This document shows positions 1-64,000 of a DNA stretch of 64,000 nucleotides, piece by piece. The notes under the pieces are model-generated. The model saw only the letters and a program-made list of their open reading frames with translations. It was not told the origin of the DNA and searched no databases. The stretch is from Thermoanaerobaculia bacterium (GTDB lineage: Bacteria > Acidobacteriota > Thermoanaerobaculia > Multivoradales > Multivoraceae): assembly GCA_963664405.1 (NCBI GenBank), contig OY761158.1, positions 3,680,001 through 3,744,000 of the forward strand, read 5' to 3'. Positions within the stretch are counted from its first letter, which is position 1, and the number at the start of each line of letters is the position of its first letter. The translations under genes were made by a program, and so were the position numbers.

Positions 1-2
1 TG

Positions 3-1370
3 GTGCAGCACGATCTCATCGGCAGCCTTGCACACGCGCGGATGCTGATGGAGCAGGAGGTCCTCGGCGGAGAAGACGCCACAGCGATTCTCGGAGGTCT
101 CTCGACTCTGCTGGCGGAAGTCGAGAAGGGCAGTCTCGTTGTCGAAGGTGCGGATGAGGATGTCCACAGTTGGATCGAGCGCTTACTCATAGAGCGCATT
201 GGCGAGCCGGCCTTGCGTCTCCATACCGCTCGGAGTCGCAACGACCAGACCGGGACGGCGCTGCGCCTCTGGGTCCGCGGGGAACTGGCCATGCTGATCG
301 GCGGTGGAGTCGAGCTGCTGGAGGCCTTGAGAACGACAGCCGAGGGCCATCTCGAGACTTGGCTTCCCGGCTATACCCATCTGCAGCGAGGGCAGCCGGT
401 GTCACTCGCCCACCATCTTCTTGCCCACTTCTGGGCTGTGGAGGCGGATGCGCGACGCCTACGGGGTCTTCACGAAGGGAGTCTGCTGAGCCCGCTTGGT
501 GCGGGCGCACTCGCAGGCTCGCCTTATCCGATCGACCCGGCGCGTAGCGCGGAGCTGCTCGGCTTCGACGCGCCCTATGCGAACTCGATGTTCGCCGTCG
601 CCGATCGCGACTATGTGGCGGAGGCGGTCTTCGCCTGTGCACTGTTGATGACCCATCTGTCGCGTTGGGCGAGCGAGGTCATTCTTTGGACCTCGGCCGA
701 GTTCGGATTTGCGGTTCTCGACGACTCCATCGCCAAGGGATCGAGCCTGATGCCGCAGAAAAAGAACCCCGAGGCGGCCGAGCTCTTGCGTGGCAAGACC
801 GGACGGGTACTCGGTGACCTTGCTGGAATCCTCACCCTTCTTCACGGTCTGCCCTTGACCTACAACAGTGACTTGCAGGAGGACAAAGAGGGCCTCTTTG
901 ATGCCGTCGACACCGCGAGAGGGTCCCTGGTCTGTGCAACCGCGCTGGTCGAGGGGCTGCACTTTCGTCCCGAGCGGATGAAGGCGGCGCTCGAAGGGGG
1001 CTATTTGACGGCCACCGATCTGGCCGACTACCTCGTCACCAGGGGAGTCCCTTTTCGATCCGCGCATCACCATGCCGGCCAAGCAGTGCGGATCGCGGAA
1101 AAAAGAGGAGTTGAGCTCTGGGATCTCGACCTCACCGAGTTGCGCACAGTCTGGCCCGAGATCGACGAAGACGTCTTCGAGATCCTTCGTCCAGAGGCTG
1201 CTGCCCGGCGGCGCAGCCACACCGGTGGCCCGGCGCCGCAGCGAGTCGCGGAGCAGTTGCAGCAGGCGGAGGGAGCGGCCGCCGGTCTCGAGCAGTGGCT
1301 ACAGGGTTTGGAGCCCCCCCCCGTTTACCGGGCTCACCTCGAAGGCCGGCTCCTCGAGGAGAGGCTCTGA
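3..1370 (+). CDS. argH: Argininosuccinate lyase (5' truncated by window edge)
   Basis: Motifs HTARSRNDQ, PGYTHLQ and the fumarase-family signature GSSLMPQKKNP; YNSDLQEDKE; upstream of argR. Confidence 0.96.
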   Translation: MQHDLIGSLAHARMLMEQEVLGGEDATAILGGLSTLLAEVEKGSLVVEGADEDVHSWIERLLIERIGEPALRLHTARSRNDQTGTALRLWVRGELAMLIGGGVELLEALRTTAEGHLETWLPGYTHLQRGQPVSLAHHLLAHFWAVEADARRLRGLHEGSLLSPLGAGALAGSPYPIDPARSAELLGFDAPYANSMFAVADRDYVAEAVFACALLMTHLSRWASEVILWTSAEFGFAVLDDSIAKGSSLMPQKKNPEAAELLRGKTGRVLGDLAGILTLLHGLPLTYNSDLQEDKEGLFDAVDTARGSLVCATALVEGLHFRPERMKAALEGGYLTATDLADYLVTRGVPFRSAHHHAGQAVRIAEKRGVELWDLDLTELRTVWPEIDEDVFEILRPEAAARRRSHTGGPAPQRVAEQLQQAEGAAAGLEQWLQGLEPPPVYRAHLEGRLLEERL

Positions 1371-1834
1371 GCCGCCGCATTCGCGAGCAGGCCATTCTCG
1401 AGATCGTCGAGAGTGAAGTGGTCCGCAATCAGGGGACTCTGGTCGAGCTTTTGGGCAAGCGAGGCATCGATTCGACCCAGGCCACGGTCTCTCGGGACGT
1501 CAAGAGGCTGGGTCTTATCAAGCGGCCGGCGCGCCGAGGCGGGTATCGCTACGCCTCGCCCTCGGAGCTTGTCCCTGGTGTTTCCGAGCAGCGCACTCGC
1601 CGCCAGCTCAAGAGCGCCTGCGAGCAGTTCGTAACCAAGATCGACACCGGCGAGTCCCTTCTGGTGCTCAAGACCCTCAGTGGTCGCGCCAACGCGGTCG
1701 CTGTAGCCCTCGACGAGTGCGGCTTCTCCGAAGTCGTCGGCAGTCTCGCCGGCGACGACACCATCGTAGTCGTCGCCAGAAGCGAGAAGGATCGCGCCAA
1801 GCTCATTGAGCTGGTGGAAGAGATGGTTCGCTAG
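1367..1834 (+). CDS. argR: Arginine repressor (start approximate, overlapping argH stop)
   Basis: TQATVSRD helix-turn-helix and C-terminal GSLAGDDT arginine-binding motif. Confidence 0.92.
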   Translation: MSRRIREQAILEIVESEVVRNQGTLVELLGKRGIDSTQATVSRDVKRLGLIKRPARRGGYRYASPSELVPGVSEQRTRRQLKSACEQFVTKIDTGESLLVLKTLSGRANAVAVALDECGFSEVVGSLAGDDTIVVVARSEKDRAKLIELVEEMVR

Positions 1835-1890
1835 CTATGCTCGCTGTGGTGCCCAGGTACGGCTCACGGTCACGGCGAATCAGCGCGTGT

Positions 1891-4044
1891 CTAGTCCGTG
1901 GGCTTGCGGGCCGCGGCTTGCTGCAGCGCAGTCACCTCTGACAGCGTCTCCTGGATCCTGTTCTGCTCCAGGGAGTAGCGCTCGTCGGACAACCAGCGCC
2001 CGAGGAAGTGCAAGCCCTCCGCAGTCTCGTCCAGATCCGGGGCTTCCCGCGATGCTTTCAGTCGGGGAAGGAGGTCGCCGAGCCAATCCAACTTCGCGTC
2101 GGCGATCGCCTCCGCGACCTCGGCTCGCTGCCTACCGGGGTCTTCGTTCTCGGCGACGGCCTCGGTGAGGTACTTGTCGGCCTCGCGGTACGCGCTCCTC
2201 TTGAGGGCTTCCATCCCGAGGAACAGGGTCTGATAGCCCGAGGAAGGACGCAGCTCGGCACCGGACTCTAGAGTCAGGTAAAGCTCGACCTGCTTTTTCT
2301 TCAGCGAGCGGACCCAGGTCGCCCAGCTCCGCGTCCAGGGCTCGAAATCGCGGTTCTTGCTTGCCAAGTCCCTCCTGCTGGTATCGAGGGCCTGCTGTTC
2401 GGTGTACTCGTCCATGAGCACCCAGGCACCGCTGCGGGCGGCGAGCAACACGTTGTCCTGCGCTCGCTCCATGGGGGTCTTCCCCTCGGAGGCGGGCCGC
2501 CTCTTTTCTCCCTGCTGACGATAGTAGTTGTAGATGTAGGGGAGGACGTTGGTGACTACGACCAGGTCAAAGGCCCCGCCCTCGAACCCGCTGGGCAGGG
2601 TCTCGGTCATATCTCCCTGCTCGAAGCGGATCAGCCGGTCTCGAGCATCGCGGTTGAAGAGCTCGTTAGCCTTGCCTTCGTGGAGCTCGACAACTTTCCA
2701 GCGGCGGTCGATCAAACGATAGGCGTGTTTGACGAAGCCCCTGGGATCTGGCTGGACCCACAGGCTGAGGGGCACCTCGATCTCGGGGGCGAGGGTCAGG
2801 AAGCGACCGAGCAGCGCACCGGCCAGGCCTTGGTCGGCGAGCTGCCGAAACAGCACCTGGCGCTCTGCGGCCGTGGCGGCCGCGAGGACCTGTTCGTGCT
2901 GATCGGTGAGGCGGTTGACGAGACCCGCGTCGTCGTTGGCGAGTGCGCTCTCCTCGAGGATCAAGTTCCACTTGTGGTGCTGGCTGCCCGCGGCATCGAA
3001 CCGGTAGATCGGCCCATCGCGGCTCGGCATATAGGCGTAGTCGGTCGCTATGATCTCCAGTCTTAGCGAGCTCAGCTCTGCCGCGGCCTCGTCCGCGAGG
3101 TCGGAGTCGGCGCTGAGCAGGGCGAACGCCTCGTCGAGGAGCGCGGCGAGGAGGAAGGTTTGGCTGCCGTCCTCGAAGCCGGCGTGCCAGACTCGAAAAA
3201 CTCCCAATTCGCCCGGAGCGGCGAGCCTCCGGCGGAGCAGTTCCGGGAGCCCGCGGTAGGCGAGGTCCAGGTAAGCCTCCTGGTAGGCCGGCCACCAACG
3301 TGCGTTGTTCCCTCCGACCCGTCGGGTGACCGGCGGGTTGTCTCCGGACTCCTGGTTGTCCTCGGCAACCCAGGCGCTGCGGATCCAGCGAGTCGTTCTC
3401 GGCGACTGCAAGTCGCTAGGAATCTGGCCAAGACTTGGCCAGTATGCCTCCGCGGGGAACTCCGGGTAAGTCGCTACGTAATGGACTGGAGCCACGAGCG
3501 CCGCCCTTACCGCCTCGTCGAGGTCGAGCTCTTGATCGGAGAGAGTCGCGGCGAGAGCGAGAGCCTCGTCCGCGGCCGTGGTGGCCAGCTTCTCCCGCCC
3601 GCGCGATCTCCACAGGTGGCTGCCTTCGATCAATGACAACAACCGCTCGACGGAGGCGGGGTAGAGACCCGGAGCCGGGAGCGCGAGCCGCAGCCTCTCC
3701 TCGGTCTCGCCGCCTTGGCCGGCATCGGCATTTGCCTCGCGCAGGTAGCGCGCCAGGACGCGCTCGACCCCCTTCGCACTCGGGTTGGAGTCTACGATCA
3801 GCTCGTAGACGGCTCGGGCCTCGGGGGTCCAGCGGGGATCCTCACCGTCGGCCATGTCGGTGGCCACCTGTTGCTGAGCGTGGACCGCGACGAGCCGCCA
3901 CATGTCGGTCTCGCTGAAGTCTCCCTCCAGCTTGGGTTTGTAGCCCGAGAGCGAGATCTGACCCGACGCCGGGACGTACGAGAGACAGAAGGCCAATGCT
4001 GCCATCAGGCCCACCAACGGAACGAGACTTCGGCCGCGCGTCAC
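1891..4044 (-). CDS. Large putative exported protein with degenerate CheR-like SAM-dependent methyltransferase domain
   Basis: Signal-peptide-like N-terminus (LVPLVGLMAALAFCLSYVPASG); CheR-like motifs RVWHAGFEDGSQTFLLA, IIATDY, IRFEQGDM, FDLVVVTNVLPY; start uncertain (ORF open to 4092). Confidence 0.5.
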   Translation of the reverse strand: MTRGRSLVPLVGLMAALAFCLSYVPASGQISLSGYKPKLEGDFSETDMWRLVAVHAQQQVATDMADGEDPRWTPEARAVYELIVDSNPSAKGVERVLARYLREANADAGQGGETEERLRLALPAPGLYPASVERLLSLIEGSHLWRSRGREKLATTAADEALALAATLSDQELDLDEAVRAALVAPVHYVATYPEFPAEAYWPSLGQIPSDLQSPRTTRWIRSAWVAEDNQESGDNPPVTRRVGGNNARWWPAYQEAYLDLAYRGLPELLRRRLAAPGELGVFRVWHAGFEDGSQTFLLAALLDEAFALLSADSDLADEAAAELSSLRLEIIATDYAYMPSRDGPIYRFDAAGSQHHKWNLILEESALANDDAGLVNRLTDQHEQVLAAATAAERQVLFRQLADQGLAGALLGRFLTLAPEIEVPLSLWVQPDPRGFVKHAYRLIDRRWKVVELHEGKANELFNRDARDRLIRFEQGDMTETLPSGFEGGAFDLVVVTNVLPYIYNYYRQQGEKRRPASEGKTPMERAQDNVLLAARSGAWVLMDEYTEQQALDTSRRDLASKNRDFEPWTRSWATWVRSLKKKQVELYLTLESGAELRPSSGYQTLFLGMEALKRSAYREADKYLTEAVAENEDPGRQRAEVAEAIADAKLDWLGDLLPRLKASREAPDLDETAEGLHFLGRWLSDERYSLEQNRIQETLSEVTALQQAAARKPTD

Positions 4045-4137
4045 TTCGCTCTCAACGATAGCAGGGCCGGATCCAGCCGGACGACCCACCAAAAGGGCGG
4101 GCGTTTCGTAGCTCAGCTCTGCAAGTGAGGTGTCCGG

Positions 4138-5583
4138 CTAGTCGCCTCCGACCGTTTCCGGGCTCGCCTTGGTCCGACCGCCCGAGAAGCGCTCGCGGAT
4201 CTTCTGTTGCTGCTCCTCGGAGAGGGTGTCCCAATCGATCCCGTAGCGTTCCTTGAGTATGCCCTTCATCCGCTCCGGATCGAAGCGACGGCTGCTTTCG
4301 CCCCCGGTCAACCCGGCCGCGCCGCCCTGGCTCACGTAGCCCTTTTCGGCGTCAGCGTAGGAGATGAAGCCGAACATCATCTCGGACGTGGTCGGCCCAC
4401 CGTAGGTGACGTCGATCGACGGATCGGGGTTGGAGGGGTTGTCGGCCGAGTTGTCCCAAGCCATGGTCAGCTCGATCTTGGTGCCCGCAGGGATCTTCTT
4501 GCCGCCCTGCGGATACTCGTAGTGGGTCTGCCAGTTGAAGTCGTATTTCGGAACCTCGAGGAGGACTTCTTCGGTTCCGTCGGGGTACTTCGCTAAGTAC
4601 TGGGCAGACTTGCCGCGCAGATGCATATGTGGGGTGTAGCCGAGAAGCAGGGTTTCGCGGTCGAAAGTGTGGGTCACCACCTGGCTGTAGTTGGCATCGC
4701 CGGCGGGGATCTTGAAATCGAACTTGCCTGCCGGCTCGTTCTGAACGATGTGGTCAGGCTCATAGCCCTCCGGGTAGAAGCGGACAGCGACGGAGGAGCG
4801 ATCCCAGGCGCCGGTGCCCTCACCAGCCTCCTTGTGGTAATGCATCCTCCAGGTGAGCTCGGTGCCCGGCTGGAGTTGCACGGCGAAGCCGTCGTTGTAC
4901 GTCGTCGGATCGTTACCCGGGGCGATGCCACCGAGGGGACGGGTGATGATGTGGTGCACCACCGGCGTTCCCGGACGGAACTCGACCGCCTGGATCCAGC
5001 GCGGCTCCGGGAGCATGTCCTCGGTGATTTTCGTCGTGAAGCGGATGTACTGGTCTTCGACGTCATCCTCGACGAAGTAGTCCTGGCCCATGTCCAGCAC
5101 GAGATCGGGCTCGCCGATCGTCCAGCCTTCGGACGCTGGCCATTGGCGGGCCGCGGGAGCGTCGGCGACATCGCCGGCCGGTGCGCCACTCTGAGCCCAG
5201 GTGACGAGCGTCGTGACGTCGGCGTCAGTGATGGTCCGCTCGTTCGAGAAGACGCCGTTGTGCTGCGCATCGGCGTGCCAGGGCGGCATTGTCCGAGCTT
5301 CGACCTGACGGGCGATCGACCGAGCCCACGGGCGCGTGTCGTTGTAGCTGGTGAAGGCCATCGGAGCGACCATGCCGCCGAGATTGGCACCGTTCGGGCG
5401 GTGGCAGACCTGGCAGTTCTCCTGCAGGACGGGTAAGACGTCTTTGTAAAACGTCGGCGCCGCGGTCACTGCGTCAGCAGTGTTGTTGGCGTTCGCGTTG
5501 GCAGCAGCCGTTGCCGGGATCGCCCAGAGCGCGACACATACGAGTATTGCAACGGTCCGACGGGTGAGACTTCGATCGATCAT
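4138..5583 (-). CDS. Exported cytochrome c / copper type II (PHM/DBH-like) monooxygenase-domain protein
   Basis: Signal peptide, CQVCH heme motif, VHHI, MHYH, PHMHLRG and EMM copper-ligand-like motifs, YDFNWQ. Confidence 0.75.
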   Translation of the reverse strand: MIDRSLTRRTVAILVCVALWAIPATAAANANANNTADAVTAAPTFYKDVLPVLQENCQVCHRPNGANLGGMVAPMAFTSYNDTRPWARSIARQVEARTMPPWHADAQHNGVFSNERTITDADVTTLVTWAQSGAPAGDVADAPAARQWPASEGWTIGEPDLVLDMGQDYFVEDDVEDQYIRFTTKITEDMLPEPRWIQAVEFRPGTPVVHHIITRPLGGIAPGNDPTTYNDGFAVQLQPGTELTWRMHYHKEAGEGTGAWDRSSVAVRFYPEGYEPDHIVQNEPAGKFDFKIPAGDANYSQVVTHTFDRETLLLGYTPHMHLRGKSAQYLAKYPDGTEEVLLEVPKYDFNWQTHYEYPQGGKKIPAGTKIELTMAWDNSADNPSNPDPSIDVTYGGPTTSEMMFGFISYADAEKGYVSQGGAAGLTGGESSRRFDPERMKGILKERYGIDWDTLSEEQQQKIRERFSGGRTKASPETVGGD

Positions 5584-5784
5584 AGTTCTTGTCCTGTCGA
5601 GGTCGGTTGGTGGGTCAGCGCAGCATGGGGTGGCGTTGGCGGCGGCGCGAGACTGCCGCGCACTTCCTCTACCAGCACGTGTCTAGGAGACTTCAGACTA
5701 TCCTTAATTGTTTCAGATGGATGCTCTGGTGTCCAAAAACGGACTTCTGCAGGTAGGGCGCAGCATCTACCATAAAAAGTTAGC

Positions 5785-5809
5785 AAAAAGGTCACCTTTT
5801 TCGTAGAAT
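5785..5809 (+). promoter_or_regulatory. Perfect palindrome AAAAAGGT-C-ACCTTTTT followed by TAGAAT (-10-like), upstream of the cysteine synthase operon
   Basis: 8-bp inverted repeat 5785-5801 in an AT-rich divergent intergenic region; TAGAAT at 5804-5809. Confidence 0.45.
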
Positions 5810-5820
5810 CCTTGTCTCTT

Positions 5821-6762
5821 ATGACGCTGACACTCGTTACAGGAGCTCCTGCCCGTACCCTCTCAGGTCCTTGTGGACTGCTCGATCTGGTCGGGAATAC
5901 GCCCTTGTTGGACCTTTCAGGGCTGGTCGAGAACCCTGAAGTCCAGCTCTATGCAAAGGCGGAACAGACCAACCCAGGAGGCTCGATAAAGGATCGGCCG
6001 GGGCTGGCCATGGTCCAGGACGCGCTGGCACGAGGGCTGCTCGATTCGGGAAAGCGGATTCTAGACGCCACTTCTGGGAATACCGGGATCGCCTACGCGA
6101 TGATCGGAGCGGCGATGAGGATTCCGGTGACCCTCTGCCTTCCAGCAAACGCCAGCCCCGAGCGGAAACGGATCCTCGAGGTCTATGGAGTCGAGCTGAT
6201 CCTCACTGATCCGCTCGAGGGAAGTGATGGCGCGATCCGTGAAGCCCGTCGCGTAGTCGCCGAAAGCGATCAGTACGCTTATCTCGACCAATACGGCAAT
6301 CCCGAGAATTGGCGGGCTCACTACCGCGGCACCGGACCCGAGATCTGGGAACAGTGTGAGGGCAAGCTGACTCATTTCATCACCGGCCTCGGCACCAGTG
6401 GTACCTTTGTCGGTGTCGGCCGCTATCTGCGCGAGCAGGACCCCTCGGTTCAACTGATCTCGATCGAGCCCGACAGCCCTTTTCACGGCCTTGAAGGAAT
6501 GAAGCACATGGAGACGGCGATCGTTCCGCCGATTTACGATGCGGACCTTGCTAGCGAAGCTCGAAGCTGCTCGACCGAGTTGGCTCATTCGACGGTGCGC
6601 CGTTTGGCCCGAGAGGCCGGCCTGATGGTTGGAGTCTCGGCCGGCTGTAACGTTGCCTCTGCGATCAAGCTCGCTGCTGAGCTCGACCAGGGCGTTATTG
6701 TCACTGTCCTGTGTGACGGTGCGGACAAGTATCTGACGGAGCGTTTTTGGGAGGAAGGGTGA
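5821..6762 (+). CDS. cysM: PLP-dependent cysteine synthase (CysM/CysK family)
   Basis: NPGGSIKDR PLP lysine, ATSGNTG, GLGTSGT; operon with JAB protease, sulfur carrier and MoeB. Confidence 0.88.
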   Translation: MTLTLVTGAPARTLSGPCGLLDLVGNTPLLDLSGLVENPEVQLYAKAEQTNPGGSIKDRPGLAMVQDALARGLLDSGKRILDATSGNTGIAYAMIGAAMRIPVTLCLPANASPERKRILEVYGVELILTDPLEGSDGAIREARRVVAESDQYAYLDQYGNPENWRAHYRGTGPEIWEQCEGKLTHFITGLGTSGTFVGVGRYLREQDPSVQLISIEPDSPFHGLEGMKHMETAIVPPIYDADLASEARSCSTELAHSTVRRLAREAGLMVGVSAGCNVASAIKLAAELDQGVIVTVLCDGADKYLTERFWEEG

Positions 6763-7226
6763 GTTTACGTCTCTCTGCGTCGGACCTGGCGAAGATCTAT
6801 GAGCACGGCGAGGCCTCCTTTCCGGAGGAGTGCTGTGGCGTGATGATCGGTCGGTCCGCTACACAAGGCGCGCCGGCAACCGTCGAGGAGATTCTTTCGG
6901 CGCAAAACGAGCGCGAGGATGAAAACCGCCACAATCGATTTCTGATCAGTCCCCGCGCCCTTCTGGATGCGCAGAGGGCGGCTCGCGACAAGGGGCTCGA
7001 AGTCCTCGGTTACTATCACTCCCACCCCGACCACCCGGCCCGACCGAGCGACTTCGACCGCGATCATGCCTGGCCTGCGACTAGTTACCTGATTGTTTCC
7101 ATTATGAGCGGCCGAGTAGCGGACTGCCGGAGCTGGCTGCTCAAGAGCGATCGATCTGCTTTCGATGAGGAGTCCGTAGAGGACTTGGTTGGCAATAGAG
7201 TGGCGATAGAATCGCCAGTCTCCTGA
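6759..7226 (+). CDS. JAB/MPN+ (M67) metalloprotease, Mec/CysO-cysteine peptidase-like
   Basis: PEECCG and JAMM motif YHSHPDHPARPSDFD. Confidence 0.92.
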   Translation: MSLRLSASDLAKIYEHGEASFPEECCGVMIGRSATQGAPATVEEILSAQNEREDENRHNRFLISPRALLDAQRAARDKGLEVLGYYHSHPDHPARPSDFDRDHAWPATSYLIVSIMSGRVADCRSWLLKSDRSAFDEESVEDLVGNRVAIESPVS

Positions 7227-7251
7227 GAATGCCTCCGGCAAGGAGAAAACC

Positions 7252-7539
7252 ATGACAATTTCGATTCAGATACCTACCCCTCTACGCGGCTTCACCGGTG
7301 ATAACGGTGAGGTGAGTGTCGAGGGGTCCACGGTGGGCGAAGCGCTCCAAGGCCTGATCGCCAAGCACAGTGCGTTAGCGCCGCATCTCTATGGTGACGA
7401 TGGCAAGCTGCGTAGCTTCGTCAACGTCTTCCTCAACGACGAGGACGTTCGTTACATGGAGAAGGAAGATACTCCGGTCAAAGAGGGGGACTCGCTGTCG
7501 ATCATTCCTTCGATCGCCGGTGGAGGAGGTGCCAGATGA
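7252..7539 (+). CDS. Ubiquitin-like MoaD/ThiS/CysO sulfur carrier with masked C-terminus (…IAGGGGAR)
   Basis: Beta-grasp pattern IQIPTPLR…FVNVFLNDEDVR…IIPSIAGG; RBS AAGGAG. Confidence 0.9.
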   Translation: MTISIQIPTPLRGFTGDNGEVSVEGSTVGEALQGLIAKHSALAPHLYGDDGKLRSFVNVFLNDEDVRYMEKEDTPVKEGDSLSIIPSIAGGGGAR

Positions 7540-8711
7540 CCTTGGTTCAGAACGACGAGACCGCGACCCTTCCCACCCTGACTCCACAGGAGATTCAGCG
7601 CTACAGCCGGCACCTGATCATGCCAGAGGTCGGAACCCTGGGCCAACAGAAGCTGAAGGCCGCCAAGGTGCTGATGGTCGGTACTGGAGGGCTCGGATCG
7701 CCCCTTGGCATGTACCTGGCGGCCGCCGGCGTCGGCACGATGGGATTGGTCGAGTTCGATACGGTCGAGGAATCCAACCTGCACCGTCAGCTTCTTTATG
7801 GGCTTGCCGACGTTGGTCGGCCGAAGATCGAAGCTGCGATGGAGAGGTTGAACGTGGTCAACCCGCACGTGAACCTGATTCCTCATCCGGTGCGTCTCGA
7901 GTCCTCCAACGCCTTGGACATCTTCAAGGACTACGACTTGGTGGTCGACGGTACGGACAACTTTCCTACCCGCTATCTGGTCAACGACGCCTGTGTGCTG
8001 CTCGGCAAGCCGAACGTCTACGGCTCGATCTTCCGTTTCGAGGGTCAGGCATCCGTCTTCTGGGCGGAGAAGGGCCCCTGCTACCGCTGCCTCTTCCCCG
8101 AGCCGCCTCCTCCAGGCCTCGTACCGTCCTGCGCCGAAGGTGGTGTGCTTGGGGTCCTGCCCGGGATCATCGGGTCGCTGCAGGCAAACGAGGTGATCAA
8201 GCTCATCATCGGCCAGGGCGAGCCGCTGATCGGGCGCCTCGTCCTCTTCGACGCACTGCGCATGAAGTTCCGAGAGCTCAAGCTCCGACGCAACCCGGAA
8301 TGCCCGGTGTGCTCCGAGAACGCGACCCAGACCGAGCTCATCGATTACGAGCAGTTCTGCGGCTTCACGCCAGAGGAAGAGTCTCTGGGCGACGACATCG
8401 ATATCACCGCCACCGAGACCCAGGAGCTGATCGACGGGGGCACGAAGGTCACCATCTTGGATGTGCGTAATCCTCCCGAGTATGAGATCTGCCGAATCGA
8501 GGGTTCGGTGCTGATTCCGTTGCCTGAGCTGCAGGACCGGCTTGGCGAGCTCGACCCGAGGGACTTCTACGTCGTTCACTGCCACCATGGACCGCGATCC
8601 ACGCGGGCGGTGAGTATGCTGCGCGACGTCGGCTTCGCCAAGACAAAGAACCTCGCGGGCGGAATCGATGCTTGGAGCCTGGAAGTGGATCCGGACGTCC
8701 CGCGCTACTAG
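7536..8711 (+). CDS. moeB: MoeB/MoeZ adenylyltransferase-sulfurtransferase with C-terminal rhodanese
   Basis: RYSRHL, GTGGLGS, SNLHRQ, CYRC…CPVC zinc sites, rhodanese loop CHHGPRS. Confidence 0.95.
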   Translation: MTLVQNDETATLPTLTPQEIQRYSRHLIMPEVGTLGQQKLKAAKVLMVGTGGLGSPLGMYLAAAGVGTMGLVEFDTVEESNLHRQLLYGLADVGRPKIEAAMERLNVVNPHVNLIPHPVRLESSNALDIFKDYDLVVDGTDNFPTRYLVNDACVLLGKPNVYGSIFRFEGQASVFWAEKGPCYRCLFPEPPPPGLVPSCAEGGVLGVLPGIIGSLQANEVIKLIIGQGEPLIGRLVLFDALRMKFRELKLRRNPECPVCSENATQTELIDYEQFCGFTPEEESLGDDIDITATETQELIDGGTKVTILDVRNPPEYEICRIEGSVLIPLPELQDRLGELDPRDFYVVHCHHGPRSTRAVSMLRDVGFAKTKNLAGGIDAWSLEVDPDVPRY

Positions 8712-8879
8712 TGGGCCGTAACACCCAAACGATTAGCGCCTGAGCGGCCCTCGCGGCCGATCTCTGCGTTACGCTTCCTCGACATATTGCCCGATATGCC
8801 TGCGTCAGCGCGCCTTGATCTCGACCACGAATGACTCACTCAGCCACTAAACGTTCGAGTGTTCGGGACACGACACTAG
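8708..8879. repeat. CTAG-bounded long hairpin element, copy A (near-identical to copy C; right end diverged)
   Basis: Starts at the CTAG containing the moeB stop; core CTCGACATATTGCCCGATATGCCTGCGTC; aligns to 18195-18362. Confidence 0.88.
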
Positions 8880-8907
8880 ACAGCTGGGCCGTTTGCGGCC
8901 TGAGCTC

Positions 8908-10173
8908 ATGAGGCGCCGTTGGCTTCGCGATCTCGGGAGCTATTCCGTGATTTTGCTGGTGTTGGGCGCCCTGGCGCTCTTCGCCATACTGAGTAGTAGA
9001 GAGCCCGATTCGAAGCTCTTGGAATCGGTTCAGAGCCTGCCGCTGGTGGGCCCTTTGGCACGAGGATTTCGCGATCGATATCTGACACCGAAGCCGGGGC
9101 GATCTCGCGAGCTGGCGACGACGGAGTTCTCATTCGACCTGTCGTCTCGAGATCGAGCCGACGACCAGAATGGACTGCCTTGGATCGAGGGCTTCGAATC
9201 TTGGTCGGGTGATGGGCTGCCGCCTCTTGGCAACGATCCATTGCCGCCGCGACCTCTCCCCGGCCGTGAGGCTGACCCGGAGAGGCTTGCCGAAGCGCGC
9301 CTCCATCTCCGAGCAGCAAGTGCCGAAGGTCTGCGACTCGGCCCCTACCCGTTGGTCACCGATGTGATCGACGGCGCCCTGCTCGATCGTCTCTCCCGGG
9401 CCGCTGCCGGAGTTGAGGAGTTCTATATCGATCGCTATGGCGTAGAAACCGTCGGCGCTGCGCTCGAGACCGTGGTGCTCTACCGACGGGAGGAGGACTA
9501 CCGTGCTTTGCAACGTCGCTGGGCCGGGGTCGTCGGCCCTCGGGCCGCAATCGGCAGCCTCTTGAGTCAGGGCCATAGTGGCTATGGTCTTGTTGTGCTC
9601 TTCGTGGGTTCGTCGTCGGTGGATGGCGTCGCCGGCACCCTTCTTCATGAGCTGGCGCACGTGCTCAATCGCCGTGGCCTGGGTCCAGCGCTTCCCTTTT
9701 GGCTCGAGGAAGGTATAGCCGACGATGTGGGTGCGGCCCGCCCTGATACGAGCGGGGGTATCGCTCTGGGAGACTTCATTGCTCCGGCCGCGGACGAGGT
9801 GGGAACGATTCGGCTGCAGGGGCCCTTGGCCGCCCTCTCCATCCTGGCGCGGAGTCAGCGCGACGGCTCACTCTTGTCGCTGCCTCTTCTCGTCGAGCTC
9901 GAGAGAGAGCACTTTCTAGCCGAGGCCGACGCGGCCCTCCACTACGGTCACAGCGCATTCTTTGTGCGCTTCCTGCTCTCCGAAGCGAGCGGTTTGGCGG
10001 AGTCTTTCCGACGTTTCTTGGCGGGGGTCGCAGCAGGCGAGAGCGTCGCGCCCTCCGCACTCGAGCAGCAGCTAGGGGTGACTTTGGCTCAAATCGAGGC
10101 CGAATGGAGGAGGTATCTCCTGCAGCAGATCCTGCACGCTGGGCTGGGGAACGAGCTCACCGCGCCTCGCTGA
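8908..10173 (+). CDS. Membrane-anchored HExxH zinc metallopeptidase-like protein (DUF1570/gluzincin-like)
   Basis: N-terminal TM helix; LLHELAH…PFWLEEGIAD. Confidence 0.65.
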   Translation: MRRRWLRDLGSYSVILLVLGALALFAILSSREPDSKLLESVQSLPLVGPLARGFRDRYLTPKPGRSRELATTEFSFDLSSRDRADDQNGLPWIEGFESWSGDGLPPLGNDPLPPRPLPGREADPERLAEARLHLRAASAEGLRLGPYPLVTDVIDGALLDRLSRAAAGVEEFYIDRYGVETVGAALETVVLYRREEDYRALQRRWAGVVGPRAAIGSLLSQGHSGYGLVVLFVGSSSVDGVAGTLLHELAHVLNRRGLGPALPFWLEEGIADDVGAARPDTSGGIALGDFIAPAADEVGTIRLQGPLAALSILARSQRDGSLLSLPLLVELEREHFLAEADAALHYGHSAFFVRFLLSEASGLAESFRRFLAGVAAGESVAPSALEQQLGVTLAQIEAEWRRYLLQQILHAGLGNELTAPR

Positions 10174-10199
10174 TCTCGTGGCTCCCCGGGGGCGCTACC

Positions 10200-10868
10200 T
10201 TAGAGCGACTCCTCTTCTCTCCACCGCATCTCGCCGTCGGCGTAGTGCTCCTTCTTCCAGATCGGGACCTCGGCCTTGAGTCGTTCGAGAGCCAATCGGC
10301 TTGCTTCGTAGGCCGCAGTGCGGTGAGGCGAAGATACGACGATGACCACGCTGGCCTCGCCGACGTCGAGATCTCCGAGCCGATGCACGATGGCGACTCG
10401 AGCCCCTGGAGAGCCCTCCTCGAGCTGACGACAGATGGCTCTGATCCTATCCACTGCCATGGAGTGGTAAGCAGAGTAGGTAATGCCCTCTACCTCCCGC
10501 CCCTGATGCTGATCGCGAACATTGCCGACAAAGACGACAAGGGCCCCGCAGGAGGCGTGGGTCACCTCCTTGGCGATCTCGGCAACGTCGAGAACAGTGT
10601 CGACAAGAACCGGCCTCTCGTCGACCCCACCTGAGACCGGCGGCAACAAGGCCACTTCGTCGCCGTCCTCGAGCGCCTCCGTGTCGGTCACGAGATCGCC
10701 GTTGATCGCGACAGCCACCCCCTGCCAGATGCCTTCGAGCTCCGGATGCTCGCTCTCCAAGAGCCGCTTGAGATCTCGGATCGAGCTCCCCTCCGCGAGG
10801 CTCAGATGGCGCTCCTCCCGGCCGAGGATGTCGCTGACACTGGCGAAGGAGAGGAGTCGGACCTTCAT
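10200..10868 (-). CDS. moaX: MoaD-MoaE fusion molybdopterin synthase (MoaX-like)
   Basis: N-terminal MoaD ending LLPPVSGG fused to MoaE (FVGNVRD, HRLG, LKAEVPIWKKE); ATG at 10868. Confidence 0.88.
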   Translation of the reverse strand: MKVRLLSFASVSDILGREERHLSLAEGSSIRDLKRLLESEHPELEGIWQGVAVAINGDLVTDTEALEDGDEVALLPPVSGGVDERPVLVDTVLDVAEIAKEVTHASCGALVVFVGNVRDQHQGREVEGITYSAYHSMAVDRIRAICRQLEEGSPGARVAIVHRLGDLDVGEASVVIVVSSPHRTAAYEASRLALERLKAEVPIWKKEHYADGEMRWREEESL

Positions 10869-10908
10869 CTCTTCATTATAGCTCCCCACCCTCTGGTATT
10901 CTGTTGGG

Positions 10909-13080
10909 ATGAAAGGGGATACGAGCGAGGCAGCTGTTCCTTCGCTGGTCCAGCCCGAGCCCGACCTTGGGGCCGCCGAGCTCTTCATCAATCGCGAGCT
11001 GAGCTGGCTTCGTTTCAACGAGCGCGTGCTCGAAGAGGCGTTGTCTGAGGAGAATCCGCTGCTGGAGCGGGTCGGCTTTCTGTCGATCTTTGCCAGCAAC
11101 GTCGACGAGTTCTTCATGATTCGTGTTTCCGGGCTACGCCAGCAGCTCGGGTCCGGCGTGCTGGAAGCGCCCCCGGACGGCATGACGCCGAGTGAGCAGT
11201 TGGCTGCCATCCGCCAAGCCCTCCTGCCTCTGCTCGAGCGGGTCGACTCATGTTGGCGCGACGATCTAACCCCCAAGCTGCGCTCCGCCGGGGTGCGCGT
11301 GCTTGGCTATGAGGAGCTGAAGAAAAGGCAGCGAAAGCTGCTCCGCCGTCACTTCGAAGCCGAGATATTCCCTGTCCTTACGCCTCTCGCTTTCGACCCG
11401 AGTCACCCTTTTCCGCACATCTCCAGTCTCAGTATCAATTTTGCGGTGGTGATCAAGGATCCGGATCAGGGGGAGCTTTTCGCTCGACTCAAAGTGCCGC
11501 CGAGCCTTCCAAGGGTGTTGCCCATTCCCGGCGAGGCGGCGCTCGAGAGTACTTCCGAGCTTGGCCTGGCGGGGGCAGGCGATGGCGCCGAGCTGGTTTG
11601 GGTAGAGGAAGTGATCGCGGCGAACCTCAAACCGCTTTTCCCGGGGCTCGAGATCGTCGACGCATTCCCGTTTCGGGTCACTCGAGACGCCGATCTCGAG
11701 ATCGAGGAAGACGAGGCGGGGGATCTGCTTACCGCCATGGCCGATGTAGTCGGGCGACGGCACTTCGGTTCTGCCATCCGACTCGAGATCGACAGCGCGA
11801 TGCCGCCGAGGATCCGCGACATCCTGGTCAAGAATCTCGGATTGGCCCCTTATCAGGTCTATACCACGACGAGTCCCATCGGCTTGGGGGATCTGTCGGC
11901 GCTGCGAAAGCTGAACCGGCCGGATCTGAAGTTCACTCCCTTCCTGCCGACAGTGCCGGCGGCGATCACTGGCGATGCGGCGCTCTTTTCGGTCATGAGT
12001 CAACGCGACGTAGTCCTCTATCACCCCTATGACAGTTTCTCGCCGGTGGTCAGCTTCTTGAACCAGGCGGCGATCGACCCTGAGGTCCTGGCGATCAAGC
12101 AGACGCTCTATCGCACTGGGGCCAATTCCCCGATTGTCGAAGCCTTGATGCGGGCACGTGAGAATGGCAAGCAGGTATCGGTGTTGGTCGAGCTGAAGGC
12201 TCGCTTCGACGAGGAGAGCAATATCGAGTGGGCCCGAGCTCTAGAGCATGCGGGTGTGCATGTGGTCTACGGCGTGGTCGGGCTCAAGACGCACGCGAAG
12301 ATGTGTCTCGTGGTCCGGCGAGAGCGGGACGGAATCCGGCGTTATGTTCACCTTTCGACCGGCAACTACAACGCCGACACTGCTCGAAGCTATGCCGACT
12401 TGGGCTTATTCACCTGCGACGAAGGGATTGCCGGTGATGTGTCGGACCTCTTCAATTCCTTGACCGGGTACTCTCGCAAGTCTCAGTATCGCAAGCTGCT
12501 AGTGGCTCCGGTGAGGATGCGCGAGGAGATCGTGGAGCGGATCGAGAGGGAGATCGAAGCTCACGCTCGTAGCGGCGAGGGACGGCTCGCGTTCAAGGTC
12601 AATTCCCTGGTAGATCGGGACTGCATCGAGGCGCTCTATCGCGCGTCTCGTGCCGGTGTCCGGGTCGATCTTCAGGTGCGCGGTATCTGTTGTCTGAGGC
12701 CGGGAGTCACCGGCGTCAGCGAGAACATCACGGTGACCTCGATCGTCGGTCGCTTCCTCGAGCACAGCCGGATCTACTACTTCCGCAACGGGGGAGAGGA
12801 GGAGCTCTATCTCGGTAGCGCCGATTTGATGCCGCGGAATCTTCGGGGGCGTGTCGAGGTGCTTTTTCCGATCGAGGATCCCGGTCTGAGGACTGCGATC
12901 CGCGATCGCATACTCTTTTTGCACCTCGCCGATAGCGTAAAGAATCGCCGGTTGCTCAGCGATGGCAGCTACCAGCGTGTCGAGGCCGGCTCAGCCGAGG
13001 ACTCCCTCGACTCCCAGCTCGAGCTTCTCGCCGGCTCTCGCGAGTGGGTCGTGGACGATGATTCCTCGAACTCGGCCTAA
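10909..13080 (+). CDS. ppk1: Polyphosphate kinase 1
   Basis: FINRELSWL, ELKARFDEE, KTHAK, GRFLEHSR, SADLMPRN. Confidence 0.97.
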   Translation: MKGDTSEAAVPSLVQPEPDLGAAELFINRELSWLRFNERVLEEALSEENPLLERVGFLSIFASNVDEFFMIRVSGLRQQLGSGVLEAPPDGMTPSEQLAAIRQALLPLLERVDSCWRDDLTPKLRSAGVRVLGYEELKKRQRKLLRRHFEAEIFPVLTPLAFDPSHPFPHISSLSINFAVVIKDPDQGELFARLKVPPSLPRVLPIPGEAALESTSELGLAGAGDGAELVWVEEVIAANLKPLFPGLEIVDAFPFRVTRDADLEIEEDEAGDLLTAMADVVGRRHFGSAIRLEIDSAMPPRIRDILVKNLGLAPYQVYTTTSPIGLGDLSALRKLNRPDLKFTPFLPTVPAAITGDAALFSVMSQRDVVLYHPYDSFSPVVSFLNQAAIDPEVLAIKQTLYRTGANSPIVEALMRARENGKQVSVLVELKARFDEESNIEWARALEHAGVHVVYGVVGLKTHAKMCLVVRRERDGIRRYVHLSTGNYNADTARSYADLGLFTCDEGIAGDVSDLFNSLTGYSRKSQYRKLLVAPVRMREEIVERIEREIEAHARSGEGRLAFKVNSLVDRDCIEALYRASRAGVRVDLQVRGICCLRPGVTGVSENITVTSIVGRFLEHSRIYYFRNGGEEELYLGSADLMPRNLRGRVEVLFPIEDPGLRTAIRDRILFLHLADSVKNRRLLSDGSYQRVEAGSAEDSLDSQLELLAGSREWVVDDDSSNSA

Positions 13081-13436
13081 GAGTCTGCGCTCGCTTCCAA
13101 TGGCATCCGCTCAGCCTGCCATTCGAACATGCCCCCCGCCAGCTCGACAACGCGGAGGGCCCCCAGAGCGCGAAGAGACTGCGCGGCACGTCTGATCTCT
13201 TCGTCGTATTGATCGACGCCAACAACGACGAACTCGGTCCCCGGGGTCGATCCTTCAGGCAGAGCCTCGGCGAGGTCGGAGGCCCCCAGAGCGATCGAGC
13301 CCTCGATACGGGACTTCGATCGCTCTGCGGCGGATCGAACGTCGATTACGAGGAACGGTGGATGCGCGAATTGGATGCGCCGATAGAGCTCGGCGGGATG
13401 GGTCTTGAAAATGACGCCGTCGTAGTGGGGATCCAT
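13077..13436 (-). CDS. Rhodanese-like domain protein lacking any cysteine
   Basis: VIDVRS…IEGSI…LAGGMFEW rhodanese pattern; no Cys in 119 aa. Confidence 0.75.
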   Translation of the reverse strand: MDPHYDGVIFKTHPAELYRRIQFAHPPFLVIDVRSAAERSKSRIEGSIALGASDLAEALPEGSTPGTEFVVVGVDQYDEEIRRAAQSLRALGALRVVELAGGMFEWQAERMPLEASADS

Positions 13437-13570
13437 GCTCGTATGCCTCGGGTGGTGGTTGGCCCTCTCTCGGGCGCCGCCAGTGTACTGAGCGCTTCTC
13501 CAGTCTGCAAGGCAAGTGAGCCTGTACTAGACTGCCGACGATGACGTCGTGGGGAAGCCGGGTCTAGGCA

Positions 13571-14605
13571 GTGCAGCTGCTCGAGCTACATGAGCGATGC
13601 GGAGTCCGTTGGCGAGACGAACGTGGCGTTCAGGTACCGGCTTCCTATGGAGAGAGCGAAGCCGAGATCGCCGCCGCGCGCGAGGGCTGCGCACTCTTCG
13701 ACCTCTCCTGGGCCTCGCGGCTGGAATTGCGAGGGGCTGATCGTCAACGACTCTTGAATGGGCTGGTGACGTGCGATGTGCAGGCCCTGGAGCCTGGCCA
13801 GGGCGCCTTCGGCTTCTTCACCTCTCGAGAAGGCAAGGTCCTCTCGGACTTCTATGCGATGGCGCTCCCCGATCGTCTCTGGCTCGAGCTGCCTGCGGCT
13901 ATGGGATCTGGGGTCCGCGACCAGATCGAGAATCATCGTGTGATCGACGACGTCACGGTATATCCGCTGGAGGACCTTGTACCCCTCGCCATGCTTGGAC
14001 CGGGGACGGGCGCGGTGCTTGGCGAGGCTTCCTCAGAGCTGTCCAGGGATCTGCACCACAGGGGCTCTATCTGTGGCACCGACATCGAGCTCTCACGGCG
14101 ACTTCTCTATGGCGTCGAGGCTACGGTGATCTGGGTCCCGGCTTCGGTGGCGGAGATGTTCGTCGAGGATCTATTGGCGCAGAGCTCGCAAAGCGGCCTT
14201 CGACTGGTCGGTCTCGACACTCTCGAGGTGCTTCGTACCGTCGCCGGCGTGGGTCGCTGGGGCGTGGACTTCGATCAGGGCTGTTTGCCCAATGAGACTG
14301 GGCTTCTCGATCAGGCGGTCGACTTCGAGAAAGGCTGTTATCTCGGTCAGGAAATCGTGGCTCGCGTCCACCATCGCGGAAAACCGAGCTCCGAGTGTCG
14401 CGCCCTAGAGCTCGAAGGTCTCTCGGAGGAGCCCAGGGCCGGTTTAACGCTGTCGCTGTCGGAGCGCGCGGCTGGAGTGCTCACGAGCGTTGCGCACGAT
14501 CCTCGGGATCGGTGGCTCGGCATCTCGAGACTCTCTCGCGAGGCGTTGGAAAGCGGCGGTCCGCTGACTGTGGAGGGCGGAGGGGAGGCCCGCTTCAGAC
14601 CGTGA
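13571..14605 (+). CDS. ygfZ: Folate-binding YgfZ/GcvT-family Fe-S maturation protein
   Basis: KGCYLGQE signature; GcvT-like N-terminus. Confidence 0.9.
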   Translation: MQLLELHERCGVRWRDERGVQVPASYGESEAEIAAAREGCALFDLSWASRLELRGADRQRLLNGLVTCDVQALEPGQGAFGFFTSREGKVLSDFYAMALPDRLWLELPAAMGSGVRDQIENHRVIDDVTVYPLEDLVPLAMLGPGTGAVLGEASSELSRDLHHRGSICGTDIELSRRLLYGVEATVIWVPASVAEMFVEDLLAQSSQSGLRLVGLDTLEVLRTVAGVGRWGVDFDQGCLPNETGLLDQAVDFEKGCYLGQEIVARVHHRGKPSSECRALELEGLSEEPRAGLTLSLSERAAGVLTSVAHDPRDRWLGISRLSREALESGGPLTVEGGGEARFRP

Positions 14606-14981
14606 AGGAAGACCCGCAGCCACAAGTGCCGGTGGCCTTGGGGTTGTGGAATTTGAAGCCCGTTCCGGTCATGCCCAGCGAGTAGTCGATCATCGTTCCG
14701 TCGAGATAGCGACCACTGATCGGATCGACGTAGATCGTAAGACCGTCGTACTCGAGGCGAGTATCGTTGTCGCGCGGCTCCTTCTCGAAGTCCAGCGCGT
14801 ACTCGAAACCGCTGCAGCCGCCCCCGCGAACCGCTACCCGCAGGCCGCAGGAGCTCTCCATGCCTTCCTGCTCGCGGGTGAGCTTTATCATCTGCAGTGC
14901 CTTGGTAGTGAGCAGCACCGGGCCCACAGGGGCCTCTGGCGCCGGTACCGGGGGGGAGCTGTTGGGGGATTGCAGTGCCAC
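14595..14981 (-). CDS. iscA: A-type Fe-S carrier (IscA/HesB)
   Basis: GGGCSGFEY and CGCGSSF motifs. Confidence 0.92.
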   Translation of the reverse strand: MALQSPNSSPPVPAPEAPVGPVLLTTKALQMIKLTREQEGMESSCGLRVAVRGGGCSGFEYALDFEKEPRDNDTRLEYDGLTIYVDPISGRYLDGTMIDYSLGMTGTGFKFHNPKATGTCGCGSSFTV

Positions 14982-15007
14982 GTTGAATTCCTCCTAAGGA
15001 ATAACAC

Positions 15008-15037
15008 AAGATAGCGGTTATCTATTCACCAAGTCAA
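15008..15037 (-). promoter_or_regulatory. Possible sigma70 promoter for iscA
   Basis: Minus strand TTGACT-N18-TATCTT with overlapping short inverted repeat AGATAgcggtTATCT. Confidence 0.35.
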
Positions 15038-15064
15038 ATCGGGTAGCGGGATATCATCCAGCCA

Positions 15065-15772
15065 GTGCTACGGGCGATCCTCTTTGGTTTCAGTGGTGTG
15101 CTTGTCGATGATCAGCCCCTCCACTTGGGTCTCTTCCGCCGGGTTCTTGCCGAGGACGACATAGAACTATCCGATGCGGAGTATTCAAAGCTCTACCAGA
15201 GTCGTGACGACAAGGACTTTCTCTCCGCGGTACTAAGAGGCAGGGGACAGCGCTTTGACGAGGCGCTGTTGATGCGGCTACTCACCCGCAAGGCGAGCTA
15301 CTTTCGGGAGCAGATCCGGGTTGAGGGCTTTCCTTTCTTTCAAGGAGCTCTCCAATTGGTGAGGAAGGCCGCCGAGGAGTCCTTCACTCTGGGTGTGGTT
15401 TCTCGCGCCCTGCGCGGTGAGATCGAGGCGGCGCTAGAGCAGCCGGCTGTCGGAGGCCTGTTCAAGGTCGTCGTCTCTGCCGAGGATGTGGAGGAGACGA
15501 AGCCGGACCCGGAAGCCTATCGCCGCGCCCTGAGCGATCTGAACAGCGTGCCTCCGCTCCCTTCCAGGCTTTATCACCCGCATGAGGTGCTTGCGGTCGA
15601 AAACAGCGTCTCGGGTCTCGCCGCCGCACGAGCGGCCGGCTTGGTGACGCTCGGCGTATCGCACAGCTCTTCGAGTGAGGGGCTCGCCGGCGCGGATCTG
15701 GTAGTCGGGGGCTTGGGTGAGGTCCGCCTCGACGTCCTGCAGCAACAGCTGGCCGAGGCTAGCCGGAGCTAG
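15065..15772 (+). CDS. HAD-superfamily (beta-PGM/CbbY-like) protein with altered catalytic motif
   Basis: ILFGFSGVLVD (DxD replaced), KPDPEAY, AVENS..GL.AA..AG. Confidence 0.8.
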   Translation: MLRAILFGFSGVLVDDQPLHLGLFRRVLAEDDIELSDAEYSKLYQSRDDKDFLSAVLRGRGQRFDEALLMRLLTRKASYFREQIRVEGFPFFQGALQLVRKAAEESFTLGVVSRALRGEIEAALEQPAVGGLFKVVVSAEDVEETKPDPEAYRRALSDLNSVPPLPSRLYHPHEVLAVENSVSGLAAARAAGLVTLGVSHSSSSEGLAGADLVVGGLGEVRLDVLQQQLAEASRS

Positions 15773-15935
15773 TGTCCTGTATCAGTAGTTCGTCACACAA
15801 CTCGCTGGCCCTTTTGCGCGCTGCCGTCGTTGCTCCTCCTCGCAATATTGCCCAATATACCTTCGTCGTAGCGCCTTGGCAGCACCCAAAATGACTGCGC
15901 GATTTATGCAACGAACCACTGATACAGGACACTAG
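15769..15935. repeat. CTAG-bounded long hairpin element, copy B
   Basis: 18-bp perfect terminal IR CTAGTGTCCTGTATCAGT; core AATATTGCCCAATATA; starts at stop of the HAD gene. Confidence 0.88.
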
Positions 15936-15959
15936 GAGCGTGTATCTGGACTCCAATGT

Positions 15960-16290
15960 CAACAGGGGTGGGTCGGTCTTCTTGTTTTTGATAGAGGTTT
16001 CCTTGGTGTGTAATCACAGGCAGTATGGAGGTCGATGGTGAGTCAAGACAGCAGACGTATCTCCGGCCTGTAGTGGGCGATTATTAGCGCCGGGCCATGA
16101 TGAAGAAATGCGCGTGAGGGAGCCGAATCGTCCGAAAGGGCCTCGAAGGCCAACGCTCCTATCGGCTTTTCCCCCCACGCCAGTCTGACTGGAAACCATC
16201 AGAATTCTCTACTCGCGCTGTCGGAGTGTTTGTGAGTGTTCAATTTGAAGTCTTCGGGTGCGTTGGGGTCCAGAGATCGAGGCCAAGGGC
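15960..16290 (-). ncRNA. Putative bridge RNA/seekRNA of the IS1111-type element
   Basis: Non-coding region downstream of the transposase, with stem-loops whose internal-loop segments match the target (TAGGAGCGT; GTCCGA) and the IS-end junction (TTCATCAT; TATCT); RNA boundaries unknown. Confidence 0.75.
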
Positions 16291-17331
16291 TCAGGCCGTG
16301 ACTTGCCGTGGAGGCTGCAGCTGGAAGGAGGTCTCGTGGGTCCAGACCGCCCAGACAACGCGTGCGAGCTTGTTGGCGAGGGCAACGGCGGCCCGGTTCC
16401 GTCCCCGCGAGCTCTCGACTCTGAGGGCCCACTGTTCGAGCCTACCGGCGGGTCCCTTTCTCCTCGCCCAGCTGAGCACCGACCTGGCGCCATGAATGAG
16501 GAGAGTTCGTAAGTACGCGTCCCCGCGTTTGCTGATCCTGCCGAGCCACCGCCGAGCGCCACTGGAGTGTTCCCTGGGAGTCAGTCCGAGATAGCTGGCG
16601 AGATGCCGGCCGCTTTTGAAGCGGCGAATGTCTCCGATCCAAGCGACCATGGCTGTGGCCGTGAGTACGCCTACGCCCTTGATCGTCAGGAGTCGCTTCA
16701 CGGCCTCGTCCTGGCGCGCGAGGGCTTGGATCTGTGCCTCGAGCTCTTGGATCTTCGTGGTCAGCTCGTCGATGTGGTCACAGATGCTTTCGAAAAAGGG
16801 TCGCAAGACGAGCGGGATCTCGGTATCCGGATCCGCGAGCCAGACGCGGACGCGCGGCAGGACCTGGGCGCGTCCCTGGGGCAGAAAGAGCCCGAGCTCT
16901 CGTAGGTGCCCGCGCAGAGCATTGATGTGGGCGGTGCGATCGTCCATGAACGACGAACGGATGCGATGGAGCGTGGTCATCGTCTGCTGCTCGAGCGATT
17001 TGACCGGTACGGGTAGGATGTCCTCGTTTCGATGCGCCTCGAGCATGCCCGTGGTATCCGTTCGATCCGATTTATTGCGCAACACATAGCGCCGGGTGAA
17101 ATGCGGTGGCAGCAGGATCACCTCGTGGCCGAGACTCTGAATACGCCGGCCCCAGTAGTGCGCCGAACCGCAGGCTTCCATGAGGACGGTCGCGGGCTTG
17201 ATCTGCGCGAAGAACCTGAGGAATTTCGCCCTTCGCACGCGCTGCCTCTCGGCGACCTTACCCGGCTCGTAAGACACCGCGATCTCGAAGACATCCTTGG
17301 CGATATCGACTGCGATACGTGTACTCTTCAT
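16291..17331 (-). CDS. IS110-family DEDD transposase/recombinase
   Basis: AVDIAK, MEACG, KSDRTD RuvC-like DEDD; GLTPREHSSG serine loop; GRISKRGD; VALANKLAR. Confidence 0.96.
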   Translation of the reverse strand: MKSTRIAVDIAKDVFEIAVSYEPGKVAERQRVRRAKFLRFFAQIKPATVLMEACGSAHYWGRRIQSLGHEVILLPPHFTRRYVLRNKSDRTDTTGMLEAHRNEDILPVPVKSLEQQTMTTLHRIRSSFMDDRTAHINALRGHLRELGLFLPQGRAQVLPRVRVWLADPDTEIPLVLRPFFESICDHIDELTTKIQELEAQIQALARQDEAVKRLLTIKGVGVLTATAMVAWIGDIRRFKSGRHLASYLGLTPREHSSGARRWLGRISKRGDAYLRTLLIHGARSVLSWARRKGPAGRLEQWALRVESSRGRNRAAVALANKLARVVWAVWTHETSFQLQPPRQVTA

Positions 17332-17420
17332 CGTGGACTCCCTTTCTACGATCAACGTTTGCGACTTAGGTGACCCCTGGCACATAGATGCCGAAGTCAC
17401 CGGGGAGTCCATTTCATCAT

Positions 17421-17499
17421 CCGAGAATTCGGACAGGCGAGTAGTTCTTAGGCGGGGATGGGCCGGAGAACGGGCCGAAGGCGCGTTTTCTGGGGCTAG
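17421..17499 (+). repeat. Right part of a 91-bp CTAG-bounded REP-like repeat split by the IS (left part 15932-15943)
   Basis: 15932-15943 joined to 17421-17499 reconstitutes the reverse complement of 27392-27482 with ~4 mismatches. Confidence 0.9.
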
Positions 17500-17564
17500 G
17501 CTCAGACGAGGGTGGTGATCGCCCTCGTTCTCGAGGATCCCGGTGATACGATCGCCGATCCCTG

Positions 17565-18161
17565 ATGACGGAAGCGGGAGCCAGAGAACCGGCCAGCGGC
17601 CAGATTGAAGTGATCAGTGGTGGAATGTTCTCGGGCAAGAGCGAGGAGCTGCTTCGTCGCCTCCGACGAGCGGTGATCGCGCGGCAGAAGGTTCAGGCCT
17701 TCAAGCCAGCGGCCGACACTCGGCACGCCCCCCAGCGACTGATTACGCGTGACAATCGCGAAGTCTCCGCCATGTCGGTGGGTGACAGCACCGAGCTTGC
17801 GCGAGTTCTCGCGCCCGACGTTCAAGTGATAGGAATCGACGAGCCGCAGTTTTTCGACGAGGGGCTTATAACCCTCTCGTCCACCCTGGCCGATCAGGGC
17901 GTGAGGGTGATCATCGCTGGACTCGATCAGGACTTCCTGCGTCGACCCTTCGGACCGATGCCTGGCCTCTTGGCACTGGCCGAGTTCGTCGACAAGATGC
18001 ACGCGATCTGCGTGGTTTGTGGATCTCGTGCTCACTTTACCCAGCGCATTGCGGGCGGAGCCGAGCTGGTGCAGGTTGGCGACGACGACTACTACGAGGC
18101 TCGCTGCCGTACCTGCTATGAGCTTGGTCCGCGGCCGAAGGCGGCTAGCCTGCCGAGATGA
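17565..18161 (+). CDS. tdk: Thymidine kinase
   Basis: GGMFSGKS P-loop, IDEPQF, AGLDQDF, CVVC…YEARCRTC. Confidence 0.96.
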   Translation: MTEAGAREPASGQIEVISGGMFSGKSEELLRRLRRAVIARQKVQAFKPAADTRHAPQRLITRDNREVSAMSVGDSTELARVLAPDVQVIGIDEPQFFDEGLITLSSTLADQGVRVIIAGLDQDFLRRPFGPMPGLLALAEFVDKMHAICVVCGSRAHFTQRIAGGAELVQVGDDDYYEARCRTCYELGPRPKAASLPR

Positions 18162-18194
18162 TGCCTAGGACACGACGGCTATCGTGTCCTTCTT

Positions 18195-18362
18195 CTAGTG
18201 GACCGTAACACCCAAACGTTGAGCCCCTGAGCGGCCCTCGCGGCCGATCTCTGCGTTACGCTTCCTCGACATAGTCCCCGCTATGCCTGCGTCAGCGCGC
18301 CTTGATCTCGACCACGAATGACTCACTCAGCCACTAAACGTTCGAGTGTTACGGTCCACTAG
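18195..18362. repeat. CTAG-bounded long hairpin element, copy C
   Basis: 17-bp perfect terminal IR CTAGTGGACCGTAACAC; core CATAGTCCCCGCTATG; near-identical to copy A. Confidence 0.9.
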
Positions 18363-18366
18363 TTCC

Positions 18367-19026
18367 TTACCTTCGTTCTAGGCATGTCTTGGAGATACTC
18401 GCCGAGAGTGCAGCTCGGAGAGGGGCCACGTCAGTCGAGGTGCCGAGGTCGTGGCCAACGCCGGGGATCGCCTCAATTACTACGGCCTTTCCCCAATTCG
18501 ACGCGGCCCCGCGCAAGACCTTTTCCGGAGTCAGATCGTCGTTCTCGCCGAAAATGACTGCGGTCGGCGCCGACTCGAGCTGCCAGGAGGCAGCGTCGTA
18601 ATGAGAAATGGGGGGTGCCAATAGAAGATGAGCATGGATCTCGAGATCGGCGGCTTGCTGCGTGCCTGCCAAGGTTGCGGTTACCACCGCACCGAAGGAA
18701 TAGCCGGCGAGGCAGAGCGGCAGGCCGGGGTTGCGTCGACGCAGCTCCGACGCGCTGACCAGGAGGTCGAAGCGTTCTCCGTTGCCGCTGTCGTGGCTGC
18801 CGGAGCTGTGCCCGACACCGCGGAAATTGAAGCGAAGGGTGGCGGCTCCGGCAGCCAGCAAGGCGCGCTCGGTCTCGAGCACTACTCGGTTCTGCATGTT
18901 GCCACCATAGAGGGGGTGAGGGTGCGAGATGACGGCACACAGCCGCGGGTCACCGCGTGGCAGTGCGAGCTCGGCCTCGAGGTCGCCGGCAGGTCCGCTG
19001 AGGGCGATAGGGTTGTGAACCGCCAT
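18367..19026 (-). CDS. Alpha/beta hydrolase
   Basis: HPHPLYGG, RFNFRGVG, GYSFG nucleophile elbow, GHD. Confidence 0.88.
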   Translation of the reverse strand: MAVHNPIALSGPAGDLEAELALPRGDPRLCAVISHPHPLYGGNMQNRVVLETERALLAAGAATLRFNFRGVGHSSGSHDSGNGERFDLLVSASELRRRNPGLPLCLAGYSFGAVVTATLAGTQQAADLEIHAHLLLAPPISHYDAASWQLESAPTAVIFGENDDLTPEKVLRGAASNWGKAVVIEAIPGVGHDLGTSTDVAPLRAALSASISKTCLERR

Positions 19027-19535
19027 CAAGGAGCTGGAGAAGATCCCTCGATGAGGCGAAACGCCTTAGCCACGGCTTCCTTGGCGGACGCTGCCCGCGG
19101 GATCTCTCCGAGGCCTTGGCCGTCTGGTCCTTCAACGCTCCAGCTCTCGAGTAGAACCAGTGGGATCTGATACTTCATTGCCAGACCGATCTCCGAGAGA
19201 GTGCCCCATTCACCCCCAATGGCAATGACGGCGTTACTCGAGAGGACGATGACCTGGTTCCGCACCTGACCCATCCCGGTGTAAACGACGAAGTCCAGAT
19301 GAGGATTGGGTTTAGAGCTCTCCGGTCCGGTACCCGGAAAGATGCCGAGAGTCGTTCCGCCTGCTGTCTTGGCACCCGAGCAGGCGGCTTCCATGACGCC
19401 GGCGCCTCCGCCGCATACCAGCACGGCATCGAAGCGGGCCAGCTGCCGGCCGGCTTCGAAAGCGAGCTTGGTCGCCGCCTCTGAGCACCGCGTACCTCCG
19501 ACAATGCCGACTGTGCGGCGCCGTTGCTCGGTCAT
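19026..19535 (-). CDS. TIGR00725/LOG-family protein
   Basis: CGGGAGVMEAA, RNQVIV, GEWGTLSEI. Confidence 0.88.
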   Translation of the reverse strand: MTEQRRRTVGIVGGTRCSEAATKLAFEAGRQLARFDAVLVCGGGAGVMEAACSGAKTAGGTTLGIFPGTGPESSKPNPHLDFVVYTGMGQVRNQVIVLSSNAVIAIGGEWGTLSEIGLAMKYQIPLVLLESWSVEGPDGQGLGEIPRAASAKEAVAKAFRLIEGSSPAP

Positions 19536-19586
19536 CTGCGTGGTATCCTACCCCGTCCCGCCACTGGGAGAGACCCCCCTCAGGTA

Positions 19587-20186
19587 GTGCCTACGCCGCG
19601 GACAGACGAACCCCTCGTGCCTGCCAATCGTTCCGACGCAGATTTGGTCGCGCTCGTCGAGCAGCAGGACCAGGCCGCGCTGGCCCACCTCTATGAGAAA
19701 TTTTCCGGAGTTCTGTTGGCCCTGATCTCCGGGATTCTCGGCAGATCCGGAGATGCAGAGGAGGTGCTCCAAGAAGTGTTCATGCAAGCCTGGCGGCAGG
19801 CGGACCGCTACGACGCCTCGCGCTCCTCGGTGTCCAATTGGCTCTCTCTGATTGCGCGAAGCCGCGCCATCGATCGCCTACGAAGCCGGAACGTGATGCA
19901 GCGGACTGCAACGGCCGCCTACGCGGAAAAGCGCGATGACAATGCATCCCCTGAGGGCTCGCGGAACGTACTGTACTCGGAGAGAAGGACAAGGATTCGA
20001 GCCTCTCTCGCCGAGCTTCCGAAGGAGCAGGCCGAGGTTATCGAGCTGGCCTTCTTCAAAGGCATGACCCAGAGCGAGATTGCTGATTCGACCGGAATCC
20101 CGCTCGGAACCGTAAAGACTCGTACCTTGTTGGCAATGAAAAAGCTTCGTGTCGCACTACAATCCGAGCTGAGGGACCTCCTGTGA
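19587..20186 (+). CDS. ECF RNA polymerase sigma factor (SigK-like); start approximate
   Basis: AEEVLQEVF, WLSLIARSRAIDRLR, TQSEIA…IPLGTVKTR. Confidence 0.92.
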   Translation: MPTPRTDEPLVPANRSDADLVALVEQQDQAALAHLYEKFSGVLLALISGILGRSGDAEEVLQEVFMQAWRQADRYDASRSSVSNWLSLIARSRAIDRLRSRNVMQRTATAAYAEKRDDNASPEGSRNVLYSERRTRIRASLAELPKEQAEVIELAFFKGMTQSEIADSTGIPLGTVKTRTLLAMKKLRVALQSELRDLL

Positions 20187-21007
20187 GCGATCGAGAAGAC
20201 GCCATCCTGGAGCGAGTCCTGCGCCAGGTCGAGAACGGTGGTCTCGAGGACCCGACTCTGGATCTCGAAGTCGAGGATCGTGCTACCTGGCGTGAGCTCT
20301 CCGAGCTGGTGACTTTGCTGCCCTACGCCTTGGACCCGATCGAGCCAGATCCGGCGGTGAAGGCCTCGCTGATGTCACGCCTCGACGAGAACCGAGTCTC
20401 TGTCGATGAGCCTTCCGCAACTCTGCCCTTTCCAGCTCCAGCTCCCAACTCGATGCGCTCGTTGCAGTTTCTCGCGGCTGCTCTCGGCGTTCTTGCTCTC
20501 GGCCTCGCGCTTCTATCAGGATGGATGTTCCGCGGTAGCCAGCTCCGCGAAGACACGATCTCTCGTCTGAACGCCGCGCTGATTGCTAGTAGCCGGCAGC
20601 AGGTGGAGCTTGGCCCCACTTATGAGCAGCTGGGAGCCATGCGCTCGGTGGTGACATCTTCGGGCATGAGTATCTGCCCGCTTCGCCCGTGGGGCGACAG
20701 CCCGGCGCAGCCGATCGCCCGCGGCGTCATGTACTTTGATGGCGCTAAGCAAAGGTGGCTGTTGACGGCGCGAGGGCTAGAGCCTTGCGACAAGGGCTCC
20801 AAATATGCGCTGTGGTTCATGGTCGGCGAGAAGGCTGTGCGCGGAGGTAGTTTCGAGGTTGAACCGAACCTCGCGGTCACTCTTGGCGCCGATCAGATGC
20901 CCGAAGGCACCACGGCTGTTCTGCTCACCCTCGAGGCCGATGCCGACGCGCCGGAGCCCACCGGCCCCAGGATCCTCTTCGGCGACGAGACCGAAGAGAT
21001 GCTCTGA
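20183..21007 (+). CDS. Anti-sigma factor (RskA-like)
   Basis: Coupled to the sigma gene; single TM helix; C-terminal YALW…LTLE…EPTGP. Confidence 0.8.
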   Translation: MSDREDAILERVLRQVENGGLEDPTLDLEVEDRATWRELSELVTLLPYALDPIEPDPAVKASLMSRLDENRVSVDEPSATLPFPAPAPNSMRSLQFLAAALGVLALGLALLSGWMFRGSQLREDTISRLNAALIASSRQQVELGPTYEQLGAMRSVVTSSGMSICPLRPWGDSPAQPIARGVMYFDGAKQRWLLTARGLEPCDKGSKYALWFMVGEKAVRGGSFEVEPNLAVTLGADQMPEGTTAVLLTLEADADAPEPTGPRILFGDETEEML

Positions 21008-21181
21008 TCGATCCGGCGGGGGCTCGGATCACTTCCGAGGGCGGCGCGATAGACTGCTTCCTCTTGGGCGCTCGGTCTTCGCCGATCCTGCGGGTCGGAA
21101 TGTGGATCTTGTTCGAGTTGTTTCCATAAGTAACGGGTTCTCGGCGAAGAGCGAACCGAGAAGCTTTTGAAAGGTGTGTCG

Positions 21182-21874
21182 ATGTTCTATTTCGATCCGA
21201 TCTACTTCGTCGTCTTGGCGCCGGCCATGTTGTTCTCTCTTTGGGCCAGCTACCGAACCAAATCGGCGTTCACCAAGTACTCCAAGGTCCGTGCTACGAG
21301 CGGCCTGACCGGTGCCGAGGCGGCTCGGCGACTCCTCGCCTCGGCTGGCATAAACGATGTCGAGATCGTGCGCACCGCTGGAACGCTTTCGGATCACTAC
21401 AACCCCGCCACCAAGAAGCTGGCCCTTTCAGATTCCGTTTACAGCCAGCCCTCGATTGCGGCGATCGGCGTTGCCTGCCACGAGGCGGGGCATGCCATTC
21501 AGCACGCGAAACACTATGCCCCGCTGTGGGCTCGCTCAGTGCTCGTCCCTAGTGCCGGCATCGGCTCCAAGCTGGGCTATATCGTCATGTTTCTCGGCCT
21601 GATTCTCCAGATCACGCCGCTCTTTTTGGTGGGCGTCGGTCTCTTCTCGCTGGTTCTCCTCTTCCAGCTGGTGACTCTTCCGGTGGAATTCGACGCTTCG
21701 GCACGAGCCAAGAGCCTCGCTTTTTCACAGGGGCTGATCCTCGAGAACGAGCGCGCTGGCGTGGCGAAGGTGCTCAACGCGGCGGCCCTCACCTACGTCG
21801 CCGCGGTGGTGACCTCGCTGCTGACCCTTCTCTACTACCTGATGCGGTCTGGGCTCCTCGGCGGCCGCCGATAA
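21182..21874 (+). CDS. Membrane zinc metallopeptidase (YugP/Zn_peptidase_2 family)
   Basis: LSDHYNP, CHEAGHAIQH, TLPVEFDAS, AAALTYVA. Confidence 0.92.
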   Translation: MFYFDPIYFVVLAPAMLFSLWASYRTKSAFTKYSKVRATSGLTGAEAARRLLASAGINDVEIVRTAGTLSDHYNPATKKLALSDSVYSQPSIAAIGVACHEAGHAIQHAKHYAPLWARSVLVPSAGIGSKLGYIVMFLGLILQITPLFLVGVGLFSLVLLFQLVTLPVEFDASARAKSLAFSQGLILENERAGVAKVLNAAALTYVAAVVTSLLTLLYYLMRSGLLGGRR

Positions 21875-22038
21875 GGTGCCGTGTCTCCGACATGGCTTAC
21901 CAATATCTCGGCCCCTTTTGCCCGCTGCCGTCGTCGCGACTCGTCGACATATTCCCAATATGCCTGCCTCGTCGCTCCTTGACAGCGAACAAAATGACCT
22001 CGAGCTCTTGGCAAGCCATGTCGGAGACACGGCACTAG
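21873..22038. repeat. Long hairpin element, copy D (left CTAG degenerate)
   Basis: 23-bp perfect IR GTGCCGTGTCTCCGACATGGCTT (21876-21898 / 22013-22035); core CATATTCCCAATATG; ends in CTAG. Confidence 0.88.
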
Positions 22039-22061
22039 CGCCTGCCGTTCAGGGCACCCCA

Positions 22062-23411
22062 CTAGACGGGCTCCCCTAGCAGGCCGACTAGAAGCTCTTG
22101 CTTCTCGGCAAGCAGTGTCTTCGTGGTCGCCTCGGCGACCAGACGCAGGAGTGGTTCTGTGTTCGACGGCCGGACATTGAACCACCAGTCCGGGTACTCC
22201 ACCGTGATGCCGTCTACGTAGTCGATGCGTCCGTCGGCGAAACGCTCGCTGAGCTCGGTGATAGCGCCACTCTTGTCTTCAACTTCGAAGTTGATCTCTG
22301 GAGTTTTGGCGTAACGCAGGAGTGGAGCGACGATCTTCGACATCGCTATCCCGCGTCGGCGTAGAAGGTTGAGCACCTCGAATACGGCCATCAGGGCACA
22401 GTCGGCGTTGAAGTTATCGCGGAAGTAGTAGTGGCCCGCCAACTCTCCGCCGAAGATTCCCTCGTGCTTTCGAAGCGTTGCTTTGATGAAAGAGTGCCCA
22501 ACCCGCTCCCGCACCGGTATGCCGCCGCACTCGGCGATGTACTCAGCCACGGCTCTCGAGGAGCGTAGATCGTAGATGACAGCCTTGCCCGGCTCCCGGG
22601 CGAGGAGTTCGCCGGCGATCAGGGCGGTTGCCAGATCACTGCCGATCGGCTCGCCTTTCTCGTCAACGAAGGCGGCGCGATCCGCGTCGCCGTCGAAGGC
22701 AACTCCCAGATCGGCTCCGGTCTCTCTGACTCTTGAACAGAGGTCGGCCAGGTTCTCCAACTTGAGCGGGTTCGCCTCGTGATTGGGAAAACTTCCGTCG
22801 AGATCGAAGTACAGTAAGTCGAGATCGACGCCGGTCTGCTCGAGGAGCGACCGATAGATACACCCCATGCCATTGGCCGCGTCGACGACGATCTTCAATC
22901 GTCGAGCCGTTGGAAGCTCCTCGAGGAAGCCGAGCAGATGCTGGGAATAGGCACCGGAGATGTCAGTGCTGCGGAGCTCGCCGTTCTCCGACCCAGCACG
23001 TTGCGGTGGAGCCTCCACCAACCCCTCCAGGCGCAGGATTCCGTTGTCGCCGGATACAGGGCGCGCATTCTCGAGGCTGAACTTGAATCCGTTGTAGCGA
23101 GGGGGGTTGTGGCTTGCAGTGACCTGAATGCCGCCGCTGGCGCCGAGGTGGCCGACCGCGAAGTAGTTCATCGGTGTGGTCACGAGGCCGATGTCGACAA
23201 CGTCGACGCCTCGGGAACGAATTCCCTTGATCAGTGCGGATTGCAAGGGCTCGCTATGCTGCCGCATGTCGCGACCTACGACGATCGGTGCGGTGCGGCC
23301 ACCCTTGTCGAGAATGTCCGGGAAGGCCACTCCGACCGCTTCAGCCGTCGCCTCGTCGATCTCTTCGGGGTAGATCCCGCGGACATCGTAAGCCTTGAAG
23401 ATTCCGGCCAT
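22062..23411 (-). CDS. Phosphomannomutase/phosphoglucomutase
   Basis: FKAYDVRG, TASHNP, FDGDADR, GELAGH, RPSNTEP. Confidence 0.95.
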   Translation of the reverse strand: MAGIFKAYDVRGIYPEEIDEATAEAVGVAFPDILDKGGRTAPIVVGRDMRQHSEPLQSALIKGIRSRGVDVVDIGLVTTPMNYFAVGHLGASGGIQVTASHNPPRYNGFKFSLENARPVSGDNGILRLEGLVEAPPQRAGSENGELRSTDISGAYSQHLLGFLEELPTARRLKIVVDAANGMGCIYRSLLEQTGVDLDLLYFDLDGSFPNHEANPLKLENLADLCSRVRETGADLGVAFDGDADRAAFVDEKGEPIGSDLATALIAGELLAREPGKAVIYDLRSSRAVAEYIAECGGIPVRERVGHSFIKATLRKHEGIFGGELAGHYYFRDNFNADCALMAVFEVLNLLRRRGIAMSKIVAPLLRYAKTPEINFEVEDKSGAITELSERFADGRIDYVDGITVEYPDWWFNVRPSNTEPLLRLVAEATTKTLLAEKQELLVGLLGEPV

Positions 23412-23632
23412 TCTCAGACCCTTTCTAGCTGGAAGGAGCGCTTGCGATCATGAGGGGCAGGTACGAGCGCGGAGATCGCCGAAGCAGGGATGCGGAGCAT
23501 AGCAAAGGCACCTGAAGGCGCCCAGGGGGTAGGCCTTTTCCAGCGTTCCTTTTTTGGCTTATACTCCCCCAACTCTCCTCCGGGAGACGCGGAAACAGGC
23601 TCCACCGAGGGGCCAGTAGGAATACCCCTGAG

Positions 23633-24100
23633 ATGGGCCGTGAGCTGGTTATTATCTGGGCGGGTCGGCATCGCAGGGATCGATTTGGCGAGTCGATCAA
23701 GGACTATCAGCGGAGAATCCGAGGCCACGTGCCGATCACTGATCGATGGATCAAGTCTCGCAGGTCCGGCGACGATGAACGGAGAAAGAAAGACGAGGGA
23801 GAAGCGCTCCTTGCGGCCTTGCCTGCTACGAGCTGGGTGGTGGCTATGGACGGAGGCGGGCGCGCGCTCACTTCGAGAGGCTTCTCCGATCACCTCGAGA
23901 GCCTCCAGGAGCGGTGGCCCCATGCCGTGGTATTCGCTCTCGGTTCGGACCTTGGATTGGATCCGTTGGTGTTGGAGCGTGCGAACGAGGTACTTTCTCT
24001 CGGCCCGATGACATTGGCTCACGAGTTGGCACGGTTGGTTCTGTACGAGCAGATTTATCGGGCAATGGCAATTAGGAGCAGCATCAACTACCACCGCTAG
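23633..24100 (+). CDS. rlmH: 23S rRNA m3Psi1915 methyltransferase
   Basis: SLGPMTLAHELARLVLYEQIYRA…YHR SPOUT signature. Confidence 0.93.
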   Translation: MGRELVIIWAGRHRRDRFGESIKDYQRRIRGHVPITDRWIKSRRSGDDERRKKDEGEALLAALPATSWVVAMDGGGRALTSRGFSDHLESLQERWPHAVVFALGSDLGLDPLVLERANEVLSLGPMTLAHELARLVLYEQIYRAMAIRSSINYHR

Positions 24101-24131
24101 TCGCGGTGGTTCAAACGCGGGGAAAAGCGCG

Positions 24132-24800
24132 ATGGCGAAGACCAAGAGGGCAGCTACGAAATCGCGGGGCAAGGTCGCGGAAAAGGGCAGAGCGGGCGCC
24201 GCGAAGAAGGCCACGGCCAAGAAGGCCACGGCCAAGAAGACAGCATCGAAGAGGGCGGCATCGAAGAAGGCAGCGCCGAAGAAGGCAGCGCCAAAGAAGG
24301 CAGCGCCAAAGAAAACGGCCTCTAATAGAGTGGTTGTGAAGAAGGTCAGTGGAAAGCCGGCTGCGAAGAAGGCTTCGGCTCGCAAGACGGCTCGCAAGAC
24401 GGCTCGCAAGACGTCCAAGAAGGCGACAGGCCAGGGCGGCAGAAAGCCGTCGGGGCTCGCGAAAGTTCTCGAGGCGAAGCTTAGTGAGCAGCGTGACGAG
24501 ATTTTGAACCTCTACCGGCGCGATTTGGGTCTCGGCGTCGAGGTCAATCACGAGGGCGACGACGAGATTGATCGGGCTAACTTCGACTCCAATCGAGATC
24601 TTGCCCTTGCGCTTTCCAGCGGTGAGCGCGAGACGTTGTTGCAGATCGAGGAGGCGTTGACGAGAATCGAGCACGATATCTACGGCGAGTGTGTTTTCTG
24701 CACCAAGCCCGTAGGGGATGAGCGGCTACGCGTCATACCGTGGGCTCGCCACTGTGTCTCGTGCCAGGAGCTTGAGGAGAAGGGTCTCTTAGAGCAATGA
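24132..24800 (+). CDS. dksA: DksA/TraR zinc-finger protein with histone H1-like Lys/Ala-rich N-terminus
   Basis: AKKAT/PKKAA/ARKT repeats; DEIDRA coiled-coil tip; CVFC…RL..IPWARHCVSC. Confidence 0.8.
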   Translation: MAKTKRAATKSRGKVAEKGRAGAAKKATAKKATAKKTASKRAASKKAAPKKAAPKKAAPKKTASNRVVVKKVSGKPAAKKASARKTARKTARKTSKKATGQGGRKPSGLAKVLEAKLSEQRDEILNLYRRDLGLGVEVNHEGDDEIDRANFDSNRDLALALSSGERETLLQIEEALTRIEHDIYGECVFCTKPVGDERLRVIPWARHCVSCQELEEKGLLEQ

Positions 24801-26248
24801 CGCAGGCCTCTACCGAGAGCGATCTAGTCGGACGCGTCCGGGAAGGCGAGGCCCGCCACCTTTACTTGATCTCCGGAGAGCCGGTGCTGTCGGAGGCGGC
24901 GGGCCGGCGTCTCGGAGAGGCGCTGGCGGCTGCCGCAAGAGCGGAGCTGCATGTGCATCGGCGGCCAACCGATTTGGTGGAGATCTTGAGCGATCTGCGC
25001 ACCTTCTCGATGTTCGAATCCGCCAAGGTCACGCTGGTCGTCGAGAGCGGAGTCCTTTCGGATCAGAAAGCGGCCGCCTACCTTCTTGATCAGGCGGCCG
25101 AGGGATTGCCGATCGAGCCGGATGAGCCTCTCGTAGGTGGCTCGCGCCAGGCGGCCGGTCGCCTTTTGCAGGTTTGTAGGCTGTTCCATCTCGATCCCGC
25201 TGGTAAGCCGCCGCCACTCGTTCTCGAGGATCTACCCGCTTGGGTATTCGAAGGCGGTGCGGCGCCGGGTGCCAAAGGTCGCCGAAAGCGGCGAACGAAG
25301 TCCGCGGCGAACGAGCTCAAGGATCAGCTGGCGACGCTGCTGACCGCGGCAGGGGAGCAGGGCCTGGAAGGGTGGGCTGAGAGCGACGCTACGGATCTCG
25401 CCGTCGTCGCGGAGGAGGGCTTGCCGGCTGGGCATGCCTTGGTTCTCTGCGAGGCTGCGGCATCGCCTAGCCACCCTGTAGTGGAGCGCCTACAGCGAGA
25501 CGGTGCTTATCTCGAGTTGGCGCACCTGGAGGCCGACAGGCGCGGTAGATGGCAGGGGCTCCGGCAGATTGCCGAAGAGATGGAGCGAGCTACTTCGTGC
25601 AGGATCGCGCAGGACGCGCTCAACGAGTTGGCGCGGCGCACTCTGCGACATCGATCGCGGCGGGGCGCCGAGGGTATCGACCCGGACTCGAGTGCTCGCT
25701 TCGCTGCCGAGTATCGCAAGCTGGCTTCGATCACTGAGGGGCGAACGATCGAGGTCGATCTGGTGCGGACAGAAGTAGAGGATCGAGGCGAGGAGGACAT
25801 ATGGGCGCTCCTCGACGCGATCGGTGCGGGTCGCAGCGGAGAGGCCCTAGATCGCCTCCGCCGCCTTCAGGCGTCGGCCGATGACCCAGTCGCTACCCGT
25901 CTCGCGTTCTTCACTCAGTTGGCGCTGTTCTGTCGCACCCTGGTTGCCGTCTCCGGCATGATGGAAGTGACGGGCGTACCCGCCGGGGAGCGTAGTTACA
26001 ATCGCTTCAAGGACCGCTATGCCTCGAAGTTACAAGGGGCCTTGCCGGGGAGCGAGTTTGAGCCGATCGGGGCGCTTCACCCGTTCCGTCTGCATCGGGC
26101 CTACTTGTCGGCCGGCAGAATGTCTCGTCAAGCTCTGGCTGGGCTCCCGGCCTTGGTGCTCGATACCGAAATGAGATTGAAAGGGGAGAGCACCGACCCC
26201 GAGGCCGCCCTGAGCGGCTTCGTCGCCTGGCTCGCCAAGGGTGCCTGA
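24797..26248 (+). CDS. holA: DNA polymerase III delta subunit-like protein
   Basis: LYLISGE, TFSMF..AKVTLV, EYRKL, IWALLDAI, MRLKG; longer than typical. Confidence 0.6.
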   Translation: MTQASTESDLVGRVREGEARHLYLISGEPVLSEAAGRRLGEALAAAARAELHVHRRPTDLVEILSDLRTFSMFESAKVTLVVESGVLSDQKAAAYLLDQAAEGLPIEPDEPLVGGSRQAAGRLLQVCRLFHLDPAGKPPPLVLEDLPAWVFEGGAAPGAKGRRKRRTKSAANELKDQLATLLTAAGEQGLEGWAESDATDLAVVAEEGLPAGHALVLCEAAASPSHPVVERLQRDGAYLELAHLEADRRGRWQGLRQIAEEMERATSCRIAQDALNELARRTLRHRSRRGAEGIDPDSSARFAAEYRKLASITEGRTIEVDLVRTEVEDRGEEDIWALLDAIGAGRSGEALDRLRRLQASADDPVATRLAFFTQLALFCRTLVAVSGMMEVTGVPAGERSYNRFKDRYASKLQGALPGSEFEPIGALHPFRLHRAYLSAGRMSRQALAGLPALVLDTEMRLKGESTDPEAALSGFVAWLAKGA

Positions 26249-27065
26249 GCTTCCCGAAGTCGAGGTGCTGGCTCGCTCGCTGGCGCCTCACCTCATAGGG
26301 GACTCTATTGACCTCATCGAGGTATACAACCCGGCTCTTCGTGAGCAGGTGGATACGGCAAACCTAAAGCGCTGCGTTGAAGGTCGTCGGGTTCTCACCG
26401 TCGAGCGGCGTGCGAAGTACCTGCTGGTCGGCGTCCAGGGCGACCAGACTCTGGTGGTACACCTGGGCATGAGCGGCCGCCTCACTCTGGCTGCCGCGGG
26501 CACGGCAAGGGAGCCCCATGAGCACGCAGCCTTCTATTTGTCCTCGGGACGAAAGTTGCGTTTTCGCGATCCGCGGCGCTTCGGCCTGCTGCTCGGTCTG
26601 CCTACCGGGAGTCTTCCCCTCGATCGGCACTTTTGCCACCTAGGGCAAGAGCCTGTCGACGAGTCCTTCTCCGCGGTTACGTTGGTAGATGCGGCACGGG
26701 GCCGCAGAGTAGCCGTGAAGTCCTTCCTGATGGACGCCAAGGTGGTGGTCGGCGTAGGCAACATTTACGCCTGCGAGACTCTATTCCGAGCCGGCGTTCA
26801 TCCTTTACGCTCGGTGGCGAGAATCTCGCTGAAGCGATGGGAGAGGATCGCGGGATCTCTGGTAGAGGTGATCCGGGCTGCGATCGACGAGGGTGGAACG
26901 ACTCTGAACGACTTCGTCGACGGTTCGGGGGACCCTGGCTACTTCCAGGTCTCCCTCTCGGTCTACGGTCGCGAAGGTCAGCCTTGCCCGCGGTGCGCCA
27001 CCGCGGTCAGAAGGAGAGTGCAGCAGGGGCGCAGCACTTTCTACTGCGCTCGCTGTCAGACTTGA
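26241..27065 (+). CDS. mutM: Formamidopyrimidine-DNA glycosylase
   Basis: MPELPEVE, HLGMSG, DPRRFG, GVGNIY, C-terminal zinc finger. Confidence 0.97.
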   Translation: MPELPEVEVLARSLAPHLIGDSIDLIEVYNPALREQVDTANLKRCVEGRRVLTVERRAKYLLVGVQGDQTLVVHLGMSGRLTLAAAGTAREPHEHAAFYLSSGRKLRFRDPRRFGLLLGLPTGSLPLDRHFCHLGQEPVDESFSAVTLVDAARGRRVAVKSFLMDAKVVVGVGNIYACETLFRAGVHPLRSVARISLKRWERIAGSLVEVIRAAIDEGGTTLNDFVDGSGDPGYFQVSLSVYGREGQPCPRCATAVRRRVQQGRSTFYCARCQT

Positions 27066-27074
27066 GGAGCTCTA

Positions 27075-27332
27075 TCAGGAGCCGCCGCCACGCGGCTGTC
27101 TCGGCCGGGCTTCGTTGACGGTCAGATCGCGGCCTCCGAAGGAGGAGGCATTCAGAGCGGAGATCGCGCTCTCCCCACCGTCGCCCATCTCGACAAAACC
27201 GAAGCCCCTGAGCCGTCCGGTCTCTCGGTCGGTGATCAAGCTCACCGATTCCACTTGACCGTAATCGGCGAACAAAGCTCGCACCTCGTCTTCGGTGGCG
27301 GTGAAAGGTAGGTTGCCGACGTAGATTCTCAT
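27075..27332 (-). CDS. RRM RNA-binding protein
   Basis: IYVGNL (RNP2), RGFGFVEM (RNP1), VNEARPR. Confidence 0.94.
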   Translation of the reverse strand: MRIYVGNLPFTATEDEVRALFADYGQVESVSLITDRETGRLRGFGFVEMGDGGESAISALNASSFGGRDLTVNEARPRQPRGGGS

Positions 27333-27391
27333 TGGGTCTCCTTTCTTCCGCTGGGCGCTGCGCTCATTGTCTCAGCCGGCGCCTGTTTCAG

Positions 27392-27482
27392 CTAGCCCCG
27401 GAAAACGGGCCTGCGGCCCGTTCTCCGGCCCATCCCCCCCTAAGAACTACTCGCCTGTCCGAATTCTCGGACACGCTCCTAG
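27392..27482 (-). repeat. Intact 91-bp CTAG-bounded REP-like repeat (empty IS target)
   Basis: CTAG at both ends; hairpins TGTCCGA-ATTC-TCGGACA and AACGGGCC-TGC-GGCCCGTT. Confidence 0.88.
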
Positions 27483-27577
27483 CCTCCAGAAAGGGTCGCT
27501 ATCTTCTCGTCCGGGTGGGTAATATGACGCCGCGGACGGAGTGACCCTCTCGTGGGCATGAGATCCAGCAGGCTAAC

Positions 27578-28600
27578 ATGGCGTTGCGCGAGCCTCAACA
27601 TCGAGCCGACGACTCTCGTCTTCCCCGAGCTTCGCGATGGCGCTCATGGATGGTTCAGCTGGGGGTGGTTGCCGGTTGCGCGGTGCTCCTGTATCTGGCA
27701 CTGGCCTTTTGGACCGACTTCGAGCGCGTCGGGCAGTCTCTGCGAAGTTTCCCTCCGAGGGCCGTTCTGCCGGTCTTGGCCCTGGTCATCGTGGGGTTGT
27801 TCTTGCGCGGCTTGCGCTGGCTCTACTACACTCGCCTGCTTCGCCTCGATTTGCCGTCAGGTCCCAGCTTCCTCGCCTTTCTCGCCAGCTTCGCCTTCAC
27901 CGCGACCCCCGGCAAAGTAGGAGAGGTCGTAAAGTCGCTGTTACTGCGCCGGCGTTTCGGCTCCCGTGTCTCCAAGACCGCTGGAGTCTTGGTTGTCGAG
28001 CGTGTGACCGATCTACTCGCGGTGCTCCTGCTTGCCTGCTTAGGCCTCAGCACCGTAGCCGGTCGAGGCTGGGTCATAGCGGCCAGCTCTTTGCTCCTGG
28101 TGGGGGCGATGGCCTTTCTGCTCAGTGAGCGTATTCATGCGCCTGCTCTTGCCGCGCTAACTCGGCTGCCAGGCCTGGGGCGCTTCGCTGTCTCGCTGCC
28201 GGAGCTCGTCGGCAGCAGTCGGCAATTGCTCGGTCCAGCGGGTCTCGGGGTGGGGTTGGGCCTGGCGGTGCTTGCCTGGTCCTGCGAGGCTGTGGCTTTG
28301 TGGATCGTGCTGTCCGCTCTTGGGGCGGAGGTTGCTTGGACCGGGGCCTTTCTAGCCTTCGGCCTCTCGACACTCCTCGGTGTCCTGTCGATGTTGCCTG
28401 GAGGGATTGGTGGTTTCGAAGCGAGTATGGTCTTCATATTCCAGCAGCTGGCCGTCGCATCGACGACCGCGGTCGCCGCCACTCTAATTTTCCGCCTGGC
28501 AACCCTCTGGGGAATGAGCCTTCTGGGCCTCTTCTTTCTTGGCGTCTGGATGGCGATCTTCGGTCTCGGCGAGGAGGGAGAAGTAAGCAGTAAGCAGTAA
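27578..28600 (+). CDS. Lysylphosphatidylglycerol synthase TM-domain / flippase-like membrane protein
   Basis: TPGKVGEVVK, VERVTD, LPGGIGGFE, multiple TM helices. Confidence 0.85.
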   Translation: MALREPQHRADDSRLPRASRWRSWMVQLGVVAGCAVLLYLALAFWTDFERVGQSLRSFPPRAVLPVLALVIVGLFLRGLRWLYYTRLLRLDLPSGPSFLAFLASFAFTATPGKVGEVVKSLLLRRRFGSRVSKTAGVLVVERVTDLLAVLLLACLGLSTVAGRGWVIAASSLLLVGAMAFLLSERIHAPALAALTRLPGLGRFAVSLPELVGSSRQLLGPAGLGVGLGLAVLAWSCEAVALWIVLSALGAEVAWTGAFLAFGLSTLLGVLSMLPGGIGGFEASMVFIFQQLAVASTTAVAATLIFRLATLWGMSLLGLFFLGVWMAIFGLGEEGEVSSKQ

Positions 28601-28744
28601 AGGCAAGGAATGGAGTTGACCTTGGAGCTACCCTTGTCTTTACTGAATGCTGATGGCTTCCTACTTCTCCTCTCCTCCCTGCCTTGACTGCTACTTCCCC
28701 TTCGGCGCTGGGGGGCTGTCCTGACTGGCGAGGGCCAGATGCGA

Positions 28745-30523
28745 CTAGATAGAGAAAGGCCAGAGGACAGGGATCAACAGGGTGGAGATGATCCAGAAGC
28801 CGATCTTGAGCGGCGCTCCCGCCCACACGTAGTCGAGGAATCGATAGCCACCGGGGCCGAAGACCATGGCGTTGGTCTGGTAGCCCATCGGGGTGAGGAA
28901 GCTCGAGGAGGCGGCGAAGGCCACAGCGAAGAGGAAGGGCTTCGCATCGAGGCCCAGGGTGGCTGCGACGGTGATGGCGATGGGTGCCATCACGACCGCC
29001 GTCGAGTTGTTCGAGGCGATCTCGCTGAGCAACGCAGTCGCGATGTAGATGACCGCCAACACGGTGTAGGGCCCGAGCTCGGTACCTAGTCCAGCGATGG
29101 CGGATCCCAGGCGTTCGGTGAGGCCGGTGTTCTCCATTGCCGAGCCCAGGGGCAGGATCGAAGCGAGGAGGAAGATGACCGTCCAGTTTATGGCCTTGTA
29201 AGCCTCTTGGATGGTGAGGCTGCGAGTGACGATCATTGCGACCGCGCCGAGAAGCGATGCTTTGAGGAGGGGCATCGCCCCGGTCGCACTCAGGATGACG
29301 ACGGCGGGAATGATCGTGACCGGTAGCCACCACAACTTCGGCAGGCGAAGCTTGAGCTCGAGCTCTTGCAAAGGGATGAAGTCTTCGTTCTGCGAGATCG
29401 CTTCAATGCGGGTACGGGGGCCGAAGACCAGTAGGCAATCCCACTGCTTGAGGGGGATCGAGGCGAGTCGCTCGCGGATCACATCGCCGGTGCGGTTCAA
29501 GGCAAGCACGAAGCAGCCATGGATACGTCGGAAGTCGACCTCTTTGAGGTTACGACCGATCAGGCTCGAGCTCGGGGCGAGTTGGAGCTCGAAGAGGATG
29601 TTGCTTTCATCCGCGAGGTCGTCGTCGTGGAGCTTGACGTCGGTGAGCAGCTCTAGATCGTAGTGGTCGCGGAAACTGACGATGTCCTCCATCGACCCGC
29701 GCACGATGATCTCGTCCAAAGCCTCCAGTTTTGTATTGCGCAGATCTACCGAGAAGCGCTCGCCGTCGCGAAGCACTTCGAGCACGTTGAGATCGAAGCG
29801 CTCGCTGATCTGCTCGTCGACTACGGTGCGGCCGACCAGCCCTCCTCCTTTCGGGATCCGCAGCTCAGTGAGGTAGGCACCCATCTGGTACTTACGGGTC
29901 AGACTGGAGATGATGCTGCGAGAGGGGAGTAGGCGAAGCGGAACGAGCAGAACGTAGATCAGCCCGCCACCGAAGAGTATGAGCCCCAGCGATGCGAACT
30001 CGAAAACCGAGAAGGCGCCGACCCCGGACTGCTCCGAGATCGAGCTTACGATCAGATTCGTCGAGGTGCCTATGAGAGTGCAGGTCCCTCCCATGATGCT
30101 GACGTAGGAGAGCGGCAAGAGGATCTTCGAGGGACTGAAACGATAGTGCTTCGCCAGCTGGATGCCGACCGGCATGAAGATGGCAACTGCCGCCGTGTTG
30201 TTGATGAAAGCGGAGAGCACGCCCGAGGTCAGAAGCAGAAGCGTGCTTCCTCGCCAGTGAGTGGGTCCCGAAATGCGCGAAATGCGGTGCGCGAACTGGT
30301 TGATCAAGCCGGTGCTAGTGAGCCCATAACTGAGGATGAACATCATCATGACCGTGATTACGGCAGGGTTGCTGAAGCCGGCGATGGCTTCCTCGGGGGT
30401 GATCAACCCGCAGACCAGGAGTGCGCCTAGGCAGGTGAAGGCGGTGGCGTCGATCGGCATCCACTCGAATGCGAAGCCCGCAAAGGTGAGGGCGATGATG
30501 CCGATCAGAAGAATCTGGTCCAT
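28745..30523 (-). CDS. SLC13/citrate-sulfate permease with TrkA-C domains
   Basis: SAFINNTA, GGTCTLIGTSTN, TPMGYQTN..V.GPGGY. Confidence 0.92.
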   Translation of the reverse strand: MDQILLIGIIALTFAGFAFEWMPIDATAFTCLGALLVCGLITPEEAIAGFSNPAVITVMMMFILSYGLTSTGLINQFAHRISRISGPTHWRGSTLLLLTSGVLSAFINNTAAVAIFMPVGIQLAKHYRFSPSKILLPLSYVSIMGGTCTLIGTSTNLIVSSISEQSGVGAFSVFEFASLGLILFGGGLIYVLLVPLRLLPSRSIISSLTRKYQMGAYLTELRIPKGGGLVGRTVVDEQISERFDLNVLEVLRDGERFSVDLRNTKLEALDEIIVRGSMEDIVSFRDHYDLELLTDVKLHDDDLADESNILFELQLAPSSSLIGRNLKEVDFRRIHGCFVLALNRTGDVIRERLASIPLKQWDCLLVFGPRTRIEAISQNEDFIPLQELELKLRLPKLWWLPVTIIPAVVILSATGAMPLLKASLLGAVAMIVTRSLTIQEAYKAINWTVIFLLASILPLGSAMENTGLTERLGSAIAGLGTELGPYTVLAVIYIATALLSEIASNNSTAVVMAPIAITVAATLGLDAKPFLFAVAFAASSSFLTPMGYQTNAMVFGPGGYRFLDYVWAGAPLKIGFWIISTLLIPVLWPFSI

Positions 30524-30586
30524 ATCCTGAGCCGCTTTCCGGGGGGTAGTAGGAGTAAGGAGGCGGTTCGAGATAGATTCTATCTG

Positions 30587-30970
30587 GTGAGATACGAGCT
30601 CAGGGTTCGCGCGCGATTCGAGGCGGCCCACCATTTGACCGCTTATCGAGGTTCTCCTGAGCCGGTACACGGGCACAGTTGGGTGGTGGAGGCGTGCGTG
30701 TCTTCTAGGTCACTCAACGAAGAGGGCTATGCGGTGGACTTTCTCGACATCAAGACCGCTCTCGACGATCTTGCTGCGCGCTTCCACCACAACGACATCA
30801 ACAGCGTTGCCCCCTTCGATTCCCGAAGCCCGACGACGGAGCACTTGGCGCAGTGGTTCTGGGAGCGGCTGGATGAGCGGCTTCCTGAGGTGACGGTCGC
30901 CTCGGTCGAGGTCCACGAGGGCCCCGACTTCTCTGCGACTTACTTCCCTCCTAGCGGCGGCGCGGAATAA
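30587..30970 (+). CDS. queD: 6-carboxytetrahydropterin synthase (PTPS family)
   Basis: FEAAH, HGHSW, DF..IK, PTTEHLA. Confidence 0.8.
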   Translation: MRYELRVRARFEAAHHLTAYRGSPEPVHGHSWVVEACVSSRSLNEEGYAVDFLDIKTALDDLAARFHHNDINSVAPFDSRSPTTEHLAQWFWERLDERLPEVTVASVEVHEGPDFSATYFPPSGGAE

Positions 30971-31006
30971 GCCGCAACTGGGGCAGCGTTTTCTTTAGAT
31001 AGAGAG

Positions 31007-31867
31007 ATGTCCACCGAGGTCCAATTGTCGAGCCCCTGGCCAGCTCGCCTTGCCTGCGTGGCCTTGCCTTCGGTCGCGGTGGTCGGCAGTGTTGGAGCCT
31101 ACTTCCGGAATCGACTCCAGCACTCCCGACTTTTTGTTCCTAGCCTTTATCCACACGGCGTTTGGGACCGTGGCTCCCATGGCCTCCCGGTCGAAGACGA
31201 GTGGTTCGAGACCGAAGACAAAGTCAAGCTCCACGCTTGGTGGATCCGCAGCGAGCGAGCGAGGGGTACGGTTCTCTACTGCCATGGCAACAATGGCAAC
31301 ATCACCCACCGGATCGGTGTGTTGGAGCAGCTGTGGCGGATGCGCCTCAACGTCTTTGCGTTCGACTATCGCGGTTATGGAAGAAGCGAAGGGGAGCCCA
31401 GCGAGGAAGGTCTGTTCCGTGACGTCCGCGGCGCGTTGGATCATCTGAGTGGGAATCTGAATCAGAGCTCGGAGTCGATCTTGCTCTTTGGTCACTCTCT
31501 GGGGGGTGCGGTGGCTATCGATGGGGCACTCCATCGGCCGGTGGCGGGTCTGGTCGTGCAGTCGAGCTTCACTCACATCAGGGACATGACTAGGGCCCTC
31601 TTTCCTCGCCTTCCACTTCATTGGGTGGCTCGCAATCAGTTCAAGAGCATCGACAAAGTAGGTCGGCTGGAGATCCCGAAGCTCTTCATCCACGGTACTG
31701 ACGATCCCACCGTGCCGCACCGATTGGGTCGCCGGCTCTTCGGGGCTGCAGCCGCTCCCAAAGAGTGGTTCGAAGTGCCGAGGGCGGGGCACAACGACGT
31801 CTACCGTGCCGGCGGCGTACGTTATCTCTGGCGTCTTCATCGCTTCACGAGGCGATGTTTAGCCTAG
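31007..31867 (+). CDS. Alpha/beta hydrolase (ABHD13/BEM46-like)
   Basis: HGNNGN, DYRGYGRS, GHSLGG, HGTDD, GHND. Confidence 0.9.
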   Translation: MSTEVQLSSPWPARLACVALPSVAVVGSVGAYFRNRLQHSRLFVPSLYPHGVWDRGSHGLPVEDEWFETEDKVKLHAWWIRSERARGTVLYCHGNNGNITHRIGVLEQLWRMRLNVFAFDYRGYGRSEGEPSEEGLFRDVRGALDHLSGNLNQSSESILLFGHSLGGAVAIDGALHRPVAGLVVQSSFTHIRDMTRALFPRLPLHWVARNQFKSIDKVGRLEIPKLFIHGTDDPTVPHRLGRRLFGAAAAPKEWFEVPRAGHNDVYRAGGVRYLWRLHRFTRRCLA

Positions 31868-31914
31868 CCCCTTCGGCCCGTTCTCTGGTCCATCCCCACC
31901 TGAAAGCTACTCGC
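31864..31914 (-). repeat. Degenerate partial copy of the 91-bp REP-like repeat
   Basis: CTAGCCCC…CGGCCCGTTCTCTGGTCCATCCCCACCT…CTACTCGC aligns to 27392-27454. Confidence 0.65.
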
Positions 31915-31933
31915 ACTGCAAGATACTCGTAGC

Positions 31934-33112
31934 TTGCGTATCCTCCTCATCTGCGGCCGCTTTCCTTGGCCTCCTCGTCGGGGTGATCAACTGCGTTCCC
32001 TCCAGTGCGCAGAGGCGCTGGCCACGCGGCACCGGGTGCGGCTGCTGGTTCCGGAGCCTCCTTCGAGTCAGCTCACTCCGCCCGATCTCGATTTCGAGGT
32101 CAGCTTCTACCCGCCAAGGCGTACTCTGTTTCCGATTGCCCTCGCAGTGGCGCTGGCGCGGGGTCTGCCACTTCAGAGCGCCTTCTTCGCTTTTCAGGAT
32201 CTAGAGGACAGGATTCGACAGTTGGCGCCGCAGGCGGATCTGGTCATCCTCCAGTTGGCAAGGCTGGCCGCCTTCCTGCCCGCGGCCTCCGGCTTACCTG
32301 CGGTTGGGGACCGTCCCGTCGTTGTGGACTTGATCGATAGCCTCTCACTCGGTTTCATCGGACGCGCCTGCAGAGACCGGGCCTGGTTGGCGCCGCTCTT
32401 CCGTTTTGAGTCTCGCCGACTCGCTCGCTGTGAAGAACGCCTGGTGCGGCTGAGCCGCGCTTCGTTGTTAGTAGCAGATCGAGATAGGGAGCACATGGCG
32501 TCGAGACTCAGCACGGACTTGGCCGCCCGTCTGCGAACAGTCCCGATTGCGATGCCGCTGCGCGAGCCGGAAGTACAGGCCGCGCCGGAAGAGGCCCTCA
32601 TCTTCAGCGGCAACCTCGGGTACTTCGTCAACGAAGACGCCCTACGCTGGTTTGTGAAGGAGGTTTGGTCACCGCTGCTCGCCGCTCGACCCGGTCTGCG
32701 GTTGATCTGTGCCGGATCTCGGCCTTCGGCCACTCTTCGTCGGCTGCTTACTCGTGCCGGCGCCTCGCTGGTCGTGGAGCCTCCGGATCTCACTCGGGTT
32801 CTTGCGTCAGCGACGGTTGCTCTGGCGCCCCTCAACTGCGGTTCCGGGGTTCCTCTCAAAGTCCTCGAAGCGTGGGCCACTTGCGTCCCTGTAGTTGCAT
32901 CGAGCTGGGCGGCTGCCGGTGTCGCCGGAGAGAACGGGAGGGATCTTCTGATTGCGGACTCGGTAGAGAGCTGGATTGCTGCCATCTGCGATCTTCTCGA
33001 TCGTCCGGAGCTACGCCGGAAGTTGGTCGCCGCGGGGCGCGAGAGACTGCGCCAGGACTACTCCGCGGAGCTTGTTCGTAGTCGCTTCCTCGATAGCGTC
33101 GAAGCCGTCTGA
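31934..33112 (+). CDS. Glycosyltransferase family 4
   Basis: FPWPPRRGD, FSGNLGY.VN, GSGVPLKVLEA. Confidence 0.88.
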   Translation: MRILLICGRFPWPPRRGDQLRSLQCAEALATRHRVRLLVPEPPSSQLTPPDLDFEVSFYPPRRTLFPIALAVALARGLPLQSAFFAFQDLEDRIRQLAPQADLVILQLARLAAFLPAASGLPAVGDRPVVVDLIDSLSLGFIGRACRDRAWLAPLFRFESRRLARCEERLVRLSRASLLVADRDREHMASRLSTDLAARLRTVPIAMPLREPEVQAAPEEALIFSGNLGYFVNEDALRWFVKEVWSPLLAARPGLRLICAGSRPSATLRRLLTRAGASLVVEPPDLTRVLASATVALAPLNCGSGVPLKVLEAWATCVPVVASSWAAAGVAGENGRDLLIADSVESWIAAICDLLDRPELRRKLVAAGRERLRQDYSAELVRSRFLDSVEAV

Positions 33113-33179
33113 GCGACCGCTCGCGGCGGTGGATGGAGGGCCGTAGAGCGGTGGGGAGACATGTTAATGTCTGCTGGCT

Positions 33180-36100
33180 GTGTGCGGAATTGTGGCAGTT
33201 CTTGGGGCCCCATCCGAGCGGGAGGTAGGGGGCCGGGAGGAGCTCCTCGGAGGACTCCGCGAGGCGCTCGCGGCGCTGCCGAGCACGACCTCTTCCTTCA
33301 CGACCTGGCCGGAGGCACTGTTGCATGCGAGAGCTTGCACCGATGCGGTCGACGACCCGCTTCGCAGCAGGCTCGGCGTACGGCTCTTGGTCGACGACCA
33401 GGACTTGTGCACCGGCATCGAGTCTTTGTGCTCGCAGATCGATGAGCGAGTGGCCTCACTCGAGTCCCGGTTGGACGGCGACAGCTTTGTCTTCCAAGCG
33501 GCCGCGCTCGAGGAGATCAACGGAGAGCTGAACCAGTTGAAGGACGCGGTGTGGAAGGTCGCTCGAGACCGAGTGGGCGCGGCGCATCGCATCCGCAGTC
33601 TGGCTGGCGAGTGCCCGACCGCTACTGAGGTCGATGGCCTGGCGGCGATTGAGACGGTGCTCTCGGCGCTCGACCGTCTAGAGGTGCGGGGTCGGGACTC
33701 CTCCGGTATCCACCTGTTCGTCGATGGTGCCGGATTGACGGAGGCTGGTAGGGAGATCTCAGAGCTGGTCGCGCAGCGAGCCTCGGACCCCGTCTTTTCG
33801 TCGGGTGCTCTGCGCTCCCTCGGTGACGGCACTTTGAGCATGGTCTACAAGGCGGCCGCCGAGATCGGTGAGTTGGGAGACAACGGAAAGAAGATTCGCT
33901 GGGCGCTGCGCCAAGATCCGGTGCTGCGTTGCGCGTTGGCGGCTTCCGATGGGCGGCTCTCGGTTCTTGGCCACACTCGTTGGGCCAGCGTGGGCATGAT
34001 CTCCGAAGCCAACGCGCACCCGCTCAACCACGAGGAGGTCGATGGTGATTCGCCTCCCCAAGGGGGGGATTCGGCCCCCAATGTGGTGGCGGCGGTCAAC
34101 GGAGACATCGACAACTATTTGGAGCTACAAAAGGCCGAGCACCTACGTTTTCCGGATGAGATCACGACCGACGCCAAGGTCGTCCCGGTCCTTCTCTCTC
34201 GTCGTCTCGCGGAGGGAGTACCGCTGGTGGAGGCGTTTCGGCGCACGGTCTCGTCGTTCACGGGGTCCGTTGCGATCGCGGTCCAGAGCGCGTCTGATCC
34301 CGATCTGCTTCTGTTGGCGCTCCACGGTAGCGGACAGGCGCTCTACGTCGGGCTTCTGGACGGCAGCTACGTCGTTGCGAGCGAGCCCTACGGTGTCGTC
34401 GAGCAGGCCGACGAATACTTTCGGATGGACGGCGAGAGCGCGGGCAACGCCGAGAACCCGATTGCCAGTCGCGGCCAGATCGTGGTCCTGGACCGGCGCC
34501 GGGCCGGCAGCCTGGAGGGCATTCACCGAATCGCCTACGACGGCACTGCTCTGCCGCTGTGCGAGGCGGATGTAGAGACCGCGGAGATCACCACCAGAGA
34601 CATCGATCGAGGGGACTACCCGCACTACCTTCTCAAAGAGATCTCTCAAGCGTCCGACTCGTTTCGCAAGACGCTGCGAGGCAAGGTTCGAGAGGACAAA
34701 AGCGGCTATCTACGCGTGCATCTGGGCGCGACGGCGCTTCCTTCGCGCCTAGAGGAGCTTCTCGCTGCCGGTGTCGTTCGCAGAATCTGCGTGATCGGTC
34801 AGGGAACGGCAGCGGTTGCGGGGCAGGCGGTCGCCGAGGCTATCGGTGACGTGCTCTCGAAGCAGCGCATTCGCGTGGAGGCGATGCCGGCGACGGAGCT
34901 GTCTGGTTTTCGACTTCGTCAGGACATGGCCGATACCTTGGTGGTCGCGATCTCTCAATCGGGAACCACCACCGATACCAATCGGACCGTGGACTTGGTT
35001 CGGGCTCGCGGTGCGTTCGTGGTGTCGGTGGTGAACAGGCGTGGCAGCGACCTGGTGAATCGCTCCGACGGTGTGCTCTACACCTCCGATGGTCGCGATG
35101 TAGAGATGAGCGTGGCGTCCACTAAGGCCTTTTATGCGCAAGTGGCCGCCGGCTTCCTGCTTGCCCTGGGGCTCAAGCAAATTATCGATGTCGAGAGCTC
35201 TCGACTCGACGACGAGGACCTTCGCCTTCTCGAGGGCCTACGACAGGTGCCAGAGCTTCTCGAGAAGGTGCTCGACACGAGGTCGGTAGTACGCCGAGTT
35301 GCGAGTCGTCACGCCTCGCGTCGGCGGCATTGGGCGGTAGTTGGCAGTGGCTGGAGTCGTGTGGCCGCCGAGGAGATTCGCATCAAGCTCTCGGAGCTCT
35401 GCTACAAGTCGATCGCCTGTGACATCACTGAGGACAAGAAACACATCGATCTGTCTTCAGAGCCCCTGATCTTGGTTTGCAGCGCCGGCTTGCCTAGCTC
35501 GACTTTGGCGGACGTAGTCAAGGAAGTCGCGATCTATCGAGCCCACAAGGCGGCGCCGGTCGTGATTGCCACCGCCGGAGATGGGGCCTTCCAGGACAGT
35601 GAAGACACAATCGAGATTCCTGCCTGTCACCCGCGCCTCGCATTCGTGCTTACCACTATGGTCGGTCACCTCTTCGGCTATGAAGCTGCCCTCGCCATCG
35701 ACCGCGAGGCCCTCCCGCTGCGCGAGATGCGCAAAGAGATCGAGGAGCTGGTCCTCGCCGCCCATCCGGGAGAGCACCTTCTCGAGACCTTGGCGCCTAG
35801 GATCGAGGCCCATTCTGAGCACTTCCTGTCCCGACTCTCGAGCGGTTTCTGTGATGGACCGCTCGAGGCTTCGACCGCGGTGCGGCTGGCCTCTCTTCTA
35901 CGTTACGTTGCGGGTCTGACGCCTCTCGAGTCCTACGGCGCAGAGCATGGAAAGACTGGAGCCCCCTCGGTCGTCATCGAGGACCTGATGTCGGCTCTAA
36001 CTCGCGGCGTAGAGGAGCTGACTCGGCCGGTGGATGCCATCAAACACCAGGCGAAGACGGTTACCGTCGGGATCTCACGTGCGGACGAGGCTCTACTGAC

Positions 36101-36683
36101 CGTTCCTCTGGTCTCCTCGGCGCTCGACAGCGGCCTGCCGAGGGAGCGCATCACCTACCGCGATTTGCGCGCTCTGGCCGGGCTCGACCCGGCGGTGGCT
36201 GAGGTGGAGGGGTATACGCGATACCGCATTATCCCGAACAAAGGCGCAACCGATGCGATCGAGGTCATAGCCACTGCCGGCGTTGCTGCCGGCATCCCCT
36301 CGCGCACAGTCGTCACACCTGAGCTTCGCGGCACCAAGCATATGGTGGCCAGCGAGCGGCAGCTCTTCGTGGCACGCGGGCGCAGCGACGGCCGGACGGT
36401 GATCCTGGTGCCGGAGATCGAGAGAGCTCAGGTGAGCGGCCTACTGCTTCTTCATGTGCGCTTCGAGGAGAAGATCAGCCCCGCCGCGATGCGCGCCGTC
36501 CTCAGTTCGTATCGGAGCCGCCTTACGGCCCTGCGTGACGCAGTAATGGAGACAGAGCCGGACTTTCGCGAGGAGCTGCTCGGTGAGCTTCCGGTCGCTG
36601 ATCTCTTGACGCTGCCTATCCTGGATTTGGTCGGGCATTGGCAGACAGAGACAAAGATTCACACTGACGAGGTCATGAAATGA
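33180..36683 (+). CDS. glmS: Extended glutamine-fructose-6-phosphate aminotransferase-like protein (1167 aa)
   Basis: N-terminal CGI, GHTRWA, NAHP, NGDIDNY, SQSGTTTDT, VASTKAFY, KTVTVG. Confidence 0.78.
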   Translation: MCGIVAVLGAPSEREVGGREELLGGLREALAALPSTTSSFTTWPEALLHARACTDAVDDPLRSRLGVRLLVDDQDLCTGIESLCSQIDERVASLESRLDGDSFVFQAAALEEINGELNQLKDAVWKVARDRVGAAHRIRSLAGECPTATEVDGLAAIETVLSALDRLEVRGRDSSGIHLFVDGAGLTEAGREISELVAQRASDPVFSSGALRSLGDGTLSMVYKAAAEIGELGDNGKKIRWALRQDPVLRCALAASDGRLSVLGHTRWASVGMISEANAHPLNHEEVDGDSPPQGGDSAPNVVAAVNGDIDNYLELQKAEHLRFPDEITTDAKVVPVLLSRRLAEGVPLVEAFRRTVSSFTGSVAIAVQSASDPDLLLLALHGSGQALYVGLLDGSYVVASEPYGVVEQADEYFRMDGESAGNAENPIASRGQIVVLDRRRAGSLEGIHRIAYDGTALPLCEADVETAEITTRDIDRGDYPHYLLKEISQASDSFRKTLRGKVREDKSGYLRVHLGATALPSRLEELLAAGVVRRICVIGQGTAAVAGQAVAEAIGDVLSKQRIRVEAMPATELSGFRLRQDMADTLVVAISQSGTTTDTNRTVDLVRARGAFVVSVVNRRGSDLVNRSDGVLYTSDGRDVEMSVASTKAFYAQVAAGFLLALGLKQIIDVESSRLDDEDLRLLEGLRQVPELLEKVLDTRSVVRRVASRHASRRRHWAVVGSGWSRVAAEEIRIKLSELCYKSIACDITEDKKHIDLSSEPLILVCSAGLPSSTLADVVKEVAIYRAHKAAPVVIATAGDGAFQDSEDTIEIPACHPRLAFVLTTMVGHLFGYEAALAIDREALPLREMRKEIEELVLAAHPGEHLLETLAPRIEAHSEHFLSRLSSGFCDGPLEASTAVRLASLLRYVAGLTPLESYGAEHGKTGAPSVVIEDLMSALTRGVEELTRPVDAIKHQAKTVTVGISRADEALLTVPLVSSALDSGLPRERITYRDLRALAGLDPAVAEVEGYTRYRIIPNKGATDAIEVIATAGVAAGIPSRTVVTPELRGTKHMVASERQLFVARGRSDGRTVILVPEIERAQVSGLLLLHVRFEEKISPAAMRAVLSSYRSRLTALRDAVMETEPDFREELLGELPVADLLTLPILDLVGHWQTETKIHTDEVMK

Positions 36684-37642
36684 AGGTTCTTGTTACCGGT
36701 TCAGCCGGGTTCATTGGATTCCACGTTGCGCAAGCGCTGCTGGATCGCGGCGATGAGGTGGTCGGTCTCGACGCCTTCACCGCTTACTACGATCCTGTGC
36801 TCAAGGAGAGACGAAACTCGATACTCGAATCTCGCGAGGGCTTCACCAGCCTGCGTGGAGACATCGTCGACCTGGATCTACTGGGCTCCGCCTTCGACCT
36901 CCTCGGCGGGGGAGACATGACCCGGGTGTGTCATCTGGCTGCACAGGCGGGAGTAAGGCACTCCATCGCACATCCCGACGAGTTCATTCGCGACAACGTT
37001 GCCGGCTTCGGCAACATCATCGAGCTGTGCAAAGTACGTGGAGTTGAGGGATTGATCTACGCTTCGACCAGCTCGGTATACGGGGACAATAAGGACTTTC
37101 CCCTCCGGGAAGCCTCGAATACCGACCACCAGGTCTCCCTCTACGGCATGACCAAGAAGGCCAACGAGCTCCAGGCCTCTGTCTACAACAGCCTGTTCGG
37201 TCTGCACTGTACGGGGCTGCGCTTCTTCACCGTCTATGGCACCTGGGGCCGCCCGGACATGGCGCTCTTCTTGTTCACCGACGCTGTTCTCAAGGGACAT
37301 CCGATGAGGATCTTTGGTCACGGCAAGATGCGTCGCGATTTCACCTACGTCGACGACATCGTCGCGGGAGTGCTGGCCTCTCTCGACCGCAATTACTCTC
37401 TCGAAGTGATCAACCTCGGCTGCGGCAACACCGAAGAATTGATGGACTTCGTGCACCTGATCGAAGAGAGCTGCGGGAAGGAAGGGGAGAAGGAGTTTCT
37501 GCCGATGCAGCTCGGCGACGTGATCCAAACCGGCGCCGATGTCTCCCGAGCCCGCGAGCTACTCGGCTACGAGCCCAAGACAAAGATCTGCGACGGCGTG
37601 CCTCGCTTCGTCGAGTGGTACCGCGAGTACTTCGGCGTTTAG
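36680..37642 (+). CDS. NAD-dependent epimerase (UDP-glucuronate 4-epimerase-like)
   Basis: GSAGFIG, HLAAQAGVR, YGMTKK, RFFTVYG.WGRPDM. Confidence 0.92.
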   Translation: MKVLVTGSAGFIGFHVAQALLDRGDEVVGLDAFTAYYDPVLKERRNSILESREGFTSLRGDIVDLDLLGSAFDLLGGGDMTRVCHLAAQAGVRHSIAHPDEFIRDNVAGFGNIIELCKVRGVEGLIYASTSSVYGDNKDFPLREASNTDHQVSLYGMTKKANELQASVYNSLFGLHCTGLRFFTVYGTWGRPDMALFLFTDAVLKGHPMRIFGHGKMRRDFTYVDDIVAGVLASLDRNYSLEVINLGCGNTEELMDFVHLIEESCGKEGEKEFLPMQLGDVIQTGADVSRARELLGYEPKTKICDGVPRFVEWYREYFGV

Positions 37643-37655
37643 CCGCCTGGGCCTC

Positions 37656-38024
37656 ATGCCAGTCCTGGAAGTCGAGCTGGTGTTGCGCGACGACGAGATC
37701 CTCGCTGAGGATCTTGCCGGCCGTATCGCCGACGCTGCGGGAGAGGTTTTCGATGCAGCGCCGGGAACGACTTGGGTACGGCTGCGGACCTCGCTCCCTT
37801 CCTCCTACGGCGAAAGCGGCGGCGGGCCGCCTGCAGACACGCATCCGGTCTTCGTCCGCGTCCTCAAGGCGGACATCGCTGACGGTGAGACGCTCTCGAA
37901 TGAGGCTGTGCGCCTCACCGAGACCCTGGCGGCCATCATTGGGAGACCTCTCGAGAACGTCCATCTCATCTACGAGCCCGCGGCCCGAGGCAGGGTCGCC
38001 TTCGGCGGCAAGTTAGTCCTCTAG
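37656..38024 (+). CDS. Tautomerase/MIF-like protein
   Basis: Met-Pro start; beta-alpha-beta duplication; ENVHLIYEP…VAFGG. Confidence 0.6.
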   Translation: MPVLEVELVLRDDEILAEDLAGRIADAAGEVFDAAPGTTWVRLRTSLPSSYGESGGGPPADTHPVFVRVLKADIADGETLSNEAVRLTETLAAIIGRPLENVHLIYEPAARGRVAFGGKLVL

Positions 38025-38186
38025 ACCAGCGTTTCCAAAGTTCGCGCACATATCTCGGGCCCTTCTGCCCGCTGGCGTCGTTTCGCCTCCTCGACATATT
38101 GCCCAATATGCCTGCGTCGGCGCGCCTAGCCAGCGAACAGAATGACCTCGAGCTATGCAGCACGAACTTTGGAAACGCTGGTCTAG
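38021..38186. repeat. CTAG-bounded long hairpin element, copy E
   Basis: 24-bp perfect terminal IR CTAGACCAGCGTTTCCAAAGTTCG; core CTCGACATATTGCCCAATATGCCTGCGTC. Confidence 0.9.
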
Positions 38187-38241
38187 TGCCCGCCCCAGCG
38201 GCTAAGTAACAAGGCTCTGGGCGGCCCTCGCTAAGCGCAAG

Positions 38242-38383
38242 GTCGCAGGCCGCGAAAAGGGGGTCTTGGGGGCCGGGGTGCGCAGCATAATTCTTCGAGC
38301 ACAAGATCGCTGCAGAACCGGGGTCTATCCGAAGCGCGAAGCACCCCGGCCCCCAAGACCCCCCTGCGGCCGACCCCTGCGAC
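38242..38383. repeat. Separate long GC-rich inverted repeat
   Basis: 23-bp perfect IR GGGGGTCTTGGGGGCCGGGGTGC (38259-38281 / 38341-38363) plus outer GTCGCAGG/CCTGCGAC. Confidence 0.8.
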
Positions 38384-38401
38384 AACGATCGTCGAAGGCC
38401 C

Positions 38402-39616
38402 TTACTGCGACTCTGCGAGGTTGCGGAGGGCTCGTTCGAGGACCTGGATCGCTTGCCAGTATTCGTCGAGAGAGATGTGCTCGTTGGGAGTGTGGTCCAA
38501 GCGACTGTCCCCGGGGCCGTAGGCGAGGATGGGGCAGCGCCACGCCGGACCGACGACATTCATGTCGCTGGTACCGGTCTTGACTACGAATCCGGGTTTT
38601 GTGCCGCTTTCCGACGAGGCGCGGATGGCGGCGAGAAAGCTTCGCACCAATGGGCTTCTCGACTCACTCTTCCACGCCGGCTCGTAAGCGTCGAAGGCAA
38701 GTCTGACTCTGCCTGCCTCACCCTCCAGCTCGATGCTCGACGAGAGACCGGGCTCGAGTGCCGGCGGTGGCGGTGGCGGTGAGCTCGTCCAGCCGGCCGC
38801 CCACCGAGCAAAGGTCTCGAGCATCGGCCCTGGCACGAACTTGGGGGGCAGTCGGATTCCGATCTTGGCCGTAACCGTCTCTTCGAGGCCGTCCGAGTCG
38901 GTGTTGACGCCCCGTAGGCTGGGAAGAAGCTGCTCGAAGGCGCGATCGATACCCTCATTGAAGTCGTGGCAGAACTTCTCGGTAAGCGACCAGAGAGCGA
39001 ACGCGACGGTAGCGATTCCGGCTTCCGGTCCGGCGGTATGTGTGATCGCGCGACGTGCCTCCAGCTCGATGAGAACCCGGCCTTTATAGCCCAGAGTGAC
39101 GCGGTCCCAACGACTGGGCTCACCGATGATGCAAGCGGTGGGTGGCAACTCTCCATTGCCACCAAAGCGATTGCGAATGAAGCGGGCTCCTTTACTCGTT
39201 GCGGCCTCCTCCTCGACGGCGCCGACAACGACCAGTCGTAGATTCGCTCTGCGGGCCCAGTCACCGCCGAGGCGGGAGCCGGCGGCTACGAAGGTGGCCA
39301 GCGGCCCTTTGGCATCGACTGCGCCGCGCCCGTAGAGCACCCGCCCGCCGTCGCTGCGACCCTCTACGCGGACTGGAATGGCGCCTGGAACGGTGTCGAT
39401 GTGGCCCAAGAGGACCACGGTGCGCTCCGCGTCGGGCTCACCCAGCTCGCCCACTGCGTTGCCGGCCTCGTCGACTCGAGTCCGCTCGTAGCCGAGCTCC
39501 GCCATGGTGGCCGTCAGCCAGGTGGCCGCCTCGGACTCATCGCCCGAAAGCGAGGGGATTGCGAGCAGACTTTCGAGGAGGGTGGCTGCTTGATCTCGAT
39601 CCGGGCTCGGGCTCAT
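38402..39616 (-). CDS. lysK: [LysW]-lysine hydrolase (M20)
   Basis: [41 protein letters not shown]. Confidence 0.9.
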
Positions 39617-40785
39617 TACTGGAGTACCGCCGCGATCGCTTTGACCGCTTGGTCGATCTGTTCTCGGGTGACGATCAGGGCAGGGAGGAGGCGAAGAACT
39701 GTTGGGCCGGCAGGAAGGGCGAGAAGGTTGTGCTCCTCCATCAACTGGCTGAGGAAAGGAGCGACTTTCTTGCGGAGCTCTATTCCCACCATGAGCCCTC
39801 GACCCCGAAGCTCGCGGACCAGGGTGTAGTCGCCAATGGCGTTGCCGAGCTCGCCAAGAAGGTAGTTCCCCTGCTCGCCTGCTACTGCCGGTAGGTCTTC
39901 CTCCGCCAGTGTTTGCAGGGTGGCGATCGCTGCACTCGAGGCCAGCGGTCCACCACCGAAGGTGGTCCCGTGCAGTCCAGGCCGCAGCGCTTCCGCAACC
40001 GGCTTCGACATCGCTACCGCCCCCATGGGGAAACCGCCGGCAATGCCCTTGGCGAGAACCATGAGGTCGGGCTCGATGCCCGATTCCGTGTGCGCGAACC
40101 ACGATCCCGTGCGCCCGAAACCGGTCTGGATCTCGTCGGCGACAAAGAGGGCTCCGTGGTGCTTGCAGAGCTCTTGCGCTCGGCACAGGAACTCCGCCTG
40201 CACGGGCAAGACCCCGCTTTCGCCCTGCACCGGTTCGGCGATGAATGCACTGGTCTCTGCGGTGATGGCCCTCTCGAGCTCGTCCAAGTCATTCGAGGTG
40301 ACGAAGGTGGCGGGATGGAGGAGTTCCGCAAAGGGCTTGCGGAAGCGCGTGCTCCAGGTCACTCCCAGGGCGCCGAGCGAGCGACCGTGGAAACCGCGTT
40401 TGAGTGCTACCCAGCCGCTTCGCCCGGTCGTCAGGGTGGCGAACTTGAGCGCCGCCTCGACCGCTTCTGTGCCGCTGTTGCACAGGAAAATGTGGGCGAA
40501 GTGCTGCGGAAGGTGCTTCGCCAGCTCGGCCAGCACGGCGGCTCTGGAGTCGTTGAAGAAACTCGACGATAGCGCAATGAGACGTTCCGCCTGTTCTGAG
40601 ATAGCTCGGACGAGTGCCGGGTGTGAGTGGCCGAGCGGAGCCGTTCCATGTGCGCTGGTGAGGTCGAGGTAGCGTCGGTCCTGGTCGTCCCAGAGCCAAC
40701 AGCCTTCGCCACGAACCATGGGCCGGTTGCCCCGTCGGGGAATGAGAATGCCGCCGAGCTCGCGCTCGATCTCAGGAGTGCTCAT
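39616..40785 (-). CDS. lysJ: [LysW]-aminoadipate semialdehyde aminotransferase (class III)
   Basis: NSGTEAVE, FHGRS, DEIQTGFGRTG, AKGIAGG; adjacent to lysK. Confidence 0.88.
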   Translation of the reverse strand: MSTPEIERELGGILIPRRGNRPMVRGEGCWLWDDQDRRYLDLTSAHGTAPLGHSHPALVRAISEQAERLIALSSSFFNDSRAAVLAELAKHLPQHFAHIFLCNSGTEAVEAALKFATLTTGRSGWVALKRGFHGRSLGALGVTWSTRFRKPFAELLHPATFVTSNDLDELERAITAETSAFIAEPVQGESGVLPVQAEFLCRAQELCKHHGALFVADEIQTGFGRTGSWFAHTESGIEPDLMVLAKGIAGGFPMGAVAMSKPVAEALRPGLHGTTFGGGPLASSAAIATLQTLAEEDLPAVAGEQGNYLLGELGNAIGDYTLVRELRGRGLMVGIELRKKVAPFLSQLMEEHNLLALPAGPTVLRLLPALIVTREQIDQAVKAIAAVLQ

Positions 40786-40872
40786 CGTGCCTCAGAGTAT
40801 CCCCTGCCTGTCGCTCCCTCAAGGTGGAAGAGCCTTTACTTGCTCGGGTGGACCTGTTGTGATGCTGGGGTT

Positions 40873-41970
40873 GTGCGGCTAGGTATCCTGGCCTCGGAGA
40901 TCGAGGGAGAGTCGACGGGCGTGGGCCGCTTTCTCGAGGGGCTTCTCGGCGGGCTCAGCGCGAGCGACTTCGACGGAGAGATCCACCTTCTCTTCCAAGG
41001 GGCCCCCTTCGACCATGCGCTTTTCTTAGACAACCGTTTCCGCCCCACATTCGCGGACCGATCCGGGCTTTCCTCGGTGATCTGGGAGCAGCTGGTGCTA
41101 CCCGGAGAGTTGCCGGAGTTGGATCTGCTGGTCGGGCCCGCCTACAGTCTTCCTCCCCGCCTCGAGTGTCCAGGTGTGGTGATGATCCACGATCTCTCCT
41201 TCGAAGTGCTGCCAGAGGAGTTTCGGTTTCGCGAACGTTGGCGGCGTCGCATTCTGGCGAGGCATGCGGCGTCGCGCGCGCGCAGGGTGTTGGTTGCGTC
41301 GCGCGAAGTCGCTGGCCAGCTCGAAGAGCTCTATTCGCTCGCCCCTGGGAAAATTGGTCTAGTGCGTTATGGCGTAGAAGTCGAGTCTCTTCGGAATCGG
41401 GCCGCCATTGTGGATACGCCGGTCGAGGGCCGTTATCTTCTCTTCCTTGGGGCCGTACTTCCGCGTCGTCGGCTCGATTTGCTCTTGGAGGCTTTCGCGC
41501 GGTTGCGAGAGCACGAGCCCGATCTGCGACTGGTTCTGGCAGGCCCGAATCGACTTCCGCAGCCTCACTTGCTTGGCCAGTGGATAGGAGAGCATGGCCT
41601 CGAAGAAGCTGTCGTCGAGCTGGGGTGGGTTCCCGAGAACACTTTGCCGGCGCTGCTGGCTGGAGCCGATCTCTCTGTTTATCTGTCTATCTACGAAGGC
41701 TTCGGCCTGCCACCCCTGGAGTCGTTGGCGGTAGGAACGGTGCCGGTGGTCAGTGGAGGCCAGGCACTCGATGATCTCTGGCCTGAGTACCCCTACCGCT
41801 GCCTTTCACTCGACGTTGCTGAGATCGAGCGGGTTCTGCGCCGAGCGCTGAGTGAGAGAGAAGGGCGCAGCGAGATCTGCCGTCAGGGAGGCGAATTGGT
41901 GAGCACTCTCACCTGGGAGTCCTGTGCTCAGAGCTTTCTGGATCAGGTGTCGCGGAGCCGTGCCCAATGA
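40873..41970 (+). CDS. Glycosyltransferase family 4 (start approximate)
   Basis: MIHDLSF, YEGFGLPPLES. Confidence 0.85.
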   Translation: MRLGILASEIEGESTGVGRFLEGLLGGLSASDFDGEIHLLFQGAPFDHALFLDNRFRPTFADRSGLSSVIWEQLVLPGELPELDLLVGPAYSLPPRLECPGVVMIHDLSFEVLPEEFRFRERWRRRILARHAASRARRVLVASREVAGQLEELYSLAPGKIGLVRYGVEVESLRNRAAIVDTPVEGRYLLFLGAVLPRRRLDLLLEAFARLREHEPDLRLVLAGPNRLPQPHLLGQWIGEHGLEEAVVELGWVPENTLPALLAGADLSVYLSIYEGFGLPPLESLAVGTVPVVSGGQALDDLWPEYPYRCLSLDVAEIERVLRRALSEREGRSEICRQGGELVSTLTWESCAQSFLDQVSRSRAQ

Positions 41971-42833
41971 TCCGGGCCGTTGTGGTCAGCTATGAAGCGG
42001 AAGAGCACCTTGCCAGGTGCTTGGCTTCTTTGGAGCCCTTGGCTCGCGCCGGAAACGAAGTGGTTGTCGTCGATAACGGATCGAGCGACAGCTCTACCGA
42101 GATCGTGGCCGCCAACGGATCCTGGTGTCAGCTGATGCGCCTCGAGAGCAACAGCGGATTCGGGCGAGCTTGCAATCTAGGAAGCGCCGATACCGAGGCG
42201 GAGCACATCCTCTTTCTGAACCCCGATGCGTGGTTGGAAGAGGGCAGCGTCGAGGTGCTGGTTGAGAGTCTGGAGAGAGACCCGCGAGTGGGCCTGGTAG
42301 CGCCCCAGTTGTACTTCCCCGACGGCCGCCGCCAGTTCACCTGGGAGCCATCTCCCGGAGTCATGGGTGACGGTCTGCGAAGAGTTCGAAACCTCGGCGA
42401 GGGGCGCTCCTGGGCACACGACGGCGTACGCCTTTTCGCTCGTGCCCTTGGAGATGCCGGCTGGATGACGGCGGCTTGCGTGCTCGTGAGACGCCAGGCC
42501 TGGCAGCAAGTCGGCGGCTTCGACGAGGGGTTCTTCCTCTACTTTGAGGACGTCGACCTCTGTCTACGTCTACGGCGAGCGGGCTGGAGGCTTAGGCTCG
42601 TGCCATCGGCGCGTGCGGGTCACTTCAGAGGAGGCTCGCGCAAGAGCGGCGAATGGGAAGTCGAATATCGACGCAGCCAGTATCTCTTCTATCGAAGGTA
42701 CCGCAGCGAGTGGGTGAGCCGGCTCCTGGTCCGTGGGCACCGCCGCCGCTTCGAGACGCTACCCGAGGGCGAGCTCAAGAGCCGGTTGCTCGCGGTCTGC
42801 GCTGAGGCGGAGCTGGCCCGGAGAAAGCGCTAG
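41967..42833 (+). CDS. Glycosyltransferase family 2
   Basis: VVDNGSSD, LFLNPD, GGFDEGFFLYFEDVD. Confidence 0.9.
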   Translation: MIRAVVVSYEAEEHLARCLASLEPLARAGNEVVVVDNGSSDSSTEIVAANGSWCQLMRLESNSGFGRACNLGSADTEAEHILFLNPDAWLEEGSVEVLVESLERDPRVGLVAPQLYFPDGRRQFTWEPSPGVMGDGLRRVRNLGEGRSWAHDGVRLFARALGDAGWMTAACVLVRRQAWQQVGGFDEGFFLYFEDVDLCLRLRRAGWRLRLVPSARAGHFRGGSRKSGEWEVEYRRSQYLFYRRYRSEWVSRLLVRGHRRRFETLPEGELKSRLLAVCAEAELARRKR

Positions 42834-43633
42834 CTGAGATGAGTTCCGGCGCCGTCGAGCGCCGCGCTGATCGGGCTGGGCCGGCGACCGTCGGCAAAGA
42901 TCACTTTGGCAACGCCCTGCTCGAGGGCCTCCACCGCTCCCAGGACCTTCTTCTTCATGCGGTCTTGAGCCAAGCCGATGAAGTCACTCGCCTCGGCGCG
43001 AGCAATTTGCGAAATGAGACTGGACTCGTCCGGGAAATCTCGCAGCAGACCAGGAACATTCGACAGAATGACCAGAGCTTCGGCGTCGAGCGCAGCCGCC
43101 ACTGCCGCGGCCGCCCGATCGCCATCCACATTGATCGCTTCACCGGACTCCGAGGCACCTGGCGGAGTCAGCACCGGTAGGTGGCCGGCAGTGAGGAGGA
43201 GCTCGAGAAGCTTGGTGTTGACTCGCTCGACCGTGCCGGTCCAGTCGTCTCGAATGACCATTCGCTTCCCCCCCATTCGGACCCGAAGACGATCCTTCCT
43301 CTTACCCTCGAAGATCCTTCCGTCCAGGCCTGACAGGCCCACGGCGTCGACTCCTCGCAGCTGCAGTTTTTCCACCCACATCTTGTTGAGCTGACCGCAA
43401 TAGACCATTTCGAAGATCTCGAGAGTGCGGCGGTCTGTTCGCCGACTACTGTAGCCGCTCTCGCTGGTGATGAACTGCGGTGGGTGCCCCAGCGCCGTGG
43501 CCACTTCGTTGAGGGTCTCGGCCCCGCCGTGCACCAGCACCAGAGGTTGGCCGGTCTCGTTCAGACCCACCAAGTCGTCGACGACGGCGTCGACATCGAT
43601 GTCTTTCCCTCCTCCGACTTTAACGACAATCAC
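42830..43633 (-). CDS. lysZ: [LysW]-aminoadipate kinase
   Basis: VKVGG, VHGG, GYSSRRTD, NVDGDRAA, MKKKV. Confidence 0.92.
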   Translation of the reverse strand: MIVVKVGGGKDIDVDAVVDDLVGLNETGQPLVLVHGGAETLNEVATALGHPPQFITSESGYSSRRTDRRTLEIFEMVYCGQLNKMWVEKLQLRGVDAVGLSGLDGRIFEGKRKDRLRVRMGGKRMVIRDDWTGTVERVNTKLLELLLTAGHLPVLTPPGASESGEAINVDGDRAAAAVAAALDAEALVILSNVPGLLRDFPDESSLISQIARAEASDFIGLAQDRMKKKVLGAVEALEQGVAKVIFADGRRPSPISAALDGAGTHLS

Positions 43634-44991
43634 GGTTCTCGGCCTCCGTTTCGATTATAGGTCGGCGCGGTCACAGCGGTGCCTGGCTCGTTGTGCGGTA
43701 GCCGCAGAAGAGCGATAGCGGCCATGGCCAGAATGTATAGCCCGATGAAGAGTAGGAACGCCGGCCGATAGCTGCCGAAGCGATCGAAGATCAGTCCGGC
43801 GAGCGGAACGCCCACGCTCTGTATCGGCAGCATGAACGGGCCCATCAAGCCCATGACTCGGCCGAAGGACCGTCGACCGAAGCAGGCTCCGATGAGCGTT
43901 CCCCAGATCGGGAGCATCCCGCCCATGCCCAGGCCGAAGATCGAGCCCCCCGCCAGGAGCTCGGGATAGCTCTCAACTCTTAGAATGAACGACACCCCAC
44001 AGATCTGAAGTGCGATGGCGAGCCAAGCCGCGGCGCGTTTGTCGACGCGGTCGCTGAGCCAGCCGAAGAGGACCTTGCCAAAGAGTCCGAGGCCTGCGAT
44101 CGACGAGATCACTAGGGAGGCGGCGGTCGGGGAGAAACCGAGGTCGGTGGCGAGCGGGATGATGTGGGTGAGCAATGCGCCGCTGCAGCAGAAGCCGAGC
44201 GAGACGAAGAGTCCGATCACCCAGAAATTTCGATCGCGCAAGGGCTCAGTCCAGGAGAGGGCCGGCCGCCGTAGTGGAAGCCCCGTTACCGCCGGGGCGA
44301 GAGCTACCGGCTCGACACCGGTGGGCGTCTCGGCTGCGGCCGCCGGTGTCGGCTGGACCGCGGGGGTCGATTGCCCTTCGCCATCCGGCGCCAGCCCCCT
44401 GTCCTCAGGTCGATCTACGACGAAGAGCCTGACCGTCGGTAGGACGATGACCAGGGTCAGTGCGCCGTACAGAACGAAAGTGTTCCGCCATCCCAACTGC
44501 TCGATGAGCCAAGTCGCGGCGGGTGCCATCAGCAGCCCAGAAAGAGAGACGCCCATGGTGGCGATTCCGAGCGCCATCCCGCGTCTGGCCACGAACCAGT
44601 TGGCGACTAGCGTCGAGGCGGTGAGCCCACCGATCATTGCCGCGCCGACGGCGACGAGTGAGCCGAGCACCAGGAAGAGCTGAAATAGGCTGTTGACTTG
44701 TGAAAGAGTGCCAAAACCGATAGCGAGGAAAACGACGCCGAAAGTCATCAGCCGCCGGATCGACCGAGTATCCAGAGCTGCGCCGAGCACCGGCCCGACC
44801 AGTGCGTTGACAATGCCAAAGGTCGCGATCGCCATTCCGATTCCGAGCCGGCCACTGCCGAACTCGCTGGCCAGCGATTTGAAGAAGGGTCCGAAGGAGT
44901 AGAAGCTGAATCCGACAGAGACGAATAGCGTCACGAAACAGACAGCGACAATTCGCCAACCGTAGAAGATTTCTGTGCGCGCACGAGCCAT
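43630..44991 (-). CDS. MFS transporter
   Basis: FYGWRIV, WF..RRG.A.G, G.LSDR; ~12 TM helices. Confidence 0.9.
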   Translation of the reverse strand: MARARTEIFYGWRIVAVCFVTLFVSVGFSFYSFGPFFKSLASEFGSGRLGIGMAIATFGIVNALVGPVLGAALDTRSIRRLMTFGVVFLAIGFGTLSQVNSLFQLFLVLGSLVAVGAAMIGGLTASTLVANWFVARRGMALGIATMGVSLSGLLMAPAATWLIEQLGWRNTFVLYGALTLVIVLPTVRLFVVDRPEDRGLAPDGEGQSTPAVQPTPAAAAETPTGVEPVALAPAVTGLPLRRPALSWTEPLRDRNFWVIGLFVSLGFCCSGALLTHIIPLATDLGFSPTAASLVISSIAGLGLFGKVLFGWLSDRVDKRAAAWLAIALQICGVSFILRVESYPELLAGGSIFGLGMGGMLPIWGTLIGACFGRRSFGRVMGLMGPFMLPIQSVGVPLAGLIFDRFGSYRPAFLLFIGLYILAMAAIALLRLPHNEPGTAVTAPTYNRNGGREP

Positions 44992-45049
44992 GGGGCCGAG
45001 AGCTTACACGCCTCTTTGGTGATGCGTTTCTTGAAGAGAGGGAGGTGCT

Positions 45050-45814
45050 GTGGGATACGAGACATTGGAAATAGAACAGGAGGGCGTGGTGCTACGGGTC
45101 TGGTTGAACCGACCTCACCGGCGTAACGCTGTTGATAGCCGGATGCTCGTCGAGATCGAGGACCTCTTCCGGTCGCTGGAAAGAGACCATTCGACGCGGG
45201 TGATCGTACTGGGCGGTCGCGGGCCCACCTTTTGCGCCGGTGCCGATCGAAAAACGGCTCGCGAGTCGGATCTGGATCCGGCGGCAGGGCCCAAGGAGCG
45301 GCGATGGCGAATGCAGGCAGGCCGCCGGGCCTGTCGCGCGATCGAAGAGTGTGAAGTCGTGACTATCGCTCGAATCCAGGGGCACGCGATCGGCGGCGGG
45401 TGCTGCCTGGCACTGTCTTGCGACTTTCGACTTGCGAGCAGGGATGCGATCTTCAGGGTCCCCGAGGTCGAGCTCGGCGTACCTCTGACCTGGGCAGGCG
45501 TGCCACGTTTGCTACATGAGGTCGGCGCTGCGCGCACCCGCGAGATTTTGCTTCTCTGCGAGGATCTGGCGGGGGAGAAGCTGGAGCACTGGGGGCTCGT
45601 TCATCGACGGGTCGAGGAGTCGGAGCTGGATGCTGAGGTTTCTCGGTGGACCGCCGCTGTGCTCGAGCGCTCGGAGCTCGCCGTCCACATGACGAAGACC
45701 CAGCTGCGTGGCTACTCGAGGCTCTTTGCTCTCGGCGACGCGTCGGAGACTGATGGAGACTTGATCTCGGTCGCCTACACCGCCGGCGATGCCAAGAGTC
45801 GCTTCGATGGCTGA
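45050..45814 (+). CDS. Enoyl-CoA hydratase/isomerase family protein
   Basis: LNRP..RNA, FCAGAD, GHAIGGG, PEVELG. Confidence 0.9.
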   Translation: MGYETLEIEQEGVVLRVWLNRPHRRNAVDSRMLVEIEDLFRSLERDHSTRVIVLGGRGPTFCAGADRKTARESDLDPAAGPKERRWRMQAGRRACRAIEECEVVTIARIQGHAIGGGCCLALSCDFRLASRDAIFRVPEVELGVPLTWAGVPRLLHEVGAARTREILLLCEDLAGEKLEHWGLVHRRVEESELDAEVSRWTAAVLERSELAVHMTKTQLRGYSRLFALGDASETDGDLISVAYTAGDAKSRFDG

Positions 45815-45834
45815 GGCCTCGGAGCGAGCGACCT

Positions 45835-45970
45835 TCAGCCGCACGGTCCTCGAGCCATTCGCGTAATCTCGAGGCCTTTGCCGACGGGTAGAGTCATCGA
45901 CTCGACCCCGGGGCGACTTCGCACGTGCGCTGTGTAGTCGGATAGGTCGTGGGAGAGAAGGACAAGCATT
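45835..45970 (-). pseudogene. Possible C-terminal remnant of an O-methyltransferase
   Basis: LSHDLSDYTAHVRSRPGVESMTLPVGKGLEIT resembles O-methyltransferase C-termini; no room for the rest before the lysY stop. Confidence 0.35.
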
Positions 45971-45995
45971 CTCACTCCTGCGGCCGAGCCCGTGC

Positions 45996-47042
45996 TCAGA
46001 TCGGGTGAAGACCCGGGAACTGGAGTCCCAGGCCCTCGTCCCAACCCATCATCAGGTTGAGACACTGCACGGCGCTTCCAGCTGCCCCTTTCATCAGATT
46101 GTCGATGGCGCAGAGCGCGACGACGCGGCGAGAGCTCTCGTCGAAAGCAAAGCCCACCTCTGCCCAGTTCGATCCCATCAGGATCTTGGGCTCTGGCATT
46201 CTGTAGATGCCCGCGCGCTCGCGCACCACGCGGACGAAGGGCTCGCCGGCGTAGGTGCTTCGGTAGGCCCTCCAGAGGTCCTTCTCGGTCACTCCCTCTC
46301 GGACGAAGACGTGCGCGGTTGCCTGTACCCCTCTCACCATTTCGATCGCCGTCGCCGTGAGGTGGAGCTCGGGCTCGATGTCGAGCGCCCGTAGAACCTG
46401 CAGCACCTCGGCGGTGTGGCGATGACCTGTCGGCGCATAGCTACGGAGGCTGCCGGCCCGCTCCGGGTGGTGCGATGCCTCGCTGGCACGGTTTCCTCCT
46501 TCCGAGGATCCCACTACGAGGTCGCAGATCACGGGTCGATCCTCCGCCACCAACCCGGAAGCGAATAGCGGCCACACGGCCAGATTCGTCGCAGTGGCGT
46601 TACAACCCACGCCGCTCACGTAGCGGGCGTCGCGGAGCGCTTCTCGATAAAGCTCGGGAAGGCCGTAAACGAAACGCTCCAGCCACTCCGGCGCCTGGTG
46701 ATCGCGCCCATACCAGCGCTCGTAGTCCTCAGGGCGGCGGAGCCGAAAGTCGGCGGAAAGATCGACGATTCGCGTGCCGAGAGCCGCGAAGCGGTCGATT
46801 TCTCCCATCGTCGCGCCGTGGGGCAGGCAGAGGAAGAGGACATCGCAAGCCTCGAGCTCTGCCAGAGGGACGAAGCTGAGACGGTCCCTGGCTCGCATAT
46901 TGGGATGGGTGAAGTGAACGAATGAGCCAGCGTTGCGCTCACTCGTGATCTGCGCCACCTCAACCTCGGGGTGGTCGATGAGTAGGCGGAGGAGCTCTCC
47001 GCCAACGTAGCCGGACGCACCGGCGATGGATACTCGAGTCAT
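45996..47042 (-). CDS. lysY: [LysW]-aminoadipyl-phosphate reductase (ArgC family)
   Basis: [42 protein letters not shown]. Confidence 0.93.
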
Positions 47043-47923
47043 GATTGTGGGGAGGGATCGTTGGTCTGAGCGCCGACTTGAAGCACATAGTCGATGATGC
47101 GCGCCGGGATATTCACCCCGGTTGGCTCGATGCTGTTACGAAATTCCATCGTGTAGTTGACTTCGAGCACGAGGAGTCCGCGCTCCGGATCCTCCACCAG
47201 GTCGACAGCGACGACACCCCCACCGACCGCTCTGGCGGCCCGCTCCGAGATCTCCGCGATCTCGTCGCTTACCGGGCAGTTGGCGGTGGCCGCCCCTTTT
47301 GCGGTGTTGGTGATCCAGTGCGGCGAGCTGCGATAGATGGCGCAGATCGTCTCCTCATTCACCACAAAGCTGCGGATGTCTCGCATCGGTTTCTCGATGT
47401 ACTCCTGGATGTAGAACACACTGTGGTGATAGGTGCCGAGGACCTCCTTGTGCTCGAGAACAGCCTCGGCGGCGTCTCGGTCGTTGAGCTTGCTGAGCAG
47501 GCGACCCCAGGAGCCGATGGCCGGTTTGAGGACAACCGGGTACCCCAGCTCTTCGATGCCCTCCAGCGCACTCTCCGGAGTAAAGGCAACCATGGTGCGC
47601 GGCGTTGGCACGTCCCCAGCCGCGAGAGCGGAAGAGGTCAGGAGCTTCGAGCCACAGGTCTCGGCCACACCGATGGTGTTGACGGTGGCGATGCCGGCAT
47701 CGTTGAGAATCTGCAACGTGGCAAGAGCTCGACCGTGGTTTATGCAGCGCTCGAGCACAACGTTGTACCCTGCGAATTGATCTCGCACCTGGGCCTCGTT
47801 GGAGATCTCGAGTACAAGGCCACGATCGTCGAGGAGATCGAAATCGACACCTCGGGTCTCGAGCTCTCGAAGCAGGAGCTTTTCTTCCACCCGGACCCGG
47901 CTGTAAAGGACTGCGACTCTCAA
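47039..47923 (-). CDS. lysX: Alpha-aminoadipate--LysW ligase
   Basis: ATP-grasp; RVEEK, GSWGRL, RDIR, AIYR…[14 protein letters not shown]. Confidence 0.95.
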
Positions 47924-47926
47924 ACC

Positions 47927-48112
47927 CTACTCCCCCCAGTCCTCTTCTTCTTCAGGAGCCATCACTAGAGTCAGTGGGTCGAGGCTGAGTACCTCGAGCT
48001 CGGCACCGCATTCACCGCACTGGACGATCTCGTTGGCCATCACTTCCTTCAGGTCCACTTGTGCGACGCACTCGGGGCACTCCGCGGATCCGGATGTTGT
48101 CTCCAAAGCCAT
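47927..48112 (-). CDS. lysW: Amino-group carrier protein LysW
   Basis: CPEC…CGEC zinc ribbon; C-terminal EDWGE. Confidence 0.97.
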
Positions 48113-48113
48113 C

Positions 48114-49148
48114 TCAAGAACCCTCCTTTTCAGGGTTGTGAAGCTCGGCCTCTATAGTTGCGAGCATCTCGTTCGTGGTGGCGGAACCACCTAGATCTGG
48201 GGTCGTAGGACCCTCTCGTAGGCATTTCTCGATGGCGGCGGAAATCCGCCTTTCCTCTTCGCCACGGCCACGATGCGCGAGCAGAAGGGCCAAGGCTCTG
48301 AGGGTGGCCACCGGATTGACCAAACCGCGGCCGGCGATATCCGGGGCGCTGCCGTGCACCGGCTCGACCAATAGATGAGCATCGCCGATGTTCGCGCTTG
48401 GCAGTAATCCGAGACCGCCCACAAGAGCGCCTGCGGCGTCACTGAGGATATCGCCGTAGAGGTTGGGCGCGAGAATCACACCGTAGCGCTCGGGCTCTCG
48501 AATCATGCGATAGATCATCGAGTCGATCAATTGCTCCTCGACCTCGATATCGGGGAAGTCCTGCTCCACCTCGAGCGCGCAATCACGAAACAAGCCGTCG
48601 CTCAAGGGAAGCACGTTCGCCTTGTGGACGATCGTCAAGCGACCCGAGCGACCCTCGCTGAGGCGACTCCTGGCTTCGAGGAATGCCCGGCGCGCGATGC
48701 GCAGTGAGGCTTTTCGCGAAATGACTCTTTCGGCGATGACCTGGTCGCCTTCTACCCGCTCCCGTCCCGAGTAGAGCCCTTCTGTGTTCTCTCGGACGAT
48801 AAGAAAGTCGACGCCTTCGCGGCTCGTCGCTACAGGGCTCGAAATGGCGGGACGCAGATTGGCATAGAGATCGAGAGACTTCCGCAGTTCCAGGATCGGA
48901 CTGCTGTAGCCGGCTACTTTTCTGCTCGGCGAGCTGACCGCCCCGAAAACGATGGCGTCGCACGCGGCTGCCTCTTCCAGCGTCGACTGGGGAAGGGCCT
49001 GGCCGTACTTCTCGAAGGTCTCCCAGCCGGCCTCGAGCTCGACGGCCTCGAAATCGATGCCGACCAGGGCGAGGACACCGAGGCAGCGAGGCAAGAGCTC
49101 TTGGCCCACGCCGTCGCCGGGAATAACCGCTATGCGCATGCCGCTCAT
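48114..49148 (-). CDS. Homoisocitrate dehydrogenase
   Basis: [41 protein letters not shown]; lys cluster context. Confidence 0.88.
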
Positions 49149-49648
49149 GCCCCCAGACGCTCCTGCGCCCATGGGATGAGACCTCCCGCTTCGAGGATTT
49201 CGACCAGGCGCGAGCTCAGGGGTGGGAAAACAAAAGTGCCTGCGGGAGTGCGAACGCAGCACTCACCCAGATCGACCTCAACCAGGTCGCCGGCGTTGAT
49301 CGCGTCGACGGCTTCCGGACAGGTGATGACCGCGAGACCGTTGTTGATGGCGTTGCGGTAGAAGATGCGACTGAAGGTCTTGGCGATGACCGCGCCGACG
49401 CCGTTGTACACCAAGCAGGTTACCGCCTGCTCGCGGCTCGATCCGCATCCCCAGTTACGGCCACCGACAACGATGTCGCCGCTGCGGACATTGGCGGCGA
49501 ACTCGGGATCCAGGTCCTCGAGGGCGTGCGCCGCGATCTCTTGCGGATCCCGAAGGGTATAGGTGTATTTTCCGGGAAAAAGCACATCGGTGTTCACCCC
49601 GTCCCCGTACTTCCATGCGCGGCCCTTGGGATGGAGTCCGTGGCTCAC
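49145..49648 (-). CDS. lysU: Homoaconitase small subunit (LeuD family)
   Basis: NTD…[22 protein letters not shown]. Confidence 0.85.
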
Positions 49649-50967
49649 GGCTCTCTAACCTCCGCCGGAGAGGCGATGTGGCCGAGCAGCGCGCTCGCCG
49701 CCACCACCGCCGGCGAGGCGAGATAGATGTCGGCGTCGGGAGTTCCCATGCGGCCCTGGAAGTTGCGATTGGCCGAGGAGATGCAAACCTCTCCCGGCGC
49801 AAGCACACCGAGGTGGTTTCCCATGCAGGGGCCGCAGCCTGGAGTTCCGAACACCGCGCCGGCGGCCATGAGATCCTCCACCCAACCGCGCTTCAGCGCT
49901 TGGCCGAGCACCTCGCTCGAGGCTGGAATGATGAGCAGCCGGGTCCCGGTTGCGACATGGCGACCCTTGAGGAGACGGTGGGCCACTTCTAGATCCTCCA
50001 GCCGGCCGTTGGTACAGGTACCGATGAATGCCTGGTCCACACTGATGTCTTCGAGCGCGTCGACTCCTACCGTGTTGTCCACTCGGTGGGGACACGCTAC
50101 CTGGGGGTGGATCGCGGCGACGTCGAAGCGGTGGGTCTCTGCGTATTCGGCTCCGGCGTCGGGATAGAGGGCCCCTTCCGCCAGGCCCGCTTCGGTCTCC
50201 GCGACTTCGGTCCCATCTCTCGCCCCGCGGCGCTCGACTCGACGCTCGGCAAGGTAGCGGAATACCTGCTCGTCGGGCGTGAGATAGCTGGTCTTGGCTC
50301 CCATCTCGGCCATCATGTTGGCCAGCGTCATGCGGCTCTCGAGGCTGAGCGCCTCAACGCTGGTACCGTGGATCTCGATGCATCGGTAGAGACCTCCGTC
50401 TTCACCGAGAGCGCCGATCAGGTGCAGCGCGATGTCTTTCGCCGTGACCCACGACTGCAATTCGCCGTCGAGCTCGATGCGAAGCGACTCGGGCGTCTTG
50501 AGCCACAGCTCGCCGGTGGCCCATATGACGGCCATCTCGCTCCTGCCGATACCGCTGCCAAAGCCGCCCATCCAGCCGAAATGGGGCGTGTGGCTGTCAG
50601 CACCCAGAATCAACTGTCCGGGCGCGAGCAGGGCCTCCTCGCTCAGCACCTGATGACAGATGCCGCGCCCGACGTCGAAGAAGTTGGTGATCTCCTGTTC
50701 GGCGACAAAGCGCCGGATCTCGGCATGATTCTGAGCGTGTAGCGGGGTGGGTGCCGGAACCGCGTGATCCAAGGTAATCGCGAGCCGTTCGGGGAAACGC
50801 ACACGGTCGCGTCCGAAGCGAAGCCAGATCTGGCGGATAGCCGCGCTGTTATCGTGACTCAGCGCGAGATCCGGGCTAGCGTCGACGATCTCGCCGATCT
50901 CCACAGAACGCCTTCCGGAAGCCCTCGCGAGGGCCTTCTGAGCGAAGGTCTGGGCGCTCGGGCTCAT
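49645..50967 (-). CDS. lysT: Homoaconitase large subunit (LeuC family)
   Basis: [38 protein letters not shown]. Confidence 0.87.
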
Positions 50968-52121
50968 ACGAGCTCTTCTGCCAAGGGCGGTTTGGGAAGA
51001 ACTTCGTTGCGGAGCAGATGGTCGACGTCGTCCAAGGTCAGCTCTCTCTCGTCGGCGAGCGATTTGATGCGAGTGGTGAGCTCCTTGATCAGGTCGTCGC
51101 TCAGCTCCAGCTGCAGCTGCTCCGCGCGATCCTTGATGGCGTTCCAACCGGTGAGTCGATGAGCTACGTGGATGTAGCGGCCCAGACCGAAGTCTGCCGG
51201 ATCGAGGATCTCGTAAGTCGAGGGGTTGTTGAGCATCGCCTTGGCGTGGATGCCGGCCTTGTGGGTGAAGGCGGCGTAGCCGGTGATGTAGTTGTTGAAG
51301 GGCACGTCGATCTTGACGCGCGCCGCTACATAGTTCTCGATCTCCCGCAGAAGCGGCAGGTTGTAGCGCTCGCGGATGCCGTCGGGGTCGACGGCGTACA
51401 TGCGCGCGACGAAGCCGCCGAGAGGTGTGATCCCGTTGCGCTCGCCGATGCCGAGGACGGAAGTGTCGACGTGAGTGGCCCCGGCTTCGAGAGCGCAGAA
51501 AGCATTGGCGATGGCGCAACCGGTGTCATTGTGGCCGTGAAACTCGATGTCGCAGTGTACGACTCTGCGCAGAGTGCGAACGGTGTCAAAGACCTGCCGA
51601 GGGTCTGCGACTCCCACTGTATCGGCGATTCCGACTCGATCAACGCCAATCTGGTCGACTGCTCGGTACACGCTGAGCAGATCGACGAGATCGCTGCGGA
51701 ATGAATCTTCACTCGAGAAGCGAACTTCCAGGCCTTGCTTCTTGATGTAATCAACCACCTCGATCGCCGACGCGATGATCTCTGGGATCTCTTTCCCATG
51801 GGAGAACTGTCGCAGCAGGGAGGAGGTGCCGAAGAGCACGTCGATGCCGTCGACTCCGGTTTCTACAGCGATCTTCGCGTCTGACATCGCACAGCGGGTG
51901 TGGGTGAGAATCTTCGCATCGAGGCCCAGAGCCGCGATGGTCTCGCAATCGCGCCGGCTTCCCGGGCTCGCCGCCGGCGAGGTCACCTCCAGATACTCCA
52001 CGCCGAAGCCGTCGAGCATCTTCGCGATCTCGACCTTCTGTTCGGCGTCGAAGAACGCATTGGCGAATTGCTCCCCCTCGCGGAGGGTGGATTCAATGAT
52101 CGAGAAGTTGTCGAGTCCCAT
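50964..52121 (-). CDS. hcs: Homocitrate synthase
   Basis: [36 protein letters not shown]. Confidence 0.93.
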
Positions 52122-52133
52122 TTTTCTTTCTCC

Positions 52134-52172
52134 AAAGAAAAAGACCGGCTCACCCTAGGGATGGCCGGTCTT
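52134..52172 (-). terminator. Intrinsic terminator/attenuator immediately upstream of hcs
   Basis: Minus strand AAGACCGGC…GCCGGTCTT followed by TTTCTTT, ending ~12 nt before the hcs ATG. Confidence 0.7.
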
Positions 52173-52297
52173 CCTTGCTAGCGTAGTGCGCGGAGGTTCA
52201 GGTCATCCAGATGTGCCGGGAGTCCGGCTTGAGTCCCCGCTTCCTGCCCTCGCCGGGGATTTGAGAGTGGTGGTACAGGCTCCGCATTGGCGGAGAC

Positions 52298-52326
52298 ATG
52301 CTATGGAGGGGGGTTGGGGATGTCAA
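52298..52326 (-). promoter_or_regulatory. Sigma70 promoter of the lys operon
   Basis: Minus strand TTGACA-N17-TAGCAT. Confidence 0.7.
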
Positions 52327-52378
52327 GGGAGTGGCCCCTGATACGATTGCGTCCCTTTTCGAAGAGAGGGGGACATAA

Positions 52379-53944
52379 ATGTCAGAAACAGAGGCTTCTG
52401 CCACAGACACGTCGCCAAGGGGAGCCACGGGTCGGCAGGTGCAGGAGCTTCAGCTCCTCTATCGGATCAGCGGTGTTCTCGATCGACATCCCGAGATCGC
52501 TCAGGTGATTCAGCCGGTGCTGGCGTCTCTGGCCGAGCACATGGATCTGCGCCATGGGACTGTGACGCTCCTCAATCGCGACACCGGTGACATATCGATC
52601 GATCTTGCACACGGTATGTCCGAGCAGCAGGTCGAGGCGGGCCGATACAAGCTTGGAGAGGGTGTGACCGGCAAGGTGGTCGAAAGCGGCGAGCCGGCGG
52701 TCATTCCGCGTACCAGCGAGTCTCCTATCTTTCTCGATCGCACGCAGCGGGGTAAGGCATCCGACATCTCCTTCATCTGCGTTCCGGTCAAGAGCGGTAA
52801 GGAGATCTTCGGGGCGCTTAGCGTCGACCGGAACTACAGTCCCGAAGCGGATCTCGAAGACGACCTTCGACTACTCACCATCGTAGCCTCGATGATCGCT
52901 CAATCGGTCAAGGTGCGGCGCTCCGCGGAGGAGGAGCGCGACCGTTTGGCGGCGGAGAACGAGTTGCTCAAGGCGGAGCTCCGAGACCGTTTTAAGCCCG
53001 GCAACATCATCGGACGCTCGCATGAGATGCAACATGTCTTCGACGAGATCTACACACTCTCCAAGAGTAATACCAGCGCTCTGATCTTGGGAGAGACGGG
53101 TACGGGCAAGGAGCTTGTCGCCCAGGCCATTCACTACAACAGCGTGCGGGCGCGAGGTCCTTTCATCAAGGTGCATTGCGCAGCCCTGCCCGAGTCGGTT
53201 ATCGAAAGTGAGCTCTTTGGCCATGTGCGCGGCGCTTTCACCGGTGCTATTGCCGACCGCAAGGGGCGTTTCGAGCTCGCCCATGGAGGAACGATCTTTC
53301 TCGACGAAGTCGGCGACATTTCGCCGGGGATCCAGATCAAATTGTTGCGGGTTCTGCAGGAGAGAGAGTTCGAGCGGGTCGGTGGAATGCGCACCATACG
53401 GGTCGACGTCAGGCTCATCGCCGCCACCAACCGAGACCTCAGCGAGCTTGTGGAAAAGGGCGGTTTCCGCCGTGATCTCTTCTATCGCCTGCACGTCTTC
53501 CCTATCTACGTGCCGCCGCTGCGAAAAAGGAAGACCGACATTCCCCTGCTCGCGGATCACTTCCTCGAGAAGTTCGCGGAGGAGAGTGGAAAACCGGTGC
53601 GACGATTGTCTAGCTCGGTTATCGACATGCTCCTCACCTACCATTGGCCCGGAAACGTGCGCGAGCTCGAGAGCTGCATCGAGCGCGCGGTCCTGGTCGC
53701 GCGCGGGGATGTGATTCACCCCCATCACATGCCGCCCACCCTACAGACCGCCGAGAGCTCCGGAACCTCGACCCACGGCAGTCTCGAGGCGATTGTCCAG
53801 ACCTATGAGCGCGACATCCTGCAGGACGCGCTGAAGTCCACCCGCGGAAACCTCGCCGGCGCGGCTCGACTTCTTTCTACGACTCCACGCATCATCGGCT
53901 ACAAAGTGAAGCAGCTAGGCATCAATGCCAAGCGCTACTCTTAG
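52379..53944 (+). CDS. GAF-domain sigma54-dependent activator (NifA-like)
   Basis: GEGVTG GAF, GETGTGKE, ESELFGH..GAFTGA, WPGNVRELE, C-terminal HTH. Confidence 0.92.
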   Translation: MSETEASATDTSPRGATGRQVQELQLLYRISGVLDRHPEIAQVIQPVLASLAEHMDLRHGTVTLLNRDTGDISIDLAHGMSEQQVEAGRYKLGEGVTGKVVESGEPAVIPRTSESPIFLDRTQRGKASDISFICVPVKSGKEIFGALSVDRNYSPEADLEDDLRLLTIVASMIAQSVKVRRSAEEERDRLAAENELLKAELRDRFKPGNIIGRSHEMQHVFDEIYTLSKSNTSALILGETGTGKELVAQAIHYNSVRARGPFIKVHCAALPESVIESELFGHVRGAFTGAIADRKGRFELAHGGTIFLDEVGDISPGIQIKLLRVLQEREFERVGGMRTIRVDVRLIAATNRDLSELVEKGGFRRDLFYRLHVFPIYVPPLRKRKTDIPLLADHFLEKFAEESGKPVRRLSSSVIDMLLTYHWPGNVRELESCIERAVLVARGDVIHPHHMPPTLQTAESSGTSTHGSLEAIVQTYERDILQDALKSTRGNLAGAARLLSTTPRIIGYKVKQLGINAKRYS

Positions 53945-56900
53945 CCGACGTCCAGGGCCCTCCACCTGGCCTCGAGCTCGCCGCTCCTCGAACCGCCTAG
54001 TGCGGCTTTGGCTGCCGGCTGACGACGCTCGAGTCGCTTGCGTGCCTCCCAGGCCTCTTTGTCGCTGAGCGGCTCGAGGAAGCGTAGGTCGCCCGCGATC
54101 GACAGCACCACGGGCCTACCGTTTCTGAAGAGCACTCGATTGGCCGATACCGAGTGAAGCCTGGCTCCAGGGGTCAGTATGCCGACCAGATTGAGCGGAT
54201 CCGCCGCACTGACCGCGGTCCATTGGTCGCGGTCGGGCTCTTGCCTGTGCTTGCGCAGTGCCGATACCGCCTCGGGAAGGGCGAACTGCTCGCCACTGAA
54301 GCCAACGATAAATCGGCCTCCGCGCACCTCGCCTCGAGCCTCGAGGCGGCGGAAGGCTCGCAGTAGATCTCTCCATGGCGGTAGCGCGCCCTCGCGGTCG
54401 AGGAGACGGCGGAAGACCACCCCCCAGCGTCGCAGCAGGATTCGTGCGACCTCTTCGAAGAGCTCGTCTTGTGCAGTGAAGCCTTCGAGGCTGTCCTCCT
54501 CGCCGGTCTCCTCTGCGATGGCGACCCATCGGCCGGCGTCTTCGAGACCGAAGTCTGCGCTGCGGCGCCGGCCGGTGCCGGAGAACGGCTTCCGGCGGGC
54601 AGACGGGACCAACAGAGCCCGCAGACCAAGGAAGGTGTCAGAGCTGACCAGACCTCGGGCCGCGAGCTCGGCCAGACACCCCTCCAGCTGAGTTTGAAGA
54701 AGGCCGGTGCCTTTGCAAAGGTCGTCGAAGAAGGAGGCTCCTTGTTGGCGAAGGAGACTAAGCACCTGTTGCGCTCCAAGGCTGAGAGACCGGCCTGACT
54801 CTCCACGGCCCCCCCGATGCGACTCCAGAGCTCTCGGTTGCCGCGACGAAGGAGAGCGATGGGAGTGGATCGAACCGGCCCAGGCTTGGCTGAAGCGGTG
54901 TCTCTGAGCGGGGGTGGAGAGCGCCTCTGCCAGACCGTCTTTCCGCCGAGGCAGAGTCCGTCGAGCCAGGCTGCCTCGTAGTCCTCGACGCGGTCGGGGA
55001 GGACGTCCACCTCCCAACCGCCGGCGGGTACTTCGAAGCCTTCGAGCTGGTAGACAACCTCTTCGAGCCCTTTGGGACCCGCCTTGTGCTCACCCTCCTC
55101 GAGGTGGTGCCAGCCGAGTAGGAAGCGTAGGAAGGCTTCAGCGCTCACCGGCTCGATCTCGGCTCGCAGCCGCTTGAGAGTGCGGCGGTGAATGCGCGCC
55201 AGGAGGCGTCTTTCGCACCACTCGGTTTCTTTTGTGTCGTGGCTGAAGTGCCCTCGCAGCACGAAGCCTTCTGCTTCGAGGGCCGCGAGCGCCGTTTCGA
55301 CTTCTCGCATGTCGAGGTCGAGGGGTGCCGCAAGCGCGCGGGGCGTGACAGGGCCGAGGATCTCGAGTCTGCCGCGGAGAACTTCTGGAAGGGCATCTTC
55401 GGGCGCATGAATCTGCCGCAGCGCCGCGGGAAGATCGAGGGGAGGCGTGGGTGCCCAGTCAGGTCTGATGGCCGCGAGCTCGCTCGCTCGCTCGGCCGCC
55501 ACCCAGACTGAGCGAGTGCCATCCGTGAGCTGGGTGACTCGACCCTGCTCTGAGAGCTCCTGAAGATGGATCTTCCAGCCGGCTTCTACATCGGAGGAAG
55601 TCTCCTCCTGACTGAGGAAGCCGGCGAGGACGAGGGCGTCGTGAAGCTCGTCGGCCGACTCGGCTTGGGGCCAAGCCTCCTCCCGAACGGCGGCGATAGC
55701 CGCTTCGTCGAGAGCTCCGAGGTCGGAAGCACTCTCGGGGTCGAGCCAGCGTCGGCTGAGGACCGCCTGCGTGCGTCTTTCCTCGAGGGGAGCGTCGTCG
55801 AGGAAGGCGTAGGGGCGTGCGTTTAGGATCTCCTGCGCGAGAGGGGAGGGCTCCGTGAGATCGCGGGTGACGATCTGGATCTGGCCGCTCCGGAGGCGGG
55901 TGAGGAGCTCTTCGAGCCGGTCGATGTCCATCGCTTCGTCGAGGCAGTCGCGCAAGGTCTGGTTTACGAGTGGGTGATCGGGGATCTCCCGCTCTCCGGC
56001 GATGTTCTCGAAGCAGGCCAGCTGATCGGGAAAGACCACCGAAATCAGGTCCTCTGCGTTCATCCGCTGGAGCTGGGGCGGCACGCGCTTGCCGCCGCGA
56101 AAGCGCAGTACCGCGAGCGCTCTGCCGGCGTTCCAGCGCCAGCGCACGTTGAACATCGGAGCATCGAGGAGCGCCTGGGTGAGAACGTGACGAACAGTGT
56201 CTGGATGCAGGTAAGTAAAGACTTCCTCGAGCGGAAAGCTGTGGGTTACGCCGAGCGACAGAATGATTGCGTCTTCCGTCGCGGCTGCTTGCAATTCGAA
56301 GTTGAACTTGCGACAAAAGCGCTTGCGTAGCGCGAGGCCCCAGGCTCGGTTGAGACGGCTGCCAAAAGGTGAGTGGAGTACCAGCTGCATGCCTCCGCTC
56401 TCGTCGAAGAAGCGCTCTAGCACCAGGGTCTGCTGGGTAGGCATCGCTCCCAGTGCCTTGCGGCCCGCTACCAGATACTCGCTCAGCTGGCGCGCTGCCG
56501 CCTTGGAAACGCCAGGTGTGTCGAGCAGCGCCTTCGCCACGTCTTCGGGGCCCTCGGTTGCCGAGTGCCGAGAGATCTCATCACGCAGCTCTGACACCGC
56601 CTTGGAGAGCTCGGCGCTGCGAGAAGGGGCCTCGCCGAACCAGAAGGGGATGGTTGGAGGTTGCCCTCGTGCGTCTGCGACTCGCACCTTACCCGGCTCT
56701 ATGCGCAGGATGCGCCAAGAGGCGTTGCCCAACTGGAAGATGTTCCCCGGCAGACTCTCGACAGCGAAATCCTCGTTGACGCTGCCCACCCGAGTGTCTC
56801 CCGTCTCGAGCACGACGTCGTAGTCCGCGGTATCGGGGATGGCGCCACCGTTGGTGAGGGCGGCTAGCCGCGCCCCCCGTCTTCCGCGCAAGCGTCCGTT

Positions 56901-58346
56901 GACCCGATCGTGGTGAAGGTAGGCCCCACGCCTGCCATTACGCGAAGTGAAGCCATCGCGCAGCATCGCGATTACGTCGGAGAACTCTTCCCAGCTGAGG
57001 TCCCGGAAGGGGTAGGCGCGGCAGATCAGCTCGAAGAGCTCGCGTTCTTCGTACTCGGAGCTGGCCACTGCTGCGACGATCTGTTGGGCGAGGATGTCCA
57101 GAGGCTTCTCGGGTATGACCAGGCGGTCGAGCTCGCCCTCCGCGATGCAACGCAGCAGGGCCACACTCTCGGCAAGCTCGTCGCGGCTCAAGGGGAAAAG
57201 GCGCCCTTTGGAAACGCCGTCGATGGTGTGCCCCGACCGGCCAACACGTTGAAGCAGGGTGGCGATAGTACGGGTGCTGCCGATCTGGCAGACCAGGTCG
57301 ACGTTGCCGATGTCGATGCCGAGCTCGAGCGAGGCGGTGGCGACCAGCGCGCGGAGCTCGCCCGCCTTGAGCCGGCGCTCGGATTCCAATCGTTGGTCGC
57401 GCGACAGACTGCCGTGGTGGGAGGTGACATTGCGCTTCCCCAGGCGATCACTCAGGTTCTTGGCGATGCGCTCCGCAAGGCGCCGCGTATTGACAAAGAC
57501 GATGGTGGTCGAGTGACCTGCAACGAGGTCGGCAAGACGGTCATAGATCTCTTCCCACACCTCGTTGGACATCACGGCTTCGAGCGGAGAGGAGGGGAGC
57601 TCGAGGGCGAGGTCGAGGCTCCGGCGGTGGCCCAGGTCGACAACTTCACGGTCGCCGTCGCGGAAGAGAAAGTCTGCGACAGCGGCAATCGGCTTCTGTG
57701 TCGCCGAGAGCCCGATGCGCAGTACCGGTCGCTCGACGAGATCGTCGAGGCGCTCGAGGGTCAAGGCGAGGTGGGAGCCCCTCTTGTCTCCGACCATCGC
57801 ATGGATCTCGTCGACGATGACGGTGTCGGTGTGGGCGAGCATTCTTCGCCCGCCTTCCGAGGTGAGGAGTATGTAGAGAGACTCGGGGGTGGTTACCAGG
57901 ATGTGGGGTGGGCGCTTGAGCATGGCGGTGCGCTCTCGCGCCGGCGTATCACCGGTGCGCACCGAGGTTCGGATCTCCAGATCGGGCTCACCGGCTTGTG
58001 CCAGTCGTTCTCGTATGCCCTCGAGTGGACGATGCAGATTGAGCTCGATGTCGTTGGAGAGCGCTTTGAGTGGCGAGACGTAGACCACGCGGGTGTGATC
58101 GGGAAGTCCGCCGTTGGCGAGGCCCTCTCGGGTGAGGTCGTCGAGAACGGCGAGGAAGGCCGCGAGAGTCTTGCCGGATCCGGTGGGAGCGGCGATAAGG
58201 GTTTGTTTCCTCGCCTTGATCGCCGGCCACGCCCTCGCCTGCGGAGGCGTCGGATCGCCGAGGGCCGAGCGCAGCCAGCCGGCGACGGCAGGGTGAAAGA
58301 GCGCCTCCGGGGGAAGAGGCGTCGCGCTTGCAGCCGACGAATCCAT
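53941..58346 (-). CDS. lhr: Lhr-family DEAD/DEAH helicase, frameshifted near 54810
   Basis: [41 protein letters not shown]; the C-terminus ([24 protein letters not shown]) is in the 53941-55017 frame. Confidence 0.85.
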
Positions 58347-58409
58347 GAAACCCTAGTGTAGTAGTCCCTGTTTCTGCGTCAACAGTGGGCGAGGCGCTTT
58401 GGACGCAAG

Positions 58410-58440
58410 AAAAAAGAGCCCCGGCCGAAGGCCGGGGCTC
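58410..58440 (-). terminator. Rho-independent terminator of the TonB receptor gene
   Basis: Minus strand GAGCCCCGGCC-TTC-GGCCGGGGCTC followed by T6. Confidence 0.85.
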
Positions 58441-58467
58441 TGGAAGATCGATAAAACGAGGGCTCGC

Positions 58468-61467
58468 CTAGAAGCGGAAGCCGACAGAGAACCGGTAGGT
58501 CCGCGGACGCTGGAAGTCGAACTCGTTCTGCGGTTGGCCGAACTCATCGCCCTTGCCCCAGTGGGTGCCCTCGATCGGGGATTCGGTGAAGGGGTTGAAT
58601 TCCGCGAAATCACCCGTTGTCGCATCGAGAGTCTGGGTGTCGAGGTCGATCACGGCATCTTCGTTGAAGACATTGAGCACTTCCGTCTTGAAGAAGAGCT
58701 CCAAGTTCTTGGCCACCCTGAAACCGTAGAGAAGAGCGATGTCGGTTGAGGACACGTCCGGGGTGGTGAAGGCACCGCGAGGGGTGAAGAAGTAGTCGAT
58801 CTGCCCGTCGATCGCAGAAACGTAGCCGGGGTTGGTGACGAAAGGACGGGTGTCCACGTCGCCCTCGGCATGATAGGGCGTGCCGGAGAAGAAGTTCTGG
58901 AGCAGAGAGACGTTCAGGTTGTGGCGGTCTCCTTGCACAATGTCATACATCCCCCAGACGCGAAGCTTGTGCTCCTGGTCGGCACCGAGAGGGCCCACCG
59001 GCCGGTGGCCGGGGAAGGCTCGATACTCGCGGTACTGCAGGGGATCATCGCTGATCGGGCCGTTCGGGCCGGTCTCACCGTTGATGTTCCCCTCCAGCTC
59101 CGACCAGGTGTAGTTGCCGGCCAGGGTGAAGCGATTACTGAATCGATAGCGTCCCTGGAAGTTGGCTCCAACGTAATCGCGCTTCAGCAGGCCGTCGCCG
59201 AAGTTGCCGAGCTCCACGAAGTCGACCTCGGTGCCGCCGATGTTGACGGTGTCGCCCACCTCGTTCTTGTTGGAGTAGAAGTCCTCCCACTCTCTGAAAA
59301 TGAGGTCGGCGCGGATGATACCGCGCGTTCCCAGGCGCTTCGTTGCGCCGACAGTGAGCTCCTCTGTGCTCGGGGAGCTTATGCCCCCGCGAACGCCAAC
59401 GTTGGAAACCTCGCCTGGCACGGTCAGAAAGAGCACTCCCGGAATCTGGGCGATGTCGTTCGGATCACTGGTCAGGGGGTTGAAGCCGGTCTCATCGAGC
59501 CACCAGTCGGTCACGATGCGGGTGACTTCCGGCGTCGGGATGCAGTCGCCGCGAGCGACGCAGTTCGGGTCGGTGTTGAGCGGAGGTCCGCCGTAGAACA
59601 GGATCGCTCTACCGGTGGCGCCGCCGGTGGAAGCGGAATTCGCGGTGTTGATGCCGCCGTGGAGGGCGGCTACGTAGTCGCCCCAGCTGGCGTTGATCAC
59701 CAGATCGCCGTCACCCTTGACATCGTAGCTGAGCCCCAGCCGCGGGCTCGTCTTCGAGTCGTCGGAGACCAAGTTGCCACCGGCGTCCCTGCCGTCGTTC
59801 TTGTCGTGGCGGACACCGATGTTGAAGCTCCACTTGTCGTTGAGCTGCCAACGATCGTTGACGTAGAAAGAGTTGGTTTCAAAAGAGGTCTTCGCCACGT
59901 TGTCGAGACCGAAGATCGGCCACGCCGCCACCCAATTCGACCCGCTGGTCGGATCGAGCACGGTGAACACTTCCTTGGTGTTCGGGTCGATGAGGAAGTC
60001 ATCGGCGGCGAGGCGGAAGTCGCTGCCGCTCTGATGGTTCACATTGAAGGACCGGCTGTTGAAGCTGTCGTAACCGAAGGCGATATCGTGCGAGCCGGCG
60101 CCCTCGGTGCTGAGGAAGTAGGAGCCTTTGACCAGATGGTTTTCGTTGTCGCGCTGCTCGTTCTCGCAATTGCCACAAAAGTTTGGCTCCCCCCAAGCCG
60201 AGTTGTCGAAAGTGGTCTGCCAGGGGGACGAGTAGAGACCCCGCTCACCGCCGCTGCCGACGCCGTTGTCGAGATTACGGACCGAGTACTGGGCCTCGGC
60301 GAAGAAGTTGCCCCCGAACACACCGTGGTAGTTGATGGCGGTGAGGTCCTGCGGGTCTGTTCGTGTGACCAGGCGGGACAGTTCGAGGATATCGCCGAAG
60401 GAGTCGTTGACCGCCGCCTGGTCGACCTCGAGGTAAGAGCCGGTGAGAGTGTGGCTCGAGCTCAGGTTGGCCGTCAGCTTGCCCTCGAAGCGCTGCTGAT
60501 CGTCCTGCTTCGCGTAGGCGATCTCGGTCTCCGAGGTCTGCTCGGTGGTGTCGAGCAAGCGGTCGCGACCGGCGAGGAAGAACCAGATTCGGTCTTTCCA
60601 GATCGGGCCGCCAAGGGTCGCCTCGTAGATCTCGTTGATCTTGTCTTCCTGCTCCACGGTGGTCAGAGGAGTTTTGGATTCCCAGTCGTCGTTTTGCAGG
60701 CTGACCCGCAGCGAGCCGGAAAACTGATTACCGCCGGACTTGGTGAGCACGTTGATGACGCCGCCGGTGAAGCGGCCGTACTCGGCCGAGACGCTGCCGA
60801 TGGAGACATTGGTCTCCTCGATCGCGTCCTCGATGAAGAGGTTGAGGGACTGGCCGCGGGAGTTCTCGTTGACCACCACGCCGTTGATCAGCCACAGGTT
60901 CTCGAACGACATTGCGCCGTTGATGGTGATTGCGCTCTCGCGGGTACTCCCTATCTGCGGCCCGGTGGAATGTACGCCGGGCGCCAGCTCGACCGCCCGC
61001 CGGATGTTACGGGCGACCGGAAGATTGTTCAACTCATCCCCTGTGATTGTCGTAGAGATCGTCGCCGTCTCCGAGATGGTCTCGACAGAGCCCAAGACGA
61101 TGATCTGCTCTTCGACACTGGCGACTTCCATGCCGACGTTGGTAGGCGCAATCTGGGCCGCGTTGACCCGGACCCGCACCACCGTGGTGTTGAAGTCATT
61201 GAGCTCGAAGGTGATGTCGTAGGCACCTGGCGGCAGGAATCCTAGCCTGTAGGTTCCGTCGTTGCCGGTCACGGTGTCTCGCTGGCCCTGGAGCGAGGGC
61301 GACGTCGCCGTCACTATCACGCCGGGGAGCCGAGTCGTGCCGTCTGCGGTCTCGACTTTGCCGGTGACCGTTCCGGTCGGAATCTGCGCCAGCGCCGGCA
61401 GCGCTACGAGAAGTCCGGCGACCAGAAAGATCACCAGCCGGGTCCTAAGAATGTTGGTCTTCCTCAT
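58468..61467 (-). CDS. TonB-dependent receptor with carboxypeptidase-regulatory-like N-domain (Oar-like)
   Basis: Signal peptide, SAEYGRFTGGVINVLTKSGGN plug motif, C-terminal …FSVGFRF. Confidence 0.9.
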   Translation of the reverse strand: MRKTNILRTRLVIFLVAGLLVALPALAQIPTGTVTGKVETADGTTRLPGVIVTATSPSLQGQRDTVTGNDGTYRLGFLPPGAYDITFELNDFNTTVVRVRVNAAQIAPTNVGMEVASVEEQIIVLGSVETISETATISTTITGDELNNLPVARNIRRAVELAPGVHSTGPQIGSTRESAITINGAMSFENLWLINGVVVNENSRGQSLNLFIEDAIEETNVSIGSVSAEYGRFTGGVINVLTKSGGNQFSGSLRVSLQNDDWESKTPLTTVEQEDKINEIYEATLGGPIWKDRIWFFLAGRDRLLDTTEQTSETEIAYAKQDDQQRFEGKLTANLSSSHTLTGSYLEVDQAAVNDSFGDILELSRLVTRTDPQDLTAINYHGVFGGNFFAEAQYSVRNLDNGVGSGGERGLYSSPWQTTFDNSAWGEPNFCGNCENEQRDNENHLVKGSYFLSTEGAGSHDIAFGYDSFNSRSFNVNHQSGSDFRLAADDFLIDPNTKEVFTVLDPTSGSNWVAAWPIFGLDNVAKTSFETNSFYVNDRWQLNDKWSFNIGVRHDKNDGRDAGGNLVSDDSKTSPRLGLSYDVKGDGDLVINASWGDYVAALHGGINTANSASTGGATGRAILFYGGPPLNTDPNCVARGDCIPTPEVTRIVTDWWLDETGFNPLTSDPNDIAQIPGVLFLTVPGEVSNVGVRGGISSPSTEELTVGATKRLGTRGIIRADLIFREWEDFYSNKNEVGDTVNIGGTEVDFVELGNFGDGLLKRDYVGANFQGRYRFSNRFTLAGNYTWSELEGNINGETGPNGPISDDPLQYREYRAFPGHRPVGPLGADQEHKLRVWGMYDIVQGDRHNLNVSLLQNFFSGTPYHAEGDVDTRPFVTNPGYVSAIDGQIDYFFTPRGAFTTPDVSSTDIALLYGFRVAKNLELFFKTEVLNVFNEDAVIDLDTQTLDATTGDFAEFNPFTESPIEGTHWGKGDEFGQPQNEFDFQRPRTYRFSVGFRF

Positions 61468-61830
61468 GAAGAACGTCTCCTCTTGTCGTTGAGCTCCCGG
61501 CAAATCGTTTTCGCCCGGGAATGAAAAAATGATCGTAACACTCAAGCCAGGTGCGGGAAGGTTCTAGACCCAAGTACGGCGGATCCAAGGCTCCTCAAAT
61601 GGCCAATCGACATATATGCTGGCAATTGGCGGACCAGATTGGCGGTTGGTGGGTACTTTGGGCACTCCATGTGCGCAACCCACTGTAAAGGCGAGGTAAA
61701 GTGAGTCGGCTGGATTCGTCAGCGGTGGCTGGAGGATGTGAGGAAGAGGCCCAAAAATGTAGAGAAACGGTTTTTTGGATCCAATAATTTGATCCGTGTT
61801 GCAGACGGAGTGGTCAGATAGCATGCTGGC

Positions 61831-63585
61831 GTGGGTCTACGCTTCTTAGTACTTGCCCTCCCCTTGGTTCTTTCTCCGATCGGGTGCTCGGCGCCCGACG
61901 TGACCGGAGAGCCCGCGACACGCGTTACCCGCGTCGCAGCCGCTGTGTTCCTCGACAGCGCCCGAGAAATCGGCGTCGACTTCGTTCATTTCAACGGCAT
62001 GACGGGCCGCCATCACCTGGTCGAGGTTCTCGGCGGAGGAGCAGCCCTGTTCGACTTCGATAACGACGGCGACCTCGACCTCTACCTCGTCCAGGGAGCA
62101 CGGCTTGGCGAGGGCGGCTCTGGAGAGCCTTTGTTTCCTCCGCGCCATCCGGAGCCCTTGACCGATCGGCTCTACCGCAACGAGTTGATTCCGGGCGGAC
62201 AGCTGCGCTTCGCCGACGTGACCGATCAGGCCGGCGAGCTCGGCACTTCCTACGGTATGGGGGCTGCCACCGGCGACTACGATCGCGACGGCTTCGTCGA
62301 TCTTCTGGTTACCAACTACGGCCGTAACTCCTTGTTGCGCAACCAGGGCGACGGCACTTTCACCGACGTGACCGTTTCCGCCGGTTTGGAGGACGAGGCC
62401 TGGAGCGTGGCGGCCGCCTTCTTCGACTTCGACGACGACGGCTGGTTGGACCTCTTCGTCGGCAACTACGTCAGTTTTGGGGTCGACAATGGGCAGTCGT
62501 GCCGAGATCTGACCGGTGCACCCGACTATTGTGGGGTGGACCTCTTCGCGCCCCAGGCGGACCGCCTCTATCGCAACCTCGGGGACGGCTCGTTCGCGGA
62601 CGTGAGCTTGTCCAGCGGAATCGCTGGCGCGGACAGGGCACCGACTCTGGGGGCGCTCCCTCTCGACGTCGATGGTGATGGACGGCTGGATCTGTACGTC
62701 GCCAACGACGCGAAGCCCAATCATCTGTGGATGAACCGCGGTGACGGCGTTTTCGAAGAGGAGGCCCTGCTGCGTGGATGCGCGGTGAATCTCGACGGTC
62801 TCCCGGAAGCGAGCATGGGCGTGGATGCCGGTGACATTGATGGGGATGGTAATCTCGACCTCTTCGTGACCCATCTGAAGAAGGAGAGCAACACCTTCTA
62901 CGCCAGCGACGGTCATGGGGCCTTCAGAGACAACACCATCGGCGCCGGTCTCGACGCGCCGAGTCGCCCCTATACCTCCTTCGGCACCGGCTGGCTCGAC
63001 TACGATCTCGATGGCCGGCTCGATCTGGTGGTGGTGAACGGCGCGATCGCCAAGCTCTCGGCGCTCGTCGGAGCTGGCGATTCTTTTCCTCTCCACCAGC
63101 CCAATCAACTCTTTCGAAACCAGGGTGGGGGCCGATTCTCCGACTCGACCTCGGCCGGCGGGCCGGCCTTACTATCTTCGGAGGTGAGTCGAGCCGCGGC
63201 CTTAGGTGATCTCGACAACGATGGCGATGTCGATGTCGTGGTGGTGAATAACAACGGCCCTTCCCGGGTCTGGCTCAACCAGCTCGGTCCCGCAGAGGGG
63301 TGGGTCGGCGTTCGACTCCTCGATGCTCAGGGCGGTATCGACGCGCTCGGCGCTCGCGCCGCTCTGACTGTAGGCGGGGAGCCGCGACAGTGGCGTTGGG
63401 TCAAGACGGGGGGAAGTTACGCGGCGGCCCGCGATCCGCGTATTCTGTTCGTTCTGCCCGGGGAGGCAACGAAGGCCGATCTCGAGGTGACCTGGCTCGA
63501 CGGTCAGACCGAGGAGTGGGCCGACCTCCAGCTCGGTAGCTATACCACCCTGAGCAAAGGCAGCGGTCGCGAGCGCAAGCCCTGA
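61831..63585 (+). CDS. CRTAC1/ASPIC-UnbV FG-GAP repeat (lipo)protein
   Basis: Repeated DxDxDGxxDL motifs; C-terminal ASPIC/UnbV (GGSYAA…VTW.DG). Confidence 0.9.
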   Translation: MGLRFLVLALPLVLSPIGCSAPDVTGEPATRVTRVAAAVFLDSAREIGVDFVHFNGMTGRHHLVEVLGGGAALFDFDNDGDLDLYLVQGARLGEGGSGEPLFPPRHPEPLTDRLYRNELIPGGQLRFADVTDQAGELGTSYGMGAATGDYDRDGFVDLLVTNYGRNSLLRNQGDGTFTDVTVSAGLEDEAWSVAAAFFDFDDDGWLDLFVGNYVSFGVDNGQSCRDLTGAPDYCGVDLFAPQADRLYRNLGDGSFADVSLSSGIAGADRAPTLGALPLDVDGDGRLDLYVANDAKPNHLWMNRGDGVFEEEALLRGCAVNLDGLPEASMGVDAGDIDGDGNLDLFVTHLKKESNTFYASDGHGAFRDNTIGAGLDAPSRPYTSFGTGWLDYDLDGRLDLVVVNGAIAKLSALVGAGDSFPLHQPNQLFRNQGGGRFSDSTSAGGPALLSSEVSRAAALGDLDNDGDVDVVVVNNNGPSRVWLNQLGPAEGWVGVRLLDAQGGIDALGARAALTVGGEPRQWRWVKTGGSYAAARDPRILFVLPGEATKADLEVTWLDGQTEEWADLQLGSYTTLSKGSGRERKP

Positions 63586-63605
63586 AGGGACGATGGAGAG
63601 CCTAG

Positions 63606-64000
63606 ATGTCCTTCGAGGTGCCTCCAGTTGTTCGAGTTTTGGCCGCGACGATCGCGGTTTTGGCCGCGATCGTCGCGCTCGCCTGCTCCGATCTCCCCTC
63701 CGCGGATGTCCGCGAAGCGGCTGCGATCGCCGAGGAGGTTGGGCCTGCACCTCTCTTCGTCGATCGGGCCGAGTCCAGTGGCCTCGTCTTTCATCACTTC
63801 AACGGAATGACCGGCAACTTCGACATGGCCGAGGTGAGCGGTTCCGGTGTCGCCCTCTTCGACTATGACAACGATGGCGACCTCGATGCCTATCTCGTCC
63901 AAGGGGCGATGCTCGAGCGAGGCGCCGCAGTCGAAGAGGCCCTCGTCCCTGCCCGACACCCGCAACCTCTCAGCGATCGCCTTTACCGCAACGAGCTGGT
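63606..64000 (+). CDS. Second CRTAC1/ASPIC-UnbV lipoprotein (3' truncated by window edge)
   Basis: MSFEVPP…VALAC lipobox; FHHFNGMTG, FDYDNDGDLD, SDRLYRNEL paralogous to the preceding gene. Confidence 0.85.
   Translation, partial: MSFEVPPVVRVLAATIAVLAAIVALACSDLPSADVREAAAIAEEVGPAPLFVDRAESSGLVFHHFNGMTGNFDMAEVSGSGVALFDYDNDGDLDAYLVQGAMLERGAAVEEALVPARHPQPLSDRLYRNEL

Follow-up and report, generated by a model that had tools for sequence, protein, structure and literature searches.

A family of 166-bp hairpin elements with IS630-like ends and a conserved core in a Thermoanaerobaculia genome

RUP of Streptococcus pneumoniae and MITEEc1 are MITEs attributed to IS630-family transposases, and the Stowaway MITEs of plants are mobilized by Tc1/mariner transposases. 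The Correia/NEMIS elements of Neisseria have a TA target and a central IHF site and are cut by RNase III; we know of no transposase for Correia elements. Correia/NEMIS elements measure 100-160 bp (PMC3184786), and the name MITEEc1_IS630 is used in PMC11602168. IS630-family elements are described as duplicating TA (PMC2170065), and the preference for the TA within CTAG goes back to Tenzen and Ohtsubo 1991, as cited in PMC2170065. A MITE that inserts at CTAG, MITEPsy1 of Pseudomonas syringae, is presented as an IS5-derived element of 100 nt that duplicates all 4 nt of its target, CTAG or YTAA (PMC3189936). The REP/REPIN sequences associated with RAYTs are described as high-copy intergenic palindromes that fold as single strands and serve as targets of IS110-type elements (PMC3733652).

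The window analyzed here, a stretch of 64,000 nucleotides from a Thermoanaerobaculia genome, contains five copies of a hairpin element that had been recognized in an earlier note. All five were recovered (Table 1), and each folded over its full length, end to end, as one hairpin. Aligned, they had a mean column identity of 68%, a likeness far beyond chance, and contained both features that the note had described, the common apex and the downstream AATGAC. Like RUP and MITEEc1, the family is short, non-coding, and multi-copy, with IS630-like inverted-repeat ends, a hairpin fold, and probably a TA target; unlike them, it is strict for CTAG, combines one core with six or more end subfamilies within the same genome, and carries a core common to several phyla and to other end classes. 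Stowaway elements, too, have hairpin potential and high copy number, and their TA target duplication and mobilization in trans would be further common features if the present family is moved as proposed below; in Stowaway, however, the ends are conserved and the interior is variable, the opposite of what is seen here. Correia/NEMIS elements are likewise TA-flanked hairpin MITEs, and their middle has its own function, but they show no sequence likeness to the present family and are not known outside one genus. The ends of MITEPsy1, as given in PMC3189936, are unrelated. REP/REPIN units measure 20-40 bp and have a GTAG or CGTC head; the present elements are 166 bp long, with TA/CTAG flanks and IS630-like ends that read CTAG TG....GT without such a head, and a REP/REPIN-RAYT assignment was rejected. 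The family is ordinary as a MITE, and its core is the unusual part. No published description of it was found in the main texts of open-access papers and preprints, in keeping with the suggestion that it was undescribed.

Copy number, subfamilies, and genomic setting

A profile built from the five copies gave 272 matches in the 6.78-Mb genome, 213 of which were full-length copies. These elements of 166-172 bp are short, non-coding, and multi-copy, as expected of MITEs, and formed at least six subfamilies, five with 115, 28, 20, 15, and 11 copies and a sixth with 5 identical copies. The sixth had appeared as five identical weak matches; that these were part of a larger IS was rejected, as they proved to be a subfamily of normal size. 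Within subfamilies the mean pairwise identity was 92-97.5%, consistent with recent activity of the family. The terminal stems of the five window copies do differ, as the earlier note had reported, but each stem belongs to a multi-copy subfamily, and the different stems are therefore subfamily-specific terminal inverted repeats. Alignments read by eye showed that the ATG of the sole recurring mini-frame was not kept across lineages. Relative to replication, the orientation of the 213 full-length copies was biased (130 vs 83, p=0.0016); relative to flanking transcription it was not (50 vs 56).

Copies were often sited on the TAG stop codons of genes because CTAG contains TAG, and two of the five copies in the window illustrate this (Table 1). 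Here and in related genomes, the family accounts for numerous odd hairpins between genes and for many TAG stops that have been rebuilt. An enzyme gene had been thought absent from the vicinity of the copies; an IS110-family insertion sequence in fact adjoins copy B, but it is an unrelated element.

Table 1. Hairpin copies and neighboring features, in window coordinates.
Feature	Position	Strand	Remarks
ThiF/rhodanese gene	7536..8711		TAG stop within left CTAG of copy A
Copy A	8708..8879	+	172 bp; subfamily TGGGCCGT, C-like type, 4 copies
HAD hydrolase gene	15065..15772		TAG stop within left CTAG of copy B
Copy B	15769..15935	+	167 bp; subfamily TGTCCTGT, 20 copies
IS110-family insertion sequence	15932..17431		adjoins right CTAG of copy B
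Copy C	18195..18362	+	168 bp; subfamily TGGACCGT, 28 copies; thymidine kinase gene on one side, convergent hydrolase gene on the other
Zn-peptidase gene	21167..21874		immediately before copy D
Copy D	21873..22038	+	166 bp; subfamily TGCCGTGT, 15 copies; left flank decayed to AAGG
Copy E	38021..38186	+	166 bp; subfamily ACCAGCGT, 115 copies, more than any other
Conserved core of copy E	38056..38151	-	minus is the better-folding GAGGAG strand

CTAG flanks and IS630-type ends

The description of the elements as CTAG-bounded held in general, with the left end of copy D as an exception within the window. CTAG stood at the start of 184 and at the end of 181 of the 213 full-length copies, and at both ends of 158, in a genome where this tetranucleotide is three-fold under-represented (7502 observed vs ~23230 expected). 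Departures mostly hit the outermost base, giving the flank pairs TTAG/CTAG (8), GTAG/CTAG (2), CTAG/CTAA (4), and TTAG/CTAA (2). Matched non-CTAG pairs were absent: TTAG occurred on the right in 0 of the 11 copies with TTAG on the left, and CTAA occurred on the left in none of the CTAA-right copies. By themselves, CTAG...CTAG flanks are compatible with both a 2-bp and a 4-bp duplication; the unmatched outermost bases fit duplication of TA in an NTAN target better than a 4-bp direct repeat. Two paralogous empty sites, with a single CTAA/CTAG at the positions of the copies at 4969290-4969455 and 6225673-6225839, together with the flank patterns fit insertion at the TA inside CTAG. One CTAG was common to neighboring tandem copies. 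In four public runs no empty allele was seen; contigs broke at copies, and none skipped copy E exactly, so that nothing in these runs counts against polymorphism or expression. The earlier proposal of non-autonomous mobile DNA with CTAG as its insertion site is supported.

The first 9-12 nt of the subfamily ends were identical to the terminal inverted repeats of IS630-family (PF13358, Pfam DDE_3) elements from relatives, which are also CTAG-flanked. An IS of related genome G036 has the end TGGACCGTAAC, the same as subfamily C, and those of G018 and G021 have the ends TGCCGTGTC and TGTCGTGTC, the same as subfamilies D and F, respectively; the IS of G001 gave a looser match, to subfamily B and the G004 type. 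For subfamily E, the largest, with ends ACCAGCGTTTCC, no IS with the same ends was found. IS630 elements in the genome studied here are limited to a full copy and a truncated one, with ends CTAGTAC... unlike every MITE subfamily, and no transposase with matching ends was found in it; a DDE_3 match was present in only 4 of 12 MITE-positive relatives. Core-like sequence was absent from the interior of the related IS630 elements. Because their first 9-12 nt are IS630 terminal inverted repeats, the ends are of ordinary transposase type. The earlier view of the family as the reverse of MITEs, recognized by shape and core, is not sustained, and the exotic mechanism fails by the note's own criterion for refutation, correspondence to the ends of known IS elements.

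The IS630-matching ends and the apparent insertion at TA within CTAG point to a MITE of IS630/Tc1-mariner type. We consider it probable (roughly 0.8) that DDE transposases of this type mobilize the family in trans and that its interior is a shared core that has been retained. Such transposases would cut the elements out and paste them into the TA of CTAG, duplicating TA (in copy E, at 38022-38023 and 38184-38185), and many copies would land exactly on the stop codon of a gene and rebuild TAG. Each type of terminal inverted repeat would be fitted to a separate IS630 lineage, and the ~95-nt hairpin core would be retained, presumably through selection on the element, while the ends were swapped or co-evolved. 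The core may fix the ~166-bp spacing and the fold, and may act in single-stranded form on the GAGGAG strand, whether as RNA or as DNA. Copy number, subfamilies, CTAG/TA flanks, empty sites, correspondence to IS630 ends, and covariation were observed directly; we infer the transposase acting in this genome and the role of the core.

The core and its possible functions

Within the ~95 nt of the core, covarying stems surround the invariant unpaired blocks CAAGG, CGACGCAGGC, GTCGAGGAG, and AACG. In an alignment of sequences gathered with the core pattern, 46 of the 61 predicted pairs had compensatory double changes, and the share of paired cells was 91.5% observed vs 68.9% shuffled, the observed value being reached in 0 of 500 shuffles. 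The GAGGAG strand gave the better fold, more stable as RNA, in 88 of 90 copies. A plain cut-and-paste element that moves as double-stranded DNA would not be expected to show this preference for one strand or the replication-orientation bias. The core was found in MAGs that bear the labels Acidobacteriota, Nitrospirota, Geobacteraceae, and Gemmatimonadota and on a plasmid of a betaproteobacterium; a single core is present on plasmid pUYM01 of Undibacterium sp. YM2. Across those lineages it is surrounded by at least three classes of ends. The total element length is constant at 165-168 bp. Many copies were also present in other closed genomes, for example G371, G310, G252, and G274. The stronger conservation of the core relative to the ends, noted earlier, was borne out, also across phyla. 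Core-bearing forms outnumbered core-less forms with the same ends by 115 vs 3 in subfamily E and by ~10 vs 3 in class 2. A phage collection gave no match to the element.

Among the alternatives, it is possible, at lower odds, that the core functions as a structured RNA and is a mere passenger of the MITEs, acting perhaps as a processing or stabilizing hairpin or as a protein-binding decoy whose loop reads GAGGAG. The covariation around invariant unpaired blocks, the strand that is more stable as RNA, and the large excess of core-bearing forms are in accord with this explanation, whereas the lack of orientation bias versus flanking transcription argues against it, as does a G:U vs A:C fair count of just 84 vs 51. 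Also against it, a scan for promoters and terminators detected none conserved; copy B had a single promoter-like site, no more than chance would give. Rfam likewise offered no match, as the idea of an undescribed element would have it: the window was without a hit at the gathering score, and a search with 21 copies gave miRNA-hairpin noise only, with E up to 10.

A broader proposal, which we advance tentatively, is that the core is a self-standing functional structured single-stranded module (RNA or DNA, GAGGAG strand). On this view it makes the MITEs that carry it more successful, and for that reason MITEs whose ends are of three or more unrelated kinds have spread it over four or more phyla; alternatively, it may serve the host as an RNA element. 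The benefit to the MITEs might be that of a cis enhancer of transposition, or of a fold that is spared when hairpins are removed at the replication fork. Invariant loops, compensating stems, and a preferred strand make the core noteworthy, as does its association with differing transposon ends in several phyla. A cis role in transposition would show what a mini-transposon requires besides its ends; a role as RNA would make the core a new widespread bacterial motif; and if the module proposal is true, a widespread unnamed structured motif lies hidden inside "junk" repeats. The modest replication-orientation bias provides a natural test of long-palindrome survival at the fork.

Other possible sources of mobility

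The trans mobilization by IS630/Tc1-mariner-type transposases preferred here was weighed against an origin as a MITE of IS5/IS1182 type that, in the manner of MITEPsy1, duplicates the whole 4-bp CTAG. The genome does contain several CTAG-flanked ISs of other families (e.g., a 1562-bp IS in 9 copies), MITEPsy1 duplicates CTAG or YTAA according to PMC3189936, and CTAG on both sides alone would fit equally. We nevertheless regard this origin as very unlikely, since the ends match the IS630 family and not the other CTAG-flanked ISs of the genome, and the unmatched TTAG and CTAA flanks do not form the direct CTAG/YTAR duplication of 4 bp.

The idea first put forward, that a single-strand hairpin is moved by an HUH (Y1/Y2) or other core-reading enzyme that cuts at a fixed distance, draws on the conserved core, the constant length, the strand-asymmetric fold, the replication-linked orientation, and 13 Y1_Tnp matches in the genome, but is highly improbable given ends that are symmetric and coincide with the inverted repeats of IS630 elements, an orientation bias of only 61:39, the same core within unrelated end classes, and the setting of an integrase plus IS91-like (Y2) element. 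This element is inserted precisely at the apex in two of the E copies. It was rejected both as a parent and as a mover, with core halves beside it at only one locus of this genome, at 0 of 29 homologous loci in other genomes, and at 0 of 5 paralogues in this genome, and it is therefore taken as an incidental insertion.

PATEs of IS200/IS605 type have asymmetric ends, no inverted repeats, no duplication, and a strong lagging-strand orientation; such an assignment was rejected on the symmetric inverted repeats and an orientation split of just 130:83. The Chunjie MITE of Geobacter differs, being AT-rich and 178-235 bp long with 9-bp repeats. Comparison by eye with the motifs of an HDV-like ribozyme, SRP RNA, attC, dif, oriT, and a CRISPR repeat, and with a mini-ORF, gave nothing that was colinear with the core or kept in all copies, and we base no claim on it. 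Every CTAG-bounded pair of inverted repeats with MITE ends in the 0.3-9 kb range proved to be a MITE-MITE pair.

A family of hairpin elements with several end types

The five copies in the window (positions 3,680,001–3,744,000 of one 6.78-Mb contig; G+C 62.6%) could be aligned from end to end with a mean column identity of 68%, and the alignment contained both the common apex and the downstream AATGAC block described in the earlier note. Their near-constant length was confirmed, as were the CTAG boundaries except in copy D, whose left end is AAGG. Each copy adopted a single full-length hairpin fold. When a profile of the five copies was searched against the contig of the host genome, 272 matches were obtained, 213 of them full-length, with CTAG at the start of 184 and at the end of 181 of the latter. 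CTAG is under-represented in this genome (7502 observed versus ∼23,230 expected). Defining subfamilies by the first eight bases of each copy yielded those entered in the table, as well as TGTCGTGT (11 copies) and an additional type, TGTCCCGT, with five identical copies; mean pairwise identity within subfamilies was 92 to 97.5%. The terminal stems, earlier taken as four different ones, do differ, but each is the end of a multi-copy subfamily. About 12 longer variants (243–257 bp) are E copies with a small CTAG-bounded repeat at an internal CTAG, which demonstrates nested insertion among CTAG-targeting elements.

Locations of the hairpin copies and of other elements discussed (C1, contig of the host genome)
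Feature	Location	Strand	Length	Remarks
Copy A	window 8708–8879		172 bp	subfamily TGGGCCGT, n = 4
Copy B	window 15769–15935		167 bp	subfamily TGTCCTGT, n = 20
Copy C	window 18195–18362		168 bp	subfamily TGGACCGT, n = 28
Copy D	window 21873–22038		166 bp	subfamily TGCCGTGT, n = 15
Copy E	window 38021–38186		166 bp	subfamily ACCAGCGT, n = 115
Longer variant (example)	C1 657302–657544			
IS110-family IS	window 15932–17431		1500 bp	three near-identical genome copies
IS110-family transposase gene	window 16291–17412	minus		Pfam DEDD_Tnp_IS110 and Transposase_20
Second CTAG-bounded repeat family	window 27392–27483 and 17420–17500		∼80–92 bp	own hairpin
Tyrosine recombinase (integrase) and IS91-family Y2 transposase element	C1 6272499–6275033 and 6758933–6761464		2.5 kb	locus L013
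Undibacterium hairpin	NZ_AP018442.1 (locus L191, 1470–1590)			plasmid pUYM01

Target site and probable mobilizing enzyme

CTAG was present on both flanks of 158 of the 213 copies, and the remaining flanks mostly had the outermost base altered (left/right pairs TTAG/CTAG, 8; GTAG/CTAG, 2; CTAG/CTAA, 4; TTAG/CTAA, 2). This pattern is as predicted by TA duplication in an NTAN target with element ends of G...C, and it is supportive rather than decisive because point mutation could blur it. A 4-bp direct repeat would instead predict matched flank pairs, whereas none of the 11 copies with TTAG at the left had TTAG at the right. Two copies lying inside other repeats revealed empty sites, the unfilled paralogues having one CTAA or CTAG, and one CTAG was common to neighboring copies. 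In 67 to 82 of the 213 copies, the count varying with the crude rule used to call ORFs, the element adjoins a long ORF at its TAG stop, as copies A, B, and E do in the window; copy D lies immediately 3' of a TAA stop codon. Of 743 crudely called CTAG-type stop codons, copies occupied 67 (∼9%). TAG is the stop of 1719 of the 4464 crude ORFs in the genome.

Related genomes contain CTAG-flanked IS630-family elements (Pfam DDE_3) of 1.1 to 1.26 kb that start CTAG T(G/A)....GT. Three of their ends correspond to those of the hairpin subfamilies: TGGACCGTAAC (genome G036), with full identity, to C, TGCCGTGTC (G018) to D, and TGTCGTGTC (G021) to F; an element in G001 resembles subfamily B and the copies of G004 over ∼25 nt. 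IS630-family elements are described as duplicating TA (PMC2170065), and work in the reference list of that paper is cited for the preference for TA within CTAG. We regard the family as IS630/Tc1-mariner-type MITEs, with a probability of roughly 0.8. The host genome itself has only one full (1245 bp) and one truncated IS630 copy, with ends (CTAGTAC...) that fit none of the MITE subfamilies, and no IS bearing E-type ends was found. DDE_3 was matched in only 4 of 12 MITE-positive relatives, and no core-like sequence occurred inside the IS630 elements of relatives. The earlier proposal of an element recognized by shape and core gives way to such a MITE, not recognized by shape alone. The MITE family is new and the kind of element is already known; no published description of the family was found in open-access papers or preprints.

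Structure and distribution of the core

RNAalifold analysis of 13 diverse copies from eight genomes predicted 61 pairs, and compensatory double changes were present at 46. Paired cells amounted to 91.5%, compared to 68.9% for shuffles and 35 to 42% with the partners slid, and the observed pairing values were reached by none of 500 shuffles. The invariant blocks between stems are CAAGG, CGACGCAGGC, GTCGAGGAG, and AACG on the better-folding (GAGGAG) strand. Folded as RNA, that strand was more stable than its complement in 88 of the 90 different copies drawn from named MAGs, with a mean advantage of 13.6 kcal/mol, and in 80 of 90 when the central 110 nt were taken alone; a strand-neutral count was less striking (G:U cells, 84 versus 51; pair columns, 25 versus 13). 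The copies showed no conserved promoter or terminator, and the Rfam comparison outlined in the earlier note returned no family.

Copy E matched 12 of 40 relatives, mainly over positions 33 to 130, and the copies in relatives had their own CTAG TG...CA ends at the same length of 166 to 168 bp. With a covariance model of the core, matches were obtained in 42 of 151 genomes in a sample of the phylum (one unpublished) and in 9 of 101 in a sample of the phylum to which a Nitrospiraceae MAG belongs. The exact core pattern occurred at no fewer than 103 loci, labels among the matches listed being Thermoanaerobaculia/Acidobacteriota, Nitrospira/Nitrospiraceae, Geobacteraceae, "delta proteobacterium," Gemmatimonadota, and others; a Phycisphaerales match looks like chance. 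At least three classes of ends surround the same core, the majority CTAG-flanked: IS630-like CTAG TG....GT (165–168 bp), CTAG CCCGGATTATTCATGA (181 bp, Nitrospira), and GAGCTTGTGAATGAA (160–168 bp). Elements with class 2 ends numbered 13 in the host genome, those of 183 to 199 bp having a diverged core and those of 57 to 84 bp having none. Core-bearing forms were far commoner than core-less forms with the same ends. The plasmid of Undibacterium sp. YM2 carries a shorter, TA-flanked hairpin with the same core blocks and different arms, and this cultured betaproteobacterium could serve as a tractable experimental host.

Orientation and other mobile elements

Copy orientation was correlated with replication: across the host genome, the G-rich strand bore the CCTCCTC version in 130 copies versus 83 (p = 0.0016), or in 129 versus 84 by local skew, with the same direction in all five larger subfamilies. 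Orientation had no relation to transcription in tandem gene contexts (50 versus 56). Copies that would expose their stronger-folding strand on the template for the lagging strand may be subject to preferential loss; an insertion bias would be the alternative. GC skew places the origin near 2.74 Mb and the terminus near 6.76 Mb, thus giving unequal replichores (∼4.0 and 2.8 Mb). Gene-strand bias was absent in the crude ORF set (48.8% co-oriented).

Two E copies have the integrase/IS91-like element precisely within their apex loop (CATATTG^CCCAATATG), consistent with either site-specific apex targeting or transposition of MITE and cargo as a unit. Homologues of this element were found in 36 other genomes out of 150 sampled in the taxonomic order, and it was set aside as the mover because core halves adjoined none of 29 loci taken from those genomes. 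The IS110-family element, wedged between the right CTAG of copy B and a small repeat, was also set aside, being a separate insertion sequence. The small-repeat end GAGCCTGCG... is similar to those of a 1562-bp IS (GAGTCTGCG...) with nine genome copies, and small-repeat depth in public contigs was 30 to 60 times that of the flanks. The contig also contains 13 matches to Y1_Tnp (IS200-like/RAYT-like) with open frames of ∼300 to 440 aa, one of them ∼400 bp from a long-variant copy.

Follow-up and report, generated by a model that had tools for sequence, protein, structure and literature searches.

The 64,000-nucleotide window, the whole stretch of DNA that was analyzed and to which all positions refer, harbors on its minus strand an insertion sequence (IS) in which a transposase gene is followed by a conserved non-coding RNA, the whole interrupting a REP-like repeat (Table 1). 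The transposase reading frame is open, and its product combines a DEDD (RuvC-like) N-terminal domain (DEDD_Tnp_IS110, PF01548, E=5.2e-11) with a C-terminal Transposase_20 domain (PF02371, E=2.2e-27), the arrangement that characterizes the IS1111 group. IS1111 transposases are described as 330-350 aa proteins with the C-terminal motif GL-P----S(t)G (PMC11187229); the protein, of 346 aa, contains the motif as GLTPREHSSG, and a decayed third type of element in the same genome carries the TA variant of this motif. Non-coding DNA extends for 347 nt downstream of the gene and 88 nt upstream, the long downstream region being that of IS1111 elements. Collectively, the domains, the anatomy, the RNA family and the covariation of guides in relatives uphold the proposal of a first-pass annotation that this is an IS1111-type element with a 3′-encoded guide RNA, and it is very probably an intact, recently active IS1111-group member of the IS110 family that pairs a DEDD transposase with such an RNA.

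Table 1. Features of the IS, its RNA and the interrupted target (positions in the window)
Feature	Position	Strand	Sequence or composition	Basis or remark
Whole IS, 1477 bp	15943..17419	minus	TGATGAAATGG...GGAGTCCAGATA	transposase orientation
Left extension, 8 nt	17419-17412	minus	TGATGAAA	precedes left repeat
Left sub-terminal inverted repeat	17404..17411	minus	TGGACTCC	direct reading
Transposase gene, 346 aa	16294..17331	minus		stop codon 16291-16293
Conserved non-coding RNA (long seekRNA / bridge RNA), ~164 nt	16037..16200	minus		conservation and covariance model R1
5′ strand of helix P1	16196..16200	minus	GAUGG	resembles IS left end (T)GATGA
Target-loop arm	16111..16183	minus	basal stem GCGUGGGGG/CCCUCACGC, inner stem AGCCGA/UCGGCU, capping hairpin GGCCUUCGAGGCC	
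Target guide, 5′ strand of target loop	16153..16161	minus	UAGGAGCGU	complementary to right-flank top strand
Target guide, 3′ strand of target loop	16130..16135	minus	UCGGAC	covariation with flanks
Proposed left-end guide	16097..16104	minus	UUCAUCAU	complementary to A|TGATGAA; UCAUC (16099-16103) in P1
Nested hairpin	16065..16096	minus	GGCC[GGCG...CGCC]GGCC	between the two donor segments
Right-end (donor) segment	16057..16062	minus	AGAUAC	covariation with right IS end
-35-like hexamer in right end	15957..15962	minus	TTGACA	direct reading
Right sub-terminal inverted repeat	15947..15954	minus	GGAGTCCA	direct reading
Right extension, 4 nt	15946-15943	minus	GATA	follows right repeat
Left part of interrupted REP-like repeat (target)	17420..17499	minus	CTAG...GTCCGAATTCTCGGA	repeat contexts
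Right part of interrupted repeat	15932..15942	minus	CACGCTCCTAG	

Read on the minus strand, the IS runs from TGATG at 17419 to CCAGATA ending at 15943. These limits, which were fixed by the covariation of L-9 with the target guide, by empty sites in relatives and by the published 7/3-bp terminal extensions, replace the earlier ones of 17420..15944; position 17420, an A, belongs to the target. The inverted repeats are sub-terminal, as in the IS1111 group, and at 8 bp are shorter than is usual there, where repeats of 11-13 bp and asymmetric terminal extensions of 7 and 3 bp are described (PMC11187229). In relatives the corresponding repeat spans 10-14 bp, and treating the first repeat pair as a mismatch turns the extensions of 8 and 4 nt into 7 and 3. 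The hexamer TTGACA, once the right end is joined to the left, would stand 17 nt from TGnTGAAAT, forming a putative junction promoter. Among the relatives listed, TTGAC or TTGGC was read (uncounted) at the corresponding place in the right ends.

Three copies of the IS are present in the genome, 100% identical over 1500 nt with junctions that are all alike, along with decayed and truncated relatives. All three lie in the same REP-like repeat, in which the target reads CTCGGA|CACGCTCCTAG and GTCCGAATTCTCGGAC forms an inverted repeat of its own. The left part of the target has about 40 near-identical 51-nt matches in the genome. The empty target deduced in the first-pass annotation, TCGGACACGCTCCTA, is real, with 64 unoccupied genome copies compared with 0.017 expected from composition. 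The occupied junctions (six left and six right) all fall at one point and in one orientation; insertion is site- and orientation-specific without target duplication, as in IS1111 elements. The contigs of four runs were also compared over 15600-17800. There the IS forms its own unitig, at a depth ~2-4 times that of the unique flanks, and the sole joint seen, from 15769 to 17420 on opposite strands, fits another copy beside an inverted repeat copy. Neither the empty form of the present locus nor the circle junction that a presumed circular intermediate would carry was seen in these contigs, which cannot reveal rare forms. Among 15 sequencing runs listed for the stretch, none was of RNA.

A single T shared between IS and target had been suggested as a recombination core. 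The shared base, however, proves coincidental and belongs to the target: read as a flank base, this A (17420, minus strand) shows covariation with the target guide in 31/37 relatives, against 10.1 under permutation. Moreover, empty sites were predicted for 56 distinct flank pairs, with and without a shared base. Those without one were found for seven elements, of which three (L021, L068 and L067) discriminate between the placements and show no base shared or added; relatives with empty sites lack the single A shared here. Sites fitting the rival placement turned up for only three elements, in which both placements predict identical DNA. Published IS1111 elements are likewise described as inserting without added or shared bases (PMC11187229).

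A second IS type in the genome, 72% identical over the whole element, occupies the same target, and the RNA block is the only non-coding part conserved between the two (by eye about 90%). A covariance model, R1, built from the 3′ region of this genome's copies, scores 187.7 bits on the RNA and finds it at full length 70-170 nt after the transposase match, with 49 matches over 51 related loci and, in a larger set, 88 matches over 86 sources. The relatives are 80 kept of 540 found in the scan, and the closest of them come from Acidobacteriota assemblies. R1 also matches the 3′ region of an annotated ISPa25-family element over its full length (E=1.3e-13). An Rfam scan of 15700-17700 gave four matches (E 0.84-9.8), all far under the gathering scores, and assigned no family.

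The structure of this RNA is conserved. In relatives 89.9% of cells are paired, compared with 70.1% in shuffled alignments (0/500 shuffles as high), and the value falls to 27-49% when helix partners are slid. In the target-loop arm, double changes occur in 9/9 pairs of the basal stem and in 3/4 pairs of the cap (16151-16139), and RNAalifold, run on an 88-row alignment, recovers the cap and seven of the nine basal pairs. It does not recover the inner stem (16167-16162 with 16126-16121), which is only 61.9% paired in pair counts over relatives. The nested hairpin is 99.5% and 97.7% paired, with double changes in 3/4 and 4/4 pairs. Finally, UCAUC (16103-16099) pairs with GAUGG (16200-16196) at the RNA 5′ end to form helix P1, for which 96.1% of cells are paired over 56 distinct relatives and double changes affect 3/5 pairs; RNAalifold does not predict P1 from the 88-row alignment, and the helix rests on the pair counts. 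Two other pairings were rejected. The long-range helix CAGUCAGAC/GUCUGCUG of the minimum-energy fold is, by eye, not kept in relatives, and a local hairpin was preferred because it shows compensatory changes. GAUGGU and ACCAUC (16039-16034) pair without mismatch in this element, but the sister element does not preserve the full pairing.

The strings quoted in the first-pass annotation are all present on the minus strand where it placed them. UAGGAGCGU is complementary to ACGCTCCTA (15940-15932), the right flank on its top strand. UCGGAC repeats the left-flank top strand, TCGGA, and extends it by C, the base with which the right flank begins. In 3000 dinucleotide shuffles of the non-coding region of this single sequence, the 9-mer match to the right flank was matched or beaten 28 times, the 8-mer match to the left end was matched 188 times, the left-flank match was reached 887 times and the 5-mer match to the right end 2973 times. 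Thus only one of the four guide matches is unusual on its own, the other three lying within chance, and folding energy is not unusual against shuffles (347-nt region, z = -0.56; 136-nt core, z = +0.34). The guides draw their support from the relatives and not from the present sequence by itself.

Across 38 non-redundant relatives, whose IS ends were called from inverted repeats by a custom script, both target guides covary with the flanks and are real, as had been claimed; the permutation controls given here ignore kinship among the sequences. For the 5′ guide, the longest match of an element to its own flank averages 6.66 nt, compared with 3.44 nt to other loci, and 26/38 elements exceed the 95th percentile. 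This register-free test was used in place of a fixed-register comparison with R+4..R+13 (L089, whose target loop is not alignable, left out), in which one-base shifts of register from element to element dilute the signal to 8-23 of 37 per position. For the 3′ guide, alignment columns 187-191 equal flank positions L-13..L-9 in 25-34 of 37 relatives (0/2000 permutations as high), and the next column equals R+5 in 27/36 (8/2000 permutations). In the decayed third type, the right flank differs (GCCTTTC) and the guide is correspondingly changed to GAAAGGC. The segment complementary to the top strand lies 5′ of that complementary to the bottom strand, in an RNA 3′ of the transposase gene, which is the order described for IS1111 seekRNAs (PMC11187229), and not the different geometry that had been surmised. 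An overlap of 1-2 nt between the two guides is seen in most relatives; here the target has CA in place of the prevalent CG, which leaves the guides simply abutting.

The two donor segments fare differently. AGAUAC reproduces AGATA, the right IS end on the top strand (AGAUA at 16062-16058), followed by the flank base C, and its columns equal R+1..R+3 in 38, 37 and 37 of 38 elements (0/2000 permutations as high), R+5 in 31/38 (1/2000) and R+7 in 21/38, where 10.8 are expected (0/2000). The right-end extension itself varies among relatives (GATA, TACA, TGTA, TCTA, TATA, TAGA and others), and the near-perfect covariation bears out the assignment of AGAUA to this end. At the left end, UUCAUCAU is complementary to the IS end as noted at first pass, with a mean of 6.3 of 8 positions over the 38 elements. 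However, it does not lie in an open second loop as then drawn, since its UCAUC is paired with GAUGG, and it covaries with the DNA at one position only; L-7 pairs in only 18/38. Its longest own match averages 5.66 nt, compared with 5.18 nt for other loci, and 3/38 elements exceed the 95th percentile. As judged from sequence, this left-end guide is doubtful because five of its eight bases form a covarying helix with the RNA 5′ end. Set beside an IS621-type donor loop, which has guides to both donor strands, the right-end segment covaries with its end, and the left-end segment lies mostly in P1.

We propose that the DEDD transposase would work with an RNA from the 3′ non-coding region (seekRNA / bridge RNA), the expression of this RNA and catalysis by the protein being presumed by analogy with published relatives. 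In the internal loop of the target arm, UAGGAGCGU would pair with the top strand of the right target half and UCGGAC with the bottom strand of the left half, and the two loop strands would together place the element after ...CTCGGA in the REP-like repeat, in one orientation and without duplication. At the right IS end, the 3′ segment AGAUAC would pair with the bottom strand. Recognition of the left end may fall to UUCAUCA(U), once the internal helix opens, or to the protein via the sub-terminal repeats.

How the left end is recognized is the point on which readings diverge. It is possible, if somewhat unlikely, that P1 is a switch, in which GAUGG imitates the IS left end and blocks UUCAUCA until donor DNA is encountered by the RNA-protein complex, so that the left-end guide is real but gated. 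The complementarity of UUCAUCA to the left end is found in all 38 elements in a fixed register that abuts a hairpin, mirroring the target guide, which abuts its own hairpin. In addition, L-3 covaries with the RNA in 30/38 elements, compared with 19.9 expected (1/2000 permutations), and the bases at the 5′ strand, 3′ strand and DNA are G,C,G in 19 and A,U,A in 6, consistent with this reading in 25/38. Most left-end guide positions are conserved, however, which makes their complementarity indistinguishable from shared ancestry, and the poor pairing of L-7 and the failure of RNAalifold to predict P1 also argue against a switch.

We consider it unlikely that the target-loop arm (16111-16183) alone guides, in the manner of a short seekRNA, while the transposase reads the ends via the sub-terminal repeats and the 3′ half, including UUCAUCAU and AGAUAC, is a scaffold or processing signal whose likeness to the ends is incidental. 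An 82-nt short seekRNA is described as sufficient for ISEc11 movement, in an account that leaves the role of the long form open (PMC11187229). Consistent with such a reading, UCAUC in P1 covaries with the RNA 5′ end but not with the DNA. The first P1 pair flips from G-C to C-G in 11/38 elements with the left end unchanged, and in 8/38 the DNA changes there with the RNA unchanged; the left-end match also fails to tell own from foreign ends. The tracking of the varying right-end extension by AGAUAC, however, is unexpected of a mere scaffold. That the copies are inactive relics, with the RNA block kept for a non-guiding reason such as a terminator or a 3′ UTR element of the transposase mRNA, is highly improbable, since, despite the decayed and truncated relatives in the same genome, the three copies are identical with an open reading frame, and a terminator or UTR leaves unexplained why the loop strands vary along with the target when compensatory changes preserve the stems.

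Returning to the proposed RNA-guided mechanism, two features of this RNA clade might conceivably be undescribed for IS1111, though we think this improbable. The first may be the 5-bp helix P1, in which the RNA 5′ end mimics the left end of the IS and masks the presumed guide to it; if true, such masking could gate donor binding or bias insertion against excision. The second may be the right-end segment, which appears to run ~3 nt into the right flank and to match R+5 and R+7 as they stand in the integrated junction, not in the circle junction. If true, this flank-matching segment would be an IS1111 counterpart, on the opposite strand, of the "handshake guides" of IS621. Recombination here would, in addition, need no base common to donor and target.

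As an RNA-guided recombinase, the element is a genuine but unexceptional case of the IS1111 group, which has been described before. The seekRNA system was described in 2024 and the present RNA family includes the ISPa25/ISKpn4 type; the locus is one well-resolved natural example and does not open a novel class of system. Here intact copies stand alongside many empty sites, a sister element that shares the target and a decayed element that has another one, and the locus raises the testable point of how the left IS end is recognized. The set of ~38 related elements, in which guides can be compared directly with targets, could aid the design of IS1111-type recombinases, which are small (346 aa plus an RNA of about 165 nt).

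ISPa11, ISPpu10 and other REP-targeting IS1111/IS110 elements are described as inserting at a fixed point beside the REP stem, as the present element does. IS621 of the IS110 group, as described by Durrant et al. 2024 (PMC11208160) and Hiraizumi et al., also targets REP-type repeats and combines a DEDD recombinase with one RNA that reads both target strands and at least one donor end. In contrast to IS621, however, the RNA here (16037-16200) lies downstream of the recombinase gene and not upstream in the left end, the guide strand order is reversed, there is no core dinucleotide common to donor and target, the sub-terminal repeats are long, and the donor segments adjoin a three-way junction, where IS621 has a simple internal loop. 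ISEc11, an IS1111 element whose seekRNA is described as essential and reprogrammable and whose flanks are required for excision (PMC11187229), resembles the present element by that description in its sub-terminal repeats, 3′ non-coding region, short and long RNA forms and junction promoter; its two target matches overlap, whereas those here abut. ISKpn4, ISPst6 and ISPa25 are attC-targeting IS1111 elements with seekRNAs described as experimentally shown or predicted (Siddiquee et al. 2024, PMC11187229). The ISPa25/ISKpn4 type shares with the present element the RNA family, its place after the transposase gene, the guide order and insertion without duplication, and the ISPa25-family element encodes a transposase 49.7% identical to the one here. 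The guides, the target (here a REP-like repeat) and the host differ, as do the repeat, of only 8 bp, and the extensions, 8/4 compared with the published 7/3. The loop strands of the ISPa25-family element at the R1 match, UAACAAUGCC and GCUUGAACGAU, fit the target GCTTGAA*CGAATTGTTAG published for ISKpn4/ISPst6 (PMC13604230, Table 1), and several of the relatives found here insert at that same target, ...TTGAA|CGAATTGTTAG.

The minus strand of the window carries a 1477-bp insertion sequence (IS) whose single long ORF encodes a 346-aa protein matching the Pfam families Transposase_20 (E=2.2e-27) and DEDD_Tnp_IS110 (E=5.2e-11). The protein contains GLTPREHSSG, corresponding to the GL-P----SG pattern given for IS1111 transposases by Siddiquee et al. 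(PMC11187229, section 6), and its stop codon is followed by a 347-nt noncoding stretch. The observation of the first-pass annotation is real, and its main reading, that of an IS1111 element whose target guides can be read, is right.

Features of the element and its surroundings (window positions)
Feature	Position	Strand	Remarks
IS1111-group element	17419..15943	minus	direct reading; starts TGATGAAATGGACTCC, ends TTGACATTGGAGTCCAGATA
Transposase ATG	17331	minus	
Left sub-terminal inverted repeat TGGACTCC	17411-17404	minus	8 bp; 8 nt in from left end
Right sub-terminal inverted repeat GGAGTCCA	15954-15947	minus	8 bp; 4 nt in from right end
Conserved RNA	16037-16200	minus	~164 nt
Target loop, 5' strand	16153-16161	minus	
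Target loop, 3' strand UCGGAC	16130-16135	minus	
Right-end segment AGAUAC	16057-16062	minus	
TTGACA of candidate junction promoter	15962-15957	minus	
Target repeat, interrupted by the IS	17420-17499 and 15932-15942		also genome-wide
Inverted copy of sequence right of insertion point	15769-15804		36 nt; 86% identical; ~130 nt past IS right end

The genome, one 6.78-Mb contig (C1), contains three copies of the element that are 100% identical and have in common the flanks CGAATWCTCGGA on the left and CACGCTCCTAG on the right. For a sister IS type, 72% identical, three left ends and three right ends were found, all at the position in the target sequence that the three copies occupy. The intact target, TCGGACACGCTCCTA, occurs 64 times in the genome, compared with 0.017 expected, and is the 3' end common to two CTAG-bounded repeat families with units of roughly 90–100 nt. 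Because this uninterrupted sequence is found so often and the flanks of the copies are identical, the empty site reconstructed in the first-pass annotation is correct. The first repeat family harbors a GC-rich hairpin, CCGGAAAACGGGCC...GGCCCGTTCTCCGG, and the second starts CTAGTTGTCTTTTGGCGCCGAGGACGGCGCAC; units of both are often in tandem, and their common 23-nt 3' end, CGAATWCTCGGACACGCTCCTAG, is the IS target. The 36-nt inverted copy past the IS right end is probably a further repeat unit in the opposite orientation.

Comparison of the two IS types shows that only 16200..16040 of the noncoding region is well conserved, the remainder having diverged with indels. A covariance model (R1) built from this RNA block of three elements in the genome detected a full-length RNA 70–170 nt 3' of the transposase match, giving 49 hits over 51 loci (one per noncoding-region cluster plus seven others, drawn from 80 loci with 41–61% protein identity) and 88 hits over 86 sources with all loci as input. 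Pairing in the structure reaches 89.9% across the 56 distinct rows, compared with 70.1% when partners were shuffled (0/500 shuffles as high) and 27–49% when partners were slid 1–3 columns, and in 31 of the 36 pairs both partners have changed. Six of the seven helices were part of R1, to which the alignment was fitted, and are thereby favored; the seventh, P1, was not. R1 also matched the 3' regions of two integron-borne elements, one annotated as ISPa25 family (E=1.3e-13) and one other (E=8.9e-13), and the loop strands of both agree with GCTTGAA*CGAATTGTTAG, the target listed for ISKpn4/ISPst6 in Table 1 of a review (PMC13604230). Thus, the RNA belongs to the family of the published seekRNA elements. 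On Pseudomonas and Stutzerimonas plasmids, class 1 integrons carry the ISPa25-family element and another, related IS (loci L101 and L102) between their gene cassettes, a location expected for the attC-targeting subgroup.

IS ends in the relatives were called from inverted repeats by a custom script; 12 of 88 rows lacked ends and 6 more were removed for weak repeats or short flanks, and the resulting 70 yielded 38 nonredundant elements at <90% RNA identity. DNA positions were numbered from the inverted repeats (L-8..L-1, left extension; R+1..R+4, right extension), and covariation was assessed with 2,000 permutations of locus labels, which ignore phylogeny. The 3' strand of the target loop is identical to L-13..L-9 in 25, 25, 30, 34, and 31 of 37 elements (0/2,000 permutations as high, each), and its next base is identical to R+5 in 27/36 (8/2,000), with no signal against L-8 (8/36). 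The 5' strand shows complementarity to the right flank of its own element, with a mean longest match of 6.66 nt compared with 3.44 nt for other loci; 26 of 38 elements exceed the 95th percentile, and wrong-strand and wrong-side controls were flat. Exact 9-nt guide-flank matches are present in nine elements, including those of this window, L053, L041, L061, L097, L075, and L021, and a decayed third element of the same genome combines the flank GCCTTTC with the guide GAAAGGC. The right-end segment is identical to R+1..R+3 in 38, 37, and 37 of 38 elements (0/2,000), to R+5 in 31/38 (1/2,000), and to R+7 in 21/38 (10.8 expected; 0/2,000), and is unrelated to L-8 and L-6. The size of the signal and its diagonal pattern make a lineage artefact unlikely. 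The check suggested in the first-pass annotation, a covariance model with guide-flank covariation in homologues, uncovered both an RNA family and covarying target guides. In the alignment of RNA relatives (A6, columns 305–307), the right-end segment continues into the match with the first right-flank bases, R+5 and R+7, which may be an analogue of the IS621 handshake guides; it does not match the start of the left end, the continuation expected in the circle junction.

The A at 17420 is the same base as the last of the IS, so the element allows an overlap of one base to be drawn, which had been taken as a single-T shared core. This shared base is a coincidence, because L-9 varies among relatives and follows the target guide (31/37), R+4 is a nearly invariant A belonging to the IS end, empty sites of relatives lack the shared base, and the IS1111 rule stated in PMC11187229 is insertion with 7- and 3-bp extensions and "no additional bases," which the boundaries of the element fit. 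When empty sites predicted from 56 distinct flank pairs were searched for in the collected loci, sites without the shared base were found for seven elements, and those discriminating between the two placements, L021 (3 hits), L068 (5), and L067 (1), gave sites of this kind; the alternative placement was found for three elements only, where both placements predict identical DNA. The different geometry once suggested is also wrong, as elements of this group are known to lack a shared core. In most relatives both target guides cover R+5/R+6, usually CG, and they only abut in this element because its target reads CA.

The proposed left-end guide, UUCAUCAU, is doubtful. Its complement in the joined ends is A|TGATGAA, and, like the target guide, it directly adjoins its own hairpin. 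Two results speak for a guide: left-end complementarity averages 6.3 of 8 positions across all 38 elements, and L-3, the single covarying left-end position, agrees in 30/38 (19.9 expected; 1/2,000 permutations). However, UCAUC within it is held in P1 by GAUGG at the RNA 5' end, a helix that is 96.1% paired, with one pair occurring as G-C 41, C-G 12, A-U 1, and G-U 1 and another as G-C 37, A-U 9, and G-U 7. Moreover, the P1 pair flips without DNA change in 11/38 elements and the left-end DNA changes without RNA change in 8/38. The segment may act as a gated guide, as a scaffold helix, or in both roles.

By analogy with the literature on ISEc11, ISKpn4, and IS621, the element would excise as a circle, and end joining would put TTGACA 17 nt from TGnTGAAAT, forming a candidate junction promoter from which the transposase gene and the RNA could be transcribed. 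The complex of RNA and protein would pair with the right IS end and with the two strands of the REP-like target, and would insert the element after ...CTCGGA.

Elsewhere in the genome (C1 ~6025684-6028369; L005:1216-1388 and 2741-2913), the 72%-identical sister IS occurs as a 5'-truncated copy followed, head to tail, by one repeat unit and a full copy, with the RNA gene present twice within 1.6 kb. A third relative (L008; C1 ~592000-593400, minus strand; 54% protein identity), without a start codon or recognizable left end, carries the SG motif as its TA variant, together with a retargeted guide, and looks like a decayed copy. A Marinacidobacterales assembly contains four RNA genes in tandem (L052:3105-4354; spacings 396, 292, and 396 nt), and another locus contains two (L073:3103-3606); the flank past the first right end reads like the 3' part of a transposase gene. 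These tandem genes recall the ssr9 modules of ISPpu9, which PMC12288879 describes both as free-standing and in tandem. The system was already described in 2024, and the element adds another example of it rather than a new kind of system.

Follow-up and report, generated by a model that had tools for sequence, protein, structure and literature searches.

The stretch of DNA analysed here (the window, 64,000 nucleotides) holds a short repeat split by an insertion, together with an intact copy of the same repeat, and the question that the locus raises is what selects the insertion site. The initial annotation took the insert for an IS110 element that uses a 91-bp repeat family as its landing pad, and it laid weight on a hairpin in the target. 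The explanation that fits best, to which we give a probability of about 0.87, is an RNA-guided insertion sequence of IS1111 type (IS-A) that integrates into a head shared by two repeat families.

The target site and the other copies of the repeat in the window comprise the following features.

15932 to 15943, plus strand: left half of the split repeat head, CTAGGAGCGTGT, which is the right target flank in IS orientation
17421 to 17499, plus strand: rest of the split family-A repeat, with the remaining head, the 3' hairpin arm, a G+C-rich hairpin and the closing CTAG
27392 to 27482, minus strand: intact empty family-A repeat, with the 16-mer target at 27466-27481 and the predicted insertion point at 27470/27471
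31864 to 31914, minus strand: decayed partial family-A copy, head and hairpin absent

On the plus strand the occupied site reads CTAGGAGCGTGT (15932-15943), the insert (15944-17420) and then CCGAGAATTCGG... or CCGAGAATTCGGACAGG... from 17421 onward. Excising the 1477 bp of the insert in silico produced a 91-mer with 87 of 91 positions identical to the reverse complement of 27392-27482. Both the claim that removing the insert restores the repeat, with its exact coordinates, and the claim of an empty site in the same window therefore hold. A repeat finder independently recovered the pair as arms at 17420-17499 and 27392-27471 (80 nt, 95% complementary). The insertion point falls after TGT and before CCGA, within the left arm of TGTCCGA-GAAT-TCGGACA, the hairpin, in agreement with the description of an insertion in the hairpin arm that duplicates at most one T. 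As this single T (15943 or 17420) can be attributed either to the IS or to the target, there is no real target duplication. The third copy, which had been described as decayed and without the target hairpin, is real but partial: the repeat finder matched 31867-31914 to 17437-17484 (85% complementary) and 31870-31914 to 27410-27454 (84% identical), a span of 45-48 nt. Unrelated sequence takes the place of its head and hairpin, and it is thus not a target. The occupied copy is intergenic, lying between a HAD-hydrolase gene and a thymidine-kinase gene, and so is the empty copy at 27392-27482, with an Fpg/MutM gene (26241-27065) to one side and an LPG-synthase-like gene (27578-28600) to the other.

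Among 24 sequencing runs listed for the stretch, seven contain at least 0.82 of the sampled words (two studies, none of the seven RNA). The contigs of four runs over 14000-29000 stop inside repeats, and the joints in them connect different repeat copies. Those carrying the IS (15932-17449, 15932-17432 and 15907-17449) fall short of 31 letters on at least one side of it, so none counts as bridging the element. Within these contigs, stopping as they do inside repeats, we looked for joints that leave out 15944-17420, for a circle junction and for any event at 27470/27471, and found none.

A distinct MITE-like family (about 167 bp, with CTAG at its borders and terminal inverted repeats of 35-37 nt) occupies 15769-15935, 18195-18362, 21876-22035 and approximately 38047-38167, and is probably what the initial annotation called the first repeat family. 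Its copy at 15769-15935 abuts the IS target, with one CTAG in common, and the left CTAG of that copy provides the TAG stop of the HAD-hydrolase ORF (15065-15772). The terminal repeat has 46 matches genome-wide, which form 21 pairs 160-189 bp apart; a longer partner element for the family was not found genome-wide.

The insert itself consists of the element and one gene.

15944 to 17420, minus strand: IS-A, an IS1111-type insertion sequence of 1477 bp whose left end (LE) starts ATGATGAAATGGACTCC and whose right end (RE) finishes GGAGTCCAGAT in IS orientation
16291 to 17331, minus strand: transposase gene, 346 aa from the start MKSTRIAVDIAK, called as an ORF with Pfam and NCBIfam matches

The transposase matches the Pfam models DEDD_Tnp_IS110 (PF01548, E 5.2e-11) and, in the C-terminal domain, Transposase_20 (PF02371, E 2.2e-27). 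It scores 316.8 bits against a cut-off of 140 with the NCBIfam model NF033542, named 'IS110 family RNA-guided transposase', and the assignment of the insert to IS110 is thereby confirmed and narrowed to the IS1111 type. The match to the IS621 transposase (8wt6) is weak and restricted to the C-terminal part (residues 182-332, E 1.5e-10). The translation of 16291-17412 contains GLTPREHSSG, which fits the pattern GL-P----S(T)G, a trait of the C-terminal domain in the IS1111 group according to the available text of PMC11187229. The 347 bp of non-coding DNA downstream of the transposase gene (15944-16290), as against 89 bp upstream (17332-17420), give the element an IS1111-type layout, in which excerpts of PMC11187229 and PMC11208160 likewise place the longer non-coding region downstream of the gene. 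The subterminal inverted repeat, TGGACTCC/GGAGTCCA, is perfect over 8 bp and has extensions of 3 bp on the right (GAT) and 9 bp on the left. The parts of the literature available to us describe extensions of 3 bp on the right and 6-7 on the left, so that the left extension of IS-A is longer, and give repeat lengths of 7-17 bp (PMC11208160) or 'usually 11-13 bp' (PMC11187229). By its sequence features, IS-A is an IS1111-type member of the IS110 family.

The right end (15944-15975) also has a TTGACA, placed 13 nt before the tip, that IS-B and a MAG relative, both described below, have conserved. If the ends were joined as a circle (LE 17405-17420), TTGACA would stand 17 nt from TGAAAT, a possible junction promoter such as has been described for this family.

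We looked for further copies in the whole genome, a single 6.78-Mb contig that contains the window. IS-A is present three times (two copies at 2663 bits and one at 2638 bits, over 1476 nt), always between GGAGCGTGT and CCGAG. Beyond CCGAG the window copy runs into the 91-bp family A, and the other two run into a second family, B (CCGAGTATTCGTCCTGAGCC...). The prediction that every IS copy would have flanks of the 91-bp family thus held in part: CCGAGAATTC adjoins one of the three IS-A copies and CCGAGTATTC two of them, while the same motif is found at all three. The predicted flanks were incomplete because two of the three copies lie in family B, which shares only its first ~24 bases with family A.

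A second element, IS-B, is 71% identical to IS-A in DNA and 73% in protein, with the same termini, loops and insertion point. Searching the genome with the terminal sequences gave nine LE-pattern and 12 RE-pattern matches. The six LE and six RE matches that belong to IS-A and IS-B all adjoin ...CTCGGA and ACACGCTCCTAG, and the 12 bases of CTAGGAGCGTGT adjoin all three IS-A copies and all three IS-B right ends. The nine other matches comprise a third element, IS-C, and mismatched look-alikes. Together IS-A and IS-B represent seven insertion events, all from one assembly, five of them complete, one IS-B lacking its 5' part and one its 3' part. All seven lie in a single motif, TAGGAGCGTGT/CCGAG, and where the LE junction is preserved the repeat body on that side is of family A in three of six insertions and of family B in the other three. 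Copies inserted in unrelated sequence, named beforehand as the finding that would speak against a fixed target, were sought in the whole-genome end search, and none was found for IS-A or IS-B.

Two loci outside the window deserve mention. IS-C, at G000:C1:592009-596825, has 54% protein identity and a loop GAAAGGC facing a right flank GCCTTTC; the one left end that matches is ~3.5 kb upstream of where its gene starts, and the element may be interrupted or carrying extra DNA. At G000:C1:6025684-6028368 two direct IS-B copies, the upstream one without its 5' part, have exactly one 91-bp family-A repeat between them, and this pair could support recombination between the copies.

What these insertions have in common is thus narrower than a repeat family. 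Families A (91 bp) and B (~128 bp) are both bounded by CTAG and agree only in their first ~24 bases. The 16-mer TAGGAGCGTGTCCGAG from this head occurs 63 times exactly in the genome (heading an A body in 35 cases, a B body in 25 and neither in three), against 0.003 expected, and near-exact empty 16-mers add 14 with one mismatch and 12 with two. BLAST found 67 A bodies, 45 of them with the head, and 73 B bodies, 41 with the head, numbers that bear out the proposal that the IS sits in a multicopy host repeat. The further proposal, that the 91-bp family is the landing pad, has to be revised: two of three IS-A copies are in family B, and the landing pad is the 16-20-bp head common to A and B rather than the 91-bp family as such. 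The units often abut with one CTAG in common and form tandem A-B-A arrays. Short, multicopy, hairpin-bearing and arranged in mosaic tandem arrays, and intergenic at the two window copies, the repeats fit the REP/BIME type. CTAG itself is under-represented in the genome (7,502 observed, 23,230 expected from a base composition of 62.6% G+C), and 325 CTAG sites are in or at the edge of A/B repeats.

The repeat was found in three of the 41 genomes searched, the window's own included. Another genus of the same taxonomic family (genome G004) has related copies whose head is the variant GGAGCCTGTCCGAGTC, and a relative of the IS there adjoins a different sequence; a B-like head occurs in a third genus (genome G001), for which the search gave no transposase match. 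The repeat predates its exploitation by this IS. A safe harbour is the standard view of the target in REP-targeting insertion sequences, and it is reasonable to regard this multicopy host repeat as one for the IS, with both window copies, occupied and empty, intergenic.

How the repeats themselves spread is a separate matter. Matches to the Y1 transposase model PF01797 number 13 in the genome, 12 of them over the cut-off. A RAYT flanked by A/B repeats was not found among them; an A/B fragment lies within 2.5 kb at two of the 13 loci, a single partial copy in each case. With just these two loci near any A/B fragment, a RAYT as mobiliser of the repeats is not supported. Spread of the units by head-to-head recombination was set aside, since the sequence beyond the closing CTAG of a solitary copy is unique and lacks a second head. 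It is conceivable, though we think it unlikely, that the shared 16-24-bp head is a functional handle of the repeats, for example a site for moving CTAG-bounded units or shuffling them into mosaic arrays. If it were, two IS lineages would have adapted their bridge RNA to this handle, and units or segments between occupied heads might be rearranged by the recombinase. In that case, insertions in heads without a hairpin would further count as an exception to any general rule that structure gates the choice of target.

A fixed target of this kind calls for a means of recognition, and the non-coding region downstream of the transposase gene contains a candidate, with the following predicted parts.

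16050 to 16180, minus strand: predicted bridge/seekRNA scaffold with two stem/internal-loop modules, inside the 347-bp downstream non-coding region
16153 to 16161, minus strand: 5' side of the predicted target loop, UAGGAGCGU, a 9-nt exact complement of ACGCTCCTA on the top strand of the right flank (IS orientation)
16127 to 16138, minus strand: 3' side of the predicted target loop, CUUUCGGACGAU, in which UCGGAC reads in the left-flank sense and spans the crossover; the GAU after UCGGAC is conserved
16097 to 16104, minus strand: 5' side of the predicted donor loop in the second consensus module, UUCAUCAU, which is the complement of ATGATGAA at the left end of the IS
16055 to 16068, minus strand: conserved GGCCGGAGAUACGU, one stem strand together with the 3' side of the predicted donor loop; its AGAUAC matches the AGAT of the RE and the next two bases

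In the sense of the transposase, 16166-16122 reads GCCGA-UAGGAGCGU-U-[GGCC UUCGA GGCC]-CUUUCGGACGAU-UCGGC. Since UCGGAC is in the same sense as the left flank, its partner would be the bottom strand, and the 3' guide of IS-A could form six contiguous Watson-Crick pairs, or eight with G-U. The corresponding loop side of IS-B, UUCUCGGAC, gives nine contiguous pairs to a family-A-type flank. The pairing of the 5' guide of IS-A ends 2 nt before the crossover, and the register is not the same in all relatives, with pairing that begins at flank position 1 or at position 3. At the level of sequence, segments complementary to both target strands are present, that for the top strand first. The same order, with the top-strand complement 5' of the bottom-strand match, is given for IS1111 seekRNAs in the available part of PMC11187229.

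The second loop behaves similarly with respect to the ends of the element: a MAG relative has UCCCAU in its donor loop and ATGGGA at its own left end. The GGCCGGAGAUACGU motif is found downstream of a scaffold at exactly seven places in the genome, three in IS-A, three in IS-B and one in IS-C, and the other 17 matches (at most one mismatch) have no scaffold. We aligned seven elements, namely IS-A, IS-B, IS-C, two MAG or metagenome relatives from one search and two from another. Their consensus fold has 33 pairs, 11 with compensatory changes, with conserved stems and loop strands that vary. In this consensus 89.6% of the cells are paired, compared with 81.6% in shuffles and 26-51% in slid-partner controls, and none of 500 shuffles reached any of five measures. 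The covariation energy term is small (-0.46 kcal/mol), and the fold of the single sequence is no more stable than that of shuffles (z = -0.80). A permissive Rfam search of 15500-17900 returned no bridge-RNA family, only three chance-level matches (E 1-5). Taken together, the guides, the donor matches and the consensus point to a bridge/seekRNA with two target guides encoded in the downstream non-coding region.

If the loop does choose the target, it should change with the flank, and relatives of the element allow this comparison. The closest protein relatives are from Marinacidobacterales and Phycisphaeraceae MAGs, and a search of genome contigs with the transposase protein gave six loci, two of which are full copies in one MAG. 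This 57%-identical element, from a Candidatus Marinacidobacterales MAG, has both copies inserted between ...CAACTGCGTCCAGA and ACGCAGTTG, and at the position where IS-A has UAGGAGCGU it carries CAACUGCGU, which complements its own flank exactly. When seven scaffolds were tabulated against five known right flanks, all six loops with a known right flank paired best with their own (9, 9, 7, 9, 9 with one G-U, and 7 contiguous pairs), and Watson-Crick runs to foreign flanks were 2-5. The 3' loop strands showed the same pattern more weakly.

A scan of metagenomes with the RE pattern gave 46 loci. Eleven have the scaffold, ten of these with the conserved donor-loop motif and the eleventh being L053; the other 35, without a scaffold, look like chance or unrelated matches. 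The loop matches its own flank over 10 nt in L051, L060, L080 and L085 and over 9 nt in L083 and L053, and among 812 comparisons of mismatched loci and flanks only 10 reached at least 9. L090 has just five contiguous Watson-Crick pairs, a short run owed to one guide change that would give a G-U pair. L077 has the guide of L060, L080 and L085, but its adjoining flank matches over 4 nt only; the mismatch is due to insertion off target or else to rearrangement of the RE afterwards, and such events do occur in the group.

A further metagenome locus touches the repeat itself. The related IS in L065 adjoins ACAGGCTCCTAG, a variant head of the repeat family seen in G004 (loci L018, L020, L023 and L025). 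Its 3' loop strand is CUCUUCGGACGAU, and the variant flank is ACAGGCTCCTA where the usual one is ACACGCTCCTA, which suggests, as far as these letters go, a sister element retargeted by a single guide change.

The readings that compete with RNA guidance differ in what they ask of the hairpin and of the protein. Of these, the one that survives best keeps the RNA guides as choosers of the sequence and adds the DNA hairpin of family A as an extra determinant, family-B sites being poorer; it is improbable in our estimate. Such a second layer of specificity is reported for ISPpu10, whose target stem-loop plays that part in the available text of a preprint (10.64898/2026.03.19.712850). The insertion point within the hairpin arm in family A would suit it, as would the target of the MAG relative, which is also a palindrome (CAACTGCG-TCCAGA-CGCAGTTG). 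Family B, however, has no 3' arm of the hairpin, with TCGTCCT where A has TCGGACA, and it holds three of the six insertions with a preserved LE, so that the hairpin, on which weight had been placed earlier, is not the determinant. Nor is there a visible preference for the hairpin-bearing family, with 35 empty sites in A against 25 in B. There is no sign that the hairpin is needed; it is not required for insertion, and counts this low would not reveal a modest contribution like that reported for ISPpu10.

Recognition of a REP-like palindrome by the protein alone, or by structure alone, would make the loop matches a coincidence. This was the usual assumption for REP-targeting insertion sequences before 2024, and the bridge RNA here is predicted from sequence. 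Against it, the loop changes with the flank, at the same position of the scaffold, in at least six different relatives, targets without a palindrome are used, and the family model itself is named RNA-guided. We consider this reading barely tenable.

It is equally hard to credit that the shared flanks are part of a larger composite element carrying the repeat, or a footprint of the IS: repeats and IS do co-occur, and at one locus IS-B, a 91-bp repeat and IS-B stand in tandem, but the flanks differ outside the head (an A or B body on one side, unrelated sequence beyond CTAG on the other), a check for the same long flanks on both sides of every copy did not find them, 63 heads are empty, in-silico excision restores a normal repeat, and the repeat is present in two other genera, G004, whose IS relative adjoins a different sequence, and G001 with no transposase match.

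The picture that fits these results best is therefore that of RNA-guided integration into the repeat head. The DEDD transposase would be guided by a bridge/seekRNA from the 347-bp region downstream of its gene. One loop would supply two guides, UAGGAGCGU pairing with one strand of ACGCTCCTA and UCGGAC with the other strand across the crossover, and the second loop, which matches the element's own ends, would act as the donor loop. Integration would then take place between GTGT and CCGAG of TAGGAGCGTGTCCGAG, with no duplication of the target. About 63 exact and about 26 near-exact sites would be available for landing, and insertion there would probably cause little harm. Homology to ISEc11, ISPa11, ISKpn4 and IS621 suggests that the RNA is expressed, is bound by the transposase and steers integration by way of a circular intermediate.

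The known mechanism is unchanged by this, and the locus is an ordinary example of known behaviour. It does offer a clean natural case of site choice by an RNA-guided IS1111-type element in a little-studied phylum; one genome displays the site both occupied and empty, along with the guide loops and a further IS that has diverged but follows the same programme. Half of the insertions lie in the family without the hairpin, which is a small data point on the role of target structure beyond base pairing. For annotation, the reading accounts for the intergenic IS copies and predicts presence/absence polymorphism between strains at ~63 sites. The specifics are modest: two repeat families have a head in common, sites without a hairpin are used, and one programme serves two IS lineages.

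A 2006 paper by Tobes and Pareja, cited in PMC11208160, reportedly deals with REPs as targets of insertion sequences. The closest parallel is ISPa11, an IS1111 element that targets REP sequences of Pseudomonas aeruginosa and for which a seekRNA has been shown (PMC11187229, available text). IS-A resembles it in its DEDD transposase, downstream non-coding region, subterminal repeats and lack of target duplication and, as far as that text describes ISPa11, in its fixed position within a multicopy palindromic intergenic repeat and in the order of the seekRNA guides. It differs in its host, an acidobacterium (Acidobacteriota), in its target sequence and in having a target head common to two families, one of them without a palindrome; its subterminal repeat, at 8 bp, is also shorter than the usual 11-13 bp.

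The sharing of one target by different elements has a precedent too. Excerpts of PMC11187229 describe ISKpn4, ISPst6 and ISPa25 as different IS1111 members with one attC target and the same seekRNA matches. IS-A and IS-B, diverged to 73% in protein, have similarly kept their guide segments and insertion point, although their target is a chromosomal repeat and not an integron attC. ISPpu9 and ISPpu10, IS110 elements of Pseudomonas putida, have several copies in one conserved intergenic REP, according to the parts available of PMC12288879 and 10.64898/2026.03.19.712850. The elements described here likewise have several copies, all in one conserved intergenic repeat. Unlike ISPpu10, for which the target stem-loop is described in that partial text as an extra determinant, they use hairpin-less sites as often as the others. 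Orphan RNA modules like ssr9 were not found in this genome, where the scaffold occurs solely within the seven IS copies.

The comparison with IS621 is more distant. Its bridge RNA has two loops, one for the target and one for the donor, each of which pairs with both DNA strands (PMC11208160, in the available part), and the RNA predicted for IS-A has the same division into one target and one donor loop. In IS621, going by the same partial text, the RNA comes from the left end, upstream of the gene, whereas that predicted for IS-A lies downstream. The core dinucleotide of IS621 is CT; in IS-A the element and its target have one ambiguous base in common.
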